Program-made: the position numbers and the translations under genes
The notes under the pieces: generated by a model
Told to the model about the DNA's origin: nothing
Databases searched by the model: none
The model's input: the letters and a program-made list of their open reading frames with translations, nothing else
In this document: positions 1 to 64,000 of the stretch, piece by piece
How positions within the stretch are numbered: position 1 is the stretch's first letter
Layout: each line of letters begins with the position of its first letter
Assembly: GCA_010909165.1 (NCBI GenBank)
Contig: VJWM01000223.1
Coordinates: 1 to 64,000 of the forward strand
DNA from: Anthoceros angustus
Lineage: Eukaryota; Plantae; Anthocerotophyta
Reading direction: 5' to 3'
DNA length: 64,000 nt

Positions 1-269
1 CATCTGGCTTGACCTCCGACGGACCTTTGGTCTAAGGGATTGCACACATGTAATGTCGCCAAAAATGACCTTATTGCTAACCTCCCTATCCTCTACTCCC
101 ACCGAAAAAAAACAAGACTAAAACAGTCGCTGTGGAGTACGGACATCGGATTTGGCACCTACACCTCTCCAAGTCCGCTATTTCAAGTGAGTATTCAACT
201 TGACTTCAACAAATCTCATCGATCTGCCGACAGCTATCATCCACATATTGGGATCAAAATGAGCAAGCT

Positions 270-2976
270 TTGATCCTTAGCTTGCTTTGTAAGTAGAGGC
301 GATCCTCATCACTACGTTTGTAGCCTTGAGAAAGCATAAATGGAGTGGAACTTGTGATACCACTCTCCACAGTGCCTATTTCAAACCATAAAGGTTTCTT
401 ATAACGCACACCGATTCTCTTTGCCCTTCTCAACAAAACCTTTGTTGTCAGACAAGCGCCCTCTTGAGGTCACCATGCAAGAATGCCGTTTGACATCCAT
501 CCGCATAAGTTCCATAGCAACCAAAGCAAGAACACATCGCAGTTATCATTTGACCATGTGAGAAAATCTCATCAAAGTCAATGCCTAGTTGTTGCTTGAA
601 ACACTTAGCAACCAATCGTAGTACTTTGGTTTGCCATCAAGGGTATGACCTTCATCTTGTACACCCATTTGTACAGAGTGCTCTTATCTCAGCAACCAAC
701 TCCCAAGTTTGCCTTATGCAAATACGAGAGGACTATATGGCCTTCTCTTACTTTGTTACTCATTGACACGGCCTCTTTGTGAAGAGGGTTCTCCAACTGT
801 CAAAGATTACATAATCCGTAGATGGATCACCGCCGAGGGCGGTAATCCCGCTACCCACGAAGCGAGCACCTCTATAGGAGCTTGTTCGACCTTTAGTTCA
901 TCTACCGGTGGAGGGAATGTGCTCGCACCTACTCATCAACCCCGACATGATCGCGTCCATCTTCTTGAAGATCACCCTTCGTACCTCCAGGTTGGAGTAG
1001 GCTTCCTGCATCTTGTTCTCATTGAAACTGCTAGTAATGAACAACTTTTCTAGCTTCGGATCCCACAAACGATATCCATCCGGAATCACCATAGCCAAGA
1101 AAATACATTTCTTGGACTTAGCCAACTGGAAACTCTTGAACATGGCGTATGCCCGCGCCCAAACACCCAAATGCTTTTAGGATGGTTTCTTGACATAGCG
1201 CTGGAACTGCTCATCAACAACCATATATTAATAAATGCGGTAGACATCGCTCCCAAAACCCATTAGGCAATCCAGGTTTGACAACAAACTCGATCCTCTC
1301 CGAATGGTTCTGTTTATCCGCCTACCCATTTTGAGGAGACATAATTTTCGATTCCCTTAATCATTGCAGCCGGAAGCTTTCAAACATATACTCTCCATTA
1401 TGTCTCCATACTCAATACTGGCTGACCGATTCTCTATATGGTGACATTTCAAACACTATTTAAATTCATCCTTTTTCCTCAAAGGATAAACCCACACCTT
1501 GCGTGAGAAATCATCTATGAAAGTGACAAAATAGGAGCGCCCTAATGATGCGATGAGGCATAGGTCCACATACATCATCGCGGAACCAACTCAAGAGGTT
1601 TACTCCTACCTTTACCTCTTGTTCGATGTGATGATTTTATGCTTCCCATATAAACGTGCTCACACATCGAGATCAGAGAAGTTAAGAACAAGGATATAAC
1701 CAGAACGAGATAAAACCTTCATTCCCTTCTGAGACATATGTCCTAACCGGCAATGCCATAAGGAAACACTTGGCTGCTCTGTTACATAGATTATATGATC
1801 TTTGACAGTATTTACCTGAAGTAAGTACAAAGTGCCACACTTCGATCCACAAGCTAACACAAGAGAACCTTTGGAGATTTTCCAAGAGTGATCCCCAACC
1901 CAGCAGTGGTAACCAGCATAATCCAATTGTCTGCGCTAATCATGCTTTTTGTCAACTTCGGAACATGCCTAAAGTCCTTCAGCATGAATGAAGATCCGTT
2001 GTCAAACTTGAGCTGCACATCACCAACGCCTGCGATCTGGCATGCGTAGTTATTTCCAAGCCTAACACATCCTTTCCTTGTAGCATCATACGTGCTAAAC
2101 CACTCTCTATAAGGAGTAATGTGGAAAGATGCACCAGAGTCAATTATCCGATTCTTGGAATAAATGAATATCCCACGGTATTAATTATGCGGCAAAGAAG
2201 AGATAAGGACATCTCGTCCTCAGCAATTTAACTCTTCTAACTTTACATTCGAAGTTGCCTTCTTGTCGTCGCTTCTTCTCCTTTGGTCCTTTTGAACTTC
2301 TCGCACTCTCTTTGAAGTGACCCCTTTTGTGACAATAGTGACACTCACATTCTTATTACGACTACGAGATTTACTACGAGAAAAACACATCCGGTTGCTT
2401 CCTTGCGGGACCTCCCTCTCACTATGAGGGCCGGAACCTTTGGAAGGTTCCATATTTTCCTATTCACCTCCTCGGTTGGACTACCTTCTACATTTACAAT
2501 GGTAAGGCCACTAGAGAATTACTCGTAGTTGTGAAAGGTGTCCCAACTTTTCCGTAATGTGACCAAGAAACATAGCTCTCCTGGAAACGAGGGCGATACC
2601 TTGAGATGAAAGTCTGAAATGGTATTGAAATCGTTGAGATGATGGACATCCTCGTCCCTTCCTTCATCTTCAAGTCCACCATTTCAACAATACACACGAG
2701 AAGCCGCACTTTGCTTCTCACATCCTGCACATTCCCGCAGTCAGTAACTCGTGGTCTTATCTTTCACATTGAAGTACACTGTTTTGACAATGTTAGCATG
2801 ATAGTAGATCTAGCAAGCTCATCCAGTCCCGCCACTCATCCCGAGTCATACTATCGGTTTGACCTAACTTTATGGGCTTGATCTCGCACTAGAACATTAT
2901 ACACTTGTTCTTTCCGACGGAAGTTAGTACCATCTAACTTCTCGATATTGAACATGGCGTCTGATGAAGACATCAT
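270..2976 (-). mobile_element. Ty1/Copia gag-pol, frameshifted, truncated within RT; no LTRs or PBS recognised
   Basis: Minus-strand motifs in Copia order: gag start MMSSSDAMFNIEKLDGTNF (ATG 2976); protease IIDSGASFHIT (~2115-2150); GAG-pre-integrase LWHCRLGHMSQKGM (~1730-1770); integrase YFVTFIDDFSRKVWVY (~1490-1535); RT MDVKT/xAFLHGDL (~465-505) and WYHKF..FMLSQGYKRSDED (~300-365). Confidence 0.9.
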
Positions 2977-5649
2977 GACTAAAAATTGTCTGAATAAAAC
3001 ACTCGACTCGCCTTATCGAAAAGTCAAAGAAAAGTCACCGCCAGCGGCCTGGTATTGATTTGTCCAGAGTATTCCGAATATTTTGGCGACTGCTCGCCGC
3101 TGCTCGCATCCACGATTATTTCGTGCTGTGTTCTTGGGGGCTCCGCGCTCTCCCGTTGCGCTCCACGCCCAAATAGCCAGCGGCGTCAACCAAGAGGCAT
3201 GAAGGAATCCAAACACGTCACGAAAAGTGGTGGACCACACGGATAAGTTGATGGTGAACCAATAATGAGAGTCTAGATTACGGTTGTCTTTGTTTTATGC
3301 GGGTTGGTCCATTTGCACCAGCTACCTTAGCGAAATAGAGCCCGCGTGGAGGTTGTGGGATGAAGTGATTGACAAACCGGCATGGCTCATGAATTTGACG
3401 GAAGGGGAACCAATACTAACTTTGATGGAATGCCATACATAGTCTCGTAGAGGAAGGATTGATAAGTTATGGTGTTTTGCGTTACGGGTGGACAAACGAG
3501 ATCACTCCGTCAGAAACTCATGATCCCATCACCCAAGTCGGTCAAGTAGGCCAAGTGGTCGGTTGAGAGGGAGCATAGTCCCATCCGATCCATAGCATTT
3601 GAAGAGTAGTGGTGGAGTCGGAATGGAATATGAAATAGCGCCTAGCAAGAATGATGTGTTCTTGGCGGACATGGCGCATGTCGCTGATTTTGAGGAGAAG
3701 TTTAGGTGGGCAATCGATGAGATGGTGCTCAAGTACAAATCGAGTTTACACCGAGATGGCATTGAGGAAGATGAGCACGTTTCTTGCGAGAGGCGTTAAC
3801 GCGTGCTATCGGAAGCAAGGACCGAGATCTTGCAAGATGCGCGTGCTCGCCAAGGCAAGAATGGCCAAGAAGATGTTGAAGGTGGATGAGGTGGAAGAGG
3901 CGTCCGGTTCTACGGTGACACCATTACATACCGTGGATGAGATGTTCGCCAAATTCGCGAAATGTTTCCGTCCATAGAAAAGATTCGGAGTCGAAGTTCA
4001 CCATCAAGCATAACGAACCTCCGATCCGCCTTGAGGTTGAGGCAACGGTAAAGACACGCGTGTGAAGACAATGCGGGAAGCCGCCCAGATCTACATAGGC
4101 TCTCCCGGGAAGGCAAAGGAGGGTGATTGCCAATTTCTTGCATATGATGCACGCAGTGCGGCTGTGGAACAAGCCTATGAGATGGCCGAGCGGGTCATGA
4201 AGGCGATCTGACCGTGCCTATTGGGAGGAGCACAATTTGGTCGGGGGAGATGCCGTGAATAACCCAAGGTTTCATGGTAGAACCACCAACATACTCGGAT
4301 GAATCTGCGGAATTCCCCAAACAAAGGACATATGGCCAATAAGCGCCGCCACTAAAACAGCGGTGGAATGCCTTGCTGAGGGGGCACACAAAGCTTTCGT
4401 GTGAATGCGGTGGGGAAGCGAAAAGGAGCGTTGTCGCACGTGTGCCAAGACCGACATACTGAGCGGCGTGTTGGCAGCCCATCCCGAACTCAAGCCAAAG
4501 GCGGTAGGCGGATGTCGGCCAGAGGAGGGTACACTCGGGCGCTCCTCGGTGAGGTGCAGTGCAAGAAAAATTGGCCATGAGCGTAAGCAAGTTCGGTTGT
4601 CACCACGAGAGTATGATTCGGATCCGAGGTGTATGCACTAATGACCATGAGGTCGTTTGAGGATGACAGCCTTGACTTGGGAAGGCATGCGGAGAAAGAA
4701 GGCCGAGGAAAGGAATCACTCAAGATGCCCAAATCCTTGACGGTGAAGAAGACCGAATGCGGATGTAGAGAAATCACCTAGTGAGCTCATGCTTGAGAAG
4801 GTGATGGATGCCGTAATGAGTTTGCGTGACCTCGGGGTCAAAACACAACCATTGAGGCAAGCGTTAAAGGCCCGGATGCGTATGAGACTACGGGGCGTGA
4901 GGTGTCCGGATGTGTTTGGGTGAACACCTAAAGCTGCGCGCAGGGCAAGGGGCATTGCCATGGTGAAAAACCAAGGCCGAGGTGACGATCAACGGTTCGC
5001 CAACATGTGTTGGTGGACACGGGTGCGGACCGGTATTGCTCGGGCGTGCAAAGCCCTCATTGCGGAGATAAGCTCAAGCCATGTGATGTCCACATCACCA
5101 CATCGCGGAACCAAGGAACGAGTAATGGGAATGACCCGTGAGCCGACGCATAGAATTGCCGGAACCAAGGATGCCTCCATTGTCGGGTTCACCGCTGGTA
5201 TCTAACGCAAGGAACTATGACGTGTTACTTGGGGTGATGCCACACGGCCCAAGAATGGGGTAGATCCACTCGAGCATTTCTGAGCCACGATGGCGAGATG
5301 GAGATTTCACACGTGGCGGGATACCACTTGACATGAGGCGACGGATGAAAAATCAAATAGCATGGTGGCATTCACGGCTTGTTCGGCGGATGTTGTGCAG
5401 AGGCAAGTGGTTTGGGAAGAAACCCAGGATCTCATGCGGGAAGAGGTACAGGAGAGGATGTGGAGCCTGCAAGTGCATGTACATCAGGAAGAACCCCATG
5501 CTATCAGAGGCATTGTCTCGGGAGCTCACCCGACGGAGTCAGTCCAAGGCATGGAAGGCCTCCCACGGGCGTCCAGACAACCATATGCCTAAGAGAATTT
5601 GGATGATACCACCTTGAGGATCAACACGGCCGTGATTCGGTGGCAACCT

Positions 5650-6500
5650 GAGCGAGGCATACATCGATGGAGTTGTGTTCGTGGATCGAGCGGGCTTGAA
5701 GATTAAGAGTGGAATGCGAGTAAAGAAATACACGTGTGTCGAAATAGATGAGAAGGCACGCAAGAGTGTCGGGATCATCGGGATGCAAAGAGCGAGCATG
5801 GAAGCGGTGAAGGGATGTCGAGCAGCTGCCGTCCGATGTTAGCTTGGTGGGGAAAGCAGCTTGAAAGCCATCGGTGTCCGGTCGATGTGTTAGTTGCGGG
5901 ATGGGAATGCGGGACGCTTTCAGAGCTGGTTGTGGAAAGGGTGACGGTGTGGAGATGGCTGCGAAGTGATTAGGATTACAAATACTGAGCAACCCAACTT
6001 GGTACCTATTGGAGAATGTCTGGAGCATTAGACAAACGCGAGCACATCGTGAAGAGCTATGAAAGCTCGGATGGTGGCTAGGTGAGAATTTGTCATTGAT
6101 GCTGTCGGGTTCATATGCCCATCGCGGCGGAGTTTTTGGACCAACATCACCAGGTGGAGGTGTTGAGGCAACATCGAACGACCAAGCCGTAAAAAACGAT
6201 ACGTGGATGAGATTCGGGGCAGGCGGATGTTCTCGGTAGGTCGAAGGACGGACAAACCGTGCTTTCCAAAGAAACAAGATTGGGAAGCCGAGAAGGGCCC
6301 GCCCACGTAAGAACTGCCTTATGCCTTCCGCAGAGGTGGGGACGGCATGGTAGTGGATGTCGCCGGAACGAGTGGTGAGCCCACGGTGGCCGAGCGTGAA
6401 CGAGCCATGGGATTCGACGATGGGACATCACGCGAGGCATCTCCGGCATATCGCCGCAAGTTGCTCGGACAAGCATTCGACCGACTTGCTGCTACCGTTA
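5650..6500 (+). CDS. C5-cytosine DNA methyltransferase domain (DNMT3/DRM-like) inside Gypsy pol, frameshifted
   Basis: Motifs in unpermuted order: I-like MELCS (5667); II YTCVEIDEKAR (~5729-5761); IV VDVLVAGWEC (5881-5910, Cys TGC at 5908); VI WYLLENV (6000-6020); VIII GSYAHR.R.FWTN (~6108-6145); IX ERERAMGFDDGT and X RRKLLGQAFD (in ORF 6347..6700). Confidence 0.85.
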
Positions 6501-9199
6501 TTGAACGTGGTCACACAAATGGGCGGTACAAGACGGAGGTGAGGCACCTATTGGTACTCGAAGGCGAGTTTCCAAAGCATCGTGAAGAAGGTACATCGCG
6601 GACGCGACAATACAAGCCGAGATGGTGTGAATTGACACATGAGTGGCGGATATGCGAGGAACTAGAGCCGATCAACCGAGATCCGGATATGCTACGGTGA
6701 AACCGCCTTCGCTCGGTGAAAGTAGGCGGTATGATCGCATCAAATTCAAGATCACCACCACCACTAGTGAACCCGTGTTCGACGAAGGCACGAGTCCCAT
6801 GGAGTGGGACATCGTGAAGAAGATGCAAGGAATTGGCGGCTAGGGGCTAATTAGGAAGTCCACTTCACGCTGGCTACCGTGTTGCCATTGAAGAAGGATG
6901 AAAATGGCGAATGGAAGGCGGAGGATGTGTGGGGACTATCGTGCTCAATGAGGTGACGCTTATGGAACGATATCCTATGCCCACGGATGAAATTTTCGAT
7001 GCCATCGGCGCCAATTTCACTACGTTGGATTTCGATCTTCAATCGATTGTCATCGAGAGAAAGACAAGTGCAAGATGCCGGGGCAAAGACCAACTTTGGG
7101 AATGGGAAACGATGCCGTTTGGTCTAAAGAACGCGTCATATACTTTCGGTGGCGATTTGGAGCTGCAGGGGCTGCCGCTTTTACGATGCTACATCGATGA
7201 CATCTTGGTGTTTAGCAACCGAAGAACATCTCCAGACTGAGATTCTATTCAGAGGTTGGCCGATCGGGATTAAAGGCACATCCAAAAATGCAAGTTCGCA
7301 TATAAGGAAATAGAATACTTGGGACACAAGATAGTTCCGTGAGGGTGCTGCCTCGGTTGGCTAAGGTACGTGCAATTGATCTAATGCCTCGACCCGACGG
7401 CGTCAGCGTTGAGGGCATTCTTGGATGTCAACTACTATCGCCGCTTTGTCCGCAACATGAGTAGTGTGTGCAAAGCAATATGAATTGCTCAAGAAGGAGT
7501 GCCCGCATGGGAACAAGAGCAAGAACAAGAAGCGAGTTGAAGAACCAAGGCGGAAGGCCAATGTTAAAAGGCCGACTTTGAGAAGCCTTTGTCTTGTACG
7601 GATTGAGTCGGTGGTCTTGGGGCATGCTAGCTCAACAGACGAGGAAGGCAGAGGCGAGTCGTCATATGCGATAGGTCCAACAATGCCGCGGAGGCAAACT
7701 ACGTCATATGAAGGGAATGCTCAGCGGCCGTTTGGGCGGTTTACATTTCGAGTGTATTTGTTTGGTCGGAGCTTCGGTTGATCACGAGATCATCACCCTG
7801 GCGCTGATGACAAACATGAAATTGAGCGGAAACTTGCCGGATGGGCGCTTTGCTTTTGCGATATGCAGTTGTGCATCGAGCGGGCAAAGTGCATCTCAAT
7901 GCCGACTCGGCAGGAACCCGGTGCGACAAAGGTGATGCGGGAGCAAGGCAGACTTTGGATCCACTCAAGGCATGCCTGATTACTACATGGCCCTCATGTC
8001 CATAGAGCAAGAAGATGGAAGGCATCCGGAGGGAGGGAGACATCCGCGAATGAGCAAGCCATACATCTGCGGGAAGGACAGATCCGTATGGACTCTACAG
8101 TTACAACGGAAGATCATCGTTACACCTATGAAACGGCAAAGTATGGTGATGGATCGTGGAGTACTCAAGGAGGTACCACCCATAGGGAGAGGAAGCAATT
8201 GGCAACCAAGGTGCACATCACGCTTGGACACTTTGGGGTAAACGAACGCATCACATGTTGAAGAACGCCTACTTTTGGTCGTGGATGTATGCGGATGTTG
8301 AAAAGGTGGTGGCCAAGTGTGCGTGTGATGCTTAAGGCCGGGTTCAACCCGGGATGTGGTGTCGCGCCCATCGTGGGACTCTTCTTGATGGTCTCGACTT
8401 GATGCTGAGCTACCAATCACCAAGCGTGGCAGACGCATGTTGATGATCGAGCATTTTCAAAATGGGTGGAATTGGCCTTCCGCCGATTAGAAGTTCGCAG
8501 ATATCGCCCGAGCATTTCGCAATGTGTTCTCGGCAGATATGGTAGTTGTTGAGTGCTAATGACCAAGGCAATGAGTTTCGAGGAGAGTTTCAGCGTTCGG
8601 ATCGAAGCGATAGATCACGAACTCCCGAGATCACCCTCGGTGATTGGCGGAGCGATTAGTCACAGACTTTCAAGGATTCGCTGAAATATTGCATGGAGAT
8701 TGAGCCCGCTTGTTGGGATGAGCTATTGCCTTATGTGGCTCGGGATACCGAATCGCAAGCCGCTCTTGGCAACCAGTCAAGTATTACATCATGTTTGGCA
8801 AACGGTCATGCCAAACATAGTGGCGGAACTTACCTCAGCGTGGGTGGGCAGACGAAGGATGTCTTTCGAATTGCAAGCAAGAGCCGAGTTATTTCAGCGT
8901 GTGATGGTGGCCATGGACAACCTAGCCAGGATCGACTTGGTGCATTACTGTGGAGGTTCGTGGAAAGCAAAAGCAAGGAAGTTTGAGGTGGGTGACTTTG
9001 TTTTATCGCATCGACCCTCAACCACTTTGGACGTAAGCCTGGGCGCTTGATTTTGCGAGTGGTACGTCGGTGAACAAGGGGTGATTGAGTTGGAAGGGCA
9101 GGATGGCGAAGGTGTAAAGAGCACATGCGGCATTTGGCCCCATGCCATTTGCCCAATCTGACACGAGGACACAGCGCTGTGCTTCCGGAGACCACGATT

Positions 9200-9335
9200 G
9201 ATCTTGCCCAGCAGGTTCTGCGGCCGTGTCTACGATTGGAATTAATGCTGCCTACGACCAAATGCAAGGGTACCATATCTTTTGCCCTACGTGCCGCTCA
9301 AAATATTCCAGGCGATTGGTTTTGCCACCATTTTC
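9200..9335 (+). CDS. PHD finger at the C-terminus of the Gypsy integrase region, frameshifted
   Basis: Read across frames: DLA(C)QVCG...ELML.(C)DQC.KGYHIFCL..PL..IP.GDWFC, matching the C4HC3 PHD consensus (MLLCD.C..GYH..CL.PPL..IP.GDWFC). Confidence 0.75.
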
Positions 9336-9421
9336 CTGGCAGACAAAGTAGCTGGGGAAGCCAGGCGGCTCATGGTGGCGAGACTCGACCCAATAGGGGC
9401 AATAAAGTGAGGGCGTTCACA

Positions 9422-9642
9422 TGTCGCGCGGGCGATGCGGCGTAGGTGTAGAAATGATTGGGGGGTATACTGCTCGGTGTTTGGAGCCCTAAACGGCATC
9501 ATGGTGCTCAGGCAAAGAAGCTGGGGCATCGGGCCGGGGTGTGTGGCGAGAAGGCCAGCACCACGAGCGCGTGAAGACCTTGTAGCGGCGGGAGTCGTCT
9601 GGTCGCAGCGAGGTCGGAACTCTCACCGGGATGAACGATTGT
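9422..9642 (+). mobile_element. Probable 5' part of the 3' LTR of the DNMT-Gypsy
   Basis: Starts TGTCGCGC shortly after a purine-rich stretch (aataaagtgaggg) downstream of the PHD. The exact reverse complement GCGCGACA lies at 26215-26222. Confidence 0.5.
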
Positions 9643-10123
9643 GGGTGTGGATTCGTGTCCGAGGGGACAAGTGAGGTCCACATTCACCCCTCAATGTCGT
9701 TGTAGGCTTAGGATTCGCTCCCAAGGGAATGGTTTGTGCCAAGAGGCGCTAACTTCTATCATGACCTTCACCTAAGTCAAGACTTGCACTGTACTCCTCT
9801 TACCTATCTACTCAACCACTACTACCCCCTTGTCTAGCCACCACGGCTCTTATTCCACGACCGCCCTCTCATTCCACGACCCGGTGCTCTCACCGGTAGT
9901 TGCTACCACCGGTGGGTCCACACCCAAACCCTAGCGACTTATTTCCGGCCGCGCGCGGATCTGCCAGGCGTCCAGCGCGGATCCGGCTTTATTCGCACTC
10001 CACACACACACACCGATTCCTAGGGACCTAAATTCCACAAATCCCTCACGCTCCACACACACACAAAGGCGCCACACTCACACAACTTTACAAGGGCAGC
10101 TGTTCCCCTTGCGCCTTCCACCA
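9643..10123 (-). mobile_element. Truncated second copy of the Athila-like element (PBS, leader, start of gag)
   Basis: Near-identical to 19546-20019, including the PBS-like minus-strand TGGTGGAAGGCGCAAGGG (~10104-10123). Confidence 0.85.
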
Positions 10124-13100
10124 ATGGTTTGGTTTCTTTTGGATTCACACAATCTCCTTTAGCCTCTCAATTAGTTCCCCTTCTCAACCCCTCTCACACC
10201 TCGCGCATCTGATGTTTAGTCACTCCTTCACCCAATCTTCTCCTCTCTCTCTCTCCCTCAACTTTGCTTCCAACCATCCACTCAACACTTCTCAATTGAA
10301 CACAACTAGCGAGGACAAGTGTGAAGGAAAGAAGAACCCCAGGCGTCACGGCGGCGTTGAGCAAGCTCCGGACCGCGCCAATCCCTTGGTTTCCTCCTCC
10401 TTTGTCGGCCAAGATTGCTTTCACCCCTCCTCCCAGTGCGGAGCAAGCTCCGGACCGCGCCAATCCCTTGGTTTCCTCCTCCTTTGTCGGCCAAGATTGC
10501 TTTCACCCCTCCTCCCAGTGCGGAGCAAGCTCTCGACCACCCTAGGGCGTCTCGCCACCGCCTCTCAATCGGACGTCTCCAACCAGCCACACAGGCGTGG
10601 GGATCTCAACCGAGTGCTCGGCGTGAGGGACCTAATTCGCCCCTCTTATACATCGGTGGGGCACCACCGGATTTTAGGTCCTAAGATGGCTATCGCGAAG
10701 AGGCGCCCACAATTCGGGCGATCCTAGGTCGATCGGCATCTAACCAAATTATCTTTAGGTTGCTACCACCTCATGTCTGCGCGCCCTACCTCGACTTGGC
10801 GTCGGCCTCGTCCTCCATTCTGCCGCCACGAGCTCTGCCACGCTGGTGGACGGGTTCTCCCACTACTTCCACCTCACATCGCTGCTGGGCGTCCGAATTT
10901 GAGGTGTACCCTGCCACAGGGCTTCGCATCTTCCCTATTCTTTGAGGATTATTCGGCTCCTCGTCCACCCAAGCTGGACCTCCTCCTCGCTCAACTCCTC
11001 CAAAGTCGCCTCCGCATAATAGGAGCCAACCCCCACCGGCGCGGTAGAAGTATGCACCGGGTCCTCACTTGCATGGGTAGGCCACGATCCCTCCTATTTC
11101 CACACGCACATGGGCGGTGAGGTTAAGCCGCGTTCTCCATTCACATATAGACCGGGCACATAAGTTTCCTCATCCATGTGCCGTAATATAATAGGACCCC
11201 TATGCGGTGAGGTGCTTACCCCCTCCTCCCGTAGGCTACACAGTTGCACGGCCTATGTCCTCGCGGCGCCACGTCGCATCCATCGCCCCGGCCTGCACCT
11301 TCGGGTTGGTTGCGCCAATGTCGGTGGCGGTTTCGACTACGCGGTAGTGGACTCCACGGCCTCGTTCGTTCGGCAACCGGTAGGTGAGGTTTCGGCTACC
11401 TCGGTTCTTTGCTTCCTTCGGTGTCCGCTACTCGATCGTGGTCACGCTACCGCTTCCCCTTCCCTTTGTCTTTTACGGCCCGGCCCGTGCCTCATCCGCT
11501 CCGCTTATATCGCTCCGCTAGCTTATGGGCCTTTTCCAGAGGCTTCACGCTCTGGGCTCGCAACAACTCCCCACCATCTCTGGTTCGCCTCGTGGGCATC
11601 CTTAATTTGAGCCATGAGTGCTTCCTGGCTCGTCATGGCTTGCAACTTCTCACAGGCCTGCACAAATCTTCTTGAATCTTGGCCCTTATTTCCTCTAGGT
11701 TCCGCTTGTCTTCCTCCATTGCTTGCGCTTGGCCTCCTCTTCGTCAAACGGCCTTCACCACTTCCTCCGTCGCACCGAGCCGGTGAGAGCTAAAGCGCTT
11801 GATCCAACAAATGCTTGGGCCGGATCATCGGCGTGGTCGGCTCACGCAAGTCCACTTGTTGTGGCCCCGGCGCCATCCCTCATCGAGAACTTTCCTCCCA
11901 GTGCGCACCCTCACCAATTCGGTTGCATCCACCTCTGTTGCGGTGGAGTCCCTTGAAAATCTCTTCCCATCTTTGAGGAGGGTCCGCCTCGAGGTCGACC
12001 CTAAACCCTCGGAGTTGATTCATCATCGCATCCGTCGCAAAATTGTCCTCGGATCGCGCCTCCTCTTCGCCACCTCAAGCTGCCGTTTGGCTTTCATTTT
12101 CATGTAGCCTTGGCGACCTTTGTGGCGCGCATCCGCCTTCACCTTTTTATGCCGCCTTCACCCCGGTCTTCCTCCTTTTCTTTGGTGGGAATTTCCTTCT
12201 CCTCCTCCAGGCACTGTCGCCACTCCCGGCTATCCGATTTTTCCTCCTTGGGCTCCTCCGCCTTCCATTTCACCTCCCTAAGCTTCCACATGTGGAGGAG
12301 GCTACAATCTCCACCTCGGCGGGGCGGTTAGCGTAAACATAAAGATGGACGGAAATGGTGAGATTAGAGGCGGGGGGAGGAAATCAAGTTCAACCTCTCT
12401 TCACACAACTTGTCGAAGAGAATTACTCGATCTTCGCCCCTTGACCACTTCATGAAGGAGCGGCGGCGGCAAGTGGTCGGACAAATAATCGCTTCTTGTC
12501 TTTGCGAAACATAGGAGCCATCGGCGGACCCATCAAGCTGTTGCCAAATCCCTCGTCAACCGGCCGTTGGGTTCATTCGCCCGCTTTAACGGGCTGCTGC
12601 TTCTTCTTTGCTTCTTTTCTGGGCTCCATCACCAACCCGCCCGCCTCCTCCTTGCCCGCCCATACACCCTTCTAACCACTCCGGTCCCAATCCTGCGGCT
12701 CTAAATCCCCCGCTGGTTCATCGCCGGTGGCGCACACTCCTGCCAGTCCAGTTCATGTAATTCCACCGCTCTTCCATGAAACCCGGCTTGACTCCTTCAC
12801 GGCTCCCATCGAACTTTCCAATGATCCATGTTCGGCCATTGGGCAAGCACAATTTGTGGTGACCTTGGCGCCATCCTCTCACGGTCTCGCGCCTCCGCGC
12901 CACCTCGCTGCGAATTTCACGGAGGTCGGTCTCGGGGTTCCTACCTCCTCGGCAAGGGCGCGTCTGTCGCGCCTTCCTCCTCCTGCGTCGCGCCTCGCGA
13001 TATCGGCAGCGGGGTTGAGCTCCTTCCCGTCGTTGCGCCTCGCGCCCTCCTGCGATCACGGTGCCCCGGACCGGCTCCTCGACTTCGTCCCGCCGCGTCG

Positions 13101-13526
13101 TCGCTCCGCCCGCTCGCTCCGTCCGGCCGCCGTTGCGCTCCGTTGTTTGAGCAGGATTACATCATTCCTAGGGTTAAGTTTCCCGGTTCCCCTACTCTGT
13201 TAGACCTCTGCTTCCACATCCCAATCCACAACCCACACTCATTCGGCTACCAGCGTGGTCGACCCCAACTTATAGACTCTAATTATTCCAAACCCCCTAT
13301 CTCACATATATAGACTTTTTAGGGAACATTAGTCCATGGGCCAAGGAACACCAAATTCCGGACCATTTATTTTCTAACCTAGGCAATAAAACAAAAAGAA
13401 CTCCATAGGCCAAGGACATTTTACTATGAATATCCCCAACTACCAATCGACTTATTTTCACACCACTCAAAAAAAACAAAAAATTCACTTGGGCACATTT
13501 TGAGTTTCGAGACTAGATCGTTTACA
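10124..13526 (-). repeat. Long LTR (~3.4 kb) of Athila-like Gypsy, left copy
   Basis: Direct repeat of 20020-24286. Minus strand begins TGTAAAC at 13526, preceded by a PPT. TATA-like TGTATAAG near 10645-10652. Confidence 0.85.
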
Positions 13527-13540
13527 TACTCCCTTCTCAT
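13527..13540 (-). other. Polypurine tract
   Basis: Minus strand ATGAGAAGGGAGTA directly abuts the LTR start TG. Confidence 0.7.
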
Positions 13541-13559
13541 TTGTTGGCGTCCCGCCAAC

Positions 13560-16500
13560 TTATATAATACTTCTTGACCCTCCACCCATTGACTCGGGTG
13601 GTAGTGGAGGTCCGCTAACTCTTGCGGTTGTCTTGAGCCATTCTTGAAGACTTGAGAACCCTATGGCCCCATCCATCGAAGGTGGAGCTTGCGGAAAGTG
13701 CATGTACCTATTGTCGTGCAATGAGGCCAAGTCAAGAATCACCCACTCTTGCTTCCATAGATTGTCATGCCATATTTTCCTTTTACTTTGAATATATCAT
13801 GACGCTCACTGTTCCCCTATCCTCTGTATGTTTAGAAGCGACCAGGCGTTCGGTGACTTTCCTCTCGCCATGCGGTTAGTTTCACAGATCGCGGTGGGAA
13901 TTTCAAACTCAATAGGCATTAGGAGAATGGCGTAGGTGAGGTAATACGGTGTTTGTTGCGTTGTTATTTTCTCTGCGATCCTGTATGCCGGGCGCGGGAA
14001 GCTTAAGATCCCGATCGTCGCGTATTCCACCGTTAGCTTGTTGAGGATCACCACAAGAGCCATTCGCCTTTTCCGTTAAGCCATTTGCCTTGGGATTATA
14101 AGGAGTCGTTTTCTGTGGCGACGTTGAAGTAGATCGTCATATGAGATATAACCGTTGTGAAATGTGACCCTCATCGTGACAAGCTCAAGGGACAGCCATA
14201 TCGGTGATAATCATTCATAGAGGAACTGGCCACTACATGGTTTTGTACTGCGTGCTTGGGCTTCCACCATACGCGTGCAATGATAGTGGCCACGAGGATG
14301 TATTGGTTTTGTCGCGTCCTCGTTTTGGTGTATGGGACCAACAAAGTCTATTCCCCATTTCTCGAATGGCGCGGGCCAATATTGGAACCATTGGCCATTG
14401 AGTGGTTGCGGACGGTTTCCCAACCCTCTGACAGGCATCGCAGCGTTTAACAAACTCCCTAGCATCCTGATGCATGGTTTGCCACCAGTACCCCGTTTCA
14501 AGCACCTTCTTGCACGTGATATGTGCAGCAAAATGTCCTCCGCTTCCCCTCGTGCATCTCGTATTTTCGGATAACGCTCCTTGTTACCCATAACTGTCCG
14601 CCCATCCGGTCCCGATCATGATTGTCTTTGCGTCGTACAAGCGGGCGAATAGTGCCTAAACGCTTTGCGGGGGTTTGAAAGATCCGATGGTATTTTCCCC
14701 GTTTCCAAGAATTCCATCATCTCCTCGTGAGTGGGCCTTGTGTATCCCGTTCTCCCCTTCTCATTTCCTGCCGAGCCACCATTTACCCTCGCCTTATGGT
14801 TGGTGCGCTTCCCCTCTAACTTTCATGTGACAGGCTTCATCGGGAAAATCGTCGTTTTGGTCCTGTGTAACCTCCTCTGTTTTCAGCCTCGAAATGTAAT
14901 CTGCATTCACATGTTTACTCCCTCCTCTGGTCTCCACCGTGAACGTGAATTCTTGCAGGAGTAGGATCCATCTTGCTATGCGTCCAGACAAGTCAGTTTT
15001 GTTTACCAGGTGTTTGAGGGCGAAGTGGTCCACATGGAAGACGAACTCGTAGGATAGCAAATAGTGACGAAACTTGCGAACCGAGTACACCATCCTAGCG
15101 CCTCCTCTCGGTGGTGGTATACTTCTTCTGCGTCGGTGCTGCCTCCTGCATAATAGATTGGATAATCGTGCTTCTTGTCATCCCTTTGGCTTAGAATGGT
15201 ACCGATTGCATAGGCGAAGCGTCTACAAACACGTGGAACTTCTTGTTCGATCGGCCCCGCGTGGGTCTTGTGATCGGTGGTGCGAAGATCATTGAAGGCC
15301 TCCTCTCGTTTTGCGTCCATTCCACTCCGGTCCTTGCGAAGCAATTACATGGCGGGTGCCCTTACGGAGAAATTCTTCACAAACCTTGATAATAGCCTAC
15401 CATTCGAGGAATCCCTAAGCTCCTTGATTGTGGTAGGTGGCTTGAGGTAATGATTTTGACCTTATCCGGGTCGACCTCTATCCCATGGCAATCGGTGCCC
15501 CAACAAAATACCCTCGGCATGCCGAAATAACACTTCTCGGGATGTAGACACAATTGTCTGCATTGACCGTTCGGACATTTGCGAAGGTGGTTGAGGTGAT
15601 CTTTTGCTGCTCCAAACACGCGAAGTCATCCGGAAGACCTCCATGAAGTCCCTAAGGTATTCCTTGAAAATCTTGACAATCGCATGAAGGATCACGGTGC
15701 CCTGTTAATCCGAGCGCTCCGTTTGTAGGCATAGGTTCCCGATCATAGTGAAGGTGGGGCCAATCACTCTCACGAGATGTGATTATACCCGAATACCCAT
15801 CCGAGCAGGTAGACCATTCTCCCGCTAAGTCCGATTATGTTGTCTATGAATGGAAGCGGGTAATGGTCTTTTTGGTCACCTTGTTTAACTTCCTCCAATC
15901 TGGGACCGTATCTTCCCTTACGCTTTTTGGGAACCACCACAATTGGGGCTACCCACTCCGATGTCACAATAGGATATATGGCGTGCAAGTAGAGCTCAAT
16001 TGTTCCTTTACCTTGAATACTTTGGATTTAGCTTGTATTGCGGTATCCGGGGCACGGCTCGAGATCAATCTTGTGCTCCCCACTCCCTCGGTATACCCTT
16101 CATATACGTAACGTCAAAAGCAAAACGTGGATAAATTCCATGCAATTTGTTTCATACCCCTTTCCAAGTCTGCATTCATCCTTCGAAAACTTAAGGACCT
16201 TGCCGGGCAACACTTCCACATCCTTGACCTCATCCGTGCATGCCTCTCTCTCCACCGGCGGATGTGATGCGAACCCTTCCTCCTGTCTTGGTTCTCCTTG
16301 GCGCATTCCCCATTCCGGAATAGGTCGTCGAGGTAAAGCGTGAGACACCCTCCTCGCACCCTCGAAGTTTGTCCGGATCGCTCGGCTCACCTCTACTTCT
16401 TGTTCCTCGACCTCTCCGGTCTCCTCTCCGACCACGGGTTGTCAATTGTGACTCCATAGCACCCTAATAGGTTGATGGAATGGGAATATCTCTCCGTGTA

Positions 16501-19500
16501 TCGTCCTCTTCATCGACCACGAAATATGCGAATGGGAATTTCTCCTTCTCATCCTCTCCCAGGTATCTTGAGGTGTATCCCTCCGTTTCGTGGGTGTCTC
16601 CCTGCGTCGTATCTGCTCCAAGTCAAACATATCCTTCCTCCTTAATTTTGGGGTCCCGTCCAGGTTTGAATCCACTTCCTTTCTCGCCCATTTGAAGGTG
16701 CAACGTGCCCCATACATCCATGTTCGTCAATGAGAACCTCATACCACAGCGCTTTTTGTTTAATGACCACGTAGTCCATGAGGTGCGGAATGGTACCAAT
16801 ATGGGTTAGGACTCCGTCGGCTCCCCTACCGGCGCCATTTTGGACATGTCCGCAACACCTTTGATGTATGTTCTCTGCAACCCAAGCTTAGGCGGTCTCC
16901 TCTGTCATGATGTTGACTCGACCCGGAATCTAGCGGCACCTTCTTGATTACACATCCATAATTTCTATCTAGCTCCAGGTCACAGTCCATCATGGCCACC
17001 ATATTCACAGCAAGGGATTTCGGCCTTGGGGTGGAAAGGTTCCGTCTCTTCTTGGGTTGTGCCGCCTTCAATGCCCCAGTTCTTTGGCGGTCTGCGGATT
17101 CCACGAGGCATGAGCGTTATCATGAACTTTTGGTCCATGATAGCGTCATAAATTGAAAGGAACACTGTGCTTTGTTTCTCCTTGCCAACCCCACCGTCAT
17201 TTCATCCATGATGGTATTTGAGATGTTGCGGTCGTTGAAGCAGGCGTGGGTGGGTCGGTGGGTCGATGGCCAAAATACGGCCGAGTCTGTTCGATTCTTG
17301 TCGGATCATATCCATAACCTTCCACGACATCGGTGAGCGCCGACTCATCCTTTTTTCCTCTTGCGGGTTTTCGCCCCATGTGTCGACTCGAGTCCACTTC
17401 GTCCGTCCTTGTTTTACCCCTCGAATCCAGCGGTCTCTGCTAAGGAGTTACACTGTGATGCCATCCGAAATCGCAACCCTCGCGTTAAGTGTGGCGTTAG
17501 TGCCTTGCTCCCGTCCATTTTGGATTCGCATGCCCTTTTCTTTTTCGGCTCCCATCGAGTCCCTCGTCGATTTTGTGGTTGGACTTCTCTTCCTTCCCGC
17601 TTTGATGAAGCGCCTCTTCCTCCTCACTTGCGGACGTTATGCTCCCACTCCGTTCTTCTTCCTTTTTCCTCGCTCCCCTTCTTAGGGTGTCGCCTTCCTC
17701 TCGCCGCTCCGTGTCCGAGACCATCGCGGGGTTCCGTAATACCCACTATCCACATCCCCAACCCTTCCGGGCTCCTCGTGCAGCCTCGGAATCCTCCATC
17801 TGACCATGGCGCATCTTGACTTGCATTGCGGCAGCGGGCTTTCTTGTCGGGGGTGGGTCGCCGGAGGTTGAGCGATCCTCACTGTTTTTTCGGTGTCTGG
17901 CGGAGGCCACGTGACTGATTGCTTGCGGTCCACACGTCTTTCAAAATCACCATTCCCTGGCGAGATGCGGAGGGGCATCCAGCAAGATGCGAACCCTCGG
18001 CAATTGTAACCTTGGGCGGCACTCATTTGCGGGGTTCCTTGCCATCGATTGCGAATGCCCATGCACGTGGGGTTTCGCAAACTCGAGTACAAAGTTTTGG
18101 TACCAGATCGGTGTTGCCTCTTGAATTTGGTATGTATCTTCCAAGCACATCTCCTCATCCTCTTCCTCGTAGCCCAGTGGTTGCACTTTTGTTTGTGGAT
18201 TCGACCTCGAGTGCCCTCATCCACAAGTTGAGCGAAGAGATTCGCCCGCGCTCCGGTAGCAACCCTTCTTCTATCATGGTCCTTGATGGCATTAAGATGG
18301 AGTTTCTCGGTTTGACCATCATTTCCTCCATCTTGTTCCCTTGTTGCTCCACTTTTTTTGGCTGTTTCCACCTCTCTTCTCACACTCCGCGTCCTTTCGT
18401 GCATATAGCGGCTCCTTCCCTTTTGCACGTCGTCTTGTTTCCAGTCATTTTTCCCTTCTTCCTTCTATCCCTTGATTTCGCTCATCGTGAATTCTCCTCC
18501 GAATCCTCATGGTCTCCTCTTGGTGGAGCTACCGGGAGTCGGTTGAAAACTATCCTCCTCCATGAGCTGTCATCGGAGGCGAATAGTACTTCTTCTTCTT
18601 TTGTATTTCTTTTGTATTTCTTTTTGTCCTTAGTGCGCCCTTGTTGAGTTCTTCTTCTCTTCCGCGTTGGACTCCTCATAGTTCGAGCGGCTTTAATCGC
18701 CCGATCCAAATCTTTCGGCACATACGTGCCTTCCCATCTCCAATCCTCTTGCAAACCGGTGAATGGCCATTAGCTCAGTGCGGACCGGCCCGATCCGTGG
18801 GGCTGGAACCTTTCCACATAAGCTGCGGTCTCCTTCTTCCCTCTCAATCCCTCCAGTTTGGACAAGACATATCCTTCCACATCGACCCCTCTGATCTTTC
18901 ACAAAAGCTCTCTTCAAGGCCCCAAAGTAGGCGGGGTGTGGAAGCTATGTACTCCGCTTGTACCACTTGGCGCCGCTCGCGTAAGACTCCATAAAGCAGT
19001 GGGCACGATCGCATCCTCACGGTTGTGGCGTCAGCTCAAAGCAGCTCGACAAACTCGTCGGGATCCTCATGGCCCTTCTTTTCTCCATACGGGTAAGATT
19101 GCTTGTAGTAACAAAGATCGGCCATAAGGTAGTACTTTCAGCGATTGGTAGTTGGCGCCACTACGTGCGGGTGACCTCTACATTCACAGTTATTTGGTGC
19201 GGTGGTCTAGGCAATTTGGGCGAGATCAAAAGACAAGGTGGAATCGGGTACACGGCCCCTTATGCTCGTAGTCGAGGTTGGGAATCGAATCCGTTAAGAT
19301 CGATCCCTAGTTAGAGTTGACTCCTGCCCCTTCCTCGTCCGGCAAGTGTGATCTCCGCCCGTGCTCTCCTCGTAACTCTGCAATCTTTCCGCTTGGCGTT
19401 GCCGTCTTGCGAGCGTTTCCCCAGTCGGATCGAATCGCTTGTCTCCACCGAGGCATCCATCAATCTAGTAATGCTAGACTCTCGTAAGCTAGGGTTAGTC

Positions 19501-19740
19501 CTTCCTCGTCCTTGGCGATTCCATTCCCCAGCGGCGCCAAAATGTGGAGTGTGGATTGTGTCCGGGGACACCGTGAGGTCCACATTCACCCTCAATGTCG
19601 TTGTAGGCTTAGGATTCGCTCCCAAGGGAATGGTTTGTGCCGAGGCGCTAACTTCTATCATCGACCTTCACCTAAGTCAAGACTTACTTGCTATTACTCC
19701 TCTTACCTATCTACTCAACCACTACTACCCCCTTGTCTAG
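13560..19740 (-). mobile_element. Athila-like (non-chromovirus) Ty3/Gypsy gag-pol, frameshifted
   Basis: Protease VPLDSGSS (~16915-16940); RT IYPIVTSEWVAPIVVVPKK and KDHYPLPFID (ORF 15770..15988); RNase H VRKFRHYLL...DHFALKHL...GRIARWILLLQEF (14794..15093); integrase GYWWQTMHQDAREFVKRCDACQR and PFEKWGIDFVGPI (~14330-14505). Gag start approximate. Confidence 0.9.
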
Positions 19741-20000
19741 CCACCACTCTTATTCCACGGCAAATCTCATTCCACGTCTGTCACACCGGTGCTCTCACGG
19801 TAGTTGCCACCGGTGGGTCCCACCCAAACCCTAGCGACTTATTTCCGGCCGCGCGCGGATCCCGCAGGCGTCACCATGCGGATCGGCTTTGTGCACTCCA
19901 CACACACACACACCGATTCCTAGGGACCTAAATTCCACAAATCCTCACGCTCCACACACACACAAAGGCGCCACACTCACACAACTTTACAAGGGGCTGT

Positions 20001-20019
20001 TCCCCTTGCACTTCCACCA
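20001..20019 (-). other. Primer-binding site
   Basis: Minus strand TGGTGGAAGTGCAAGGGGA immediately inside the 5' LTR, complementary to a tRNA 3' ...ACCA end. The tRNA was not identified. Confidence 0.6.
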
Positions 20020-23000
20020 GACGGTTTGGTTTCTTTTGGATTCACACAATCTCCTTTGCTAGCCTCTCAATTAGTTCCCTTCTCAACCCTCTCACACCTC
20101 GCGCCAGCGTCTGATTGTTTAGTCACTCCTTCACCCAATCTTCTCCCTCTCTCTCTCTCTCCCTCAACTCGCCCGAGCTTCCAACCATCCACTCAACACT
20201 CTCAATTGAACACAACTAGCGAGGACAAGTGTGAAGGAAAAAGAACCCCAGGCGTCCACGGCGGGCGTTGAGCAAGCTCCGGACCGCCCGCGCCAATCCC
20301 TTGGTTTCCTTCCTCCTTTGTGCCAAGATTGCTTTCACCCCTCCTCCCAGTGCGGAGCAAGCTCTCGACCACCCCTAGGGCGTCTCGCGCCTCACCTGTC
20401 AATCGGACGTCTCCAACCAGCCACAGGCGTGGGGATCTCAACCAGGAATTGCTCGGCGTGAGGGACCTAATTGCCCCTCTTATACATCGGTGGGGCACCA
20501 TGCCCGGATTTTAGGTCCTAAGATGGCTATCGCGAAGGCGCCCACAATTCGGGCGATCCTAGGTCGATCGGCATCCTAACCAAATTATCTTTAGGTTGCT
20601 ACCTCACCTCGCTCTGCGCGCCCTACCTCGACTTGGCCGTCGGCCCCTCGTCCTCCATTGCTGCCGCCACGAGCTCTCGCCGCCTGGTCGGACGGGTTCT
20701 CCACACTACTTCCACCTCACATCGCTGGGCGTCCGAATTTGAGGTGTACCACCCTGGGGCTTCGCATCTTCGGCCGCCTATTCGAGGATTATTCGGCTCC
20801 TCGTCCACCCAAGCTGGACCTCCTCCTCGCTCAACTCCTCCAAAGTCGCCTCCGCGCATAATAGGAGCCAACCCCACACGGGCGCGGTGGTAGAAGTATG
20901 CGCCGGGTCCTCACTTGCGATGGTAGGCCACAGATCCCTCCTATTTCCACACGCACATGGGCGGTGAGGTTAAGCACGCGTTCTCCATTCACATATAGAC
21001 CGACATAAGTTTCCTCATCCATGTGCCGTAATATAATAGGACCCTGCTGCGGTGAGGTGCTTACCCCTCCTCCGTAGGCTACACACAGTTGCAGCCTATG
21101 TCCTCGCGGGCGCCACGTCGCATCCCGCCCGCCTGCACTGCCCGGGTTGGTTGCGCCAATGTCGGTGGCGGTTTCGACTACGTAGTGGACTCCACGGCGT
21201 CGTTCGTTCGACAACCGCGGTAGGTGAGGTTTCGGCTACCTCGGTTCTTTGCTTCCTTCCTCGGTAGGCCCTTCCGCTACTCGATCGTGGTCCTGCTACC
21301 CGCTTCCTTCCCTTTGTCTTTTACGGCGCCACGTGCCTCATCCGCTCCGCTTATATCGCTCGCTAGCTTATGGGCCTTTTCCGAGGCCGCTTCACGCTCT
21401 GGGCTGCAACAACTCCCCGCATCTCTGGTTCGCCTCGTGGGCATCCTTAATTTGAGCCATGAGTGCTTCCTGCTGGCTCGTCATGGCTTGCAACTTCTCA
21501 CAGGCCTGCACAAATCTTCTTGAATCTTGGCCCTTATTTCCTCTAGGTTCCGCTTGTCTTCCTCCATTGCTTGCGCTTGGCCTCCTCTTCGTCAAACTGG
21601 CCTTCACCACTTCCTCCGTCGCGCACCGAGCGGTGAGAGCTAAAGCCGCTTGATCCAACAAATGCTTGGGCCCGGATCATCGGCGTGGTCGGCTCCTCGT
21701 CCACCCAAGCTGGACCTCCTCCTCGCTCAACTCCTCCAAAGTCGCCTCCGCGCATAATAGGAGCCAACCCCACACCGGCGCGATGGTAGAAGTATGCGCC
21801 GGGTCCTCACTTGCGATGGTAGGCCCCATCCCTCCTATTTCCACACGCACATGGGCGGTGAGGTTAAGCCGCGTTCTCCATTCACATATAGACCGGCACA
21901 TAAGTTTCCTCATCCATGTGCCGTAATATAATAGGACCCTCTGCGGTGAGGTGCTTACCCCTCCTCCGTAGGCTACACAGTTGCAGCCTATGTCCTCGCG
22001 CCACGTCGCCCCGCCCGCCCCACCGGGTTGGTTGCGCCAATGTCGGTGGCGGTTTCGACTATGATGTGGACTCCACGGCCGTCGTTCGTTCGACAACCGC
22101 GGTAGGTGAGGTTTCGGCTACCTCGGTTCTTTGCTTCCTTCCGCTCGGTAGGCCCGCTACTCGATCGTGGTCCTGCTACCCGCTTCCTTCCCTTTGTCTT
22201 TTACGGCCCGCGTGCCTCATCCGCTCCCCTCGCTAGCTTATGGGCCTTTTCCGAGGCCGCTTCACGCTCTGGGCAACAACTCCCCATCTCTGGTTCGTCT
22301 CGTGGGCATCCTTAATTTGAGCCATGAGTGCTTCCTGGCTCGTCATGGCTTGCTTCTCACAGGCCTGCACAAATCTTCTTGAATCTTGGCCCTTATTTCC
22401 TCTAGGTTCCGCTTGTCTTCCTCCGGTTGCTTGCTTGGCCTCCTCTTCGTCAAACTGGCCTTCACCACTTCCTCCGTCGCCCTGCGAGCCGGTGAGAGCT
22501 AAAGCCGCTTGATCCAACAAATCTTGGGCGGATCATCGGCGTGGTCACTCCTGCAAGTCCACTTGTTGTGGCGGCCCCGCCCCATCCCTCTCGAGAACTT
22601 TCCTCCCAGTGCGCACCCTCACCAATTCGGTTGCATCCACCTCTGTTGCGGTGGAGTCCCTTGAAAATCTCTTCCCATCTTTGAGGAGGGTCCGCCTCGA
22701 GGTCGACCTAAACCCTCGGAGTTGATTCATCATCGCATCCAGTCGGCAAAATTGTCCTCGGATCGCGCCTCCTCTTCGCCACCTCCAAGCCCGTTTGGCT
22801 TTCATTTTCAGTGGCGCGCTTTTCGACACAGTGGCCAGCGCGCATCCTTCACCTTTTTCGTGATGCCCTTTCACCCCGGTCTTCCTCCTTTTCTTTGGTG
22901 GGAATTTCCTTCTCCTCCTCCAGGCGCACTGTCGCCACCGACTCCCGGCTATCCGATTTTTCCTCCTTGGGCTCCTCCGCCTTCCATTTCACCTCCCTAA

Positions 23001-24286
23001 GCTTCCACATGTGGAGGAGGCTACAATCTCCACCTCGGCGTTAGCGTAAACATAAAGATGGACCGAAATGGTGAGATTAGAGAGGCGAGGCGGAGGAAAT
23101 CAAGTTCAACCTCTCTTCACACAACTTGTCGAGAATTACTTAATCGATCTTCGCCCCTTGACCACTTCATGAAGGAGCGGCAAGTGGTCGACAAATAATC
23201 AGCTTCTTGTCTGCGAAACATAGGAGCCATGGCGGACCCATCAAGCTGCATTGCCAAATCCCTCGTCAACCGGCCGTTGGGTTCGCGTCGCCCGCTTTAA
23301 CGGGCGGCTGCTGCTCTTGCCGTGCTTCTTTTCTGGGCGGCTCCATCACCAACCGCCCGCCTCCTCCTTGCCCGCCCATACACCCTTCTAACTCCGGTCC
23401 CAATCCTGCGGCTTTCTAAATCCCCGCTTTGGTATGTCCTTGGTGTGGCGCACTCTGCACGGTCCAGTTCATGTAATTCCACCGCTCTTCCATGAAACCC
23501 GGCTTGACTCCTTCACGCTCCCAGCTCGAACTTTCCAATGATCCATGTTCGGCCATTGGGCAAGCACAATTTCGGTGGTGACCTTGGGCGCCATCCCTCT
23601 CACGGTCTTCTGGTCTCGCGCCACAACCGCGCCACCTCTGCGAATTTCACGGAGGTCGGTCTCGGGTTCCTACCTCCTCGGCAAGGGCGCCCGGCGTCGC
23701 GCCTTCCTCCTCTGCGTCGCGCCTCGCGATGTCGGCGGGGTTGAGCTCCTTCCCGTCGTTGCGCCTCGCGCCCTCCTGCGATCACGGTGCCCCGGACCAC
23801 GGCTCCTCGACTTCGCGCTTGACCGTCGTCGCGCTCCGCTCGCTCCGTCCGGCCGCCGTTGCGCTCCGTTGTTTGAGCAGGATTACATCATTTCCTAGGG
23901 TTAAGTTTCCCAGGTTCCCCTACTCCTGTTCGACCTCCACGACCGCTTCCCCACATCCCGATCCACAACCTCACACTCATTCGGCTACCGCCGCGTCGGT
24001 CGACCCCAACTTATAGACTCTAATTATTCCAAAACCCCCCCCCTATCTCACATATATAGACTCTTTTTTAGGGAACATTCCGAGTCCATGGGCCAAGGAA
24101 CACCAAATTCCCGGACCATTTATTTTCTAACCTAGGCAATAAAACAAAAAGAACTCCATAGGCCAAGGACATTTTACTATGAATATCCCCAACTACCGTC
24201 AATCGACTTATTTTCACACCACTCTCGGCCAAAAAACAAAAATTCACTTGAGGCACATTTTGAGGTTTCGAGACTAGATCGTTACA
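20020..24286 (-). repeat. Long 5' LTR (~4.3 kb) of Athila-like Gypsy with ~0.9 kb internal tandem duplication
   Basis: Matches 10124-13526. Minus strand starts TGTAACGATC at 24286. Segment ~20794-21690 is repeated at ~21690-22545. Confidence 0.85.
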
Positions 24287-26222
24287 AATGCCGGCGGTGA
24301 TGGTCACCAACATGGCCGTGGCGCAAAACGGCCAGTGGTGCATCTGGCGTCGTGAGGTTGATCCTGGCCAGGCGTCCGTGCATCGGTGATTGGTTGTTTG
24401 CAATCCATGGATTAAAATCGCCTTCTTTGGTTTGACGAGTCTTGACCGTGAAGGGCTGAAGTCGCCATCACACGCTCCGCCGCCTCGCGTCTTGTAAGGG
24501 CGGCATCACGGTGGGCGATTGGAGGCGAGTGGTGTCGTGAAGGACCAATTGATTGATCGGTGCATCGCTTGGCGGTAGTGGGCCGCCGTGACACCGGGAT
24601 TCGCGGTAAAGTACGTGGTGTGGTGCTAAGGTGGTCCTATAATGGATTTGGAAGCGGATCATACACCGCAAAACACCTTGCGCATGTGGCGTGCCCCAAT
24701 TCCAGGCGTGGGAAGATAAGTGGCGCACTCCTTTGAGTGCGCAAGTACCCGGCTGGGAAGCGAGCGGCCCGAAGCGTTCACGGAATTACAGGCGTTCTTG
24801 TTATCGTGGAGTCTCATCATGAGACATGCAATGTTGAGAATTTTCCATATGACCCGCGAGGACTTGTTCGAACTTGCGGAAGGGGATGAGCAGGCAATCG
24901 TTTGTGTGGACTAGCTTGTGAAGGGCGTTTACGTAGTTGGAACATCACCTCTTTATGCATCAAGTTTTTGATCATTGGCCTAAGGAGGTTTCGATGTATA
25001 GGCGGCGGGGAGAAACACAGAGACTTGCGTGGTCGAAGGTGTGGCTTAGCCATTTGCATCAGCGGAGACGATCGCCGCCGGCTATCCAAAACTTTTATCG
25101 CCTATTTGCTTGTCTGCGGACGAGAATTTTGGAGTGGGATGAGCCCTGAGTGCTGGTACTTGCTGAACAACAACGTGGGTGGATATTTGCGCACACAATG
25201 CATCGACAAAGCGATTACTACGTGAATGGGTTGAATGGACCACGGATGGCGGTCAAGGCGAGCTTGGCGGTGATGAGGAAGAGGAGCTAATGGCTCGACA
25301 TCGAGCAGAAGCAGCGATTGGGAAAGCGCAAGTAGATGAGTACTTTGATCACGAAGAGCGGTGGCGGCTCTCGGCAGCGGCCCGACTGGCGACCCTCCGA
25401 ACCCGGCGGTATGTTTGACGGTTCTCTGAGAAGATTTTATAGGATATGAAAATGCCCAAAGTGCTGCTTTGACGTGTGTGCCGCTACTTTGGCGGGGGCC
25501 ATTGGCGATTCGAGTTTTGTGGATTTGATCAATCACGTCTTTGTGCAAACACTTAGCAAAGTGCGGTTTATGGTTATTACCCTCCGCACTAGTTACAGTC
25601 ATCACGTGTCACAGCGGCTATGCGGCCCGTAAGCGCGGCGGTATCATGACATCTGATGTGATAACTTGTGAGTGGATATGTTGATTAGATAGGATGTGAA
25701 TGAGCATGGTATGCATGCCCACATAAGCATGCACACATAAGCATCTTTGATAACCATGTGTGTGACCTGCGGAGGCCGTGAACGCCGCGTAACAGCGGGT
25801 AGCGGACCGTCTTTGGGCGGCGTCACGGCGGAATTATGGCGCGCCATGGGCGGCGATCCTCTTGGGCGTCAAGGCGCGCAGCGGGTGCATGATCGGCGGG
25901 AAGGCGCGCCAAGCATTTAAGCGATATAAAGTAGGCTCCAATCCGCGGTGGCAAGCGGATTGCGATGTTGTTCTTACAGGCGACCATACAGTCCCAATGA
26001 AGAAGGGTGCGGAGTTCCTTTGACAATCACGGCTCAGGAGGTGCGGGTGGATGGGCTTAGACCCGATTGAAGGGCGAATTTTGCCATTGGCGATTCGAGT
26101 TTTGTGGCTTTGATCAATCGTCTTGTGCAAACACTTAACTTAAGTGCGGTTTATGGTTATTACCCTCCGCACTAGTTACAGTCATCACGTGTCACAGCGG
26201 CTATGCGGCCCGTGGCGCGACA
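24287..26222 (+). mobile_element. Probable remainder of the DNMT-Gypsy 3' LTR
   Basis: Ends GCGCGACA (inverted match to TGTCGCGC at 9422). TATA-like GATATAAAG ~25923. ~135 bp direct repeat 25500-25635 / 26085-26220. Directly abuts the middle of an array unit. Confidence 0.5.
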
Positions 26223-26748
26223 AGCTCTTCTTATCTACTTTGTTGTCCCACCACATCGTAGGGTCGGAAAAATTGTTGCCACAAGAGCTCCCGCCCGGCC
26301 ACGACCATCGTGGAAAATCCTTCCCCACCCACACACTTTCGAAGGTGGAAGTCTTTGGGTTGCTCATCTTCTTTGCACAGGTTTGGCTGGTTACGATGCT
26401 TGACCCTTGAGGTGGCGTGCGTGGGAGCTCCTTGTAGAATCCACCTCGCTCGCCACTTTGTTGGGTCCACAAGGGATCCGGTTTCCATATTGTAGCCACG
26501 TTACGGGCACCGCCCTCGAAAGATGGAGTGAGGCGGACACAAACTACCTATGAGCGTGATAGATCGGCCGGAGGACACATGCCCTTCATGCACACCTCCC
26601 TTCCGGATCTGAGGCTAGTTTGCAACGGCCATCTGCAACTTTGCTCATCCTGGGCGAAAACTCCAACTTGGGCAGCAAGCTTGCGAGGCCTTGGTGGAAA
26701 GCTAGTTTGTGTGTGTGGCCTTGACCGCCTCACATTGCACTGCAATCA
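26223..26748 (-). pseudogene. OSB-PPR gene fragment, partial first copy cut by LTR end at 26222
   Basis: Contains LLWQQFF and DPTMWWDNKVDKKS, then the sequence switches to LTR. Confidence 0.6.
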
Positions 26749-27084
26749 AGGCCAAGGAACTTGGGCCTATGTACATAGGTATATCTTGATGTACCTATAT
26801 TATTGTCGAAGACCAAGGAACGTGGGGCTATATATGTATATGTTATATAAGTTACTTATATTATTGATAATCTTTGAGAAAAAATTTCATCCTAAGATTA
26901 TATAATAATTTTCATGATATAAATTACCGAGAACCAAGGAACATTAGGCTATCTATATATGCAAGTATATAGGTTGTTTTATTATTGCACAATCGCTGAT
27001 AGTTTTACAAAAGCTTGGTGGAAAGCTAGTTTCGCGAGTATTAAAAACCAAGCTAGCTAGTTTGTGTGAGAGTACCGAAAAACA

Positions 27085-28062
27085 ATGGACATGAATAATA
27101 CTGCCTATGCTCTCAATTCACGACATTTGCCCCAGTTGCGAAGATAGATGAAGGCGTCTGCGGAAATATTCAGGTTTAATCATGATATAATTAAAATTAT
27201 ACCTCTTGACAACGAGGGTGAGGAGCAACATCTTGAAGCGATAAACAATGAATTCGATCGCAGAGACTTTGGCCACCTTACAAGATCAGAGGCTCCTTTT
27301 GCTGCACTAATTCTTATGCAACAAATCCCATGCAATATGGGAAGGACCACTCTTTTCGAGTTTATTATTGCTAAGGCGCCGGTCGTGTCCTATGCAACAA
27401 GGTTTCCTCTAGAGTATCCACCTTGTCAAAGGTTCGGGATGATTGTACAAGAGGAGGCTGGGATTCCTTTGTCAAAATTCCAATTTTCACACAATGCGAA
27501 ATCAAAAGCATGTTATTGCAAGTAACTCTTGCTTTACACGTAGCACAAAAGCTTATGGATTCGAGCATCGTGACCTCCATACAAAAATATTCTTTTGACT
27601 TATCGAGATCAACAAAGTGTTGAATTCTATACCGTATGCAATAGAAAGAAAAAATCAAAACATACGGAATAAGGGTATCTATAATAGATTTCGGATTATC
27701 ACGTATGCAACGTGATACACAAGTCCTATTTAGCAAAGTGGCAAAATTTGAGCCGAGGATATCATTTCTGCACTTGGAATCGTGTGCACGAAATTGTGGG
27801 CTCAAATTGGGACCATAGTTTCCCTAAGATCAATGCGATATGGATCAATTATCTAACTCAAGTCGTTGCTGCAAAGCAGTTGAAAACCAAGAATTGCCCC
27901 TAAATTGCCTTCAACAATTATTTGCTTTTCTTTTGACGAGTAACATTGTGTAACAATGAGAGATTGGAAGAGACCGGTTTTCAAGACATGTGGCTAAAAG
28001 AAATGTCGAGTGAAGTCAAACTACATTCTAATTCTTATTCAAAAGTTAAGATGACATTGTAA
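27085..28062 (+). CDS. Haspin-like protein kinase, copy 1 (frameshifted in assembly)
   Basis: Consensus over copies: KIDEGASAEIFRFNHDIIKIIPLD ... INNEFLIA ... IKSMLLQVTLALHVAQKAYGFEHRDLHTK(N)ILL ... VSIIDFGLSRM ... WDHSFPKINAIWINYL ... DRFFEDMWL...MTL*. Matches Haspin hallmarks (FEHRDLHWGN, IIDF/YTLSR, W..SF..N.LWL.YL, DPFF.DM). Confidence 0.8.
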
Positions 28063-28437
28063 CCCAACGGTGAATTAGACGTACACTAAAGGTCGAGTGC
28101 ATAATTCCTTGCATTTTCTCTCAAAAGAATCCCTTGTATTCTCATTTTCACAAGGATAAGGTAAGAGGGCAGCTAGATGCAATAATTCCTTTTTCGATTC
28201 CTTGATAAAAAGAAAGTTGGGCGAGAGACTTTCTTCACTATAGCCATTAATTTTTATAAGTGTAAATAATTTTACAATTTTCAAACACGTGAATTTTTAT
28301 CTTCAAAGATCTAGTAATGTCATCGAGTTCTCTAGTTTGGTATGGTGGTTAGATCTCGTTCCCGCCCTGTGTCTGAATGATCGCACTATCCAAATACTCT
28401 AACCTGCACTTCCTTTGAGGAGTGACACGTTTCTCGC

Positions 28438-28669
28438 CATGAATTCATTGGATGGAACTCTGTGGTTAAGCAACCCTTCGGCTAGAACGCTACTGAGATG
28501 GGGTACCACTCACCTACCCAATTGCTCCGGGCCCTTGAAGTGACACAGAAGCCATGAGTTCATTGGCACTCCGTGGTTAAGCAACCCTCCGGTGCCCAAT
28601 TGCTCCTAGCCATGGCCCTTGGTGGCTCTGTTGATACCGTGAGCGTTCATTGGCACTCGTGGTCAAGTG
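28438..28669. repeat. Three imperfect ~90-115 bp repeats (ttcattgg...cgtggttaagcaaccc...cccaattgctcc), present in every full unit
   Basis: Motif starts at ~28444, ~28559, ~28646. The third copy is cut at the array junction but continues in the last unit (59848-59930). Confidence 0.8.
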
Positions 28670-30085
28670 GCGCAAAAGTCACATGCACTTCTGCCGGATT
28701 CCAAGTCGAGGCAAATGCACAAGCTTGAAAGACAGCCACAAAGCCGTGAGCATCCGCCTTCACACGATCTCGCATGTCATGATGCAGTGTATGGCCTCTT
28801 CAGTTTCCCATGTTCGAGTAAGCGGTGATGATGGAAAACCACATGAAGGCATATGGTTTCCCTACGTGAACACATCCATGGCCTCCTGACCTACCTCCAC
28901 TTGCATACATGCGCAACAAATGGTTCGCCAAGTATGCATGCGACTCTCCAAGTTTGTGATGATCATGAACTCGTCGCCCCACAAACAAATCCTTCACGGC
29001 TGCACATAGTTTTAACACATATACGAGACGGGAAATAGGACAATTTGCCAAGCCCGGAGATTCCGAGGCTGCGGCCTCGATAAGCTTCCCTGGCGGCGTA
29101 ACGTGATCACGGCGGTATTCTGCCATTTCCGATCTCACCGCGCTGCCGACCTCACGATTATCCGGAGCTCGGTGCAAGGAGACTCGAAGGATCGTGGGCG
29201 ACCCTGGAAAGAGGAGAGGAGAGGAGAGGAGGAGGCAAGGTAGCTCTCTCACATTGAGATGAGGCTTGGAGGTATTTATACCCTCCAGGCTCCTAGGAAG
29301 CTCCACAAGAAGCTCCTAGGAAGGAGCACAAGAAGCTTCCTAGTGATTAGCTTAAGCTAAACTAATGATACTTAACGACACCTAACTTAGACTAAGTGTA
29401 TTGGTCTAAGTACATTGCTTTAATACCCTTACGGACTCGCCATGAGCCATGTGCATATCCAAAGCAGCTGCTCGTCCACCCAAGTTGGCTTGAACATCTT
29501 TGTTTAACGAGGACCTCGCTCGCCACTTTGTTGTCCCACCACATCGTAGGGTCGGAAAAATTGTTGCCACAAGAGCTCTTCTTATCTACTTTGTTGTCCC
29601 ACCACATCGTAGGGTCGGAAAAATTGTTGCCACAAGAGCTCCCTCCCGCCACGACCATCGTGGAAAATCCTTCCCCACCCACACACTTTCGAAGGTGGAA
29701 GTCTGGGTTGCTCATCTTCTGGAGGTTTGGCTGGTTACCGGTGCTTGACCCGAGGTGGCGTGCGTGGGAGCTCCTTGTAGAATCCACCTCGCTCGCCACT
29801 TTGTTGGGTCCACAAGGGATCCGGTTTCCATATTGTAGCCACGTTACGGGCACCGCCCTCGAAGATGGAGCCGAGGCGGACACAAACTACCTATGGTGAT
29901 AGATCGGCGGAGGACACATGCCCTTCATGCACACCTCCCTTCCGGATCTGACTAGTTTGCAACCGCCATCTTGCAACTGCTCATCCTGGGCGAAACTCCA
30001 ACTTGGGCAGCAAGCTTGCGAGGCTCCTTTTGCTGCACTTGGAATCGTGTGCGAAATTGACCGCCTCACATTGCACCACCTGGAA
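28670..30085 (-). pseudogene. OSB (PDF-motif)-PLS PPR fusion fragment, copy A, solo-LTR interrupted and 3'-truncated
   Basis: PDF motif consensus WQQFF.DPTMWWDNKVDKKSS.PDF.K.S.E.L...PTWVDEQL, upstream of PPR motifs VY.VLKLCAAVKDLFVGRRVH / LANHLLRMYASGGRLQEAMDVF / WFSIITAYSKHGKPEEAIHLYHDMRRSGVKAD / FVAVFQACA..DLESGREVH. Confidence 0.75.
29186..29433 (-). mobile_element. ~250 bp solo LTR with 5 bp TSD GACTC (representative; present in 8 units)
   Basis: GACTC at 29181-29185 and 29434-29438. Ends resemble TG(T)AAGG...CCTTAC(A), garbled at CWG. Internal minus-strand TATAAATA (29273-29280) followed by a CT-rich tract. Absent, with a single GACTC, at 42463 and 57340. Confidence 0.65.
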
Positions 30086-30422
30086 GGCCAAGGAACTTGG
30101 GCCTATGTACATAGGTATATCTTGATGTACCTATATTATTGTCGAAGACCAAGGAACGTGGGGCTATATATATATATGTTATATAAGTTACTTATATTAT
30201 TGATAATCTTTGAGAAAAAATTTCATCCTAAGATTATATAATAATTTTCATGATATAAATTACCGAGAACCAAGGAACATTAGGCTATCTATATATGCAA
30301 GTATATAGGTTGTTTTTATTATTGCACAATCGCTGATAGTTTTACAAAAGCTTGGTGGAAAGCTAGTTTCGCAGAGTATTAAAAACCAAGCTAGCTAGTT
30401 TGTGTGAGAGTACCGAAAAACA

Positions 30423-31405
30423 ATGGACATGAATAATACTGCCTATGCTCTCAATTCACGACATTTGCCCCAGATTGCGAAGATAGATGAAGGCGTCTGC
30501 GGAAATATTCAGTTTAATCATGATATAATTAAAATTATACCTCTTGACAACGAGCGTGAGGAGCAACATCTTGAAGCGATAAACAATGAATTACGATCGC
30601 GAGACTTTGGCCACCTTACAAGATCAGAGGCTCCTTTTGCTGCACTAATTCTTATGCAACAAATCCCATGCAATATGGGAAGGACCACTCTTTTCCGAGT
30701 TTATTATTGCTAAGGCGCCAGTGTCCTATGCAACAAGGTTTCCTCTAGAGTATCCACCTTGTCAAAGGTTCGGGATGATTGTACAAGAGGAGGCTGGGAT
30801 TCCTTTGTCAAAATTCCAATTTCACACAATGCGGAAATCAAAAGCATGTTATTGCAAGTAACTCTTGCTTTACACGTAGCACAAAAGCTTATGGATTCGA
30901 GCATCGTGACCTCCATACAAAAATATTCTTTTGACTTATCGAGATCAACAAAGTGTTGAATTCTATACCGTATGCAATAGAAAGAAAAAATCAAAACATA
31001 CTAATAAGGGTATCTATAATAGATTTCGGATTATCACGTATGCAACGTGATACACAAGTCCTATTTAGCAAAGTGGCAAAATTTGAGCCGAGGGATATCA
31101 TTTGCTGCACTTGGAATCGTGTGCACGAAATTGTGGGCTCAAATTGGGACCATAGTTTCCCTAAGATCAATGCGATATGGATCAATTATCTAACTCAAGT
31201 CGTTGCTGCAAAGCAGTTGAAAACCAAGAATTGCCCCTAAATTGCCTTCAACAATTATTTGCTTTTCTTTTGAATGAGTAACATTGTGTAACACAACAGC
31301 AGAGATTGGAAGAGACCGGTTTTCGAAGACATGTGGCTAAAAGAAATGTCGAGTGAAGTCAAACTACATTCTAATTCTTATTCAAAAGTTAAGATGACAT
31401 TGTAA
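30423..31405 (+). CDS. Haspin-like protein kinase, copy 2
   Basis: Same motifs as copy 1; ORFs 30423..30713, 30759..30959, 30953..31240. Confidence 0.8.
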
Positions 31406-32002
31406 CCCAACGGTGAATTAGACGTACACTAAAGGTCGAGTGCATAATTCCTTGCATTTTCTCTCAAAAGAATCCCTTGTATTCTCATTTTCACAAGGAT
31501 AAGGTAAGAGGGCAGCTAGATGCAATAATTCCTTTTCGATTCCTTGATAAAAAGAAAGTTGGGCGAGACTTTCTTCACTATAGCCATTAATTTTTATAAG
31601 TGTAAATAATTTTACAATTTTCAAACACTGTGAATTTTTATCTTCAAAGATCTAGTAATGTCATCGAGTTCTCTAGTTTGGTATGGTGGTTAGATCTCGT
31701 TCCATACATGCGAATGATCGCACTATCCAAATACTCTAACCGCACTTCCTTTGAGGAGTGACACGTTTATCGCAATGAATTCATTGGATGGAACTCGTGG
31801 TTAAGCAACCCTTGGCTAGAACGCTCGAGATGGGGTACCACTCACCTACCCAATTGCTCGGGCCCTTGAAGTGACACGAAGCCATGAGTTCATTGGCACT
31901 CCGTGGTTAAGCAACCCTCCGGTGCCCAATTGCTCCTAGCCATGGCCCTTGGTGGCTGTTGATACCGTGAGAACGCGTTCATTGGCACTCCGTGGTCAAG
32001 TG

Positions 32003-33370
32003 GCGCAAAAGTCACATGCACTTCTCTGCGGATTCCAAGTCCGAGGCAAATGCACAAGCTTGAAAGACAGCCACAAAGCCGTGAGCATCCGCCTTCACAC
32101 GATCTCGCATGTCATGGTGTGTATGGCCTCTTCAGTTTCCCATGTTCGAGTAAGCGGTGATGATGGAAAACCACATGAAGGCATATGGTTTCCCTACGGT
32201 GAACACATCCATGGCCTCCTGCACCTACCTCCACTTGCATACATGCGCAACAAATGGTTCGCCAAGTATGCATGCGACTCGTACCAAGTTTGTGATAAGA
32301 TCATGAACTCGTCGCCCACAAACAAATCCTTCACAGGCTGCACATAGTTTTAACACATATACCGAGGCGGAAATAGGACAATTTTCCAAGCCCGGAGATT
32401 CCGGTACGGCCTCGATAGCTTCCCTGGCGGCGTAGCGTGATCACGGCGGTATTCGACACCCATTTCCGATCCTGCCACGCCCGGCCTCACGATTAGCGGA
32501 GCTCGGTGCAAGGAGACTCAAGGATCGTGGCGACCATGTGGTGGAAAGAGGAGAGGAGAGGAGAGGAGGAGGCAGAGTAGCTCTCTCACATTGAGATGAG
32601 GCTTGGAGGTGTTACCTCCACAGGGCTCCTAGGAAGCTCCACAAGAAGCTCCTAGGAAGGAGCACAAGAAGCTTCCTAGTGATTAGCTTAAGCTAAACTA
32701 ATGATACTTAAGACACCTAACTTAGACTAAGTGTATTAGTCTAAGTACATTGCTTTAATACCCTTGACTCGCCATGAGCCATGTGCATATCCAAAGCAGT
32801 GCTCGTCCACCCAAGTTGGCTTGAACATCTTTGTTTAACGAGGACCTCACGGAAATCGGTGAGCTCTTCTTATCTACTTTGTTGTCCCACCACATCGTAG
32901 GGTCCGGAAAAATTGTTGCCACAAGAGCTCCGCTCGCCACGACCATCATGGAAAATCCTTCCCCACACACTTTCGAAGGTGGAAGTCTTTGGGTTGCTCA
33001 TCTTCTGGAGGTTTGGCTGGTTACGTGCTTGACCCGAGGTGGCGTGCGTGGGAGCTCCTTGTAGAATCCACCTCGCTCGCCACTTTGTTGGGTCCACAAG
33101 GGATCCGGTTTCCATATTGTAGCCACGTTACAGGCACCGCCTCGAAAGATGGAGCCGAGGCGGACACAAACTACCTATGAGCGTGATAGATCGGCCGGAG
33201 GACACATGCCCTTCATGCACACCTCCCTTCCGGATCTGACGCTAGTTTGCAACCGCCATCGCAACTGCTCATCCTGGGCGAAACTCCAACTTGGGCAGCA
33301 AGCTGCGAGGCTCCTTTTGCTGCACTTGGAATCGTGTGCGAAATTGACTGCCCTCACATTGCACCTGGCA
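32003..33370 (-). pseudogene. OSB-PPR fragment, copy B (with solo LTR)
   Basis: Same motifs as copy A. Confidence 0.7.
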
Positions 33371-33703
33371 AGGCCAAGGAACTTGGGCCTATGTACATAG
33401 GTATATCTTGATTACCTATATTATTGTCGAAGACCAAGGAACGATGGGGCTATATATATATATGTTATATAAGTTACTTATATTATTGATAATCTTTGAA
33501 AAATTTCATCCTAAGATTATATAATAATTTTCATGATATAAATTACGAGAACCAAGGAACATTAGGCTATCTATATATGCAAGTATATAGGTTGTTTTAT
33601 TATTGCACAATCGCTGATAGTTTTACAAAAGCTTGGTGGAAAGCTAGTTTCGCAGAGTATTAAAAACCAAGCTAGCTAGTTTGTGTGAGAGTACCGAAAA
33701 ACA

Positions 33704-34691
33704 ATGGACATGAATAATACTGCCTATGCTCTCAATTCACGACATTTGCCCCAGTTGCGAAGATAGATGAAGGCGCGTCTGCGGAAATATTCAGGTTTAA
33801 TCATGATATAATTAAAATTATACCTCTTGACAACGAGCGTGAGGAGCAACATCTTGAAGCGATAAACAATGAATTCGATCGCGAGACTTTGGCCACCTTA
33901 CAAGATGCAGAGGCTCCTTTTGCTGCACTAATTTCTTATGCAACAAATCCCATGCAATATGGGAAGGACCACTCTTTTCCGAGTTTATTATTGCTAAGGC
34001 GCCAGTGGGTGTCCTATGCAACAAGGTTTCCTCTAGAGTATCCACCTTGTCAAAGGTTCGGGATGATTGTACAAGAGGAGGTGGGATTCCTTTGTCAAAA
34101 TTCCAATTTCACACAATGCGGAAATCAAAAGCATGTTATTGCAAGTAACTCTTGCTTTACGTAGCACAAAAGCTTATGGATTCGAGCATCGTGACCTCCA
34201 TACAAAAATATTCTTTTGACTTATCGAGATCAACAAAGTGTTGAATTCTATACCGTATGCAATAGAAAGAAAAAATCAAAACATACGGAATAAGGATATC
34301 TATAATAGATTTGGATTATCACGTATGCAACGTGATACACAAGTCCTATTTAGCAAAGTGGCAAAATTTGAGCCGAGGGATATCATTTGCGCTGCACTTG
34401 GAATCGTGTGCACGAAATTGTGGGCTCAAATTGGGACCATAGTTTCCCTAAGATCAATGCGATATGGATCAATTATCTAACTCAAGTCGTTGCTGCAAAG
34501 CAGTTGAAAACCAAGAATTGCCCCTAAATTGCCTTCAACAATTATTTGCTTTTCTTTGGACGAGTAACATTGTGTAACACAACAGCGAGATTGGAAGAGA
34601 CCAGTTTTTCGAAGACATGTGGCTAAAAGAAATGTCGAGTGAAGTCAAACTACATTCTAATTCTTATTCAAAAGTTAAGATGACATTGTAA
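33704..34691 (+). CDS. Haspin-like protein kinase, copy 3
   Basis: Same motifs; shows GAAGGCGCGTCTGCGGAA (EGASAE) in frame. Confidence 0.8.
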
Positions 34692-35299
34692 CCCAACGGT
34701 GAATTAGACGTACACTAAAGGTCGAGTGCATAATTCCTTGCATTTTCTCTCAAAAGAATCCCTTGTATTCTCATTTTCACAAGGATAAGGTAAGAGGGCA
34801 ACTAGATGCAATAATTCCTTTTTCGATTCCTTGATAAAAAGAAAGTTGGGCGAGAGACTTTCTTCACTATAGCCATTAATTTTTATAAGTGTAAATAATT
34901 TTTACATTTTTCAAAGACTGTGAATTTTTATCTTCAAAGATCTAGTAATGTCATCGAGTTCTCTAGTTTGGTATGGTGGTTAGATCTCGTTCCCGCCCTG
35001 TGTCTGAATGATTGCACTATCCAAATACTCTAACCTGCACTTCTTTTGAGGAGTGACACGTTTGTCGCAATGAATTCATTGGATGGAACTCTGTGGTTAA
35101 GCAACCCTTCGGCTAGAATGCTACTGAGATGGGGTACCACTCACCTACCCAATTGCTCCGGGCCCTTGAAGTGACACGAAGCCATGAGTTCATTGGCACT
35201 CCGTGGTTAAGCAACCCTCCGGTGCCCAATTGCTCCTAGCCATGGCCCTTGGTGGCTCTGTTGTAATCGTGAGCGTTCATTGGCACTCGTGGTCAAGTG

Positions 35300-36705
35300 G
35301 CGCAAAAGTCACGATGCACTTCTCTGCGGATTCAAGTCGAGGCAAATGCACAAGCTTGAAAGACAGCCACAAAGCCGTGAGCATCCGCCTTCACACACGA
35401 TCTCGCATGTCATGGTGCAGTGTATGGCCTCTTCGGGTTTCCCATGTTCGAGTAAGCGGTGATGATGGAAAACCACATGAAGGCATATGGTTTCCCTACG
35501 GTGAACACATCCATGGCCTCCTGCACCTACCTCCACTTGCATACATGCGCAACAAATGGTTCGCCAAGTATGCATGCGACTCGTACCAAGTTTGTGATAA
35601 GATCATGAACTCGTCGCCCCACAAACAAATCCTTCACAGGCTGCACATAGTTTTAACACAACATATACGAGGCGGAAATAGGACAATTTTCCAAGCCCGG
35701 AGATTCGAGCTGCGGCCTCGATAAGCTTCCCTGGCGTAGCGTGATCACGGCGGTATTCGACACCCATTTCCGATCCTGCGCTGCCGACCTCACGATTAGC
35801 GGAGAGCTCGGTGCAAGGAGACTCGAAGGATCGTGGGCGCCATCGTGGAAAGAGGAGAGGAGAGGAGAGGAGAGGAGGCAAGAGTAGCTCTCACATTGAG
35901 ATGAGGCTTGGAGGTATTTATACCCTCAGAGTCCAGGCTCACAAGAAGCTCCTAGGAAGGAGCACAAGAAGCTTCCTAGTGATTAGCTTAAGCTAAACTA
36001 ATGATACTTAAGACACCTAACTTAGACTAAGTGTATTAGTCTAAGTACATTGAGCTTTAATACCCTTACGGACTCGCCATGAGCCATGTGCATATCCAAA
36101 GCAGCTCGTCCACCCAAGTTGGCTTGAACATCTTTGTTTAACCAGAGGACACATGCCCTTCATGCACACCTCCCTTCCGGAAATCGTGAGGAGCTCTTCT
36201 TATCTCGTTGTCCCACCACATCGTAGGGTCGGAAAAATTGTTGCCACAAGAGCTCCTGCTCGCCACGACCATCATTGGAAAATCCTTCCCCACCCACACA
36301 CTTTCGAAGGTGGAAGTCTTTGGGTTGCTCATCTTCTGGAGGTTTGGCTGGTTACGTGCTTGACCCAGCGAGGTGACGTGCGTGGGAGCTCCTTGTAGAA
36401 TCCACCTCGCTCGCCACTTTGTTGGGTCCACAAGGGATCCGGTTTCCATATTGTAGCCACGTTACAGGCACCGCCCTCGAAGATGGAGCCGAGGCGGACA
36501 CAAACTACCTATGAGCGTGATAGATCGGCCGGAGGACACATGCCCTTCATGCACACCTCCCTTCCGGATCTGACGCTAGTTTGCAACTTTGGCCATCGCA
36601 ACTGCTCATCCTGGGCGAAAACTCCAACTTGGGCAGCAAGCTTCTGAGGCCTTGGTGATCATGGGGCATTTGCGAAATTGACCGCCTCACATTGCACCAC
36701 TGCAA
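35300..36705 (-). pseudogene. OSB-PPR fragment, copy C (with solo LTR)
   Basis: Same motifs as copy A. Confidence 0.7.
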
Positions 36706-37041
36706 GGCCAAGGAACTTGGGCCTATGTACATAGGTATATCTTGATGTACCTATATTATTGTCGAAGACCAAGGAACGATGGGGCTATATATGTATATGT
36801 TATATAAGTTACTTATATTATTGATAATCTTTGAGAAAAATTTCATCCTAAGATTATATAATAATTTTCATGATATAAATTACCGAGAACCAAGGAACAT
36901 TAGGCTATCTATATATGCAAGTATATAGGTTGTTTTATTATTGCACAATCGCTGATAGTTTTACAAAAGCTTGGTGGAAAGCTAGTTTCGCAGAGTATTA
37001 AAAACCAAGCTAGCTAGTTTGTGTGAGAGTACCGAAAAACA

Positions 37042-38031
37042 ATGGACATGAATAATACTGCCTATGCTCTCAATTCACGACATTTGCCCCAGTTGCGAAG
37101 ATAGATGAAGGCGCGTCTGCGGAAATATTCAGTTTAATCATGATATAATTAAAATTATACCTCTTGACAACGAGCGTGAGGAGCAACATCTTGAAGCGAT
37201 AAACAATGAATTCTTGATCGCATAGACTTTGGCCACCTTACAAGATGCAGAGGCTCCTTTTGCTGCACTAATTTCTTATGCAACAAATCCCATGCAATAT
37301 GGGAAGGACCACTCTTTTCCGAGTTTATTATTGCTAAGGCGCCGGTGGGTGTCCTATGCAACAAGGTTTCCTCTAGAGTATCCACCTTGTCAAAGGTTCG
37401 GGATGATTGTACAAGAGGAGGCTGGGATTCCTTTGTCAAAATTCCAATTTCACACAATGCGAAATCAAAAGCATGTTATTGCAAGTAACTCTTGCTTTAC
37501 ACGTAGCACAAAAGCTTATGGATTCGAGCATCGTGACCTCCATACAAAAATATTCTTTTGACTTATCGGAGATCAACAAAGTGTTGAATTCTATACCGTA
37601 TGCAATAGAAAGAAAAAATCAAAACATACGGAATAAGGGTATCTATAATAGATTTGGATTATCACGTATGCAACGTGATACACAAGTCCTATTTAGCAAA
37701 GTGGCAAAATTTGAGCCGAGGGATATCATTTGCGCTGCACTTGGAATCGTGTGCACGAAATTGTGGGCTCAAATTGGGACCATAGTTTCCCTAAGATCAA
37801 TGCGATATGGATCAATTATCTAACTCAAGTCGTTGCTGCAAAAGCAGTTGAAAACCAAGAATTGCCCCTAAATTGCCTTCAACAATTATTTGCTTTTCTT
37901 TGGACGAGTAACATTGTGTAACACAACAGAGATTGGAAGAGACCGGTTTTCAAGACATGTGGCTAAAAGAAATGTCGAGTGAAGTCAAACTACATTCTAA
38001 TTCTTATTCAAAAGTTAAGATGACATTGTAA
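37042..38031 (+). CDS. Haspin-like protein kinase, copy 4
   Basis: ORF 37229..37561 ends KAYGFEHRDLHTK. Confidence 0.8.
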
Positions 38032-38626
38032 CCCAACGGTGAATTAGGCGTACACTAAAGGTCGAGTGCATAATTCCTTGCATTTTCTCTCAAAAGAATC
38101 CCTTGTATTCTCATTTTCACAAGGATAAGGTAAGAGGGCAGCTAGATGCAATAATTCCTTTTTCGATTCCTTGATAAAAAGAAAGTTGGGCGAGACTTTC
38201 TTCACTATAGCCATTAATTTTTATAAGTGTAAATAATTTTCAAACAACGTGAATTTTTATCTTCAAAGATCTAGTAATGTCATCGAGTTCTCTAGTTTGG
38301 TATGGTGGTTAGATCTCGTTCCATACATGTATGCGAATGATCGCACTATCCAAATACTCTAACTGCACTTCCTTTGAGGAGTGACACGTTTGTCGCAATG
38401 AATTCATTGGATGGAACTACGTGGTTAAGCAACCCTTGGCTAGAATGCTCGAGATGGGGTACCACTCACCTACCCAATTGCTCCGGGCCCTTGAAGTGAC
38501 ACGAAGCCATGAGTTCATTGGCACTCCGTGGTTAAGCAACCCTCCGGTGCCCAATTGCTCCTAGCCATGGCCCTTGGTGGCTCTGTTGTAATCTGAGAGC
38601 GTTCATTGGCACTCCGTGGTCAAGTG

Positions 38627-40030
38627 GCGCAAAAGTCACATGCACTTCTGCGGATTCAAGTCGAGGCAAATGCACAAGCTTGAAAGACAGCCACAAAGCG
38701 TGAGCATCCGCCTTCACACACGATCTCGCATGTCATGGTGCAGTGTATGGCCTCTTCGAGTTTCCCATGTTGAGTAGCGGTGATGATGGAAAACCACATG
38801 AAGGCATATGGTTTCCCTACAGTGAACACATCCATGGCCTCCTGCAGCCTACCTCCACTTGCATACATGCGCAACAAATGGTTCGCCAAGTATGCATGCG
38901 ACTCGTACCAAGTTTGTGATAAGATCATGAACTCGTCGCCCACAAACAAATCCTTCACAGGCTGCACATAGTTTTAACACAACATATACGAGGCGGAAAT
39001 AGGACAATTTTCCAAGCCCGAGATTCCAGTGCAGCGGCCTCGATGGCTTCCCTGGCGGCGTAGCGTGATCACGGCGGTATTCTGACACCCATTTCCGATC
39101 CTGCCGCTGCCGACCTCACGATTAGCGGAGAGCTCGGTGCAAGGAGACTCAAGGATCGTGGCATCTTGGTGGAAAGAGGAGAGGAGAGAGGAGGAGGCAA
39201 GAGTAGCTCTCTCACATTGAGATGAGGCTTGGAGGTATTTATACCCTCAGCGGGCTCCTAGGAGCTCCACAAGAAGCTCCTAGGAAGGAGCACAAGAAGC
39301 TTCCTAGTGATTAGCTTAAGCTAAACTAATGATACTTAACGACACCTAACTTAGACTAAGTGTATTGGTCTAAGTACATTGCTTTAATACCCTTACGGAC
39401 TCGCCATGAGCCATGTGCATATCCAAAAGCAAGCTCGTCCACCCAAGTTGGCTTGAACATCTTTGTTTAACGGAGGACCTCGCTGGACCCCTTCCAGAAA
39501 TCAGGCGGCGAGCTCTTCTTATCTACTTTGTTGTCCCACCACATCGTAGGGTCCAAAAATTGTTGCCACAAGAGCTCCTGCTCCCACCCACGACCATCAT
39601 TGGAAAATCCTTCCCCACCCACACACTTTCGAAGGTGGAAGTCTGGGTTGCTCATCTTCTTGCACACGGAGGTTTGGCTGGTTACGGTGCTTGACCCGAG
39701 GTGGCGTGCGTGGGAGCTCCTTGTAGAATCCACCTCGCTCGCCACTTTGTTGGGTCCACAAGGGATCCGGTTTCCATATTGTAGCCACGTTACGGGCACC
39801 GCCCTCGAAGATGGAGAGGCGGACACAAACTACCTATGAGCGTGATAGATCAGCGGAGGACACATGCCCTTCATGCACACCTCCCTTCCGGATCTGACGC
39901 TAGTTTGCAACGCCATCTTGCAACTGCTCATCCGGGCGAAACTCCAACTTGGGCAGCAAGCTTGCGAGGCTCCTTTTGCTGCACTTGGAATCGTGTGCGA
40001 AATTGACCGCCTCACATTGCACCACCTGGC
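38627..40030 (-). pseudogene. OSB-PPR fragment, copy D (with solo LTR)
   Basis: ORF 39467..39826 gives QELLWQQFLDPTMWWDNKVDKKSSPPDFWKGSSEVL. Confidence 0.75.
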
Positions 40031-40364
40031 CAAGGCCAAGGAACTTGGGCCTATGTACATAGGTATATCTTGATGTACCTATATTATTGTCGAAGACCAA
40101 GGAACGTGGGGCTATATGTATATGTTATATAAGTTACTTATATTATTGATAATCTTTGAGAAAAATTTCATCCTAAGATTATATAATAATTTTCATGATA
40201 TAAATTACCGAGAACCAAGGAACATTAGGCTATCTATATATGCAAGTATATAGGTTGTTTTATTATTGCACAATCGCTGATAGTTTTACAAAAGCTTGGT
40301 GGAAAGCTAGTTTCGCAGAGTATTAAAAACCAAGCTAGCTAGTTTGTGTGAGAGTAGAAAAACA

Positions 40365-41348
40365 ATGGACATGAATAATACTGCCTATGCTCTCAATTCA
40401 CGACATTTGCCCCAGTTGCGAAGATAGATGAAGGCGTCTGCGGAAATATTCAGGTTTAATCATGATATAATTAAAATTATACCTCTTGACAACGAGCGTG
40501 AGGAGCAACATCTTGAAGCGATAAACAATGAATTCTTGATCGCAGACTTTGGCCACCTTACAAGATGCAGAGGCTCCTTTTGCTGCACTAATTCTTATGC
40601 AACAAATCCCATGCAATATGGGAAGGACCACTCTTTTCCGAGTTTATTATTGCTAAGGCGCAGTGGGTGTCCTATGCAACAAGGTTTCCTCTAGAGTATC
40701 CACCTTGTCAAAGGTTCGGGATGATTGTACAAGAGGAGGCTGGGATTCCTTTGTCAAAATTCCAATTTTCACACAATGCAGAAATCAAAAGCATGTTATT
40801 GCAAGTAACTCTTGCTTTACACGTAGCACAAAAGCTTATGGATTCGAGCATCGTGACCTCCATACAAAAATATTCTTTTGACTTATCGAGATCAACAAAG
40901 TGTTGAATTCTATACCGTATGCAATAGAAAGAAAAAATCAAAACATACGGAATAAGGGTATCTATAATAGATTTCGGATTATCACGTATGCAACGTGATA
41001 CACAAGTCCTATTTAGCAAAGTGGCAAAATTTGAGCCGAGGGATATCATTTGCGCTGCACTTGGAATCGTGTGCGAAATTGTGGGCTCAAATTGGGACCA
41101 TAGTTTCCCTAAGATCAATGCGATATGGATCAATTATCTAACTCAAGTCGTTGCTGCAAAGCAGTTGAAAACCAAGAATTGCCCCTAAATTGCCTTCAAC
41201 AATTATTTGCTTTTCTTTTGAATGAGTAACATTGTGTAACAGCAGAGATTGGAAGAGACCGGTTTTCGAAGACATGTGGCTAAAAGAAATGTCGAGTGAA
41301 GTCAAACTACATTCTAATTCTTATTCAAAAGTTAAGATGACATTGTAA
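40365..41348 (+). CDS. Haspin-like protein kinase, copy 5
   Basis: Same motifs as copy 1. Confidence 0.8.
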
Positions 41349-41944
41349 CCCAACGGTGAATTAGGCGTACACTAAAGGTCGAGTGCATAATTCCTTGCAT
41401 TTTCTCTCAAAAGAATCCCTTGTATTCTCATTTTCACAAGGATAAGGTAAGAGGGCAGCTAGATGCAATAATTCCTTTTCGATTCCTTGATAAAAAGAAA
41501 GTTGGGCGAGAGACTTTCTTCACTATAGCCATTAATTTTTATAAGTGTAAATAATTTTTACAATTTTCAAACCGTGAATTTTTATCTTCAAAGATCTAGT
41601 AATGTCATCGAGTTCTCTAGTTTGGTATGGTGGTTAGATCTCGTTCCATACATGCGAATGATCGCACTATCCAAATACTCTAACACTTCCTTTGAGGGTG
41701 ACACGTTTGTCGCAATGAATTCATTGGATGGAACTACGTGGTTAAGCAACCCTTGGCTAGAATGCTCACGAGATGGGGTACCACTCACCTACCCAATTGC
41801 TCCGGGCCCTTGAAGTGACACGAAGCCATGAGTTCATTGGCACTCCGTGGTTAAGCAACCCTCCGGTGCCCAATTGCTCCTAGCCATGGCCCTTGGTGGC
41901 TCTGTTGATACCGTGAGCGTTCATTGGCACTCCGTGGTCAAGTG

Positions 41945-43138
41945 GCGCAAAAGTCACAGTGCACTTCTCTGCGGATTCAAGTCCGAGGCAAATGCACAAG
42001 CTTGAAAGACAGCCACAAAGCCGTGAGCATCCGCCTTCACACGATCTCGCATGTCATGATGCAGTGTATGGCCTCTTCAGTTTCCATGTTCGAGTAAGCG
42101 GTGATGATGGAAAACCACATGAAGGCATATGGTTTCCCTACAGTGAACACATCCATGGCCTCCTGCAGCCTACCTCCACTTGCATACATGCGCAACAAAT
42201 GGTTCGCCAAGTATGCATGCGACTCGTACCAAGTTTGTGATAAGATCATGAACTCGTCGCCCCACAAACAAATCCTTCACGGCTGCACATAGTTTTAACA
42301 CGGCATATACGAGGCGGAAATAGGACAATTTTCCAAGCCCGGAGATTCCAGTACACCTCGATAAGCTTCCCTGGCGGCGTAACGTGATCACGGCGGTATT
42401 CTGACACCCATTTCCGATCTGCCGCTGCCGGCCTCACGATTAGCGGAGGCTCGGTGCAAGGAGACTCGCCATGAGCCATGCATATCCAAAAGCGTGCTCG
42501 TCCACCCAAGTTGGCTTGAACATCTTTGTTTAACGAGGACCTCGCTGGACCCCTTCCATGGGAATCGGGCGGCGGGGCTCTTCTTATCTACTTTGTTGTC
42601 CCACCACATCGTAGGGTCGGAAAAATTGTTGCCACAAGAGCTCCTTGTAGAATCCACCTCGCTCGCCACGACCATCATTGGAAAATCCTTCCCCACCACA
42701 CACTTTCGAAGGTGGAAGTCTTTGGGTTGCTCATCTTCTTTGGAGGTTTGGCTGGTTACCGATGCTTGACCCGAGGTGGCGTGCGTGGGAGCTCCTTGTA
42801 GAATCCACCTCGCTCGCCACTTTGTTGGGTCCACAAGGGATCCGGTTTCCATATTGTAGCCACGTTACAGGCACCGCCCTCGAAAGATGGAGCCGAGGCG
42901 GACACAAACTACCTATGAGCGTGATAGATCGGCCGGAGGACACATGCCCTTCATGCACACCTCCCTTCCGGATCTGACGCTAGTTTGCAACAGCCATCTT
43001 GCAACTGTTCATCCTGGGCGAAAACTCCAACTTGGGCAGCAAGCTTGAAAGACAGCCACAAAGCCGTGAGCATCCGCCTTCACACGATCTCGCATGTCAT
43101 GAATTCATTGGATGGAACCCTCACATTGCACCTGGCCA
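41945..43138 (-). pseudogene. OSB-PPR fragment, copy E (no solo LTR)
   Basis: Empty site gcaaggaGACTCgccatgag at 42463-42467. Confidence 0.7.
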
Positions 43139-43468
43139 GGCCAAGGAACTTGGGCCTATGTACATAGGTATATCTTGATGTACCTATATTATTGTCGAAG
43201 ACCAAGGAACGTGGGGCTATATGTATATGTTATATAAGTTACTTATATTATTGATAATCTTTGAGAAAAATTTCATCCTAAGATTATATAATAATTTTCA
43301 TGATATAAATTACGAGAACCAAGGAACATTAGGCTATCTATATATGCAAGTATATAGGTTGTTTTATTATTGCACAATCGCTGATAGTTTTACAAAAGCT
43401 TGGTGGAAAGCTAGTTTCAGAGTATTAAAAACCAAGCTAGCTAGTTTGTGTGAGAGTACCGAAAAACA

Positions 43469-44444
43469 ATGGACATGAATAATCCTATGCTCTCAATTCA
43501 CGACATTTGCCCCAGTTGCGAAGATAGATGAAGGCGTCTGCGGAAATATTCAGGTTTAATCATGATATAATTAAAATTATACCTCTTGACAACGAGCGTG
43601 AGGAGCAACATCTTGAAGCGATAAACAATGAATTCGATCGCAGACTTTGGCCACCTTACAAGATGCAGAGGCTCCTTTTGCTGCACTAATTCTTATGCAA
43701 CAAATCCCATGCAATATGGGAAGGACCACTCTTTTCCGAGTTTATTATTGCTAAGGCGCCGTCGTGTCCTATGCAACAAGGTTTCCTCTAGAGTATCCAC
43801 CTTGTCAAAGGTTCGGGATGATTGTACAAGAGGAGGCTGGGATTCCTTTGTCAAAATTCCAATTTTCACACAATGCGAAATCAAAAGCATGTTATTGCAA
43901 GCAACTCTTGCTTTACACGTAGCACAAAAGCTTATGGATTCGAGCATCGTGACCTCCATACAAAAATATTCTTTTGACTTATCTTTGGAGATCAACAAAG
44001 TGTTGAATTCTATACCGTATGCAATAGAAAGAAAAAATCAAAACATACGGAATAAGGGTATCTATAATAGATTTCGGATTATCACGTATGCAACGTGATA
44101 CACAAGTCCTATTTAGCAAAGTGGCAAAATTTGAGCCGAGGGATATCATTTGCTGCACTTGGAATCGTGTGCACGAAATTGTGGGCTCAAATTGGGACCA
44201 TAGTTTCCCTAAGATCAATGCGATATGGATCAATTATCTAACTCAAGTCGTTGCTGCAAAGCAGTTGAAAACCAAGAATTGCCCCTAAATTGCCTTCAAC
44301 AATTATTTGCTTTTCTTTGGGAGTAACATTGTGTAACACAGAGATTGGAAGAGACCGGTTTTCGAAGACATGTGGCTAAAAGAAATGTCGAGTGAAGTCA
44401 AACTACATTCTAATTCTTATTCAAAAGTTAAGATGACATTGTAA
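43469..44444 (+). CDS. Haspin-like protein kinase, copy 6
   Basis: Same motifs as copy 1. Confidence 0.8.
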
Positions 44445-45047
44445 CCCAACGGTGAATTAGACGTACACTAAAGGTCGAGTGCATAATTCCTTGCATTTTC
44501 TCTCAAAAAGAATCCCTTGTATTCTCATTTTCACAAGGATAAGGTAAGAGGGCAACTAGATGCAATAATTCCTTTTTCGATTCCTTGATAAAAAGAAAGT
44601 TGGGCGAGAGACTTTCTTCACTATAGCCATTAATTTTTATAAGTGTAAATAATTTTTACATTTTTCAAAGACTGTGAATTTTTATCTTCAAAGATCTAGT
44701 AATGTCATCGAGTTCTCTAGTTTGGTATGGTGGTTAGATCTCGTTCCATACAATATGCGAATGATCGCACTATCCAAATACTCTAACGCACTTCCTTTGA
44801 GGAGTGACACGTTTATGCAATGAATTCATTGGATGGAACTACGTGGTTAAGCAACCCTTGGCTAGAATCTCGAGATGGGGTACCACTCACCTACCCAATT
44901 GCTCGGGCCCTTGAAGTGACACGAAGCCATGAGTTCATTGGCACTCCGTGGTTAAGCAACCCTCCGGTGCCCAATTGCTCCTAGCCATGGCCCTTGGTGG
45001 CTCTGTTATGATACCGTGAGCGTTCATTGGCACTCCGTGGTCAAGTG

Positions 45048-46452
45048 GCGCAAAAGTCACATGCACTTCTCTGCGGATTCAAGTCGAGGCAAATGCACAA
45101 GCTTGAAGAGACCACAAAGCCGTGAGCATCCGCCTTCACACGATCTCGCATGTCATGATGCAGTGTATGGCCTCTTCAGTTTCCCATGTTGAGTAGCGGT
45201 GATGATGGAAAACCACATGAAGGCATATGGTTTCCCTACAGTGAACACATCCATGGCCTCCTGCACCTACCTCCACTTGCATACATGCGCAACAAATGGT
45301 TCGCCAAGTATGCATGCGACTCGTACCAAGTTTGTGATAAGATCATGAACTCGTCGCCCACAAACAAATCCTTCGGCTGCACATAGTTTTAACACGGCAT
45401 ATACGAGGCGGAAATAGGACAATTTTCCAAGCCCGGAGATTCCAGGCTGCAGCGGCCTCGATAAGCTTCCCTGGCGTAGCGTGATCACGGCGGCGGTATT
45501 CTGACACCCATTTCCGATCCTGCCGCCACCTCACGATTAGCCGGAGAGCTCGGTGCAAGGAGACTACGAAGGATCGTGCATATCTTCAGTGGAAAGAGGA
45601 GAGAGAGAGGAGGAGGCAAGAGTAGCTCTCACATTGAGATGAGGCTTGGAGGTATTTATACCCTCAGGAGAGGAGCTCCACAAGAAGCTCCTAGGAAGGA
45701 GCACAAGAAGCTTCCTAGTGATTAGCTTAAGCTAAACTAATGATATAACCGACACCTAACTTAGACTAAGTGTATTAGTCTAAGTACATTGAGCTTTAAT
45801 ACCCACACTCGCCATGAGCCATGTGCATATCCAAAGAAAGCAGCTCCACCCAAGTTGGCTTGAACATCTTTGTTTAACCAGAGGACCTCGCCTCACATTG
45901 CACCGCCCTCGAAAGATGGAGTGAGGAGCTCTTCTTATCTACTTTGTTGTCCCACCACATCGTAGGGTCGGAAAAATTGTTGCCACAAGAGCTCTGCTCG
46001 CCACGACCATCGAAAATCCTTCCCCACACACTTTCGAAGGTGGAAGTCTGGGTTGCTCATCTTCGCACTGGAGGTTTGGCTGGTTACCAGTGCTTGACCC
46101 ACTGAGGTGACGTGCGTGGGAGCTCCTTGTAGAATCCACCTACGCTCGCCACTTTGTTGGGTCCACAAGGGATCCGGTTTCCATATTGTAGCCATGTTAC
46201 AGGCACCGCTCTCGAAAGATGGAGTTGAGGCGGACACAAACTACCTATGAGCGTGATAGATCAGCCAGAGGACATATGCCCTTCATGCACACCTCCCCTT
46301 CCAGATACAGACGCTAGTTTGCAACCTGGCCATGCTGCAACCTGCTCATCCTGGAACGAAAACTCCAACTTGGGCAGCAAGCTTATGAGGCCTTGGTATG
46401 ATCAGAGGGCATTTGCGAAATTGACCTGCCCTCACATTGCACCCTGCAACCG
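45048..46452 (-). pseudogene. OSB-PPR fragment, copy F (with solo LTR)
   Basis: Same motifs as copy A. Confidence 0.7.
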
Positions 46453-46790
46453 AAGGCCAAGGAACTTGGGCCTATGTACATAGGTATATCTTCAGTGTAC
46501 CTATATTATTGTCGAAGACCAAGGAACGTGGGGCTATATATGTATATGTTATATAAGTTACTTATATTATTGATAATCTTTGAGAAAAATTTCATCCTAA
46601 GATTATATAATAATTTTCATGATATAAATTACCGAGAACCAAGGAACATTAGGCTATCTATATATGCAAGTATATAGGTTGTTTTATTATTGCACAATCG
46701 CTGATAGTTTTACAAAAGCTTGGTGGAAAGCTAGTTTGTGAGAGTATTAAAAACCAAGCTAGCTAGTTTGTGTGAGAGTACCGAAAAACA

Positions 46791-47772
46791 ATGGACATGA
46801 ATAATACTGCCTATGCTCTCAATTCACGACATTTGCCCCAGTTGCGAAGATAGATGAAGGCGGCGTCTGCGGAAATATTCAGGTTTAATCATGATATAAT
46901 TAAAATTATACCTCTTGACAACGAGCGTGAGGAGCAACATCTTGAAGCGATAAACAATGAATTCTTGATCGCGAGACTTTGGCCACCTTACAAGATCAGA
47001 GGCTCCTTTTGCTGCACTAATTCTTATGCAACAAATCCCATGCAATATGGGAAGGACCACTCTTTTCCGAGTTTATTATTGCTAAGGCGCCGGTGGGTGT
47101 CCTATGCAACAAGGTTTCCTCTAGAGTATCCACCTTGTCAAAGGTTCGGGATGATTGTACAAGAGGAGGCTGGGATTCCTTTGTCAAAATTCCAATTTCA
47201 CACAATGCGAAATCAAAAGCATGTTATTGCAAGTAACTCTTGCTTTACGTAGCACAAAAGCTTATGGATTCGAGCATCGTGACCTCCATACAAAAATATT
47301 CTTTTGACTTATCGAGATCAACAAAGTGTTGAATTCTATACCGTATGCAATAGAAAGAAAAAATCAAAACATACGGAATAAGGGTATCTATAATAGATTT
47401 GGATTATCACGTATGCAACGTGATACACAAGTCCTATTTAGCAAAGTGGCAAAATTTGAGCCGAGGGATATCATTTTGCACTTGGAATCGTGTGCACGAA
47501 ATTGTGGGCTCAAATTGGGACCATAGTTTCCCTAAGATCAATGCGATATGGATCAATTATCTAACTCAAGTCGTTGCTGCAAAGCAGTTGAAAACCAAGA
47601 ATTGCCCCTAAATTGCCTTCAACAATTATTTGCTTTTGCTTTTGGACGAGTAACATTGTGTAACACAACAGAGATTGGAAGAGACCGGTTTTCAAGACAT
47701 GTGGCTAAAAGAAATGTCAGTGAAGTCAAACTACATTCTAATTCTTATTCAAAAGTTAAGATGACATTGTAA
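46791..47772 (+). CDS. Haspin-like protein kinase, copy 7
   Basis: Same motifs; C-terminal frame in ORF 47548..47772. Confidence 0.8.
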
Positions 47773-48368
47773 CCCAACGGTGAATTAGACGTACACTAAA
47801 GGTCGAGTGCATAATTCCTTGCATTTTCTCTCAAAAGAATCCCTTGTATTCTCATTTTCACAAGGATAAGGTAAGAGGGCAGCTAGATGCAATAATTCCT
47901 TTTCGATTCCTTGATAAAAAGAAAGTTAGGCGAGACTTTCTTCACTATAGCCATTAATTTTTATAAGTGTAAATAATTTTACAATTTTCAAACACTGAAT
48001 TTTTATCTTCAAAGATCTAGTAATGTCATCGAGTTCTCTAGTTTGGTATGGTGGTTAGATCTCGTTCCATACTATGCGAATGATCGCACTATCCAAATAC
48101 TCTAACGCACTTCCTTTGAGGAGTGACACGTTTATCATGAATTCATTGGATGGAACTCGTGGTTAAGCAACCCTTCGGCTAGAAACGCTCGAGATGGGGT
48201 ACCACTCACCTACCCAATTGCTCGGGCCCTTGAAGTGACACGAAGCCATGAGTTCATTGGCACTCCGTGGTTAAGCAACCCTCCGGTGCCCAATTGCTCC
48301 TAGCCATGGCCCTTGGTGGCTCTGTTGATACCGTGAGAACGCGTTCATTGGCACTCCGTGGTCAAGTG

Positions 48369-49797
48369 GCGCAAAAGTCACAGTGCACTTCTCTGCGGAT
48401 TCCAAGTCGAGGCAAATGCACAAGCTTGAAAGACAGCCACAAAGCCGTGAGCATCCGCCTTCACACACGATCTCGCATGTCATGCAGTGTATGGCCTCTT
48501 CGAGTTTCCCATGTTCGAGTAGCGGTGATGATGGAAAACCATATGAAGGCATATGGTTTCCCTACCGTGAACACATCCATGGCCTCCTGCACCTACCTCC
48601 ACTTGCATACATGCGCAACAAATGGTTCGCCAAGTATGCATGCGACTCGTACCAAGTTTGAGAAGATCATGAACTCGTCGCCCACAAACAAATCCTTCAC
48701 GGCTGCACATAGTTTTAACACGGCATATACGAGGCGGAAATAGGACAATTTGCCAAGCCCGGAGATTCCAGTGCAGCGGCCTCGATAAGCTTCCCTGGCG
48801 GCGTAGCGTGATCACGGCGGTATTCTGACACCCATTTCCGATCCTGCGCGCCGACCTCACGATTAGCGGAGCTCGGTGCAAGGAGACTCGAAGGATCGTG
48901 GATGGATCTGGAAAGAGGAGAGGAGGAGGAGGCAAGAGTAGCTCTCTCACATTGAGATGAGGCTTGGAGGTATTTATACCCTCCAGCAGCTCCTAGGAAG
49001 CTCCACAAGAAGCTCCTAGGAAGGAGCACAAGAAGCTTCCTAGTGATTAGCTTAAGCTAAACTAATGATACTTAACGACACCTAACTTAGACTAAGTGTA
49101 TTAGTCTAAGTACATTGGGCTTTAATACCCTTGACTCGCCATGAGCCATGTGCATATCCAAAGCAGCTGCTCGTCCACCCAAGTTGGCTTGAACATCTTT
49201 GTTTAACGGAGGACCTCTGGACCCTTCATAATCAGGCGGCGAGCTCTTCTTATCTACTTTGTTGTCCCACCACATCGTAGGGTCGGAAAAATTGTTGCCA
49301 CAAGAGCTCCTTGTAGAATCCACCTCGCTCGCCACGACCATATTTGAAAATCCTTCCCCACCACACACTTTGAAGGTGGAAGTCTTTGGGTTGCTCATCT
49401 TCGCACTGGAGGTTTGGCTGGTTACGTGCTTGACCCACGAGGTGGCGTGCGTGGGAGCTCCTTGTAGAATCCACCTCGCCACTTTGTTGGGTCCACAAGG
49501 GATCCGGTTTCCATATTGTAGCCACGTTACGGGCACCGCCCTCGAAGATGGGTGAGGCGGACACAAACTACCTATGAGCGTGATAGATCAGCGGAGGACA
49601 CATGCCCTTCATGCACACCTCCCTTCCGGATCTGACGCTAGTTTGCGCCATCTTGCAACTGTTCATCCTGAACGAAAACTCCAACTTGGGCCTATGTACA
49701 TAGGTATATCTTGATTGTACAAGAGGAGGCTGGGATTCCTTTGTCAAAATTCCAATTTCACACAATGCGAAATTGACCGCCTCACATTGCACCAGCA
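48369..49797 (-). pseudogene. OSB-PPR fragment, copy G (with solo LTR)
   Basis: Same motifs as copy A. Confidence 0.7.
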
Positions 49798-50135
49798 AGG
49801 CCAAGGAACTTGGGCCTATGTACATAGGTATATCTTGATTGTACCTATATTATTGTCGAAGACCAAGGAACGTGGGGCTATATATGTATATGTTATATAA
49901 GTTACTTATATTATTGATAATCTTTGAGAAAAAATTTCATCCTAAGATTATATAATAATTTTCATGATATAAATTACGAGAACCAAGGAACATTAGGCTA
50001 TCTATATATGCAAGTATATAGGTTGTTTTATTATTGCACAATCGCTGATAGTTTTACAAAAGCTTGGTGGAAAGCTAGTTTGTGTGAGAGTATTAAAAAC
50101 CAAGCTAGCTAGTTTGTGTGAGAGTACCAAAAACA

Positions 50136-51115
50136 ATGGACATGAATAATACGCCTATGCTCTCAATTCACGACATTTGCCCCAGTTGCGAAGATAGATG
50201 AAGGCGTCTGCGGAAATATTCAGTTTAATCATGATATAATTAAAATTATACCTCTTGACAACGAGCGTGAGGAGCAACATCTTGAAGCGATAAACAATGA
50301 ATTCTTGATCGCGAGACTTTGGCCACCTTACAAGATGCAGAGGCTCCTTTTGCTGCACTAATTTCTTATGCAACAAATCCCATGCAATATGGGAAGGACC
50401 ACTCTTTTCCGAGTTTATTATTGCTAAGGCGCCGGTGGGTGTCCTATGCAACAAGGTTTCCTCTAGAGTATCCACCTTGTCAAAGGTTCGGGATGATTGT
50501 ACAAGAGGAGGCTGGGATTCCTTTGTCAAAATTCCAATTTCACACAATGCAGAAATCAAAAGCATGTTATTGCAAGTAACTCTTGCTTTACACGTAGCAC
50601 AAAAGCTTATGGATTCGAGCATCGTGACCTCCATACAAAAATATTCTTTTGACTTATCGAGATCAACAAAGTGTTGAATTCTATACCGTATGCAATAGAA
50701 AGAAAAAATCAAAACATACGGAATAAGGGTATCTATAATAGATTTCGGATTATCACGTATGCAACGTGATACACAAGTCCTATTTAGCAAAGTGGCAAAA
50801 TTTGAGCCGAGGGATATCATTTCTGCACTTGGAATCGTGTGCGAAATTGTGGGCTCAAATTGGGACCATAGTTTCCCTAAGATCAATGCGATATGGATCA
50901 ATTATCTAACTCAAGTCGTTGCTGCAAAGCAGTTGAAAACCAAGAATTGCCCCTAAATTGCCTTCAACAATTATTTGCTTTTCTGGACGAGTAACATTGT
51001 GTAACACAACAGAGATTGGAAGAGACCAGTTTTCGAAGACATGTGGCTAAAAGAAATGTCGAGTGAAGTCAAACTACATTCTAATTCTTATTCAAAAGTT
51101 AAGATGACATTGTAA
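50136..51115 (+). CDS. Haspin-like protein kinase, copy 8
   Basis: Same motifs as copy 1. Confidence 0.8.
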
Positions 51116-51713
51116 CCCAACGGTGAATTAGACGTACACTAAAGGTCGAGTGCATAATTCCTTGCATTTTCTCTCAAAAGAATCCCTTGTATTCTCATTT
51201 TCACAAGGATAAGGTAAGAGGCAGCTAGATGCAATAATTCCTTTTCGATTCCTTGATAAAAAGAAAGTTGGGCGAGAGACTTTCTTCACTATAGCCATTA
51301 ATTTTTATAAGTGTAAATAATTTTACAATTTTCAAACACGTGAATTTTTATCTTCAAAGATCTAGTAATGTCATCGAGTTCTCTAGTTTGGTATGGTGGT
51401 TAGATCTCGTTCCATACGTATGCGAATGATCGCACTATCCAAATACTCTAACCGCACTTCCTTTGAGGAGTGACACGTTTGTCATAATGAATTCATTGGA
51501 TGGAACTACGTGGTTAAGCAACCCTTGGCTAGAATGCTCGAGATGGGGTACCACTCACCTACCCAATTGCTCGGGCCCTTGAAGTGACACGAAGCCATGA
51601 GTTCATTGGCACTCCGTGGTTAAGCAACCCTCCGGTGCCCAATTGCTCCTAGCCATGGCCCTTGGTGGCTCTGTTGATACCGTGAGCGTTCATTGGCACT
51701 CCGTGGTCAAGTG

Positions 51714-53088
51714 GCGCAAAAGTCACAGTGCACTTCTCTGCGGATTCAAGTCCGAGGCAAATGCACAAGCTTGAAAGACAGCCACAAAGCCGTGAGCATC
51801 CGCCTTCACACGATCTCGCATGTCATGGTACAGTGTATGGCCTCTTCAGTTTCCCATGTTCGAGTAGCGGTGATGATGGAAAACCATGAAGGCATATGGT
51901 TTCCCTACCAGTGAACACATCCATGGCCTCCTGCAGCCTACCTCCACTTGCATACATGCGCAACAAATGGTTCGCCAAGTATGCATCGACTCGTACCAAG
52001 TTTGACAAGAAGATCATGAACTCGTCGCCCCACAAACAAATCCTTCCGGCTGCACATAGTTTTAACACGGCATATACGAGGCGGAAATAGGACAATTTTC
52101 CAAGCCCGAGATTCCGAAACAGCGGCCTCGATGGCTTCCCTGGCGGCGTAACGTGATCACGGCGGCGGTATTCTGACACCCATTTCCGATCACCGCTGCC
52201 GACCTCACGATTAGCCGGGCTCGGTGCAAGGAGACTACGAAGGATCGTGGGCGACCATCTGATGGAAAGAGGAGAGGAGAGGAGAGGAGGAGGAGGCAAG
52301 AGTAGCTCTCTCACATTGAGATGAGGCTTGGAGGTATTTATCCAACAGGCTCCCTAAGCTCCACAAGAAGCTCCTAGGAAGGAGCACGAAGCTTCCTAGT
52401 GATTAGCTTAAGCTAAACTAATGATACTTAACGACACCTAACTTAGACTAAGTGTATTAGTCTAAGTACATTGCTTTAATAAAACTTGCCATGAGCCATG
52501 TGCATATCCAAAGCAGTGCTCGTCCACCCAAGTTGGCTTGAACATCTTTCAGGACCACGACTTGGAAAATCAGTGGAGCTCTTCTTATCTCGTTGTCCCA
52601 CCACATCGTAGGGTCGGAAAAATTGTTGCCACAAGAGCTCCTGCTCGGCCACGACCATCTGGAAAATCCTTCCCCACCCACACACTTTCGAAAGGTGGAA
52701 GTGGGTTGCTCATCTGGAGGTTTGGCTGGTTACTGCTTGACCCGAGGTGGCGTGCGTGGGAGCTCCTTGTAGAATCCACCTCGCCGCCACTTTGTTGGGT
52801 CCACAAGGGATCCGGTTTCCATATTGTAGCCACGTTACAGGCACCGCCCTCGAAAGATGGAGTGAGGCGGACACAAACTACCTATGAGCGTGATAGATCG
52901 CCGGAGGACACATGCCCTTCATGCACACCTCCCTTCCGGATCTGACGCTAGTTTGCAACCTCATTTACAACTTGATTTGTTCATCCTGGGCGAAACTCCA
53001 ACTTGGGCAGCAAGCTTGAAATTGACCGCCTCACATTGAGATGAGGCTTGGCATTTGCGAAATTGACCGCCTCACATTGCACCACACA
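51714..53088 (-). pseudogene. OSB-PPR fragment, copy H (with solo LTR)
   Basis: Same motifs as copy A. Confidence 0.7.
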
Positions 53089-53422
53089 AGGCCAAGGAAC
53101 TTGGGCCTATGTACATAGGTATATCTTGATGTACCTATATTATTGTCGAAGACCAAGGAACGTGGGGCTATATATGTATATGTTATATAAGTTACTTATA
53201 TTATTGATAATCTTTGAGAAAAATTTCATCCTAAGATTATATAATAATTTTCATGATATAAATTACCGAGAACCAAGGAACATTAGGCTATCTATATATG
53301 CAAGTATATAGGTTGTTTTATTATTGCACAATCGCTGATAGTTTTACAAAAGCTTGGTGGAAAGCTAGTTTCAGAGTATTAAAAACCAAGCTAGCTAGTT
53401 TGTGTGAGAGTACCGAAAAACA

Positions 53423-53744
53423 ATGGACATGAATAATACGCCTATGCTCTCAATTCACGACATTTGCCCCAGTTGCGAAGATAGATGAAGGCGTCTGGAA
53501 ATATTCAGGTTTAATCATGATATAATTAAAATTATACCTCTTGACAACGAGCGTGAGGAGCAACATCTTGAAGCGATAAACAATGAATTCGATCGCGAGA
53601 CTTTGGCCACCTTACAAGATGCGAGGCTCCTTTTGCTGCACTAATTTCTTATGCAACAAATCCCATGCAATATGGGAAGGACCACTCTTTTCCGAGTTTA
53701 TTATTGCTAAGGCGCCGGTCGTGTCCTATGCAACAAGGTTTCCT
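53423..53744 (+). pseudogene. Haspin-like kinase, copy 9, 3' two-thirds deleted
   Basis: caacaaGGTTTCCT joins directly to acgtgaacacatcc (PPR segment). Confidence 0.75.
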
Positions 53745-54893
53745 ACGTGAACACATCCATGGCCTCCTGCAGCCTACCTCCACTTGCATACATGCGCAAC
53801 AAATGGTTCGCCAAGTATGCATGACTCAAGTTTGATAAGATCATGAACTCGTCGCCCCACAAACAAATCCTTCCACAGCTGCACATAGTTTTAACACGGC
53901 ATATACGAGACGGGAAATAGGACAATTTTCCAAGCCCGAGATTCCGAGCTGCAGCCTCGATGGCTTCCCTGGCGGCGTAACGTGATCACGGCGGTATTCT
54001 GACACCCATTTCCGATCACGCACCCGGCCTCACGATTATCGGAGAGCTCGGTGCAAGGAGACTCAAGGATCGTGGGGTGCATCTTGTGGAAAGAGGAGAG
54101 AGGAGAGGAGGAGGAGGCAAGAGTAGCTCTCACATTGAGATGAGGCTTGGAGGTGCACCCTCCAGCAGGCTCCTAAGCTCCAGCTCCTAGGAAGGAGCAC
54201 GAAGCTTCCTAGTGATTAGCTTAAGCTAAACTAATGATACTTAACGACACCTAACTTAGACTAAGTGTATTAGTCTAAGTACATTGAGCTTTAATACCCA
54301 CCACTGCCATGAGCCATGTGCATATCCAAAGAAGCAGTGCTCGTCCACCCAAGTTGGCTTGAACATCGAGGACCTCTGGACCCTTCGGAAAATCTCCTCT
54401 TATCTCGTTGTCCCACCACATCGTAGGGTCGGAAAAATTGTTGCCACAAGAGCTCCGCTCCACGACCATCTGGAAAATCCTTCCCCACCCACACACTTTC
54501 GAAAGGTGGAAGTGGGTTGCTCATCTTCTGGAGGTTTGGCTGGTTACCGTGCTTGACCCGAGGTGGCGTGCGTGGGAGCTCCTTGTAGAATCCACCTCGC
54601 TCGCCACTTTGTTGGGTCCACAAGGGATCCGGTTTCCATATTGTAGCCACGTTACAGCACCGCCTCGAAAGATGGGAGGCGGACACAAACTACCTATGAG
54701 CGTGATAGATCGCCGGAGGACACATGCCCTTCATGCACACCTCCCTTCCAGATCTGACGCTAGTTTGCAACCTCATTTGCAACCTGTTCATCCTGGGCGA
54801 AACTCCAACTTGGGCAGCAAGCTTATGCGAGGCTCCTTTTGCTGCACTTGGAATCGTGTGCGAAATTGACCGCCTCACATTGCACCCCACCCG
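53745..54893 (-). pseudogene. OSB-PPR fragment, copy I (with solo LTR, further truncated)
   Basis: Same motifs, ending at EAMDVFT. Confidence 0.7.
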
Positions 54894-55227
54894 AAGGCCA
54901 AGGAACTTGGGCCTATGTACATAGGTATATCTTGATGTACCTATATTATTGTCGAAGACCAAGGAACGTGGGGCTATATATGTATATGTTATATAAGTTA
55001 CTTATATTATTGATAATCTTTGAGAAAAATTTCATCCTAAGATTATATAATAATTTTCATGATATAAATTACGAGAACCAAGGAACATTAGGCTATCTAT
55101 ATATGCAAGTATATAGGTTGTTTTATTATTGCACAATCGCTGATAGTTTTACAAAAGCTTGGTGGAAAGCTAGTTTCAGAGTATTAAAAACCAAGCTAGC
55201 TAGTTTGTGTGAGAGTACCGAAAAACA

Positions 55228-56209
55228 ATGGACATGAATAATACGCCTATGCTCTCAATTCACGACATTTGCCCCAGTTGCGAAGATAGATGAAGGCGTC
55301 TGGAAATATTCAGGTTTAATCATGATATAATTAAAATTATACCTCTTGACAACGAGCGTGAGGAGCAACATCTTGAAGCGATAAACAATGAATTCGATCG
55401 CGAGACTTTGGCCACCTTACAAGATGCAGAGGCTCCTTTTGCTGCACTAATTTCTTATGCAACAAATCCCATGCAATATGGGAAGGACCACTCTTTTCCG
55501 AGTTTATTATTGCTAAGGCGCCGGTCGTGTCCTATGCAACAAGGTTTCCTCTAGAGTATCCACCTTGTCAAAGGTTCGGGATGATTGTACAAGAGGAGGC
55601 TGGGATTCCTTTGTCAAAATTCAATTTCACACAATGCGAAATCAAAAGCATGTTATTGCAAGTAACTCTTGCTTTACACGTAGCACAAAAGCTTATGGAT
55701 TCGAGCATCGTGACCTCCATACAAAAATATTCTTTTGACTTATCTTTGGAGATCAACAAAGTGTTGAATTCTATACCGTATGCAATAGAAAGAAAAAATC
55801 AAAACATACGGAATAAGGGTATCTAATAGATTTGGATTATCACGTATGCAACGTGATACACAAGTCCTATTTAGCAAAGTGGCAAAATTTGAGCCGAGGG
55901 ATATCATTTCGCTGCACTTGGAATCGTGTGCACGAAATTGTGGGCTCAAATTGGGACCATAGTTTCCCTAAGATCAATGCGATATGGATCAATTATCTAA
56001 CTCAAGTCGTTGCTGCAAAGCAGTTGAAAACCAAGAATTGCCCCTAAATTGCCTTCAACAATTATTTGCTTTTCTTTGGACGAGTAACATTGTGTAACAC
56101 AACAGAGATTGGAAGAGACCGGTTTTTCGAAGACATGTGGCTAAAAGAAATGTCGAGTGAAGTCAAACTACATTCTAATTCTTATTCAAAAGTTAAGATG
56201 ACATTGTAA
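55228..56209 (+). CDS. Haspin-like protein kinase, copy 10
   Basis: Same motifs; gaccggtttttcgaagacatgtgg (DRFFEDMW) in frame. Confidence 0.8.
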
Positions 56210-56813
56210 CCCAACGGTGAATTAGACGTACACTAAAGGTCGAGTGCATAATTCCTTGCATTTTCTCTCAAAAGAATCCCTTGTATTCTCATTTTCACAA
56301 GGATAAGGTAAGAGGGCAACTAGATGCAATAATTCCTTTTCGATTCCTTGATAAAAAGAAAGTTGGGCGAGACTTTCTTCACTATAGCCATTAATTTTTA
56401 TAAGTGTAAATAATTTTTACAATTTTCAAAGACGTGAATTTTTATCTTCAAAGATCTAGTAATGTCATCGAGTTCTCTAGTTTGGTATGGTGGTTAGATC
56501 TCGTTCATACAATATGCGAATGATTGCACTATCCAAATACTCTAACCGCACTTCCTTTGAGGAGTGACACGCTTGTCGCAATGAATTCATTGGATGGAAC
56601 TACGTGGTTAAGCAACCCTTGGCTAGAATGCTCGAGATGGGGTACCACTCACCTACCCAATTGCTCCGGGCCCTTGAAGTGACACAGAAGCCATGAGTTC
56701 ATTGGCACTCCGTGGTTAAGCAACCCTCCGGTGCCCAATTGCTCCTAGCCATGGCCCTTGGTGGCTTTGTTATGATACCGTGAGAACGTTCATTGGCACT
56801 CCGTGGTCAAGTG

Positions 56814-57965
56814 GCGCAAAAAGTCACAGTGCACTTCTCTGCCGGATTCCAAGTCTGAGGCAAATGCACAAGCTTGAAAGACAGCCACAAAGCCGTGAGC
56901 ATCCGCCTTCACACCTGATCTACGCATGTCATGGTACAGGTGTATGGCCTCTTCAGGTTTCCCATGTTTAGAGTATGCGGTGATGATGGAAAACCACATG
57001 AAGGCATATGGTTTCCCTACCGTGAACACATCCATGGCCTCCTGCAGCCTACCTCCACTTGCATACATGCGCAACAAATGGTTCGCCAAGTATGCATGCG
57101 ACTATACCAAGTTTGTGATGATCATGAACTCGTCGCCCACAAACAAATCCTTCCGGCTGCACATAGTTTTAACACGGCATATACCGAGGCGGAAATAGGA
57201 CAATTTTCCAAGCCCCGGAGATTCCAGGCTGCAGCCTCGATAAGCTTCCCTGGCGGCGTAACGTGATCACGGTATTGACCCATTTCCGATCCTGCACGCC
57301 TGCCCGGCCTCACGATTAGCGGAGAGCTCGGTGCAAGGAGACTCGCCATGAGCCATGTGCATATCCAAAGCAGCTGCTCGTCCACCCAAGTTGGCTTGAA
57401 CATCTTTGTTTAACGAGAGGACCTCTTGGACCCCTTCCGCCGAATCGGTGACGGGAGCTCTTCTTATCTACTTTGTTGTCCCACCACATCGTAGGGTCCA
57501 GAAAAATTGTTGCCACAAGAGCTCTGCTCGGACGACCATCGTTGGAAAATCCTTCCCCACCACACACTTTACGAAAGGTGGAAGTCTTTGGGTTGCTCAT
57601 CTTCTTTGGAGGTTTGGCTGGTTACGTGCTTGACCGAGGTGGCGTGCGTGGGAGCTCCTTGTAGAATCCACCTCGCTCGCCACTTTGTTGGGTCCACAAG
57701 GGATCCGGTTTCCATATTGTAGCCACGTTCGACCGCCTCGAAGATGGAGTGAGGCGGACACAAACTACCTATGAGCGTGATAGATCGGCCGGAGGACACA
57801 TGCCCTTCATGCACACCTCCCTTCCAGATCTGACGCTAGTTTGCAACTGCCGCAACTGTTCATCCTGGGCGAAAACTCCAACTTGGGCAGCAAGCTTGCG
57901 AGGCTCCTTTTGCTGCACTTGGAATCGTGTGCGAAATTGACCGCCTCACATTGCACCCATGGCCA
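56814..57965 (-). pseudogene. OSB-PPR fragment, copy J (no solo LTR; PDF motif tail reads through into PPR)
   Basis: ORF 57122..57403 runs PTWVDEQL...GKLIEAA...SVYAVLKLCAA in one frame. ORF 56790..57089 is a clean PLS PPR stretch. Confidence 0.8.
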
Positions 57966-58300
57966 AGGCCAAGGAACTTGGGCCTATGTACATAGGTATA
58001 TCTTGATGTACCTATATTATTGTCGAAGACCAAGGAACGTGGGGCTATATATGTATATGTTATATAAGTTACTTATATTATTGATAATCTTTGAGAAAAA
58101 TTTCATCCTAAGATTATATAATAATTTTCATGATATAAATTACCGAGAACCAAGGAACATTAGGCTATCTATATATGCAAGTATATAGGTTGTTTTATTA
58201 TTGCACAATCGCTGATAGTTTTACAAAAGCTTGGTGGAAAGCTAGTTTGCAGAGTATTAAAAACCAAGCTAGCTAGTTTGTGTGAGAGTACCAAAAAACA

Positions 58301-59272
58301 ATGGACATGAATAATACTGCCTATGCTCTCAATTCACGACATTTGCCCCAGTTGCGAAGATAGATGAAGGCGTCTGCGGAAATATTCAGTTTAATCATGA
58401 TATAATTAAAATTATACCTCTTGACAACGAGCGTGAGGAGCAACATCTTGAAGCGATAAACAATGAATTCGATCGCAGACTTTGGCCACCTTACAAGATC
58501 AGAGGCTCCTTTTGCTGCACTAATTTCTTATGCAACAAATCCCATGCAATATGGGAAGGACCACTCTTTTCCGAGTTTATTATTGCTAAGGCGCGGTCGT
58601 GTCCTATGCAACAAGGTTTCCTCTAGAGTATCCACCTTGTCAAAGGTTCGGGATGATTGTACAAGAGGAGGCTGGGATTCCTTTGTCAAAATTCCAATTT
58701 CACACAATGCGAAATCAAAAGCATGTTATTGCAAGTAACTCTTGCTTTACACGTAGCACAAAAGCTTATGGATTCGAGCATCGTGACCTCCATACAAAAA
58801 TATTCTTTTGACTTATCGAGATCAACAAAGTGTTGAATTCTATACCGTATGCAATAGAAAGAAAAAATCAAAACATACGGAATAAGGGTATCTAATAGAT
58901 TTGGATTATCACGTATGCAACGTGATACACAAGTCCTATTTAGCAAAGTGGCAAAATTTGAGCCGAGGGATATCATTTACGCACTTGGAATCGTGTGCGA
59001 AATTGTGGGCTCAAATTGGGACCATAGTTTCCCTAAGATCAATGCGATATGGATCAATTATCTAACTCAAGTCGTTGCTGCAAAGCAGTTGAAAACCAAG
59101 AATTGCCCCTAAATTGCCTTCAACGATTATTTGCTTTTCTTTGGACGAGTAACATTGTGTAACACAACAGAGATTGGAAGAGACCAGTTTTCAAGACATG
59201 TGGCTAAAAGAAATGTCGAGTGAAGTCAAACTACATTCTAATTCTTATTCAAAAGTTAAGATGACATTGTAA
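58301..59272 (+). CDS. Haspin-like protein kinase, copy 11 (last; adjoins unique flank)
   Basis: Same motifs as copy 1. Confidence 0.8.
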
Positions 59273-60268
59273 CCAACGGTGAATTAGGCGTACACTAAAG
59301 GTCGAGTGCATAATTCCTTGCATTTTCTCTCAAAAGAATCCCTTGTATTCTCATTTTCACAAGGATAAGGTAAGAGGGCAGCTAGATGCAATAATTCCTT
59401 TTCGATTCCTTGATAAAAAGAAAGTTGGGCGAGACTTTCTTCACTATAGCCATTAATTTTTATAAGTGTAAATAATTTTTACAATTTTCAAACACGTGAA
59501 TTTTTATCTTCAAAGATCTAGTAATGTCATCGAGTTCTCTAGTTTGGTATGGTGGTTAGATCTCGTTCCATACAATATGCGAATGATCGCACTATCCAAA
59601 TACTCTAACTGCACTTCCTTTGAGGGTGACACGTTTCTCGCCATGAATTCATTGGATGGAACTACGTGGTTAAGCAACCCTTCTAGAACGCTCGAGATGG
59701 GGTACCACTCACCTACCCAATTGCTCCGGGCCCTTGAAGTGACACAGAAGCCATGAGTTCATTGGCACTCCGTGGTTAAGCAACCCTCCGGTGCCCAATT
59801 GCTCCTAGCCATGGCCCTTGGTGGCTCTGTTATGATACCATGAGAACGTTCATTGGCTCTCCGTGGTCAAGTGATCCTCCTCTGGTGCCCAATTACTCCG
59901 GGCCATGGCCCTTGGTGGCCTGTTTGTTATGATTAAAAGGGACCTCAAAAACAAGTTCGTAATGTGATGTGAGTGTTTGTCGTTTATTTATTTTATTTTA
60001 CGGGAGGGTAGATTGGCGCGGAAGAATACTTTATTTTATAGGAAGAATACTTTATTTTATAGGAGCATAGAAGAATCCTTGCATGGAAATCTAACAAGCC
60101 CACCCCATAGGGTGAGAGGACATGAATTTTTAATATCAATCCTTCTTCCAAAGGATGTTGCTTTGTAATATAAAATCTATTAGACATGAGGAAACCCATC
60201 CCAATAATTATCCACATTAACTGTGATCTACACTTATAAGAATATCAATATAGGGGCTGGCCTCCCTA

Positions 60269-61273
60269 CTAGAAATACGAATATAAATAAGACATATATA
60301 AGAAGCTTTGCTGAATCTAAGATGTTCAAAAGAAAGGCTCTTTGAAGTATGACACTCAACTAATTGATGAGCCTTGAAGGTAAACCTCAAATGGGTTTAG
60401 TGAACCCCAATACGTGGCGCCGAGGGATCCCGATGTATCCCACCTGGGTACTAGCCTTTTGTAGACCCGACAGTATCCCATTTGGGTACAAGCCTTTTAT
60501 AGACCAGCGGCTACATGGCATACGAAGAGTGCATGCTGAAGTGAACTGTAGGGCTTCCCTGTTGAGTTCTAAAGAACTCATGTTCACTGCACCCAAGCTT
60601 TCTTGGAGGCACTGCGGGGACTCTTCGCCTCTTATTTCCATCTAGCTTTTTCATATGGATTTCTAGAGTAGGTGTACATGGAACTCTTTGCCTCTTCACC
60701 TTTAACCCCCCCATGACCAAGGGTCTCAAAGCAAGACTATTGGGATATATTCAGGATCGTAGCGTTATCATCATTCAGCCAAAATATTTCTTCATGGTAC
60801 CAACTTGTAGGGTTCGTTGAGCTGCACATGCTCATATAAAATAACACAAAAAAATAATAACAATTTCTGTGAGCTACCATTAAGAGATGATGATGACGAG
60901 TAGCCTTGATGCGTACAACAACGGGGAGGAAGCACGATACTCTATGATATTCTTATAAGTGCACAACTGATGCCTTCTCTTGAGCGTTCCCACTAGAAAT
61001 ACAAACATAAATAACATATAAATGTAACAAGCTTTGCTGAGTCTAAGATGTTCAAAAGCAAGACTCTTTGAAGCACGACACTCTACTGATTGACGAGCTT
61101 TCAAGGTAAACCTCATGTGCATTTAGTGAACCTCAATGTGTGGCACCGGGGGATCCCGATGTATCCCATTGGGTACCAGCCTTTTGTAGACCCGGCAGTA
61201 TCCCATTTGGGTACAAGCCTTTTATCGACCCAACGCCGACGTGGCATACTAAGGGTGCATGCTAAAGTGAACT
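60269..61273. repeat. Diverged ~280 bp direct repeat pair (60269-60547 and 60993-61273)
   Basis: Both run ctagaaatac...ggtaaacctca...gggatcccgatgtatccca...gtgcatgct.aagtgaact, each with an internal ~36 bp doublet. Confidence 0.85.
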
Positions 61274-61699
61274 TTTTATGGGAAGTTTATGGAATGGGAA
61301 CTATGTTCCAAGCCCATTTTTGGGTCTTTGCTCAATAACTCTCCTTGCATACATATTGATCGGTTTAGCATGGTTTTGGTACCAAATGATGTGCTTTTCC
61401 GTAAGTTTTATGAAAAAGTGTATGGGAACTTCACTAGGTCTATGACTAGGGATAACCAGGATAAAAAAGCATTTCGTTGGTGACGGACCCTCGCAAACGG
61501 AAGCTGATTGCAGCCATCATATAGTGCACTGAAAGTTATAGCTTGTTGAAGAGCATGCAAAACTGGCTGACTGGTTTAGCCATTTCTATAGCTTGTTGAA
61601 GTTTGCTCAGTGAGTTCTACTCTCTTATGTTTAGAGCTTATTGAAATTAGCTCAATGTGTTCTACATCCTCTTTAATTTTTGTGATTTGGGGGAACGCA

Positions 61700-63555
61700 G
61701 AGACTTTATATATATGGTGAGATGGGAAGTCCCATCTACACCGAGGGAGTGGGGGAAGAACCCACTTAAGGGTCGTAGGCGAAGGGGGATAGTCCGTCCA
61801 ATTACATAGCCATTATACAGAGCACAGGTCCATGTGCCGAGCACAACGCAAACCAACATACCCGTGCCTCGGTGGAAGCGTTGTCTCCAACACCATCGTC
61901 TTCTTACTGCCCCCAAGATATCACAGTTTGGGATAAGAAAGGGCCTACTTACCACGGGAGTTATGCTGCGCCTCCCCCCGCATTTAAGGTTGTCCTGAAA
62001 ATTGAGTTTGCCACCGCCCTCTGCAGCACAATGGAAAGACGTTGCCGAAAGAAAGCCACTACATAAGGAAAAGGGGAGACCTACCCCATTCTTACAAATA
62101 TGGTAAGCCTTAGCACAACCCTTGATAAACTTCAAAAAATCCTTGCCCATGGCCCCATGATTGTCTTGATAGCAAAAGGAATGAACACATAGCCTTCCTG
62201 CATGGGGGTGTGCTTGTGAGCCTTGGCAGTCGCACATCCCTCTGCCGCCTAGCCCGGAGGACTGAGGAGGATTGATGATGACATGCTCGTTGACGGTATC
62301 CCGAGTAGGATCTGTTACAGCCACATTTGCAACATAGACCTAGTCCCATCTGCTAAAAAATAGATCAGCCTTGAGACACATGTCATCGAACAATGTAAAT
62401 GGGCCCTCCCTGAAAGGAAAGAACCACTCTCTTTGGTCATTGAGAACATGACATCTCGGACGGCGTCATGTGTTGCGATACGCTACCCGCCAGTTGGACA
62501 GTGAGCTAGGTGGGTTCAATTGTCGTCGAGGAGGGCCCCACAGCTATCAAACATAAGAGAACAAGCCAGAGGTTAGACTAGGCCCGGGTGGAATCTCATC
62601 GTGGTAGAAAAAGAGGTCGGTGCGATTCGAAATGATTGGATGCAAGGACGGGCCAAAAGCTAGGAAATGGCTCCCTTTCCTGAGCAAGCGCGGGGACGAC
62701 CTTTTGTGGATCGAGGAGTGGAGGAATCCAGGAGAAGAGCCTAATGCGCCTGCCCATACTGCTTCTCCTAGAGAGAGGCTTCAAGCGCCCTCTAACCATC
62801 CCCGAGGAACAAGGAAAAGGGAGGCATGACCTCCTTGGCTTGTGCGGATAAGAGGCCCTTAGCCAGCCTTAAGGACACCTAGAGGGAGAAGGGCCCTTCC
62901 TCAACGCCTGAGACAAAACCATTTAGCATGCGGATATTCCTAATTCGAAAGCGAGAGCCAAGATAGGAGCAGAGAGAGCCCAGATCCCTAAAAAGACCGC
63001 CGGCGCCGAGGCCTCTATGGCTAGTAGACCTGTGCCGCCAAAAGCGATAGGTAGGGATGCTTGTCGTCGTGCAAGATCCCGACAACGCATTGAAAGGTAC
63101 CTGGGTTGTTGATGTCCCCCAACACCTGTATGACATGTGGATCCCCTAATAGAGAGAGGTTGCCGATGTGAGCCAAATGCTCCTTCAGAGCAGCGTCCAC
63201 GTAATCTTGAATAAAATCCTTACACCCCCCTGAGACCCCTAAAAAGCGGAGTCCAGGCAAAAAAGCAATATGTTGAAGAGAGGGCATAGGTCCTGATAGG
63301 GACCAACCCTGCGCTTCGAAATCTTGACCTTCAAGCCACGACGTGAGAGCTCCCGGGAGAAGAGTTCGAAATCTTCGTTGACCTTATCCCCGGCCCTATG
63401 ATATGCATGTCATCTGCCACTGACGGAAAGAGACATTCCCGCACCAAGGAGGCAAATGTGACATAGCCATGAAGTGCGCCATGGCAAAGAGGGCACCCCT
63501 CATGGGATCCCCCTCGTGCCTATCACGGAGTCAAGCATGTAGTCCACTGAGGGAC
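61700..63555 (-). mobile_element. 5'-truncated non-LTR retrotransposon with RT and C-terminal Zn-knuckle/restriction-like endonuclease (CRE-clade-like), degraded
   Basis: Minus strand GTR.GDPMRGALFA (~63485-63520), LFPSVADDMHI (~63400-63432), HLAHCPTGG.RIATHDAVRDV (~62450-62515), ADL...VAVTDP (~62305-62370). Confidence 0.8.
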
Positions 63556-63559
63556 ATTT

Positions 63560-63667
63560 ATGACAGTAACCGTTTTTGTAATTTCAGATGTAACACTTTG
63601 CTCACAATCATGGATAGTAACCATTTTTGTGATTTGATATGTTAAACTTTGCTCACAGTCATGACAG
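63560..63667. repeat. Two imperfect ~51 bp tandem copies
   Basis: agtaacc.tttttgt.attt...atgt.a.actttgctcaca.tcatg at ~63565 and ~63616. Confidence 0.75.
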
Positions 63668-64000
63668 ACAACAGGGGTCATTAGGAAGTAGATGAATTGC
63701 TCCCTAGTGGTGACTAGCCAAGATGCCTTGGATGCACTCGCCGCTTCGTTTCCGAGCTTCCTTCAGCACTTTATCTCAGTTCAGGGTAAGGGGCATTCAC
63801 ATTCGGAGATTGGCACAAGTACAGAGATGATATTTGCCTGGATGTTATGGAAACCTCTCGCATTCGAGGTACATACGTGACAATCTAACTTGAGTTCAGA
63901 CAAACTACGTAACCAGCATTTGTTCCAGCACCATCCGATGCATAACCTAACTAGTCGTCATTTGCTCCAAACTCTGTTGAGTTCCCGTTCCAGTATGCAT

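Follow-up and report, generated by a model that had tools for sequence, protein, structure and literature searches.

A DNMT3-like cytosine methyltransferase domain flanked by protease and reverse transcriptase in a Ty3/Gypsy retrotransposon copy

A DNMT3 gene carried by a Gypsy retrotransposon was described in 2018 from the alga Klebsormidium nitens and named KnitGypsy-Dnmt3 (de Mendoza et al.; PMC5890265). In yeast the enzyme of this element produced no methylation, a result that the authors call inconclusive, and SymbioDIRS-Dnmt3 domains methylated CG in the same host. Genomic copies of KnitGypsy-Dnmt3 bear CHG and CHH silencing marks. The passages of the paper compared here argue that such an enzyme is co-packaged with the RNA of its element, whose cDNA it methylates in cis. 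As for host enzymes, passages of PMC6453930 state that the DNMT3 gene is absent from angiosperms, which has no firm bearing on elements, and that the DNMT3 of a moss carries out de novo CG and CHH methylation. A recent preprint refers, in the part compared here, to 'streptophytes (Gypsy-DNMT3)' (bioRxiv 10.64898/2026.05.21.726589). The literature that we compared also included passages of PMC12344493, PMC8566409 and PMC11982613, and a search of PMC2864245 by term gave no occurrence. In this search, which covered a minority of subscription papers and part of the supplementary tables, we found no description of Gypsy-DNMT elements from land plants. Since 2018 it has been a question whether DNMT3 domains borne by Gypsy elements function as enzymes, and of what use they are to the element.

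We analyzed a stretch of 64,000 nucleotides of DNA, which we call the window. The coding region of a Ty3/Gypsy element occupies about 3600-9331 of its + strand. Using tblastn with related proteins and frameshift-aware profiles, we found protease, reverse transcriptase (RT), RNase H and integrase in that order on this single strand. The features of the element are as follows.

3600-4990, + strand: probable gag region, placed by position alone, with a zinc-knuckle-like piece at 4417-4500
4992-5330, + strand: aspartic protease, with VLVDTGA at 5007 and NYDVLLG near 5210, collinear in the protease-linker-DNMT profile alignment
5331-5647, + strand: linker of family length between protease and DNMT, of low identity, crossed by the profile alignment without a large gap
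5648-6502, + strand: DNMT3-like C5 cytosine methyltransferase domain, motifs I-X unpermuted, catalytic Cys at 5908-5910
6727-7909, + strand: RT (YIDD) and RNase H, found by tblastn with two related proteins (P0001 and P0002), with a weak RVT_1 match
8146-9331, + strand: integrase with C-terminal PHD finger, 162.2 bits (shuffle maximum 20.1), Integrase_H2C2 at E 0.004
24288-26219, + strand: possible 3' part of the element past a nested insertion, putatively linked to it

The frameshift-aware profile of protease, linker and DNMT aligned collinearly with 4992-6502 at 183 bits, compared to a shuffle maximum of 22.2. The RT-RNase H profile gave 203.7 bits over 6861-7909 (shuffle maximum 19.5), and the N-terminal part of RT, from 6727, gave 71.5 bits. 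The polyproteins of the relatives end in a PHD finger (PF00628). The gag profile of the relatives gave no significant match, scoring 21.8 bits, under the shuffle maximum of 24.1.

Other elements occupy both flanks, and no LTR pair of the DNMT element was found within the window. Directly upstream, at 1-3200 (- strand), is an element that we take to be of the Copia type; it may have cut off the 5' end of the DNMT element. Downstream, a second LTR element on the - strand spans 9640-24287, with its pol at about 13900-16900 and LTRs of about 3.9 kb (9640-13522 and 19543-24287, the latter with an internal 900-bp duplication) that are 89-91% identical and rich in gaps. No clean target-site duplication was found around this nested insertion, and by its primer-binding site we assume it to be Athila-like. 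Beyond it, a 135-bp direct repeat pair with 95% identity (25498-25637 and 26083-26219) flanks a stretch of about 450 bp that includes a TATA-like word (25925). This pair may represent the B-A-B terminus of split repeats of the DIRS type, a candidate for which the window holds no upstream A copy. Pfam and BLAST gave no credible match on 24290-25600. Rfam and tRNA scans were likewise empty. About 11 tandem 3.3-kb units follow at 26220-59870, each with a PPR-like gene start on the - strand (PF01535 weakly, at E 0.025, in two of three pieces). Pieces at 61600-62600 (- strand) resemble a non-LTR retrotransposon frame, and Pfam gave no match on them.

A sequence-only reading of this locus had placed the motifs of a C5 methyltransferase, in unpermuted order, between VLVDTGA and RT. 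We found them there, scattered over all three frames downstream of 5007 and upstream of 6727: the motif I region at 5660-5700, KKYTCVEID at about 5726-5752, GWEC at 5899-5910, ENV at 6012-6020, AHR at 6117-6125, RSFWTN at 6128-6145, ERERAMGF at 6392-6415 and RRKLLGQAFD at 6452-6481. The domain has no introns and contains, as read, about 8-15 frameshifts and 1-2 stops; RT begins within 230 bases of its end. One frame stays open from motif IX into the RT leader (6311-6697) in sequence with about 14 breaks per kb. The same reading proposed a frameshift-aware HMM search with PF00145 at 5600-6550 and named the absence of a PF00145 match as a refutation, which, taken literally, applies to the raw frames. 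PF00145 was absent from single-frame Pfam scans (none of four DNMT-region fragments and none of six frames), as dense indels break the frames every 60-70 bases. An HMM built from the domains of 20 relatives, without the window sequence, matched 6092-6502 with E 1.5e-15, and in its frameshift-aware form it matched 5648-6502 with 107 bits, compared to 16.1 +/- 1.6 (maximum 20.7) in 100 shuffles; these relatives had been found via a motif VIII pattern, so that the match at motif VIII is given by construction, and those at motifs IV, VI, IX and X are independent. When the window was divided into 78 tiles, the two that overlap the DNMT domain scored best with the frameshift-aware profile and the third scored 20.5. 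No second DNMT copy was found elsewhere in the window.

When one frame of the window was compared with 1.84 billion proteins by phmmer, 18 matches were obtained at E<=0.001, and all 18 fit the retrotransposon-DNMT profile. Other searches with raw sequence were negative. That is, PDB phmmer with raw frames gave chance matches only, a word-based homolog search with 6311-6697 gave none of 328 candidates at E<=0.01, and a scan of metagenomes for related loci with 6311-6520 confirmed none of 599 stretches. A PF03450 protein cluster returned by a 70-residue query was unrelated and was rejected as a short-query artefact.

The window copy keeps 37 of the 46 columns that 90% or more of 50 relatives have in common, including the catalytic Cys, ENV, RxR, WTN and ERE, and has lost nine. 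Two conserved residues are unreadable in it, namely the Gln that follows the catalytic Cys and, in motif I, the second Gly. Two motifs had been called unusual at the outset. The first, ELCS in motif I, falls within the family range, because motif I varies widely among the relatives (EPFGG, ELFAG, DLFGG, ELFSG, ELCGG); ELCS is itself a plausible and ambiguous reading, an alternative frame giving DGVVFVD. The second, GWEC, in which Glu replaces the Pro of the PC motif, proved to be a variant shared within the family, being present in 11 of 27 domains that lie between RNase H and integrase. It occurred in none of 17 protease-DNMT domains; L067 is one bearer of GWEC, and a GWPC form is found in Marchantia. 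Thus GWEC in the window copy is either convergent or the mark of a separate branch.

The domain is closest to DNMT3A/B, as judged from the profile and the modelled fold of its relatives, over DRM, DNMT1, DNMT2 and M.HhaI. The profile of the relatives matched DNMT3A best (E 1.8e-21), followed by DNMT3B/C, DRM2 (1e-10) and M.HhaI (1e-8). An AlphaFold model of one relative's domain (L057) had a pLDDT of 93, and in Foldseek all of the matches listed for it were DNMT3A/B/C. An origin from DRM was rejected on the grounds of the unpermuted motif order and the lower scores; the likeness to DNMT3 rather than DRM that the sequence-only reading had noted is supported.

Stand-alone methyltransferases resembling those of phages and prokaryotes also scored 36-92 bits on the element profile, where DNMT3A scored 79 bits, these enzymes having been picked by the same motif VIII pattern. 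They are low-GC enzymes of about 300 residues (L002, L004 and L007 on viral contigs; L009, L021, L034, L050 and others), and their own profile matches human DNMT3A at E 1e-57, far over M.HhaI, which places a phage/prokaryote group very near DNMT3. When clusters were searched with the domain of one protease-DNMT relative (P0038), PF00145 clusters were obtained, of which the top one was mostly Streptophyta and the following two mostly phage.

Relatives were collected in two ways. The motif VIII DNA pattern found 8 viral and 120 metagenome loci, 80 of the latter with flanks. In 30 of these 128 loci the match was adjacent to RT, RNase H, integrase or PHD: in 28 the DNMT lay after RNase H and/or before integrase-PHD, and in two it lay before RT. 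The remainder were chance matches, short fragments and methyltransferases that stand alone and are about 300 residues long. A profile search among long proteins gave 28 matches among 7984 scored, with lengths of 1218-3475 residues. Fifteen of these 28 were Gag-protease-DNMT proteins that end 48-134 residues past the domain, without RT; one gene model (P0067) continued into RT, four had the DNMT fused before RT, and eight had the order RT-RNase H-DNMT-integrase. PF00145 was found at E<=0.001 in six of nine element proteins in one scan and in five of five in another. No Klebsormidium sequence was among the matches in the protein searches for relatives.

Three of the long relatives were named, and all three were from Marchantia polymorpha. 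One of them, Mp4g09160, belongs to a cluster of 18 members, and the 15 that are listed are all from Marchantia. The Marchantia elements in question surround Mp4g09160, MpVg00370, Mp5g06330 and Mp8g17980. In the literature covered above, three Marchantia genes that were searched by name occurred in no paper. The protease-DNMT order is common to the named Marchantia proteins, 13 further proteins, P0037, P0038, P0010 and the locus L081. From these comparisons the DNMT domain appears as a trait of the family, in either of two positions, namely before RT or between RNase H and integrase. The segment thus recurs in other copies of the family, in Marchantia and further relatives, and its collinear alignment with them through protease and linker argues against a separate insertion outside pol. 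Both results, which bear out the proposal of a Gypsy pol designed like the Klebsormidium element, contradict a one-off capture at the family level.

A single frame from protease through DNMT to integrase, which the sequence-only reading wished to check, is not the rule in the family, because more than half of the long relatives stop after the DNMT; among the relatives, fused and stop-separated DNMT-RT forms both exist, and the window copy may have either. Four full-length copies share their end point, 98 residues past motif X. At L081 an in-frame TGA followed by CGG lies between DNMT and RT (941-938, - strand), and P0037 and P0021 stop at the same place. UGA-CGG is a context of leaky readthrough. 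The single gene model that continues into RT suggests that RT frames lie downstream of the Marchantia DNMT proteins.

In the other order, ten relatives (L015, L022, L026, L030, L031, L036, L045, L057, L060 and L067) have unbroken RT-RNase H-DNMT-integrase-PHD frames of 1970-3610 codons. All ten have the full catalytic motifs, and most are CG-depleted (0.27-0.78) and not CHG-depleted. Several relatives also have long same-strand open frames of 760-1230 codons downstream of pol, at the following positions in the orientation of the element.

L030, 11043-13766: long open frame downstream of pol
L033, 4639-8325: long open frame downstream of pol
L045, 7959-10250: long open frame downstream of pol
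L067, 9215-11521: long open frame downstream of pol
L074, 6676-9357: long open frame downstream of pol

We then compared trees of the DNMT and RT domains. These were quick trees with SH-aLRT support, in which the window is a long branch for both domains, and they omit near-duplicates as well as fragments and any locus shorter than about 650 bases (65 and 26 rows in the DNMT trees, 34 in the RT tree). Both the DNMT and the RT trees separated the RNase H-DNMT-integrase elements (support 98 and 99) from the DNMT-first elements, which include the window. This agreement fits a DNMT that was inherited together with RT and changed its position once. The window DNMT fell inside the element clade, nearest to P0038 (41-42% identity) and P0056. 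It fell outside the group of Marchantia and its sisters, an arrangement to which the AU test adds that inclusion is not rejected (p 0.138), and the profiles of the groups, scoring 111.7, 111.0 and 104.9 on the window, did not separate them. In the RT tree the window joined Calypogeia fissa proteins together with P0005 and P0056 (support 92), distinct from the RNase H-DNMT-integrase clade (support 99). The nearest named relatives of the window element are liverwort elements. Along with this, the weak PPR-like pieces of the array, the shortage of CHG described below and the neighbours of Copia and Athila-like type point indirectly to a land plant as the likely host.

The presence of the DNMT domain, its position and its membership of this family are directly supported, and fold and purifying selection are supported in the relatives. 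We think it fairly probable that the locus is a copy of a PHD-bearing Ty3/Gypsy element of what is likely a non-flowering land plant, that its polyprotein carries a DNMT3-like domain between protease and RT, and that the enzyme likely enters the virus-like particle and likely methylates the new cDNA of its own element before or at integration. The domain would have been captured once, long ago, and then inherited with RT. It may be freed by the protease of the element, or may work while tethered. The enzyme would travel with the element RNA in the virus-like particle and methylate the cDNA in cis, and the pre-methylated cDNA might evade recognition as foreign or might set the chromatin state of the new copy. 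A first frame that stops after the DNMT would yield the enzyme at Gag-like levels, which would suit the marking of a whole cDNA.

The window copy itself may nevertheless be a long-dead relic with real breaks, nonfunctional whatever the family does. We consider this quite possible, if short of an even chance, and it is compatible with the above explanation at the level of the family. Over 4992-6502 there are 24 frameshifts and two stops, the terminal branches in the DNMT and RT trees are long, and other elements lie directly on both sides, one of them nested. Against this, the density of breaks equals the indel rate between repeats of the same window. Frameshifts per kb were 15.9 in protease-DNMT, 14.3 in RT-RNase H and 13.5 in integrase-PHD, and the repeats of the window (the LTR pair of the neighbouring element and the 3.3-kb array units) showed 11-22 gap openings per kb per copy. 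This equal density in all domains, together with the match to the indel noise of the repeats, makes the breaks look like read errors. Moreover, gaps exceeded mismatches in five of seven repeat pairs, and transitions were not dominant in most of them (29 to 44 in the LTR pair). In six pairs 30-46% of the gaps lay within three bases of CHG, about three times the background of 10-17%, the windows around gaps being slightly longer than the background windows. This pattern resembles that of unpolished nanopore sequence of methylated plant DNA. The breaks are thus likely to be mostly read errors, as far as the sequence can tell, and the state of the copy may be better than its appearance suggests; real decay may lie on top of them. 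Throughout the window CHG is under-represented (0.55-0.74) and CG is not. The CHG deficit may come from mutation or from base-calling at methylated CHG, and composition statistics on such gap-rich sequence may reflect base-calling error.

It is also conceivable, and in our opinion unlikely, that the domain is real and conserved but serves mainly as a module for DNA or RNA binding or for chromatin targeting, or that it methylates something other than cDNA, such as the element RNA or the target site. The lack of methylation seen with the Klebsormidium domain in yeast (PMC5890265) would agree with this, as would the change of PC to EC in the window copy and in many of the RNase H-DNMT-integrase domains, and the position of the domain next to integrase in one clade. 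The CG composition points the same way for the window: CG observed/expected was 0.99 in the element and 1.15 in its DNMT part, compared to 0.74-0.95 in neighbours without DNMT, so that the element, not being CG-depleted, shows no footprint of self-methylation at CG. In contrast, eight of 13 related loci were strongly CG-depleted (0.27-0.59). Such depletion is expected with CG methylation, although host enzymes could equally cause it. In addition to this result, the catalytic Cys, ENV and RxR show little or no variation among 19 relatives and are kept in the window. The dN/dS value of the DNMT was 0.03-0.30 in the five of 12 pairs of relatives with computable dS, and the other seven had saturated dS and low dN. 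Pairs bearing GWEC were among the constrained ones (0.03-0.04 for L015/L040 and L083/L027, 0.14 and 0.30), with values like those of RT and RNase H where both were computable. These values indicate purifying selection on the coding sequence of the domain in the relatives, and we considered and rejected a dead pseudo-enzyme as the state of the family.

If the enzyme is active, it might instead act as a brake which marks new copies for silencing by the host and so limits copy number and harm. This was raised in the discussion of PMC5890265, and both the CHG and CHH silencing marks on genomic KnitGypsy-Dnmt3 copies (PMC5890265) and the de novo CG and CHH methylation by moss DNMT3 (PMC6453930) are in line with it. 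However, the families are multicopy and widespread, and selection for self-silencing would be harder to explain than selection for camouflage; we therefore hold the brake to be improbable, more so than a binding module. A one-off captured fragment of a host DNMT3/DRM gene, a separate insertion or chance motifs, to which the lack of Pfam and PDB matches in raw frames and of another copy in the window might point, is extremely improbable, because the window DNMT falls within the retrotransposon clade, has the protease-linker-DNMT order of its relatives, and has neither introns nor the DUF3444 that host plant DNMT3 bears at its C terminus (PMC6453930).

Returning to an enzyme that methylates the cDNA of its own element, we speculate further, and put this forward as a tentative and, taken jointly, rather doubtful extension. 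One ancient capture may have given rise to a PHD-bearing Gypsy clade whose range among green plants takes in algae, liverworts and the host of the window, and in which the DNMT moved between two slots. The DNMT-first branch may make the enzyme together with Gag, ahead of a stop or frameshift that limits the output of RT and integrase, and may thereby load its particles with enzyme and deliver pre-methylated cDNA. GWEC would then mark a C5 enzyme that is active although it lacks the canonical Pro, and the present copy would represent a further unreported sublineage of land plants, maybe near intact.

A Gypsy-borne DNMT3 as such has been known since 2018, and Klebsormidium is the sole case described in the literature covered here. 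New in our analysis are a named multicopy family in the model liverwort Marchantia, the occurrence of the domain in two positions and the stop that follows it in many relatives. Marchantia polymorpha, a genetic model for which methylomes and methylation mutants exist, has several copies of relatives with the full motif set, and the question of activity can thus be put to the test in a land plant. When DNMT genes and de novo methylation are tallied for non-flowering plants, enzymes borne by elements may be among them. From the stop after the DNMT follows a concrete prediction for the dosage of the enzyme in particles.

Compared with known systems, the domain shares its DNMT3-type catalytic part and unpermuted order with the host plant DNMT3 of Yaari et al. 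(2019; passages of PMC6453930). The host DNMT3 differs in its C-terminal DUF3444 and DRM in its permuted order, and neither sits in a retrotransposon. EpiLTRs of Cymbomonas and Euglena are likewise LTR elements with a cytosine methyltransferase and a chromatin reader, but their DNMT is sister to DNMT4 and is accompanied by a DAM methylase and by a chromodomain, and its capture is said to be independent of that of the streptophyte Gypsy-DNMT3 (part of bioRxiv 10.64898/2026.05.21.726589). SymbioDIRS-Dnmt3 and SymbioLINE-Dnmt of Symbiodinium are also C5 methyltransferases borne by retrotransposons, and two domain orders are found in SymbioDIRS-Dnmt3 as well; in contrast to the DDE integrase and PHD finger of the present element, they have a DIRS (tyrosine recombinase) or LINE backbone and dinoflagellate hosts (passages of PMC5890265).

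In design the closest likeness is to KnitGypsy-Dnmt3 (passages of PMC5890265), to which the element may be akin. Both have the Gypsy domain set, an intronless and unpermuted DNMT3-like domain in the coding region, kept catalytic residues, purifying selection (here in the relatives only) and possibly a B-A-B repeat end. The host is an alga there and likely a land plant here, and Marchantia, the home of the named relatives, was outside the seven land plants surveyed in the passages of that paper. In KnitGypsy-Dnmt3 the DNMT is in frame with RT and RNase H, whereas 15 of the 28 long relatives found here stop after the DNMT.

Follow-up and report, generated by a model that had tools for sequence, protein, structure and literature searches.

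The window analyzed here, a 64,000-nucleotide stretch of Anthoceros angustus repeat DNA, contains a degraded Ty3/gypsy retrotransposon with a DNMT3-like domain in its Pol region and a PHD finger at the end of its integrase. Our preferred reading, to which we assign a probability of about 0.6, is that the element is a broken Gypsy-DNMT3 copy resembling KnitGypsy-Dnmt3, in which the integrase PHD would tether to nucleosomes with unmodified H3, away from H3K4me3 promoters, and the methyltransferase would act separately, on the element's own DNA. The copy itself deserves little weight, being broken and of a described kind. The gains, modest ones, are for the clade: Gypsy elements that carry DNMT3 fuse a PHD to integrase as a rule, their range takes in named chlorophytes as well as the reported streptophytes, and a finger predicted to be of the unmodified-H3 class offers chromodomain targeting a testable counterpart that would avoid H3K4me3 as opposed to seeking H3K9me.

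Architecture of the Element

The element lies on the + strand at about 4000–9640, with the domain order protease–DNMT3–RT–RNase H–integrase–PHD; the succession of protease, reverse transcriptase (RT), RNase H (RH), and a DDE integrase is that of Ty3/gypsy. An aspartic protease remnant with a DTG motif near 5016 was recognized by eye from the translation (5007–5235), a region without a Pfam match in window pieces. The DNMT3-like C5 cytosine methyltransferase precedes RT (5667–6502) and is broken, scoring 125 bits against the relatives' profile with 13 breaks; FxGxG-like, GWEC (catalytic Cys), and ENV motifs are still legible. The methyltransferase that an earlier, sequence-only reading had presumed is present in the same Pol, as a domain of the DNMT3 family. 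An intact DNMT at related locus L017 has human DNMT3A as its top match (E = 4.6e-8). As a separate observation, catalytic motif IV is often GWEC in place of PC (37 EC versus 10 PC among 68 domains, the window likewise having GWEC), which may bear on DNMT activity.

The remaining Pol domains, all on the + strand, are likewise degraded, each interrupted by small indels. They comprise RT (6751–7333; RVT_1 E = 5.5e-4; relatives' profile 147 bits, 8 breaks), RNase H of Ty3/gypsy type (7568–7906; 80 bits, 14 breaks), and the zinc-binding domain and catalytic core of integrase (8167–8805; Integrase_H2C2 E = 3.5e-5; 141 bits, 15 breaks). A C-terminal integrase segment (8898–9160; 75 bits, 3 breaks), with a GPF-like motif and the clade motif APCHLP, joins the core to the PHD. 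In an alignment-based model of the relative P0104 (mean pLDDT 80.6; the Foldseek matches shown are integrases only), this segment is a beta-rich domain, and the integrase is closest to the Ty3 and foamy-virus integrases. No chromodomain was matched in window pieces, which sets the element apart from chromoviruses; PF00385 is listed in 2 of 119 relatives, after the PHD in P0051 and in the outlier P0131.

A Real PHD Finger, Intact in Relatives

The PHD finger remnant, of C4HC3 type, occupies 9200–9334 on the + strand, 3′ of both the integrase core and the C-terminal segment. A frameshift-aware profile of relatives' PHDs scored 32.7 bits at 9170–9370 (150 shuffles, 12.8 ± 1.8, maximum 18.5), and over both strands of the window this interval ranked first of 640 bins, the runner-up reaching 21.6 bits. 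Several frame shifts spread the remnant over three reading frames. Five of the eight zinc ligands are readable—C2 (9219), C4 (TGC at 9263, in another frame than its neighbors), H5 (9274), C6 (9283), and C7 (9323)—and positions C1, C3, and C8 are Q, Y, and F instead of Cys. Eight ligands in one frame are found in intact relatives, not in the window copy. The finger called by the sequence-only reading stands in its identity and its place after the integrase, whereas the string it quoted as a single stretch lies in more than one frame. The PF00628 check it proposed divides in the same way: Relatives P0125 and P0134 score 43.5 and 35.3 bits (cut-off 24), whereas 72 single-frame pieces of 4000–9600 gave no match. 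The finger is therefore real and correctly placed, and intact only in relatives.

Most of the breaks in the window copy are probably assembly indels, because the LTR pair of a younger, apparently nested element just downstream is gap-rich and natural copies are substitution-rich. The LTR pair shows 234 gap openings versus 87 substitutions, with 55 transversions (two overlapping alignments); copies of a related family in the loci described below show 23 gap openings versus 8596 substitutions, 91% of them transitions (74 alignments). The true state of the window copy consequently cannot be read. It may be truly dead, since three ligands are unreadable, by our estimate somewhat more than expected from assembly error alone. 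More broadly, the whole assembly looks uncorrected, and no claim in this genome that depends on a frameshift is safe.

Relatives across Proteins and Metagenomic Loci

With the DNMT stretch of the window alone as query (6311–6553), 8 true relatives came up among 10 retrieved proteins. The seed relative P0003 (Haematococcus lacustris KAJ9512490.1) was recovered by this DNMT query alone, yet bears a PHD: Its order is RT-RH-DNMT-INT-PHD, and the finger exceeds the Pfam cut-off. The DNMT-to-PHD region of P0003 retrieved 119 related proteins. A full C4HC3 finger follows the integrase in 102 of these 119 polyproteins; this count and those of the loci below are biased upward, because the protein search and alignment A1 both used PHD-bearing queries. 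DNMT and PHD share a single ORF in 71/119 (architectures 35 + 31 + 5). DNMT immediately precedes integrase in most algal members, and P0143 and P0096 are protease-to-PHD polyproteins that lack a DNMT.

A metagenome contig scan yielded 80 loci of 526 confirmed; these are not independent since most are copies of one family; in this main family the PHD is the end of the ORF. The finger is present at 67 of the 80 loci, in the integrase frame at 61 of these and in one unbroken ORF at 14. The zinc ligands and the shared frame with integrase, on which the earlier reading had made its call depend, are thus both found in relatives. The DNMT-before-RT order seen in the window occurs at 29 of the 80 loci and the RH-DNMT-INT order at 3, so that DNMT takes two different places across the clade and the PHD is always at the integrase end. 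Collinear with APCHLP and integrase and in the same place in more than 100 relatives, the finger occupies the chromodomain position, as had been proposed. No relatives came from a viral_contigs search, pieces of the window matched nothing in two word-based searches of proteins, and no K. nitens sequence is among the retrieved relatives.

Trees of RT-RH-integrase place the window among the DNMT-first elements (support 0.99 in FastTree; SH-aLRT 98.9 in a second tree), on a long branch whose position within that group is unresolved. The P0096 group, which has no DNMT, is nested among DNMT-bearing elements. Seven rows were dropped from the first tree for low coverage (P0039, P0003, P0126, P0092, L063, L080, and L058), and the second tree leaves out eight near-duplicates.

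Some relatives continue past the finger. At least 250 further residues follow the PHD in 37 of 102 PHD-bearing relatives (in P0104, for example, about 600–940), and most such tails align as a Tudor-like barrel and, behind it, a class I SAM-dependent fold similar to that of phage adenine methyltransferases. The methyltransferase assignment draws on atlas features (0.95–0.96), TM values of 0.54–0.59, and weak MethyltransfD12 matches; the Tudor assignment draws on weak Tudor matches. A DNMT3-like domain occupies the same ORF in 21 of these 37, parallel to EpiLTRs. Because motif I-like and IV-like patterns occur in only 8 and 5 of the 37, many tail methyltransferases may be inactive. A profile of the algal relatives' post-PHD tail had no match in the window.

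Termini and Neighboring Elements

An unrelated LTR element on the − strand appears nested 300 bp 3′ of the PHD (9640–24286; LTRs 9640–13526 and 19543–24286), and its 5-bp flanks are unlike each other, giving no target-site duplication match. Its LTRs are very long (3.9 and 4.7 kb), its primer site is of TGGCGCCG type, and we take it to be Athila-like. Beyond it on the + strand, 24287–25497 is probably where the 3′ internal region resumes; it includes a degraded additional stretch that looks coding, and it gave no significant Pfam match. The interval 25498–26219 (+ strand) is the probable 3′ terminus, with B-A-B repeats laid out as in loci L017, L029, L054, L058, and L063; the two B copies (25498 to about 25636 and 26083–26219) are 94% alike and end in CGACA. 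A-coding-B-A-B repeats are complete in those five loci, and the window has only B-A-B, beyond the nested element; a 5′ copy of the A repeat was not found in the window. We infer that the two sides of the nested element, Pol and the B-A-B unit, belong together.

Eight related loci (the five above with L005, L068, and L071) start with TGT, end with ACA, and have 4-bp target duplications, five exact and three one transition off. Two of the elements stop at the end of the first B repeat, as would be expected had recombination collapsed B-A-B.

Directly upstream, 1–2990 (− strand) holds a broken element identified by eye as Ty1/copia (gag-pre-integrase, integrase, RT), which may have removed or displaced the gypsy 5′ end. 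Farther downstream, about ten units of 3.3 kb are repeated in tandem over 26409–59873; they are 93–97% alike and differ mostly by small indels, and the array has interruptions near 42500, 53700, and 57300.

Predicted Histone Specificity

The closest solved structures are KDM5A/B/D and Lid PHD1, CHD4, PHF12, WSTF, BAZ2A/B, AIRE, UHRF1, and DPF (among the best 60 of 71 and the best 60 of 94 matches); ADD, ING, BPTF, and TAF3 are absent from the best 60 in either set. These matches place the finger with canonical C4HC3 PHDs of KDM5A-PHD1/BAZ2/UHRF1 type, not with ADD domains.

We scored H3-contact positions on the fingers of 102 relatives after the KDM5A contacts in 10.1101/715474. The essential R2 aspartate (D312-equivalent) is present in 98 of 102, the L309-equivalent is L or M in 95, and 77 have an acid at position E305 or D306. 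The A1 pocket is kept, with P331 in 86, G333 in 81, and W335 in 86 (F in 15). A single finger of the 102 has the methyl-K4 cage tryptophan, whose position we take to be two residues ahead of the His. The commonest types lack the D315-equivalent acid, the second R2 contact (G in 52, N in 33 of 102). In KDM5A, loss of D315 weakens H3 binding (10.1101/715474); the cage tryptophan is described in PMC5415848. The fingers thus show the A1 pocket, R2 aspartate, acidic patch, and missing cage Trp of unmodified-H3 readers, minus the second R2 acid. Because the KDM5A contact residues are kept and the cage Trp is seen in one finger, we predict that the finger binds the unmodified H3 tail and that K4 methylation weakens this binding. 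The earlier placement among readers of the H3 N-terminus gains plausibility from the relatives, which carry residues typical of unmodified-H3 PHDs.

Candidate Roles of the Finger

In the preferred reading, the PHD would be part of mature integrase and would tether the integration complex to nucleosomes whose H3 N-terminus is unmodified. Integration would then be biased to H3K4-unmethylated chromatin and away from H3K4me3 promoters, so that the finger would do the chromodomains' job via another mark. The DNMT3-like domain would be a separate product, parted from integrase–PHD by proteolysis and acting on the element's cDNA. The proposed H3 binding and K4 preference derive from residues common to KDM5A PHD1, the targeting from analogy with chromovirus chromodomains, the proteolytic separation from general Ty3/gypsy knowledge, and the cDNA self-methylation from a hypothesis in PMC5890265. 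In Chlamydomonas, the active, PHD-bearing Gypsy-7a_cRei shows intergenic insertions at 2.6 times chance, a bias that its authors note may reflect selection (PMC9940879). Integration targeting seems a likelier job for the PHD than membership in a DNMT3-like physical pair.

The finger might instead choose no sites. It could be an appendage to the C-terminal domain of integrase, with a structural or protein-binding function, or it could act on chromatin after insertion, for example by dampening silencing. Some PHDs do have other partners (PMC10124903), chromatin restructuring has been suggested as a role of transposable-element PHDs (PMC8557442, PMC9940879), and the missing second acidic R2 contact is in keeping with such a role. 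Against this stand the near-invariant A1 pocket and essential R2 aspartate and the location of the finger at the site of targeting chromodomains, and we regard the proposal as unlikely, though worth keeping in view.

In animal DNMT3, the ADD domain combines a GATA-like and an atypical PHD finger, adjoins and regulates the catalytic domain, and reads K4-unmodified H3. The sequence-only reading suggested that the element may rebuild such a reader/writer pair. In a coupled model of this kind, the PHD would bring the DNMT3-like domain to H3K4-unmethylated chromatin in ADD-like fashion, and the insertion and its flanks would be methylated at integration. The predicted K4-unmodified preference agrees with the ADD read-out, DNMT immediately precedes integrase in RH-DNMT-INT-PHD members, and many relatives encode DNMT and PHD in one ORF (the 71 of 119 above). 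However, the canonical C4HC3 finger is not ADD-like, with no ADD among the best 60 solved matches of either search. In the window element, RT, RNase H, and integrase fill the roughly 2.7 kb (about 900 codons) from DNMT to PHD; RT and RNase H likewise intervene in its subclade. A rebuilt ADD/catalytic unit is therefore not borne out, and the physical pair is unsupported because the PHD is fixed to integrase and the methyltransferase moves or is absent: P0143 and the nested P0096 group retain the finger without a DNMT. The gypsy-type DNMT of KnitGypsy, moreover, gave no methylation in yeast, a result its authors deem inconclusive (PMC5890265). Coupling of reader and writer is thus improbable, and DNMT and PHD may still act together inside one particle. 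If the two were coupled, a transposon would have independently rebuilt H3K4me0-guided de novo methylation.

More doubtful again is a self-contained epigenetic installer, in which the integrase PHD would dock on nucleosomes lacking H3K4 methylation while the DNMT3-like enzyme encoded by the element would methylate the incoming copy and its flanks at integration, aided in some algal members by the post-PHD Tudor-like domain and adenine-type methyltransferase fold. Were it true, H3K4me0-guided de novo methylation would have been built convergently by transposons from chlorophytes to streptophytes. A further alternative, that Cys and His residues fall into this pattern by chance or that a piece of a host gene was captured and has no tie to the element, draws on the lack of a single-frame PF00628 match and the five of eight readable ligands, but is refuted by the relatives, which share its position and collinearity, and by an 11-bit lead over any other window match, leaving it very improbable indeed.

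Comparison with Known Systems

KnitGypsy-Dnmt3 (de Mendoza et al. 2018) carries Dnmt3 in gypsy Pol together with DIRS-like A-coding-B-A-B repeats (PMC5890265). The name Gypsy-DNMT3 is used for streptophyte elements in a preprint (10.64898/2026.05.21.726589), and PMC12344493 and PMC6338049 give the same streptophyte range. The window element fits this published kind: A Dnmt3-related domain with unrearranged motifs lies in a gypsy Pol ORF. DIRS-like repeats are full in related loci, and the window has a B-A-B unit at the probable 3′ terminus of the element. Unlike our elements, KnitGypsy-Dnmt3 is described with no mention of a PHD in the main text and three text supplements of PMC5890265. The likeness is one of description, drawn without K. 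nitens sequences, and the present relatives reach named chlorophytes.

Both add-ons, PHD and DNMT3-like domain, are already known in gypsy elements. Gypsy-7a_cRei has a PHD finger in its Gag-Pol, for which a role in avoiding harmful insertions has been proposed (PMC9940879, PMC8557442); its domain legend, unlike the architecture found here, names no methyltransferase, and we set it beside the clade by description only. REM1 is a further PHD-bearing Chlamydomonas element (cited in PMC9940879; PMC8557442), PHDs are common transposable-element accessories (PMC8557442, PMC6673714), and fusions of the two are surveyed in a preprint (10.1101/2021.11.30.470311). Selaginella SM-Fogey and Selgy were considered as PHD carriers and set aside for want of support, "PHD" occurring 0 times in the searchable text of PMC3350952 and PMC6317226. 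In the literature within search reach, which stops short of subscription papers, theses, and Repbase, no paper names PHD and DNMT3 in one element.

Among non-chromoviruses, REXdb Phygy shares the 4-bp target duplication and a similar size (7.7–10.0 kb versus 9.0–10.2 kb in most complete related loci; PMC6317226). It differs in having no extra domain in its REXdb description, and its NCGN target appears in only about half of our duplications, decay allowed for; compared by description only, it is a lead (PMC6317226). The PHDs of KDM5A/KDM5B (PHD1), BAZ2A/B, UHRF1, and AIRE are the top sequence matches and have common H3-contact residues, from which our fingers differ in lacking the KDM5A D315 acid.

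Chromoviruses and EpiLTRs likewise place a histone reader at the integrase C terminus, and EpiLTRs pair that reader with DNA methyltransferases, combining chromodomain, DAM, and DNMT (PMC6317226; 10.64898/2026.05.21.726589). Both use a chromodomain as reader, and the cytosine enzyme of EpiLTRs, a sister of DNMT4, is accompanied by a DAM, whereas the window element, in which the chromodomain is absent, combines a PHD finger with a DNMT3-like enzyme.

What the first reader, a model, noticed from the sequence alone, without database searches (positions are those of the whole stretch)
26223..59873. 34 kb head-to-tail amplification whose only complete gene is a Haspin-like histone kinase
Seen: 11 near-identical units; AT-rich parts are almost invariant, implying very recent amplification or homogenisation. 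The repeat junction truncates the PPR gene but leaves the kinase and its upstream region whole. Known: Haspin phosphorylates H3T3 to position the chromosomal passenger complex at inner centromeres and is usually low-copy in plants. Inference: candidate dosage-selected or selfish (segregation-distorting) amplicon, or a neutral gene-bearing macrosatellite. True copy number may be collapsed or inflated by assembly.
Basis: partly seen in the sequence, partly recalled or inferred. Interest (0 to 1): 0.82.

Follow-up and report, generated by a model that had tools for sequence, protein, structure and literature searches.

The report
Silenced array of divergent Haspin-like genes
A hornwort-type plant genome really carries at least ten head-to-tail copies of a 3.3-kb block holding a fast-evolved, intron-free relative of the cell-division kinase Haspin, but the block looks methylated and silent and is one of many such gene arrays in this genome, so nothing here shows that it was selected or that it biases inheritance.

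Summary
The array is real: 26,223-59,873, a 3.32-kb unit, 10 complete kinase copies and one partial. A short-read contig matching the unit consensus is about 25-fold deeper than flank contigs (rough figure).

The 3-6% differences between units are mostly nanopore noise. They are indel-rich and 7-8-fold enriched at CG/CHG sites but not at CHH or GpC, which implies the gene body is methylated. Elsewhere units differ by at most about 0.3%.

No copy is open as written. Both short-read corrections shown inside the ORF restore the frame; five -1 breaks common to the copies sit in homopolymers and remain unresolved.

The protein (about 325 aa, kinase domain only) groups with plant Haspins on a very long branch. 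Catalytic residues are kept; the Gly-loop, DYT motif and inferred H3-binding segment are eroded. The one probable-RNA run shows nothing over it. The amplification junction truncates a PDF-PPR gene.

Earlier notes (unchecked) report a normal haspin, dispersed intronless haspin-likes and many similar methylated gene arrays on other DNA of this genome (probably Anthoceros angustus).

Verdict: a young, probably silenced gene-bearing macrosatellite. Drive or dosage selection is unsupported, but reproductive tissue is untested.

The parts
26223..59873 (.). Tandem array, unit about 3.32 kb, about 10.1 periods; arbitrary-phase unit starts 26223, 29574, 32862, 36192, 39511, 42577, 45927, 49242, 52577, 54394, 57456
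27085..28062 (+). Intronless kinase-only Haspin-like gene, copy 1 (about 325 codons, frame-broken as assembled)
30423..31405 (+). Haspin-like gene, copy 2
33704..34691 (+). Haspin-like gene, copy 3
37042..38031 (+). Haspin-like gene, copy 4
40365..41348 (+). Haspin-like gene, copy 5; its piece 40928-41185 was used for the database searches
43469..44444 (+). Haspin-like gene, copy 6
46791..47772 (+). Haspin-like gene, copy 7
50136..51115 (+). Haspin-like gene, copy 8
53423..53744 (+). Partial kinase copy, cut by a jump of about 1.45 kb at a 7-nt microhomology (real deletion or consensus artefact)
55228..56209 (+). Haspin-like gene, copy 9 (complete)
58301..59272 (+). Haspin-like gene, copy 10 (complete); short-read insertions at 58388 and 58499 restore its frame
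28670..30050 (-). 5' part of a PLS-class PPR gene with an N-terminal OSB-type PDF-like motif (WWDN), head-to-head with the kinase and truncated at the amplification junction; example copy, repeated in each unit
   Evidence: member of a very large family
29187..29430 (.). 247-bp LTR-like insertion in the PPR gene, flanked by a 5-6-nt direct repeat; present in 8 units, empty site at 42463 and 57340
28659..28673 (.). Amplification junction (also near 32002, 35299, 38626, 41944, 45047, 48368, 51713, 56813)
59757..59924 (.). 94-bp tandem repeat running from the last unit into the right flank; the original, unamplified continuation, spanned by a flank-depth short-read contig (59847-60221)
43036..43118 (.). 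Mosaic patch built from other parts of the unit, joined at microhomologies of up to about 9 nt (also 49683-49773, 29520-29578 and other unit ends): consensus-calling artefact over a noisy CG-rich segment

Best explanation
A young gene-bearing macrosatellite, silenced in the vegetative plant. A copy of a fast-evolving, intronless, kinase-only Haspin offshoot came to lie head-to-head with a PDF-PPR gene; it is probably a retro- or transposon-captured derivative of the plant's own haspin (inferred). A 3.3-kb segment, from inside the PPR gene to a small tandem repeat behind the kinase, was duplicated and then expanded by unequal exchange or rolling-circle copying to at least 10 and perhaps about 25 near-identical copies (array shown; mechanism inferred). 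The array is CG+CHG methylated through the kinase ORF and not detectably transcribed in thallus (methylation inferred from the error pattern; silence from one probable-RNA run). The ORF is probably still open and encodes a catalytically competent kinase that is unlikely to be a faithful H3T3 writer (inferred). The amplification reflects a genome-wide tendency of this genome, not selection on Haspin dosage.
For: Array and junction anatomy. Short-read contig 59217-59402 equals the unit consensus at depth 257 against 7-11.5 for flank contigs, and a flank-depth contig spans the right junction. Unit differences are 7-8-fold enriched at CG/CHG, 0 of 938 circular shifts reach that value, GpC control 0.0%, CHH 0.6% in the ORF; clean-context differences 20 of 6680. 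In A. agrestis CG+CHG methylation with almost no CHH marks TEs and non-expressed genes, while expressed gene bodies lack non-CG methylation (10.1101/2022.10.21.513199). X2 has zero cover over 58079-59851 although it covers PPR paralogues. Plant-side placement with branch length 2.95 against a median of 0.51. The DFG change and a 5-6-residue loss are seen in the alignments. Earlier notes list ELF1, TFIIB, OTU, PLATZ, ALY, eIF5A, RING-H2 and SAUR arrays (unchecked).
Against: The kinase lineage shows past constraint: 29 of 45 near-invariant haspin columns are kept, against 38 of 215 variable ones, and no in-frame stop is needed in the model. X2 is only guessed to be RNA, and the published RNA is from sterile vegetative tissue (PMC7027989). 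9.3% of methylated (P2) hornwort genes are expressed in sporophytes. Methylation was not measured. Contig depth is not a copy number by the tool's own warning.
Confidence: 0.62

Rival explanations
1. Ampliconic reproductive gene: the array lies on a sex or accessory chromosome, or in facultative heterochromatin, and is switched on only in gametangia or the sporophyte, where many copies supply a specialised kinase. This would resemble the multicopy genes of the Marchantia male chromosome (own knowledge; the papers were not held).
For: Catalytic residues retained over a very long branch; ORF probably open; the probable species is dioecious and only a sterile single-sex thallus was sequenced; some methylated hornwort genes are sporophyte-expressed.
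Against: No expression or linkage data. Many unrelated genes show the same array form (unchecked notes). Half of the unit is a dead PPR fragment, as expected of an unselected segment.
Confidence: 0.14
2. Pseudogene array: the kinase was already inactivated by shared homopolymer frameshifts before amplification, so all copies are dead.
For: Four frame breaks are the same in 10 of 10 units (A4, A5, A6, C4 runs) and a fifth, N-terminal one falls at a C4 run. No short-read row confirmed or corrected these sites; contig cover of 58670-59063 is low and the table was truncated. Outside the array A/T runs show no deficit of long runs (p = 0.31).
Against: All five are one-base shortfalls in runs of four or more, the typical nanopore error; no in-frame stops or other shared lesions. 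A T-run at 59398 undercalled in 6 of 10 units is corrected by short reads, and both displayed corrections in the ORF restore the frame. G/C runs of five or more are mildly depleted (p = 0.02).
Confidence: 0.13
3. Selfish segregation distorter: amplified Haspin-like kinase alters H3T3 phosphorylation and CPC loading to bias chromosome transmission at meiosis.
For: Haspin's role at centromeres (10.1101/2024.05.21.595243); rapid protein evolution and amplification are typical of conflict genes (general knowledge).
Against: The H3-binding part of the activation segment is shortened and substituted; the long N-terminal region is missing; the gene body appears methylated; no transcript seen. All four spores of a hornwort meiosis survive, so centromere-type drive has no obvious asymmetry to exploit (own knowledge).
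Confidence: 0.05
4. The multi-copy state is largely an artefact of assembly or library amplification from one or two real copies.
For: The contig is unpolished, with microhomology mosaics, an exact 82-bp duplication and other local duplications.
Against: Each unit carries its own errors; short-read depth over the unit is an order of magnitude above the flank; CG/CHG-specific errors point to native, unamplified DNA; the probable source used a ligation kit on genomic DNA.
Confidence: 0.04

Closest known systems
Haspin/GSG2 kinases (Pfam PF12330; human HASPIN, PDB 4OUC/2VUW; bryophyte and lycophyte haspins P0003-P0009)
   Same: Whole-domain homology (local HMM 134 bits; only haspin hit in the PDB); beta-3 lysine, alphaC glutamate, FEHRDLH, Asn, IID..LSR and the W..P..N..W..YL C-lobe motifs kept.
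   Different: Only 26-31% identical to bryophyte haspins; intronless; no long N-terminal region; first Gly-loop glycine is Asp; HWG changed; DYT/DFT is DFG; 5-6 residues missing in the segment matching human 707-718; at least 10 tandem copies instead of a low copy number.
Gene-bearing macrosatellites and tandem gene arrays (D4Z4/DUX4-type methylated arrays, own knowledge; tandem clusters hold at least 9.82% of A. angustus genes, PMC7027989)
   Same: Multi-kb head-to-tail units, near identity, an intronless gene in each unit, apparent heterochromatic methylation.
   Different: Cargo is a Haspin-like kinase plus a truncated PPR gene; no expression stage or phenotype known.
Ampliconic genes of the Marchantia male (Y/V) chromosome, such as ORF162 (own knowledge; papers not held)
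   Same: Whole small genes amplified in kb-scale repeats in a dioecious bryophyte.
   Different: Sex linkage and reproductive expression are untested here.
Cluster P2 genes of Anthoceros agrestis (10.1101/2022.10.21.513199)
   Same: Short, TE-surrounded genes with CG and CHG methylation, not expressed in the gametophyte.
   Different: Methylation here is inferred from sequencing errors, not measured; different species.

Membership tests
Haspin kinases | Homology to the Haspin kinase domain over both lobes | tested here: met
   Local haspin HMM 134 bits over positions 24-302; an 86-aa piece hits only haspins in phmmer, PDB and Atlas searches; Pfam PF12330 E 9e-4, below the cut-off because it is a fragment
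Haspin kinases | Catalytic residues (beta-3 Lys, alphaC Glu, HRD Asp, Asn, Mg-binding Asp) | tested here: met
   on a model joined with X at each frame break
Haspin kinases | DYT/DFT in place of DFG | tested here: not met
   DFG in the copies that read in frame there
Haspin kinases | Intact glycine-rich loop | tested here: not met
   First Gly is Asp in all units; the third position lies in a noisy CG patch and is Gly or Ala
Haspin kinases | Acidic H3-tail pocket in the atypical activation segment (two aspartates contact H3K4, PMC5291243; numbering D707/D714/Q718 from own knowledge) | tested here: not met
   5-6-residue gap and loss of the conserved D, Q, Y, R, M columns; sequence inference only, no structure predicted
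Haspin kinases | Long N-terminal regulatory region | tested here: not met
   ATG lies about 18 codons before the Gly-loop with in-frame stops upstream and no exon-like homology upstream
Haspin kinases | Phosphorylates H3T3 and recruits the CPC | not testable with these tools
   needs a biochemical assay
Gene-bearing macrosatellite | Head-to-tail multi-kb units, near identical, really multi-copy | tested here: met
Gene-bearing macrosatellite | Heterochromatic methylation and silencing | tested here: inconclusive
   Strong indirect signal and no cover in the probable-RNA run, but no direct 5mC data
Gene-bearing macrosatellite | Copy-number variation between individuals | not testable with these tools
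   only one sample holds the sequence
Meiotic driver or sex-chromosome amplicon | Germline expression, sex linkage, transmission distortion | not testable with these tools
   one single-sex vegetative sample
Endogenous large-DNA-virus gene | Closest relatives in viruses | tested here: not met
   No relative in IMG/VR or JGI metagenome contigs; best hits are bryophyte and lycophyte haspins; viral Atlas clusters score lower, 0.89

The most novel reading that the evidence does not exclude
Hornworts carry a fast-evolving, mobile-element-borne lineage of kinase-only Haspin derivatives, and this array is an ampliconic locus, possibly on the sex chromosome, that is derepressed in gametangia or at meiosis and alters histone-tail phosphorylation (CPC loading, or release from silencing) to favour its own transmission.
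Probability: 0.07. Interest if true: 0.8.

Novelty: new variant of a known kind. Interest (0 to 1): 0.33.

Why it matters
If the best reading holds, it is a modest result: one more methylated gene array, though it documents a Haspin offshoot in a land plant (intronless, kinase-only, DFG-type, very long branch) for which I found no description in the searched library. The broader lead is the pattern in earlier notes: this genome repeatedly amplifies divergent copies of chromatin and transcription genes (TFIIB, ELF1, ALY, PLATZ, OTU, Haspin) into methylated arrays, which deserves a test for sex- or accessory-chromosome location. If the array were germline-expressed or sex-linked it would be a testable candidate for genetic conflict acting through a mitotic histone kinase.

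Tried and rejected
Viral origin: no relative in IMG/VR or JGI metagenome contigs. Fungal or animal transfer: the model falls on the plant side of a 98/93 branch, though its long branch makes the exact place unsure and no AU test was run. Search for close relatives with the N-lobe/hinge piece: no candidate (limited by the length window). Rfam: nothing in the window. Higher-order repeat or unit genealogy: no reliable diagnostic substitutions, noise dominates. Real rearrangements at 43036-43118 and 49683-49773: rejected as microhomology mosaics, since the same kinase-derived patch replaces one noisy PPR segment in five units. Genome-wide A/T homopolymer truncation: not detected, so the shared breaks stay unresolved. 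The joined protein model has no reference, so it was used only in local scripts and was not sent to search or folding tools; no structure was predicted. The haspin structure papers and the Marchantia amplicon papers were not held.
Full report
Observation. Self-comparison shows a head-to-tail array from 26,223 to 59,873 with a period of about 3.3 kb; the majority consensus is 3,317 bp. Eleven kinase start sites and ten stops give ten complete kinase copies and one partial copy. The natural boundary of the amplified segment lies behind the kinase. Inside the array a 94-bp tandem repeat runs straight into the interior of a minus-strand PPR gene (nine junctions), whereas at 59,873 the same repeat continues into unique flank. 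The left edge at 26,223 cuts a unit inside the PPR gene's 5' part and abuts unrelated DNA and retroelements, so it is an insertion site or an assembly join, not the original end; no unit sequence occurs in 1-26,222.

Sequence quality. Each unit differs from the consensus by 3.1-5.8%, with as many indels as substitutions or more. The LTR pair in the left flank is just as indel-rich (89%, 135 gap openings). Differences cluster at CG and CHG sites. In the kinase ORF the rates are 3.9% (CG), 5.3% (CHG), 0.6% (CHH only) and 0.0% (GpC control): an 8-fold enrichment reached by none of 938 circular shifts. In clean contexts only 20 of 6,680 unit-bases differ. The units are therefore almost identical, and the noise is what older nanopore basecalling gives on methylated native DNA (inference). 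Short patches at 43,036-43,118, 49,683-49,773 and several unit ends are mosaics of other parts of the unit joined at microhomologies of up to about 9 nt, which I read as consensus artefacts. The 1.45-kb jump at 53,744 and the two empty sites of the 247-bp insert may be real or of the same kind; I could not decide.

Is the amplification real? One public DNA run (X1) holds the unit. Laid on 56,700-62,600, its flank contigs have depth 7-11.5, one of them spanning the right junction with no substitutions. A 187-bp contig at 59,217-59,402, whose two differences from the window both restore the unit consensus, has depth 257; other unit variants are supported at 90-260. The tool warns that contig depth is not a copy number, so I take this only as showing roughly ten to twenty-five times flank level: the array is not inflated and may be collapsed. 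Two low-depth contigs about 92-94% alike point to a close dispersed paralogue. X1 may be the sample the window was assembled from, so it is no independent individual.

The kinase. An 86-residue piece hits Pfam Haspin_kinase weakly, bryophyte and lycophyte haspins best among 1.8 billion proteins, only human haspin in the PDB and haspin clusters in the Atlas. A model joined with X at each break, used in local scripts only, is about 325 residues, 26-31% identical to bryophyte haspins, and scores 134 bits against a local haspin profile. In the tree it sits with plant haspins, separated from fungal and animal ones by a 98/93 branch, on a branch of 2.95 against a median of 0.51. No viral or metagenomic relative was found. 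Near-invariant haspin columns are kept at 29 of 45 against 38 of 215 variable columns, so the lineage was under constraint as a kinase. It is intronless, lacks the N-terminal region, has Asp for the first Gly-loop glycine and DFG for DYT/DFT, and has lost 5-6 residues plus conserved residues in the segment matching human 707-724. Two aspartates of haspin hold H3K4 (PMC5291243); that they lie in this segment is from my own knowledge. Faithful H3T3 recognition is therefore doubtful, which is an inference from sequence.

Is the ORF intact? No copy is open as written. The two short-read insertions displayed inside the ORF, at 58,388 and 58,499, both restore the haspin frame. Four breaks are the same in all ten units and a fifth lies near the start; each is a one-base shortfall at a run of four to six identical bases. 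Short reads correct a comparable T-run that six of ten units undercall, but the five sites themselves were not shown, and A/T runs are not generally depleted. I put an open ORF at about 75%.

The passenger. The other half of the unit is the 5' part of a PLS-class PPR gene with an OSB-type WWDN motif, head-to-head with the kinase across some 300-400 bp of AT-rich DNA. It belongs to a very large family (summed depth above 10,000). It is cut at the junction and, in eight units, interrupted by a 247-bp LTR-like insert with short direct repeats.

Expression and context. X2, guessed to be RNA from the same sample, covers PPR paralogues but has nothing over the kinase or the AT-rich half of the unit. 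Earlier notes name the genome as Anthoceros angustus (unchecked). Its published assembly fits: nanopore ligation library, wtdbg-1.2.8, 119 Mb, one sterile single-sex gametophyte of a dioecious species, PPR expansion and many tandem clusters (PMC7027989). In A. agrestis, expressed gene bodies have no non-CG methylation, CHH is nearly absent, and short TE-surrounded genes with CG+CHG methylation are silent in the gametophyte, 9.3% of them being expressed in sporophytes (10.1101/2022.10.21.513199). The error signature here matches that silent class. Unchecked notes also report an intron-bearing haspin elsewhere, several dispersed intronless haspin-likes near CACTA repeats or thymidine kinase genes, and many other gene arrays (ELF1, TFIIB, OTU4, PLATZ, ALY, eIF5A, RING-H2, SAUR), some with the same methylation-linked breaks and no transcripts. 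I reached the methylation reading before seeing those notes; their agreement is not independent evidence.

Mechanism and verdict. Shown: the array, its junction, its multi-copy state, near identity of units, haspin ancestry and the altered motifs. Inferred: origin as a retro- or transposon-captured haspin, expansion by unequal exchange or rolling circle, methylation, silence, probable catalytic competence with changed substrate. Best reading: a young, silenced gene-bearing macrosatellite (0.62). Rivals: reproductive-tissue amplicon (0.14), shared pseudogene (0.13), segregation distorter (0.05), artefact (0.04). Literature searches found no report of amplified or transposon-borne haspins in plants, within the limits of the library. 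It works like a methylated tandem gene array; the protein is a Haspin-derived kinase that fails several defining Haspin features. Interest 0.33.

Noticed in passing
window 9640-24286: Gypsy element on the minus strand with LTRs of about 3.9-4.7 kb (9640-13526 and 19543-24286); the LTR pair is about 89-91% alike, gap-dominated, so its age cannot be read from this assembly.
   Followed up: partly
window 10359-10532; 20793-22552; 25498-25637 and 26083-26219: Local duplications: an exact 82-bp repeat, an 896-bp repeat inside one LTR only, and a 140-bp repeat 585 bp apart that ends at the array's left edge. The exact one is suspicious as a stitching artefact in such noisy sequence.
   Followed up: partly
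window 3600-9450: Second Gypsy element on the plus strand; earlier notes say it carries a cytosine methyltransferase (5650-6500) and a PHD finger (9200-9335). Two ORF pieces I scanned gave no Pfam hit.
   Followed up: partly
window 1-3000: Copia-like pol region on the minus strand (read by eye from the sequence).
   Followed up: no
window 58862-59088 and 59173-59356 (run X1, records 1 and 2): Low-depth contigs about 92-94% alike: a close paralogue of the kinase locus elsewhere in the genome.
   Followed up: no
window 57537-57981 (run X2, record 16): A PPR-paralogue contig ends where the GC-rich PPR 5' part meets the AT-rich spacer, as a transcript start would; a hint that X2 is RNA.
   Followed up: no
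window 60260-60547 and 60984-61273: A 290-bp direct repeat 725 bp apart (about 85%) with short inverted repeats nearby in the right flank; possibly transposon remnants.
   Followed up: no
window 30077-30296 (each unit): Three degenerate repeats, spaced 61 and 121 bp, in the AT-rich spacer upstream of the kinase; possible promoter or transposon subterminal repeats.
   Followed up: no

Follow-up and report, generated by a model that had tools for sequence, protein, structure and literature searches.

The window, i.e. the whole stretch of 64,000 nucleotides analysed here, carries ten full copies and one partial copy of a kinase gene, arranged in tandem between 27085 and 59272 in units of ~3.3 kb; the flanks of this array are retrotransposons. 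The features referred to below are:

1660-2180, minus strand: copia-like pol fragment (PF22936)
6900-7240, plus strand: second reverse transcriptase fragment (PF00078, weak)
9640-24283, minus strand: LTR retrotransposon of Gypsy type, its LTR-like repeats (~4 kb) at 9640-13522 and 19543-24283
26223-59873, no strand assigned: whole array, 11 units
26223-29573, no strand assigned: tandem unit 1, 3351 bases, comprising a GC-rich leader, the kinase gene, a ~94-base minisatellite, a PPR fragment and an LTR-like piece
27039-27047, plus strand: putative TATA-like element TATTAAAAA, 46 bases 5' of the ATG, identical in 11 of 11 copies
27085-28062, plus strand: kinase-domain-only haspin-derived gene, copy 1, broken by indels in the assembly
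27147-27166, plus strand: Gly-rich loop of copy 1, first Gly replaced by Asp, the rest blurred by noisy CG sites
27193-27195, plus strand: beta3 Lys (IIKII), kept
27250-27252, plus strand: alphaC Glu (NNEF), kept
27566-27590, plus strand: catalytic loop HRDLHT(K)N, with HRDLHT at 27566-27583 and an A5 run at 27583-27587 that lacks one base in 10 of 10 copies
27687-27695, plus strand: DFG (IIDFGLSR) replacing DFT/DYT
27901-27903, plus strand: in-frame TAA, in 10 of 10 copies, ~53 codons before the stop at 28060-28062
28670-29000, minus strand: PPR gene fragment carried in the unit, with 8 exact anchor matches within the array
~28990-29420, minus strand: LTR- or promoter-like piece with a CT-rich leader and TATAAATA, of which units 5 and 10 have lost part
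30423-31405, plus strand: kinase copy 2
33704-34691, plus strand: kinase copy 3
37042-38031, plus strand: kinase copy 4
40365-41348, plus strand: kinase copy 5
43469-44444, plus strand: kinase copy 6
46791-47772, plus strand: kinase copy 7
50136-51115, plus strand: kinase copy 8
53423-53744, plus strand: partial kinase copy, 5' third only
55228-56209, plus strand: kinase copy 9
58301-59272, plus strand: kinase copy 10

An initial annotation of copy 1 had described an intronless gene, reduced to the kinase domain and running from an ATG to a TAA. When the gene is aligned to a profile built from 23 homologues, with frameshifts allowed, all kinase subdomains are collinear with those of plant haspins and no insert exceeds three codons, which leaves no room for introns; the gene is thus intronless and, as described, kinase-domain only. 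Both its ends (ATG at 27085 and TAA at 28060-28062) were confirmed, but no copy forms a single open reading frame, and the in-frame TAA at 27901 had gone unnoticed. The ATG lies ~20 codons upstream of the Gly loop, in a context (AAAAACAATGG) that is identical in 11 of 11 copies and resembles what I take to be the plant start consensus. In the homologues the N-terminal region spans 220-590 residues; a tblastn search of the window with 11 haspin N-termini returned no match at E 0.05, a weak test since these termini diverge fast. The parent haspin gene of plants has introns, and a retrocopy origin is the simplest inference. The gene is AT-rich relative to its neighbours, as had been noted (GC 38.5%, compared with 52% in the left flank and 51-54% where the unit is GC-rich), yet GC drops further, to 32-34%, in the promoter and 3' parts.

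The proposed haspin ancestry is borne out by database comparisons, for which an 83-residue unbroken stretch of copy 6 served as the PDB, Pfam, Atlas and phmmer query. Eight of the nine matched PDB sequences are haspins, the best with an E of 2e-5, and kinases of other kinds are not among them. The best Pfam match of this 83-residue fragment is PF12330, whose 22.1 bits lie below the threshold of 25, and Pkinase was not matched; in Atlas, the highest clusters (0.91-0.95) are haspins of eukaryotes. Phmmer gave 24 matches, the top one being a repeat artefact; PF12330 was present in 9 of the 10 that were scanned, and the named ones among the 20 looked up are green-plant proteins. N-lobe fragments alone had no Pfam or PDB match, and word-index searches with two fragments produced six candidates each and no match. 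Scored with an HMM built on 22 haspins, the X-read reconstruction reaches 199 bits, whereas 200 shuffles do not exceed 1.2, a partly circular comparison. The closest sequence is a Selaginella haspin (35-38% identity), followed by Diphasiastrum and then liverworts, the best three scores being 174, 164 and 158 bits. The host is probably a land plant without seeds. Judged from its sequence, the gene is real and haspin-derived; it is not a canonical haspin, because it has neither DYT/DFT nor the long N-terminal region.

The gene has travelled far from these relatives. Among the haspin columns that are at least 90% conserved, 50 of 91 are kept and 41 lost, whereas the 21 plant-type homologues keep 86-100% and the remotest homologue keeps 60 of 90. 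Its branch in the tree measures 3.58, within no supported clade. Of the checks that had been suggested, the Pfam comparison gave PF12330 as the best match, and the tree left the gene unplaced on its long branch. The fast evolution that had been suspected is supported, and a fast-evolving haspin offshoot is the reading that these comparisons support.

As regards predicted activity, the beta3 Lys, alphaC Glu, HRD, the His that follows, Asn, the Mg-binding Asp and LSR are kept, with IIKII, NNEF, HRDLHT and IIDFGLSR located where they had been annotated, and so are the plant-type motifs CTNF, GP, W..SFPK.N and FF.DMW. At the DFG site, 21 of 22 homologues have DFT and one has DYT; none of the substitutions listed for a paralogue contig (see below) falls there. 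The Gly loop had been called eroded and read as DEGASA: the change of the first Gly to Asp holds under either reading, but DEGASA is in register only with an allele of 2 of the 10 copies, the majority giving DEGVCG and then a shift. The APE motif is absent, and the segment, which aligns to the haspin activation segment, is about 5-6 residues shorter, in agreement with the shortening reported earlier. The beta4-beta5 helix-insert region is present but shortened, with several conserved residues lost and noisy sites within it; where haspins lack alphaG and carry an additional two-strand sheet in the C-lobe, the predicted protein is collinear with them but for a one-residue insert. DYT and the lack of APE are hallmarks of haspins (PMC2845818, available text), and the haspin domain is described as constitutively active, with DYT, no APE and a contact of Tyr722 to the catalytic Asp (PMC3513839, in the sections accessible).

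The best solved-structure match is human haspin (GSG2; PDB 2VUW, 3DLZ). The equivalents of its Lys511, Glu535, Asp649, His651, Asp687 and Arg692 are kept in the offshoot, whereas DYT has become DFG, the two invariant hinge acids Asp611 and Glu613 have become Pro and Ser, Gln718 and Tyr722 of the activation segment have become Ile and Trp (PDB alignment, numbered from DYT 687-689), and the regulatory N-terminus is missing; in the Tyr722 column, 21 of 22 homologues have Tyr. Haspin Glu613 and Gln718 have a role in H3 tail binding. The loss of the hinge Asp and Glu argues against H3 Thr3 phosphorylation, and the offshoot likely no longer acts on this usual histone target of haspin. What may be expected is thus a kinase core that is still competent but whose substrate site has changed, in line with the new substrate suggested at the outset, for the hinge acids, Gln718 and Tyr722 make an altered substrate site likely; nothing points to the dominant negative that had also been suggested, since the catalytic residues are retained. 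Deregulation, a further suggestion, would follow from the N-terminal loss if the gene is expressed. The invariant residues lost in the Gly loop, the hinge and the activation segment could equally mark a weak or dead kinase. Lys511, Asp611, Asp649, His651 and Asp687 are given as key residues for ATP binding in the part of PMC11320660 at hand, and the mammalian haspin gene, like the offshoot, is intronless (PMC8254168, partial text).

All copies need frameshifts to be read through; in those aligned singly they number 10 (copy 1), 8 (copy 3) and 9 (copy 8) per ~770 bases. One-base deficits at T4 27297-27300, A4 27547-27550, A5 27583-27587 and A6 27649-27654 recur in 10 of 10 copies, and one further shift is needed near 27100-27110 to pass from the ATG to the homologous frame. 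The annotation had flagged a single missing A as common to all copies; it is indeed A5 in all ten full copies, but it is one of four such deficits, and of the two explanations offered for it, homopolymer compression or a real shift, compression is favoured, though unproven. When alleles present in at least one copy are chosen, 5 shifts and no stop remain over ~300 codons (four one-base deficits in runs of 4-6 and one shift near the C-terminus), the choice being optimised against the same homologues later used for scoring. At other homopolymer sites the frame-keeping length occurs in 2, 3, 5, 6 or 9 of 10 copies, from which it follows that homopolymer undercalling is graded. An unrelated control in the window, the gypsy pol, shows 51 frameshifts over 2,509 bases (44 of them deletions) and 2 stops, and 5 of its 35 four-runs and 1 of its 3 five-runs adjoin a deletion; this control is supportive only, as the element could itself be decayed. 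Since the shifts in this retrotransposon are denser than those of the kinase and deletion-biased, the apparent kinase frameshifts are likely long-read sequencing errors. Homopolymer lengths outside the array show no clear depletion relative to an order-2 Markov model.

The gene has 32 variable sites: 27 involve a change of length, and 21 fall at CG/CHG, where a null of 6.6 +/- 2.2 is expected (0 of 5000 placements reach 21). A variable site lies near 17 of 33 CG and 7 of 11 CWG sites, versus 14 of 46 GC and 7 of 62 TA. Nanopore errors are linked to methylated CG and CWG, and the variation in the array is characteristic of methylated plant DNA assembled from long reads without polishing.

The TAA at 27901 is either a real nonsense codon or the product of two compensating indel errors. 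The commonest allele continues in the same frame beyond it into homologous sequence, while frames that bypass it score 10.5 and 11.8 against 6.2, no more than slightly better although their shifts went unpenalised. DNA run X1, the only one found, matches 27837-27929, TAA included, exactly; it was rejected as independent proof of this codon, for its contigs show the indel and CG variants of the window copies, and a run that shares the error pattern of the window provides no independent test. Run X1 is likely the same noisy data as the window, and its coverage excludes 27493-27614, which includes the flagged A-run. Run X2 gave no record, which has no bearing on expression. A genetic code reading TAA as Gln was likewise discarded (the gene uses ordinary Gln codons and its relatives are land plants).

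The kinase copies are 96.8-97.8% alike and differ chiefly by indels. Across the 10 whole units (unit 9 excluded) there are 8 clean substitution columns, and a few transitions are common to several units; so few clean substitutions between units mark the amplification as very young. In unit 9 a deletion of ~1.5 kb runs through the kinase, whereby two thirds of the gene are gone, units 5 and 10 have a 267-column deletion in common, and the final unit is without its last ~0.9 kb. Run X1 contigs reach a depth of ~200-480 on the kinase gene and 4-6 on diverged paralogues, contig depth in this run being a mere hint of many copies and no copy number. Patches duplicated from other parts of the unit occur at 30030-30059 (identical to 27765-27796), 36142-36181, 43040-43115 and 49712-49773 (identical to 27440-27502), and are likely consensus artefacts of the assembler.

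Low-depth run X1 contigs, on 27649-27879, 28006-28147 and 50457-50596, represent diverged paralogues, about 93% and about 80% alike. A small family elsewhere in the genome is likely. Of the 10 substitutions scored in the paralogue contig, 7 are synonymous, against an expected share of 0.22-0.28 (P 0.001-0.007, omega about 0.15); the test rests on 10 substitutions in one contig of depth 4.2 from noisy data, 11 of 15 substitutions being listed and one listed change left unscored. This hints at a family under purifying selection until recently, and the synonymous bias implies that any death of the gene was recent.

The explanation I favour, with about an even chance of being right, is that of a retro-derived haspin kinase that evolves fast, has a changed substrate site, was amplified very recently and is probably methylated, its frameshifts likely being errors. 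A spliced haspin mRNA would have been copied back into a 5'-truncated retrocopy that gained its own TATA box and start, and the offshoot would then have diverged into a small family under purifying selection. Devoid of the N-terminal autoinhibitory and targeting region, the kinase may be constitutively on and not steered to centromeres, and the changes in the hinge (Asp611, Glu613) and the activation segment may weaken H3-Thr3 recognition in favour of another substrate. The 3.3 kb piece would have multiplied very recently, through unequal exchange or rolling-circle copying, within a region rich in transposons; the clustering of errors at CG and CWG suggests an array that carries methylation and is for the most part silent in the sequenced tissue.

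A serious competitor, to which I give a somewhat better than one-in-three hearing, is that the array holds a recently dead member of a formerly functional family of haspin offshoots, a passenger in a methylated repeat, in which the TAA at 27901, perhaps joined by genuine slippage frameshifts, predates the amplification. The presence of the TAA in 10 of 10 copies, with the frame running on past it, fits such a death, the more so as all copies have a single ancestor and one lesion hence suffices; the company of broken PPR and LTR-like pieces amid retrotransposons, the unit short of two thirds of the gene and an error pattern suggestive of transposon-like methylation point the same way. On the other hand, the homologous frame is without any other stop, the alleles of copies 4 and 7 open a path round the TAA, a compensating error pair occurs elsewhere in the majority reading of the gene, and the paralogue comparison is biased towards synonymous changes. 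Were the TAA real, this would be an ordinary amplified pseudogene. That the gene is real but its array for the most part a product of the assembly, with fewer loci inflated or collapsed into it, is quite unlikely: units are nearly identical and the patches copied within them betray a faulty consensus, but the deletion and transitions common to some units and, as a hint only, the high run X1 depth on the gene relative to the paralogue contigs oppose it. Least probable of all is horizontal entry, e.g. from a giant virus with haspin-like kinases. The annotation had raised it, and it might account for an intronless, AT-rich gene on so long a branch; Nucleocytoviricota kinase clusters do appear in Atlas (0.88-0.89, at the level of a lead). 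Nevertheless, the best matches are lycophyte and then liverwort haspins, plant-type motifs are kept, the top Atlas clusters are eukaryotic haspins, and no relative was confirmed among 7 viral and 122 metagenome candidates in a search sensitive to close relatives only, so that this origin was not upheld.

A bolder form of the favoured reading, namely an intact, expressed and constitutively active offshoot with a new substrate, kept in tens of copies under selection, is improbable. One conceivable role is that of a driver or suppressor, germline or meiotic, which would act upon chromatin or centromere signalling in a plant that bears no seeds. In plants, haspin is a mitotic kinase kept at close to one copy. 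Independently of the bolder reading, a fast-evolving family that is kinase-only, bears DFG and was amplified in tandem so recently would offer a natural test of the parts played by DYT/DFT, the hinge acids and the N-terminal region in H3-Thr3 specificity, and a plant parallel to the unexplained haspin expansion of Caenorhabditis. There, hasp-2 and more than eight proteins resembling haspin are reported, their role being unknown; they are lineage-specific divergent paralogues beside one canonical gene (PMC9277076, in the portion available), whereas here the copies belong to a plant, stand in tandem, are near-identical and arose very recently.

With land-plant haspins such as Selaginella moellendorffii XP_024516473.1 and AtHaspin At1g09450 (PMC3113928), the offshoot shares a collinear kinase domain in which Lys, Glu, HRDLH, Asn, LSR and W..SFPK.N..W are kept and APE is lacking; it differs in having no N-terminal region, DFG for DFT, and a changed GxG loop, hinge and activation segment. 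It is also multi-copy, while most plants have one haspin gene according to the accessible text of the same paper. In the literature, as far as its available text goes, no kinase-only or amplified plant haspin family was found, though kinome supplements might contain counts. The haspin kinase itself is known; what is new here is an intronless, kinase-only offshoot of it in a very young tandem array.

As to the remaining elements, the PPR fragment of unit 4 matches PF01535 at 19.4 bits, below the cut-off of 25, and in my reading has a PLS-type look, which would presumably suit a lycophyte, hornwort or fern host. An Rfam search gave no match. Two local direct duplications flank the array (25498-25630 with 26083-26213, and 60265-60547 with 60989-61273). 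The LTR-like repeats of the Gypsy element are 89-91% alike, with gaps outnumbering mismatches; its pol lies at ~13650-16100, and its best named relatives are liverwort elements (65-69%).

Follow-up and report, generated by a model that had tools for sequence, protein, structure and literature searches.

Truncated copies of a PDF-PLS-PPR gene in a tandem array of Anthoceros angustus, and intact relatives resembling organellar RNA editing factors

The minus strand of a locus in Anthoceros angustus carries a PDF motif, W-QQFF-DPTMWWDNKVDKKSS-PDF...PTWVDEQL, upstream of a PPR tract at 56813-57265. The locus raises the question of whether a chimeric protein is encoded there, as proposed in a preliminary description, or whether the two domains were joined in an older gene of which only a part is present. 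The window (the whole stretch of DNA analysed, 64 kb in length) was studied together with its relatives in protein databases. With a probability of roughly 0.6, the locus is a truncated and likely pseudogenised copy of the 5' third of a PDF-PLS-PPR gene, the relatives of this gene are likely organellar C-to-U editors, and their PDF motif is a predicted ssDNA tether.

The locus is part of a repeated structure, whose main elements are as follows.

26223..59872, minus strand: tandem array of 11 head-to-tail units, with 0-3 substitutions per 566 spacer columns against the majority
56813..59872, minus strand: copy K, the 11th unit with the highest coordinates, insertion-free
26223..26290, minus strand: copy A, the last unit in the gene direction, interrupted within the PDF motif by unrelated sequence
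29186..29434, minus strand: LTR-like insertion, shown for copy B, with a 4-5 bp target-site duplication

The array units are about 3.06 kb long, or 3.3 kb with the insertion, and contain ~1.9 kb of upstream DNA followed by the 5' part of the PDF-PPR gene. The 11th copy is lettered K here and corresponds to "copy J" of the preliminary description. The remainder of the parent gene beyond copy A is absent from the 64-kb window. It is likely that the array originated from a recent segmental tandem duplication of the upstream DNA and the 5' exon, and that the insertion then spread through part of it. The insertion of ~250 bp lies between the PDF motif and the PPR motifs in 8 of the 11 copies. Copies lacking it had been described, and two copies do lack it (about 41.9-43.2 kb and 56.8-58.0 kb). 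In an error-prone sequence context, the termini of the insertion as assembled are not TG...CA, and its identity as a solo LTR is therefore unproven.

The copies differ in the spacer by 0-3 substitutions but by 3-10 indel columns per 566 columns. Disagreement among copies is 0.17 near CG/CHG and 0.10 elsewhere, in a count made with the insertion and with gapped rows included. In some copies, the sequence also jumps over short distances between repeated words. The indel pattern points to long-read error with imperfect polishing. The window sequence is thus presumably noisy, so that the reading frames of single copies are unreliable and most individual frameshifts are untrustworthy. The array unit itself is real, since contigs of run X1 agree with the spacer (0-1 differences over 166-187 nt). 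Run X2 shows no cover on the AT-rich spacer.

Several irregularities were observed in the array and around it. A direct repeat of ~135 bp (25498-25637 and 26083-26219) lies exactly where copy A is cut, and the sequence interrupting copy A, possibly an inserted element, has TG as its first minus-strand letters. Copy J is cut at 53737 inside an S-like motif and joined to spacer DNA, with an array step of 1.8 kb. A degenerate local repeat of ~85-100 bp, at 59640-59935 and at the same place in every unit, holds the unit boundary and runs into the unique flank; this repeat is a possible starting point of the duplication. No support was obtained for the array being of Helitron origin, because the unit boundary is inside this short repeat, which continues into the unique flank. 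The segments 49683-49832, 43036-43118, and 29525-29641 duplicate short parts found at other places in the unit, among them the PDF core, which is doubled in copy B, and they look like polishing artefacts rather than biology. Outside the array, two direct repeats of ~4 kb (9640-13526 and 19543-24286, the latter with an internal duplication of ~900 bp) are ~89-92% identical with strong strand skews, and might represent the LTRs of a large retroelement. Another direct repeat of ~285 bp (60263-60547 and 60988-61273) shows 86% identity. The Pfam scan of 10 long ORFs outside the array gave no match, nor did the Rfam search of the window.

Within the gene fragment, the following parts were distinguished, in the direction of the gene for copy K.

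57528..57965, minus strand: 5' coding region, without an OB/SSB fold
57370..57527 (about), minus strand: OSB-type PDF motif, a profile match split over frames, with the first Trp at 57515 and WWDN at 57486
57266..57369, minus strand: linker, with the empty insertion site at 57340-57344
56813..57265, minus strand: start of the PLS-type PPR tract, a degenerate first helix pair followed by L-, S-, P-, and cut L-like motifs
56812..56813, minus strand: breakpoint, at which the next unit begins directly after the gene fragment; a stop follows within a few codons, and 9 of 11 copies have the same junction
39470..39595, minus strand: longest in-frame PDF stretch of copy E, used as search query

The assignment of the motif to the OSB-type PDF motifs was borne out. 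A profile built from 15 PDF motifs of six outside proteins matched all 11 copies with 12.6-25.5 bits, while the best of 10 shuffles reached 8.9. The WWDN block agrees with OSB profiles, and the window stretch retrieves OSBs as well as PDF+PPR proteins. With the 42-residue in-frame stretch of copy E as query, six proteins were obtained from 1.84 billion representatives: two with a Pfam SSB domain and PDF motifs, two with PDF motifs and PPRs, and two with PDF motifs and no Pfam match. Word-based protein searches gave no match with the PDF stretch of copy F (15 candidates) or with the PPR ORF (45 candidates); their sensitivity is low, and these results do not indicate absence. Pfam has no family for the PDF stretch, which may explain why the motif was missed, and the ESM Atlas gave no usable match for one PDF stretch. 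At a loose end at 57451, paralogue contigs continue the motif as S-P-D-F-R-R-K-G-S-G. In each of the runs X1 and X2, 32-52 contigs have other letters at PDF positions, which indicates that Anthoceros angustus has a large family of paralogues with this motif.

The region 57528..57965 probably encodes a transit peptide and a disordered stretch. A 485-nt relative in run X2 aligns to 57537-57981 with 25 other letters and 46 gaps. This region had been described as containing a weakly SSB-like stretch, which found no support: the best score of an OB-fold profile in the whole window was 5.6 bits (frameshifts lower the sensitivity in the window, not in intact relatives). The profile was made from 22 OSB-type proteins, and as a control it recognized 39 of 44 non-PPR matches at 20 bits or higher, including 20 outside the training set.

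In the PPR tract, the ORF at 56793-57101 matches Pfam PPR_2 at 56865-57002 with 51.6 bits (cut-off 30). The tract shows 35-39% identity to lycophyte PDF-PPR proteins with tblastn, and is collinear with PLS-E-DYW proteins; the L and S motif types were assigned by eye from these tblastn alignments. The PDF motif and the PPR motifs had been considered directly adjacent in the insertion-free copies, but a linker of roughly 35-40 codons precedes the first PPR-like helix. The distance from the first Trp of the PDF motif to the Trp of the first P motif is 519 nt (173 codons) in copy K and 517 nt in copy F. An ORF at 57122-57409, supposed to run from one domain into the other in one frame, does exist; it includes only the last ~10 residues of the PDF motif, no complete PPR, and no Pfam match. 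The WWDN/PDF core lies in frames other than that of this ORF. The linker frame resembling the relatives (D-x-L-A-A-L after WV) also appears to differ from it, and the ORF is likely to read the linker out of frame.

The breakpoint lies inside an L-like motif, and X2 paralogue contigs (11 records) continue as PPR from 56824. No E/DYW match (best E 0.44) and no further PPR was found in the window. A chimeric protein encoded at this locus is thus unsupported: the copies are truncated and lack E/DYW, 9 of 11 share the breakpoint, and 8 of 11 carry the insertion. The array probably yields no full-length protein.

The combination of domains is nevertheless genuine in other proteins. The profile search against proteins of 502-2000 residues gave 175 matches, 120 of which were listed, and 76 of the 120 carry both the PDF motif and PLS-type PPRs. 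The last 16 residues of the query took in the first PPR-like helix of P0005; each of the 76 proteins has its own PDF motif of at least 15 bits. Lack of any homologue joining the two domains had been named in advance as evidence against the architecture. Intact homologues do join them, often with an E/DYW end, and the architecture itself therefore stands. Among the 76, 67 are from Diphasiastrum complanatum, 3 from Ceratodon purpureus, 3 from Adiantum, 1 from Ceratopteris, and 2 are without a species name. No PDF+PPR protein from a named seed plant is present among the matches listed, where the seed-plant matches are OSB-type proteins without PPR. Since 55 of the 175 matches are outside the listing and the database is incomplete, this absence from seed plants is only suggested.

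The relatives from moss, lycophyte, and fern share the layout of an N-terminal extension, one to three PDF motifs, a linker, a PLS array, and an E/E+/DYW:PG end. In all 76 listed proteins the first PDF motif precedes the PPRs; one PDF motif is present in 47 of them, two in 21, and three in 8. A DYW end is found in 27 of the 76, with the catalytic HxE and the PG box each conserved in 26 of the 27, and none of the 27 has a KP-type box. Pfam E, E+, and DYW were found on all four of the scanned DYW-ending proteins. The other 49 of the 76 have no DYW end; thus, many members are not self-sufficient deaminases, with the reservation that some may be incomplete gene models. The OB-fold profile recognized none of the 76. 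In 45 of the 74 measurable proteins, the PDF Trp and the Trp of the first P motif are 174 residues apart, and in 62 of the 74 the distance is 165-177 residues; the family spacing of 174 residues matches the 173 codons of copy K.

The PDF motif is the best conserved part among the regions compared. Between Ceratodon P0109 and 20 lycophyte and fern proteins, mean identity is 61% in the PDF motif, 6% in the linker, 32% in the first PPRs, and 14% in the N-terminus. That the PDF motif is better conserved than the PPRs from moss through lycophyte to fern suggests a function that has been overlooked. The consensus of 113 PPR-linked PDF motifs is the same as that of 185 OSB-type PDF motifs at W, P, WWDNR, K, PDFKHK, LW, and P-x-WV. 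A quick tree built from 93 PDF motifs over 53 columns gave little resolution. It sampled 39 of the 113 PPR-linked motifs, 45 of the 185 OSB-type motifs (the lycophyte and OSB rows being a random subsample), and 9 motifs from P0001, P0002, and P0006; P0005 and P0022 were labelled as fern by assumption.

Some individual proteins deviate from the common pattern. P0015, P0021, and P0046 have 6-11 PDF motifs each with neither an OB fold nor PPR, and are PDF-only arrays. In 12 of the 27 DYW domains (P0086, P0094, P0096, and nine more from Diphasiastrum), HSEKQA is present instead of HSEKLA, and the DYW domain of P0081 is without the catalytic Glu. P0051 is the only one among the listed PDF+PPR matches with a second PDF motif inside the PPR array (residue 679), and may represent two fused gene models.

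AlphaFold2 predicted the PDF motif as a small helix-strands-helix domain of its own (pLDDT 87.5). In P0109 it is located between disordered stretches at 1-48 and 109-164, and the disorder separates it from the PPR solenoid. It would accordingly be a separately folded domain on a disordered linker. A PDB sequence search with the PDF motif gave one chance-level match (E 0.93), Foldseek with the PDF model gave no match at E<=0.001, and the best Z of VIA-align over 48,161 chains was 2.8 (rmsd 2.9, 44 aligned). These structure searches do not show that the PDF fold is new. The PDF motif may be of bacterial origin. The window copies are truncated and, for the most part, interrupted; they are fragments derived from one member of an old and expanded family and do not represent a new local fusion.

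In PLS-E-DYW:PG proteins, the PPR array reads an organellar RNA sequence and one C is deaminated. The PPR-linked PDF motif keeps the OSB consensus positions, and on this sequence evidence its most likely role is continued ssDNA binding, by which the editor is tethered at nucleoids. The anchoring sites would be stretches of exposed nucleoid ssDNA, such as transcription bubbles and R-loops. Tethering would raise the concentration of the editor near nascent transcripts, and the PPRs would give the specificity. The link between ssDNA and RNA recognition suggested in the preliminary description is thus kept as the most likely role of the PDF-PPR family, as far as sequences can tell, and not of the locus. 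Reviews dealing with angiosperm OSBs describe the PDF motif as the ssDNA-binding part, and OSB1 and OSB2 as preferring ssDNA over dsDNA or RNA (PMC4166229, PMC6963530, PMC6451138). Many PPR proteins are described as nucleoid-associated (PMC10226603). On the other side, a moss DYW factor, which may or may not carry a PDF motif, is reported to edit in E. coli with 14 residues before the first PPR (PMC10482289); this counts against tethering, as an N-terminal module is then no general requirement. Also to be set against the preferred reading is the origin of 67 of the 76 listed relatives from one species, Diphasiastrum complanatum.

A wider reading can be formulated only tentatively. Seed-free land plants could possess an undescribed ancient class of editors, in which an OSB-derived ssDNA-binding domain tethers PPR-DYW proteins to organelle DNA and editing is coupled to nucleoid transcription. 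From moss to fern this class would have persisted, multiplying in lineages with heavy editing; seed plants would have lost it, with separate MORF-like helpers taking over. Taken as a whole, this is possible and rather doubtful.

The main rival to ssDNA tethering assumes the same locus history and the same family. According to it, the PDF motif in PPR proteins binds ssRNA without sequence preference and prevents folding of the transcript on the 5' side of the PPR site; it would be an internal helper, comparable to the RRM, MORF, or zinc-finger partners in the editosomes of seed plants. PPR arrays are reported to bind RNA in the 5'-3' direction along the protein from N- to C-terminus (PMC13041630), and with a flexible linker of ~55 residues the N-terminal domain would sit by the upstream RNA. 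Fusions of accessory domains with PPR are described as common, and PPR and ORRM proteins were proposed as the main constituents of moss and hornwort editosomes (PMC13386178). However, OSB1 and OSB2 were reported to favour ssDNA over RNA, and the PPR-linked motif retains the OSB consensus positions. Binding to ssRNA is unlikely, and the most probable of the alternatives.

Much less probable is an alternative that concerns the locus itself. The insertion-free copies would encode a short protein composed of a transit peptide, the PDF motif, and about three PPRs, with a role as decoy or truncated regulator, and assembly errors would account for the frameshifts. The differences between copies are mostly indels, enriched near CG/CHG (0.17 vs. 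0.10), as expected of long-read errors. The distance from the PDF motif to the P motif in copy K is divisible by three, and a contig of run X2, whose RNA origin is a guess, matches 57278-57370 at about 93% in the insertion-free form; on one side it extends fewer than 31 letters beyond the insertion site. Transcription of the insertion-free copies, or of a very close paralogue, may thus occur, and both observations also speak against a fully dead locus. Among the contig matches listed, none spans from PDF to PPR, and the joints seen have sides of less than 30 nt. Against a short protein, a short-read contig of run X1 (57049-57138) backs the frameshift near 57103, where 7 copies carry the exact sequence. 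A second apparent shift, inside the PDF motif, is letter-identical in 9 copies, with no outside support in the tables shown. Moreover, the tract is cut in the middle of a motif, and 8 of the 11 copies contain the insertion.

It is very improbable that PDF-PLS-DYW proteins act on organellar ssDNA instead of RNA, in sequence-specific DNA deamination or in the control of recombination. Designer PPRs are reported to recognize ssDNA through the code that they use for RNA, at a lower affinity (PMC13041630), the PDF motif is an ssDNA-binding motif, and HxE is kept in 26 of 27 DYW domains. However, the expansion in a lycophyte (67 of the 76 listed) is as in editing-factor families, the C-terminus is an ordinary DYW:PG, and no sign of DNA deamination was seen in this analysis. 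The least probable alternative takes the PDF motif as a protein-interaction or oligomerisation module, in line with AtOSB2 being a tetramer, or as a passenger of gene duplication, in line with many PLS factors functioning without it, but a passenger would not be expected to show 61% identity among moss, lycophyte, and fern proteins when the adjacent linker shows 6%. The preferred reading remains a truncated gene copy whose intact relatives are likely editors with a predicted ssDNA tether.

PLS-DYW editors are usually drawn as a transit peptide, a PPR array, and E/DYW, and their N-termini are removed in heterologous assays. Among the papers listed by full-text literature searches, none describes a PDF-PPR fusion, and an earlier mention may exist in Gutmann 2020, Gerke 2020, or Zaegel 2006. 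The main text of a survey of editing-factor fusions in 364 genomes (PMC13386178) has 0 occurrences of OSB, PDF, and single-stranded, and five sought terms are without occurrence in PMC13263110. The PDF-PPR family is apparently an undescribed variant of known editing factors. The window locus in itself is ordinary, a decaying tandem array of gene fragments. The PDF-PPR proteins allow direct tests of a spatial coupling between organellar editing and the nucleoid, and of how editors are assisted in lineages that lack MORFs.

Three known systems are comparable. OSB1-4/PTAC9, reportedly studied as organellar ssDNA-binding proteins by Zaegel et al. in 2006, share with the PDF-PPR proteins the PDF motif of ~50 residues, which is present once or several times and conserved at the same positions. 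The PDF-PPR proteins differ in having no OB/SSB-like domain (none of the 76 listed; window best 5.6 bits), and their PDF motif is N-terminal and followed by PPRs, whereas it is C-terminal in OSB1-4/PTAC9. The RRM-PPR, MORF, and OZ fusions are similar in that a nucleic-acid-binding or helper domain is fused to a PPR protein, but the domains described there are RRM, MORF, or zinc-finger domains, not PDF (PMC13386178). With PLS-E-DYW:PG editors such as Physcomitrium PPR56 (PMC10482289), the intact relatives share PLS-type arrays, E/E+, the PG box, and DYW with HxE and CxxC. To this organization the PDF-PPR relatives add one to three PDF motifs at a conserved distance before the array, while the window copies end after about three PPR motifs.
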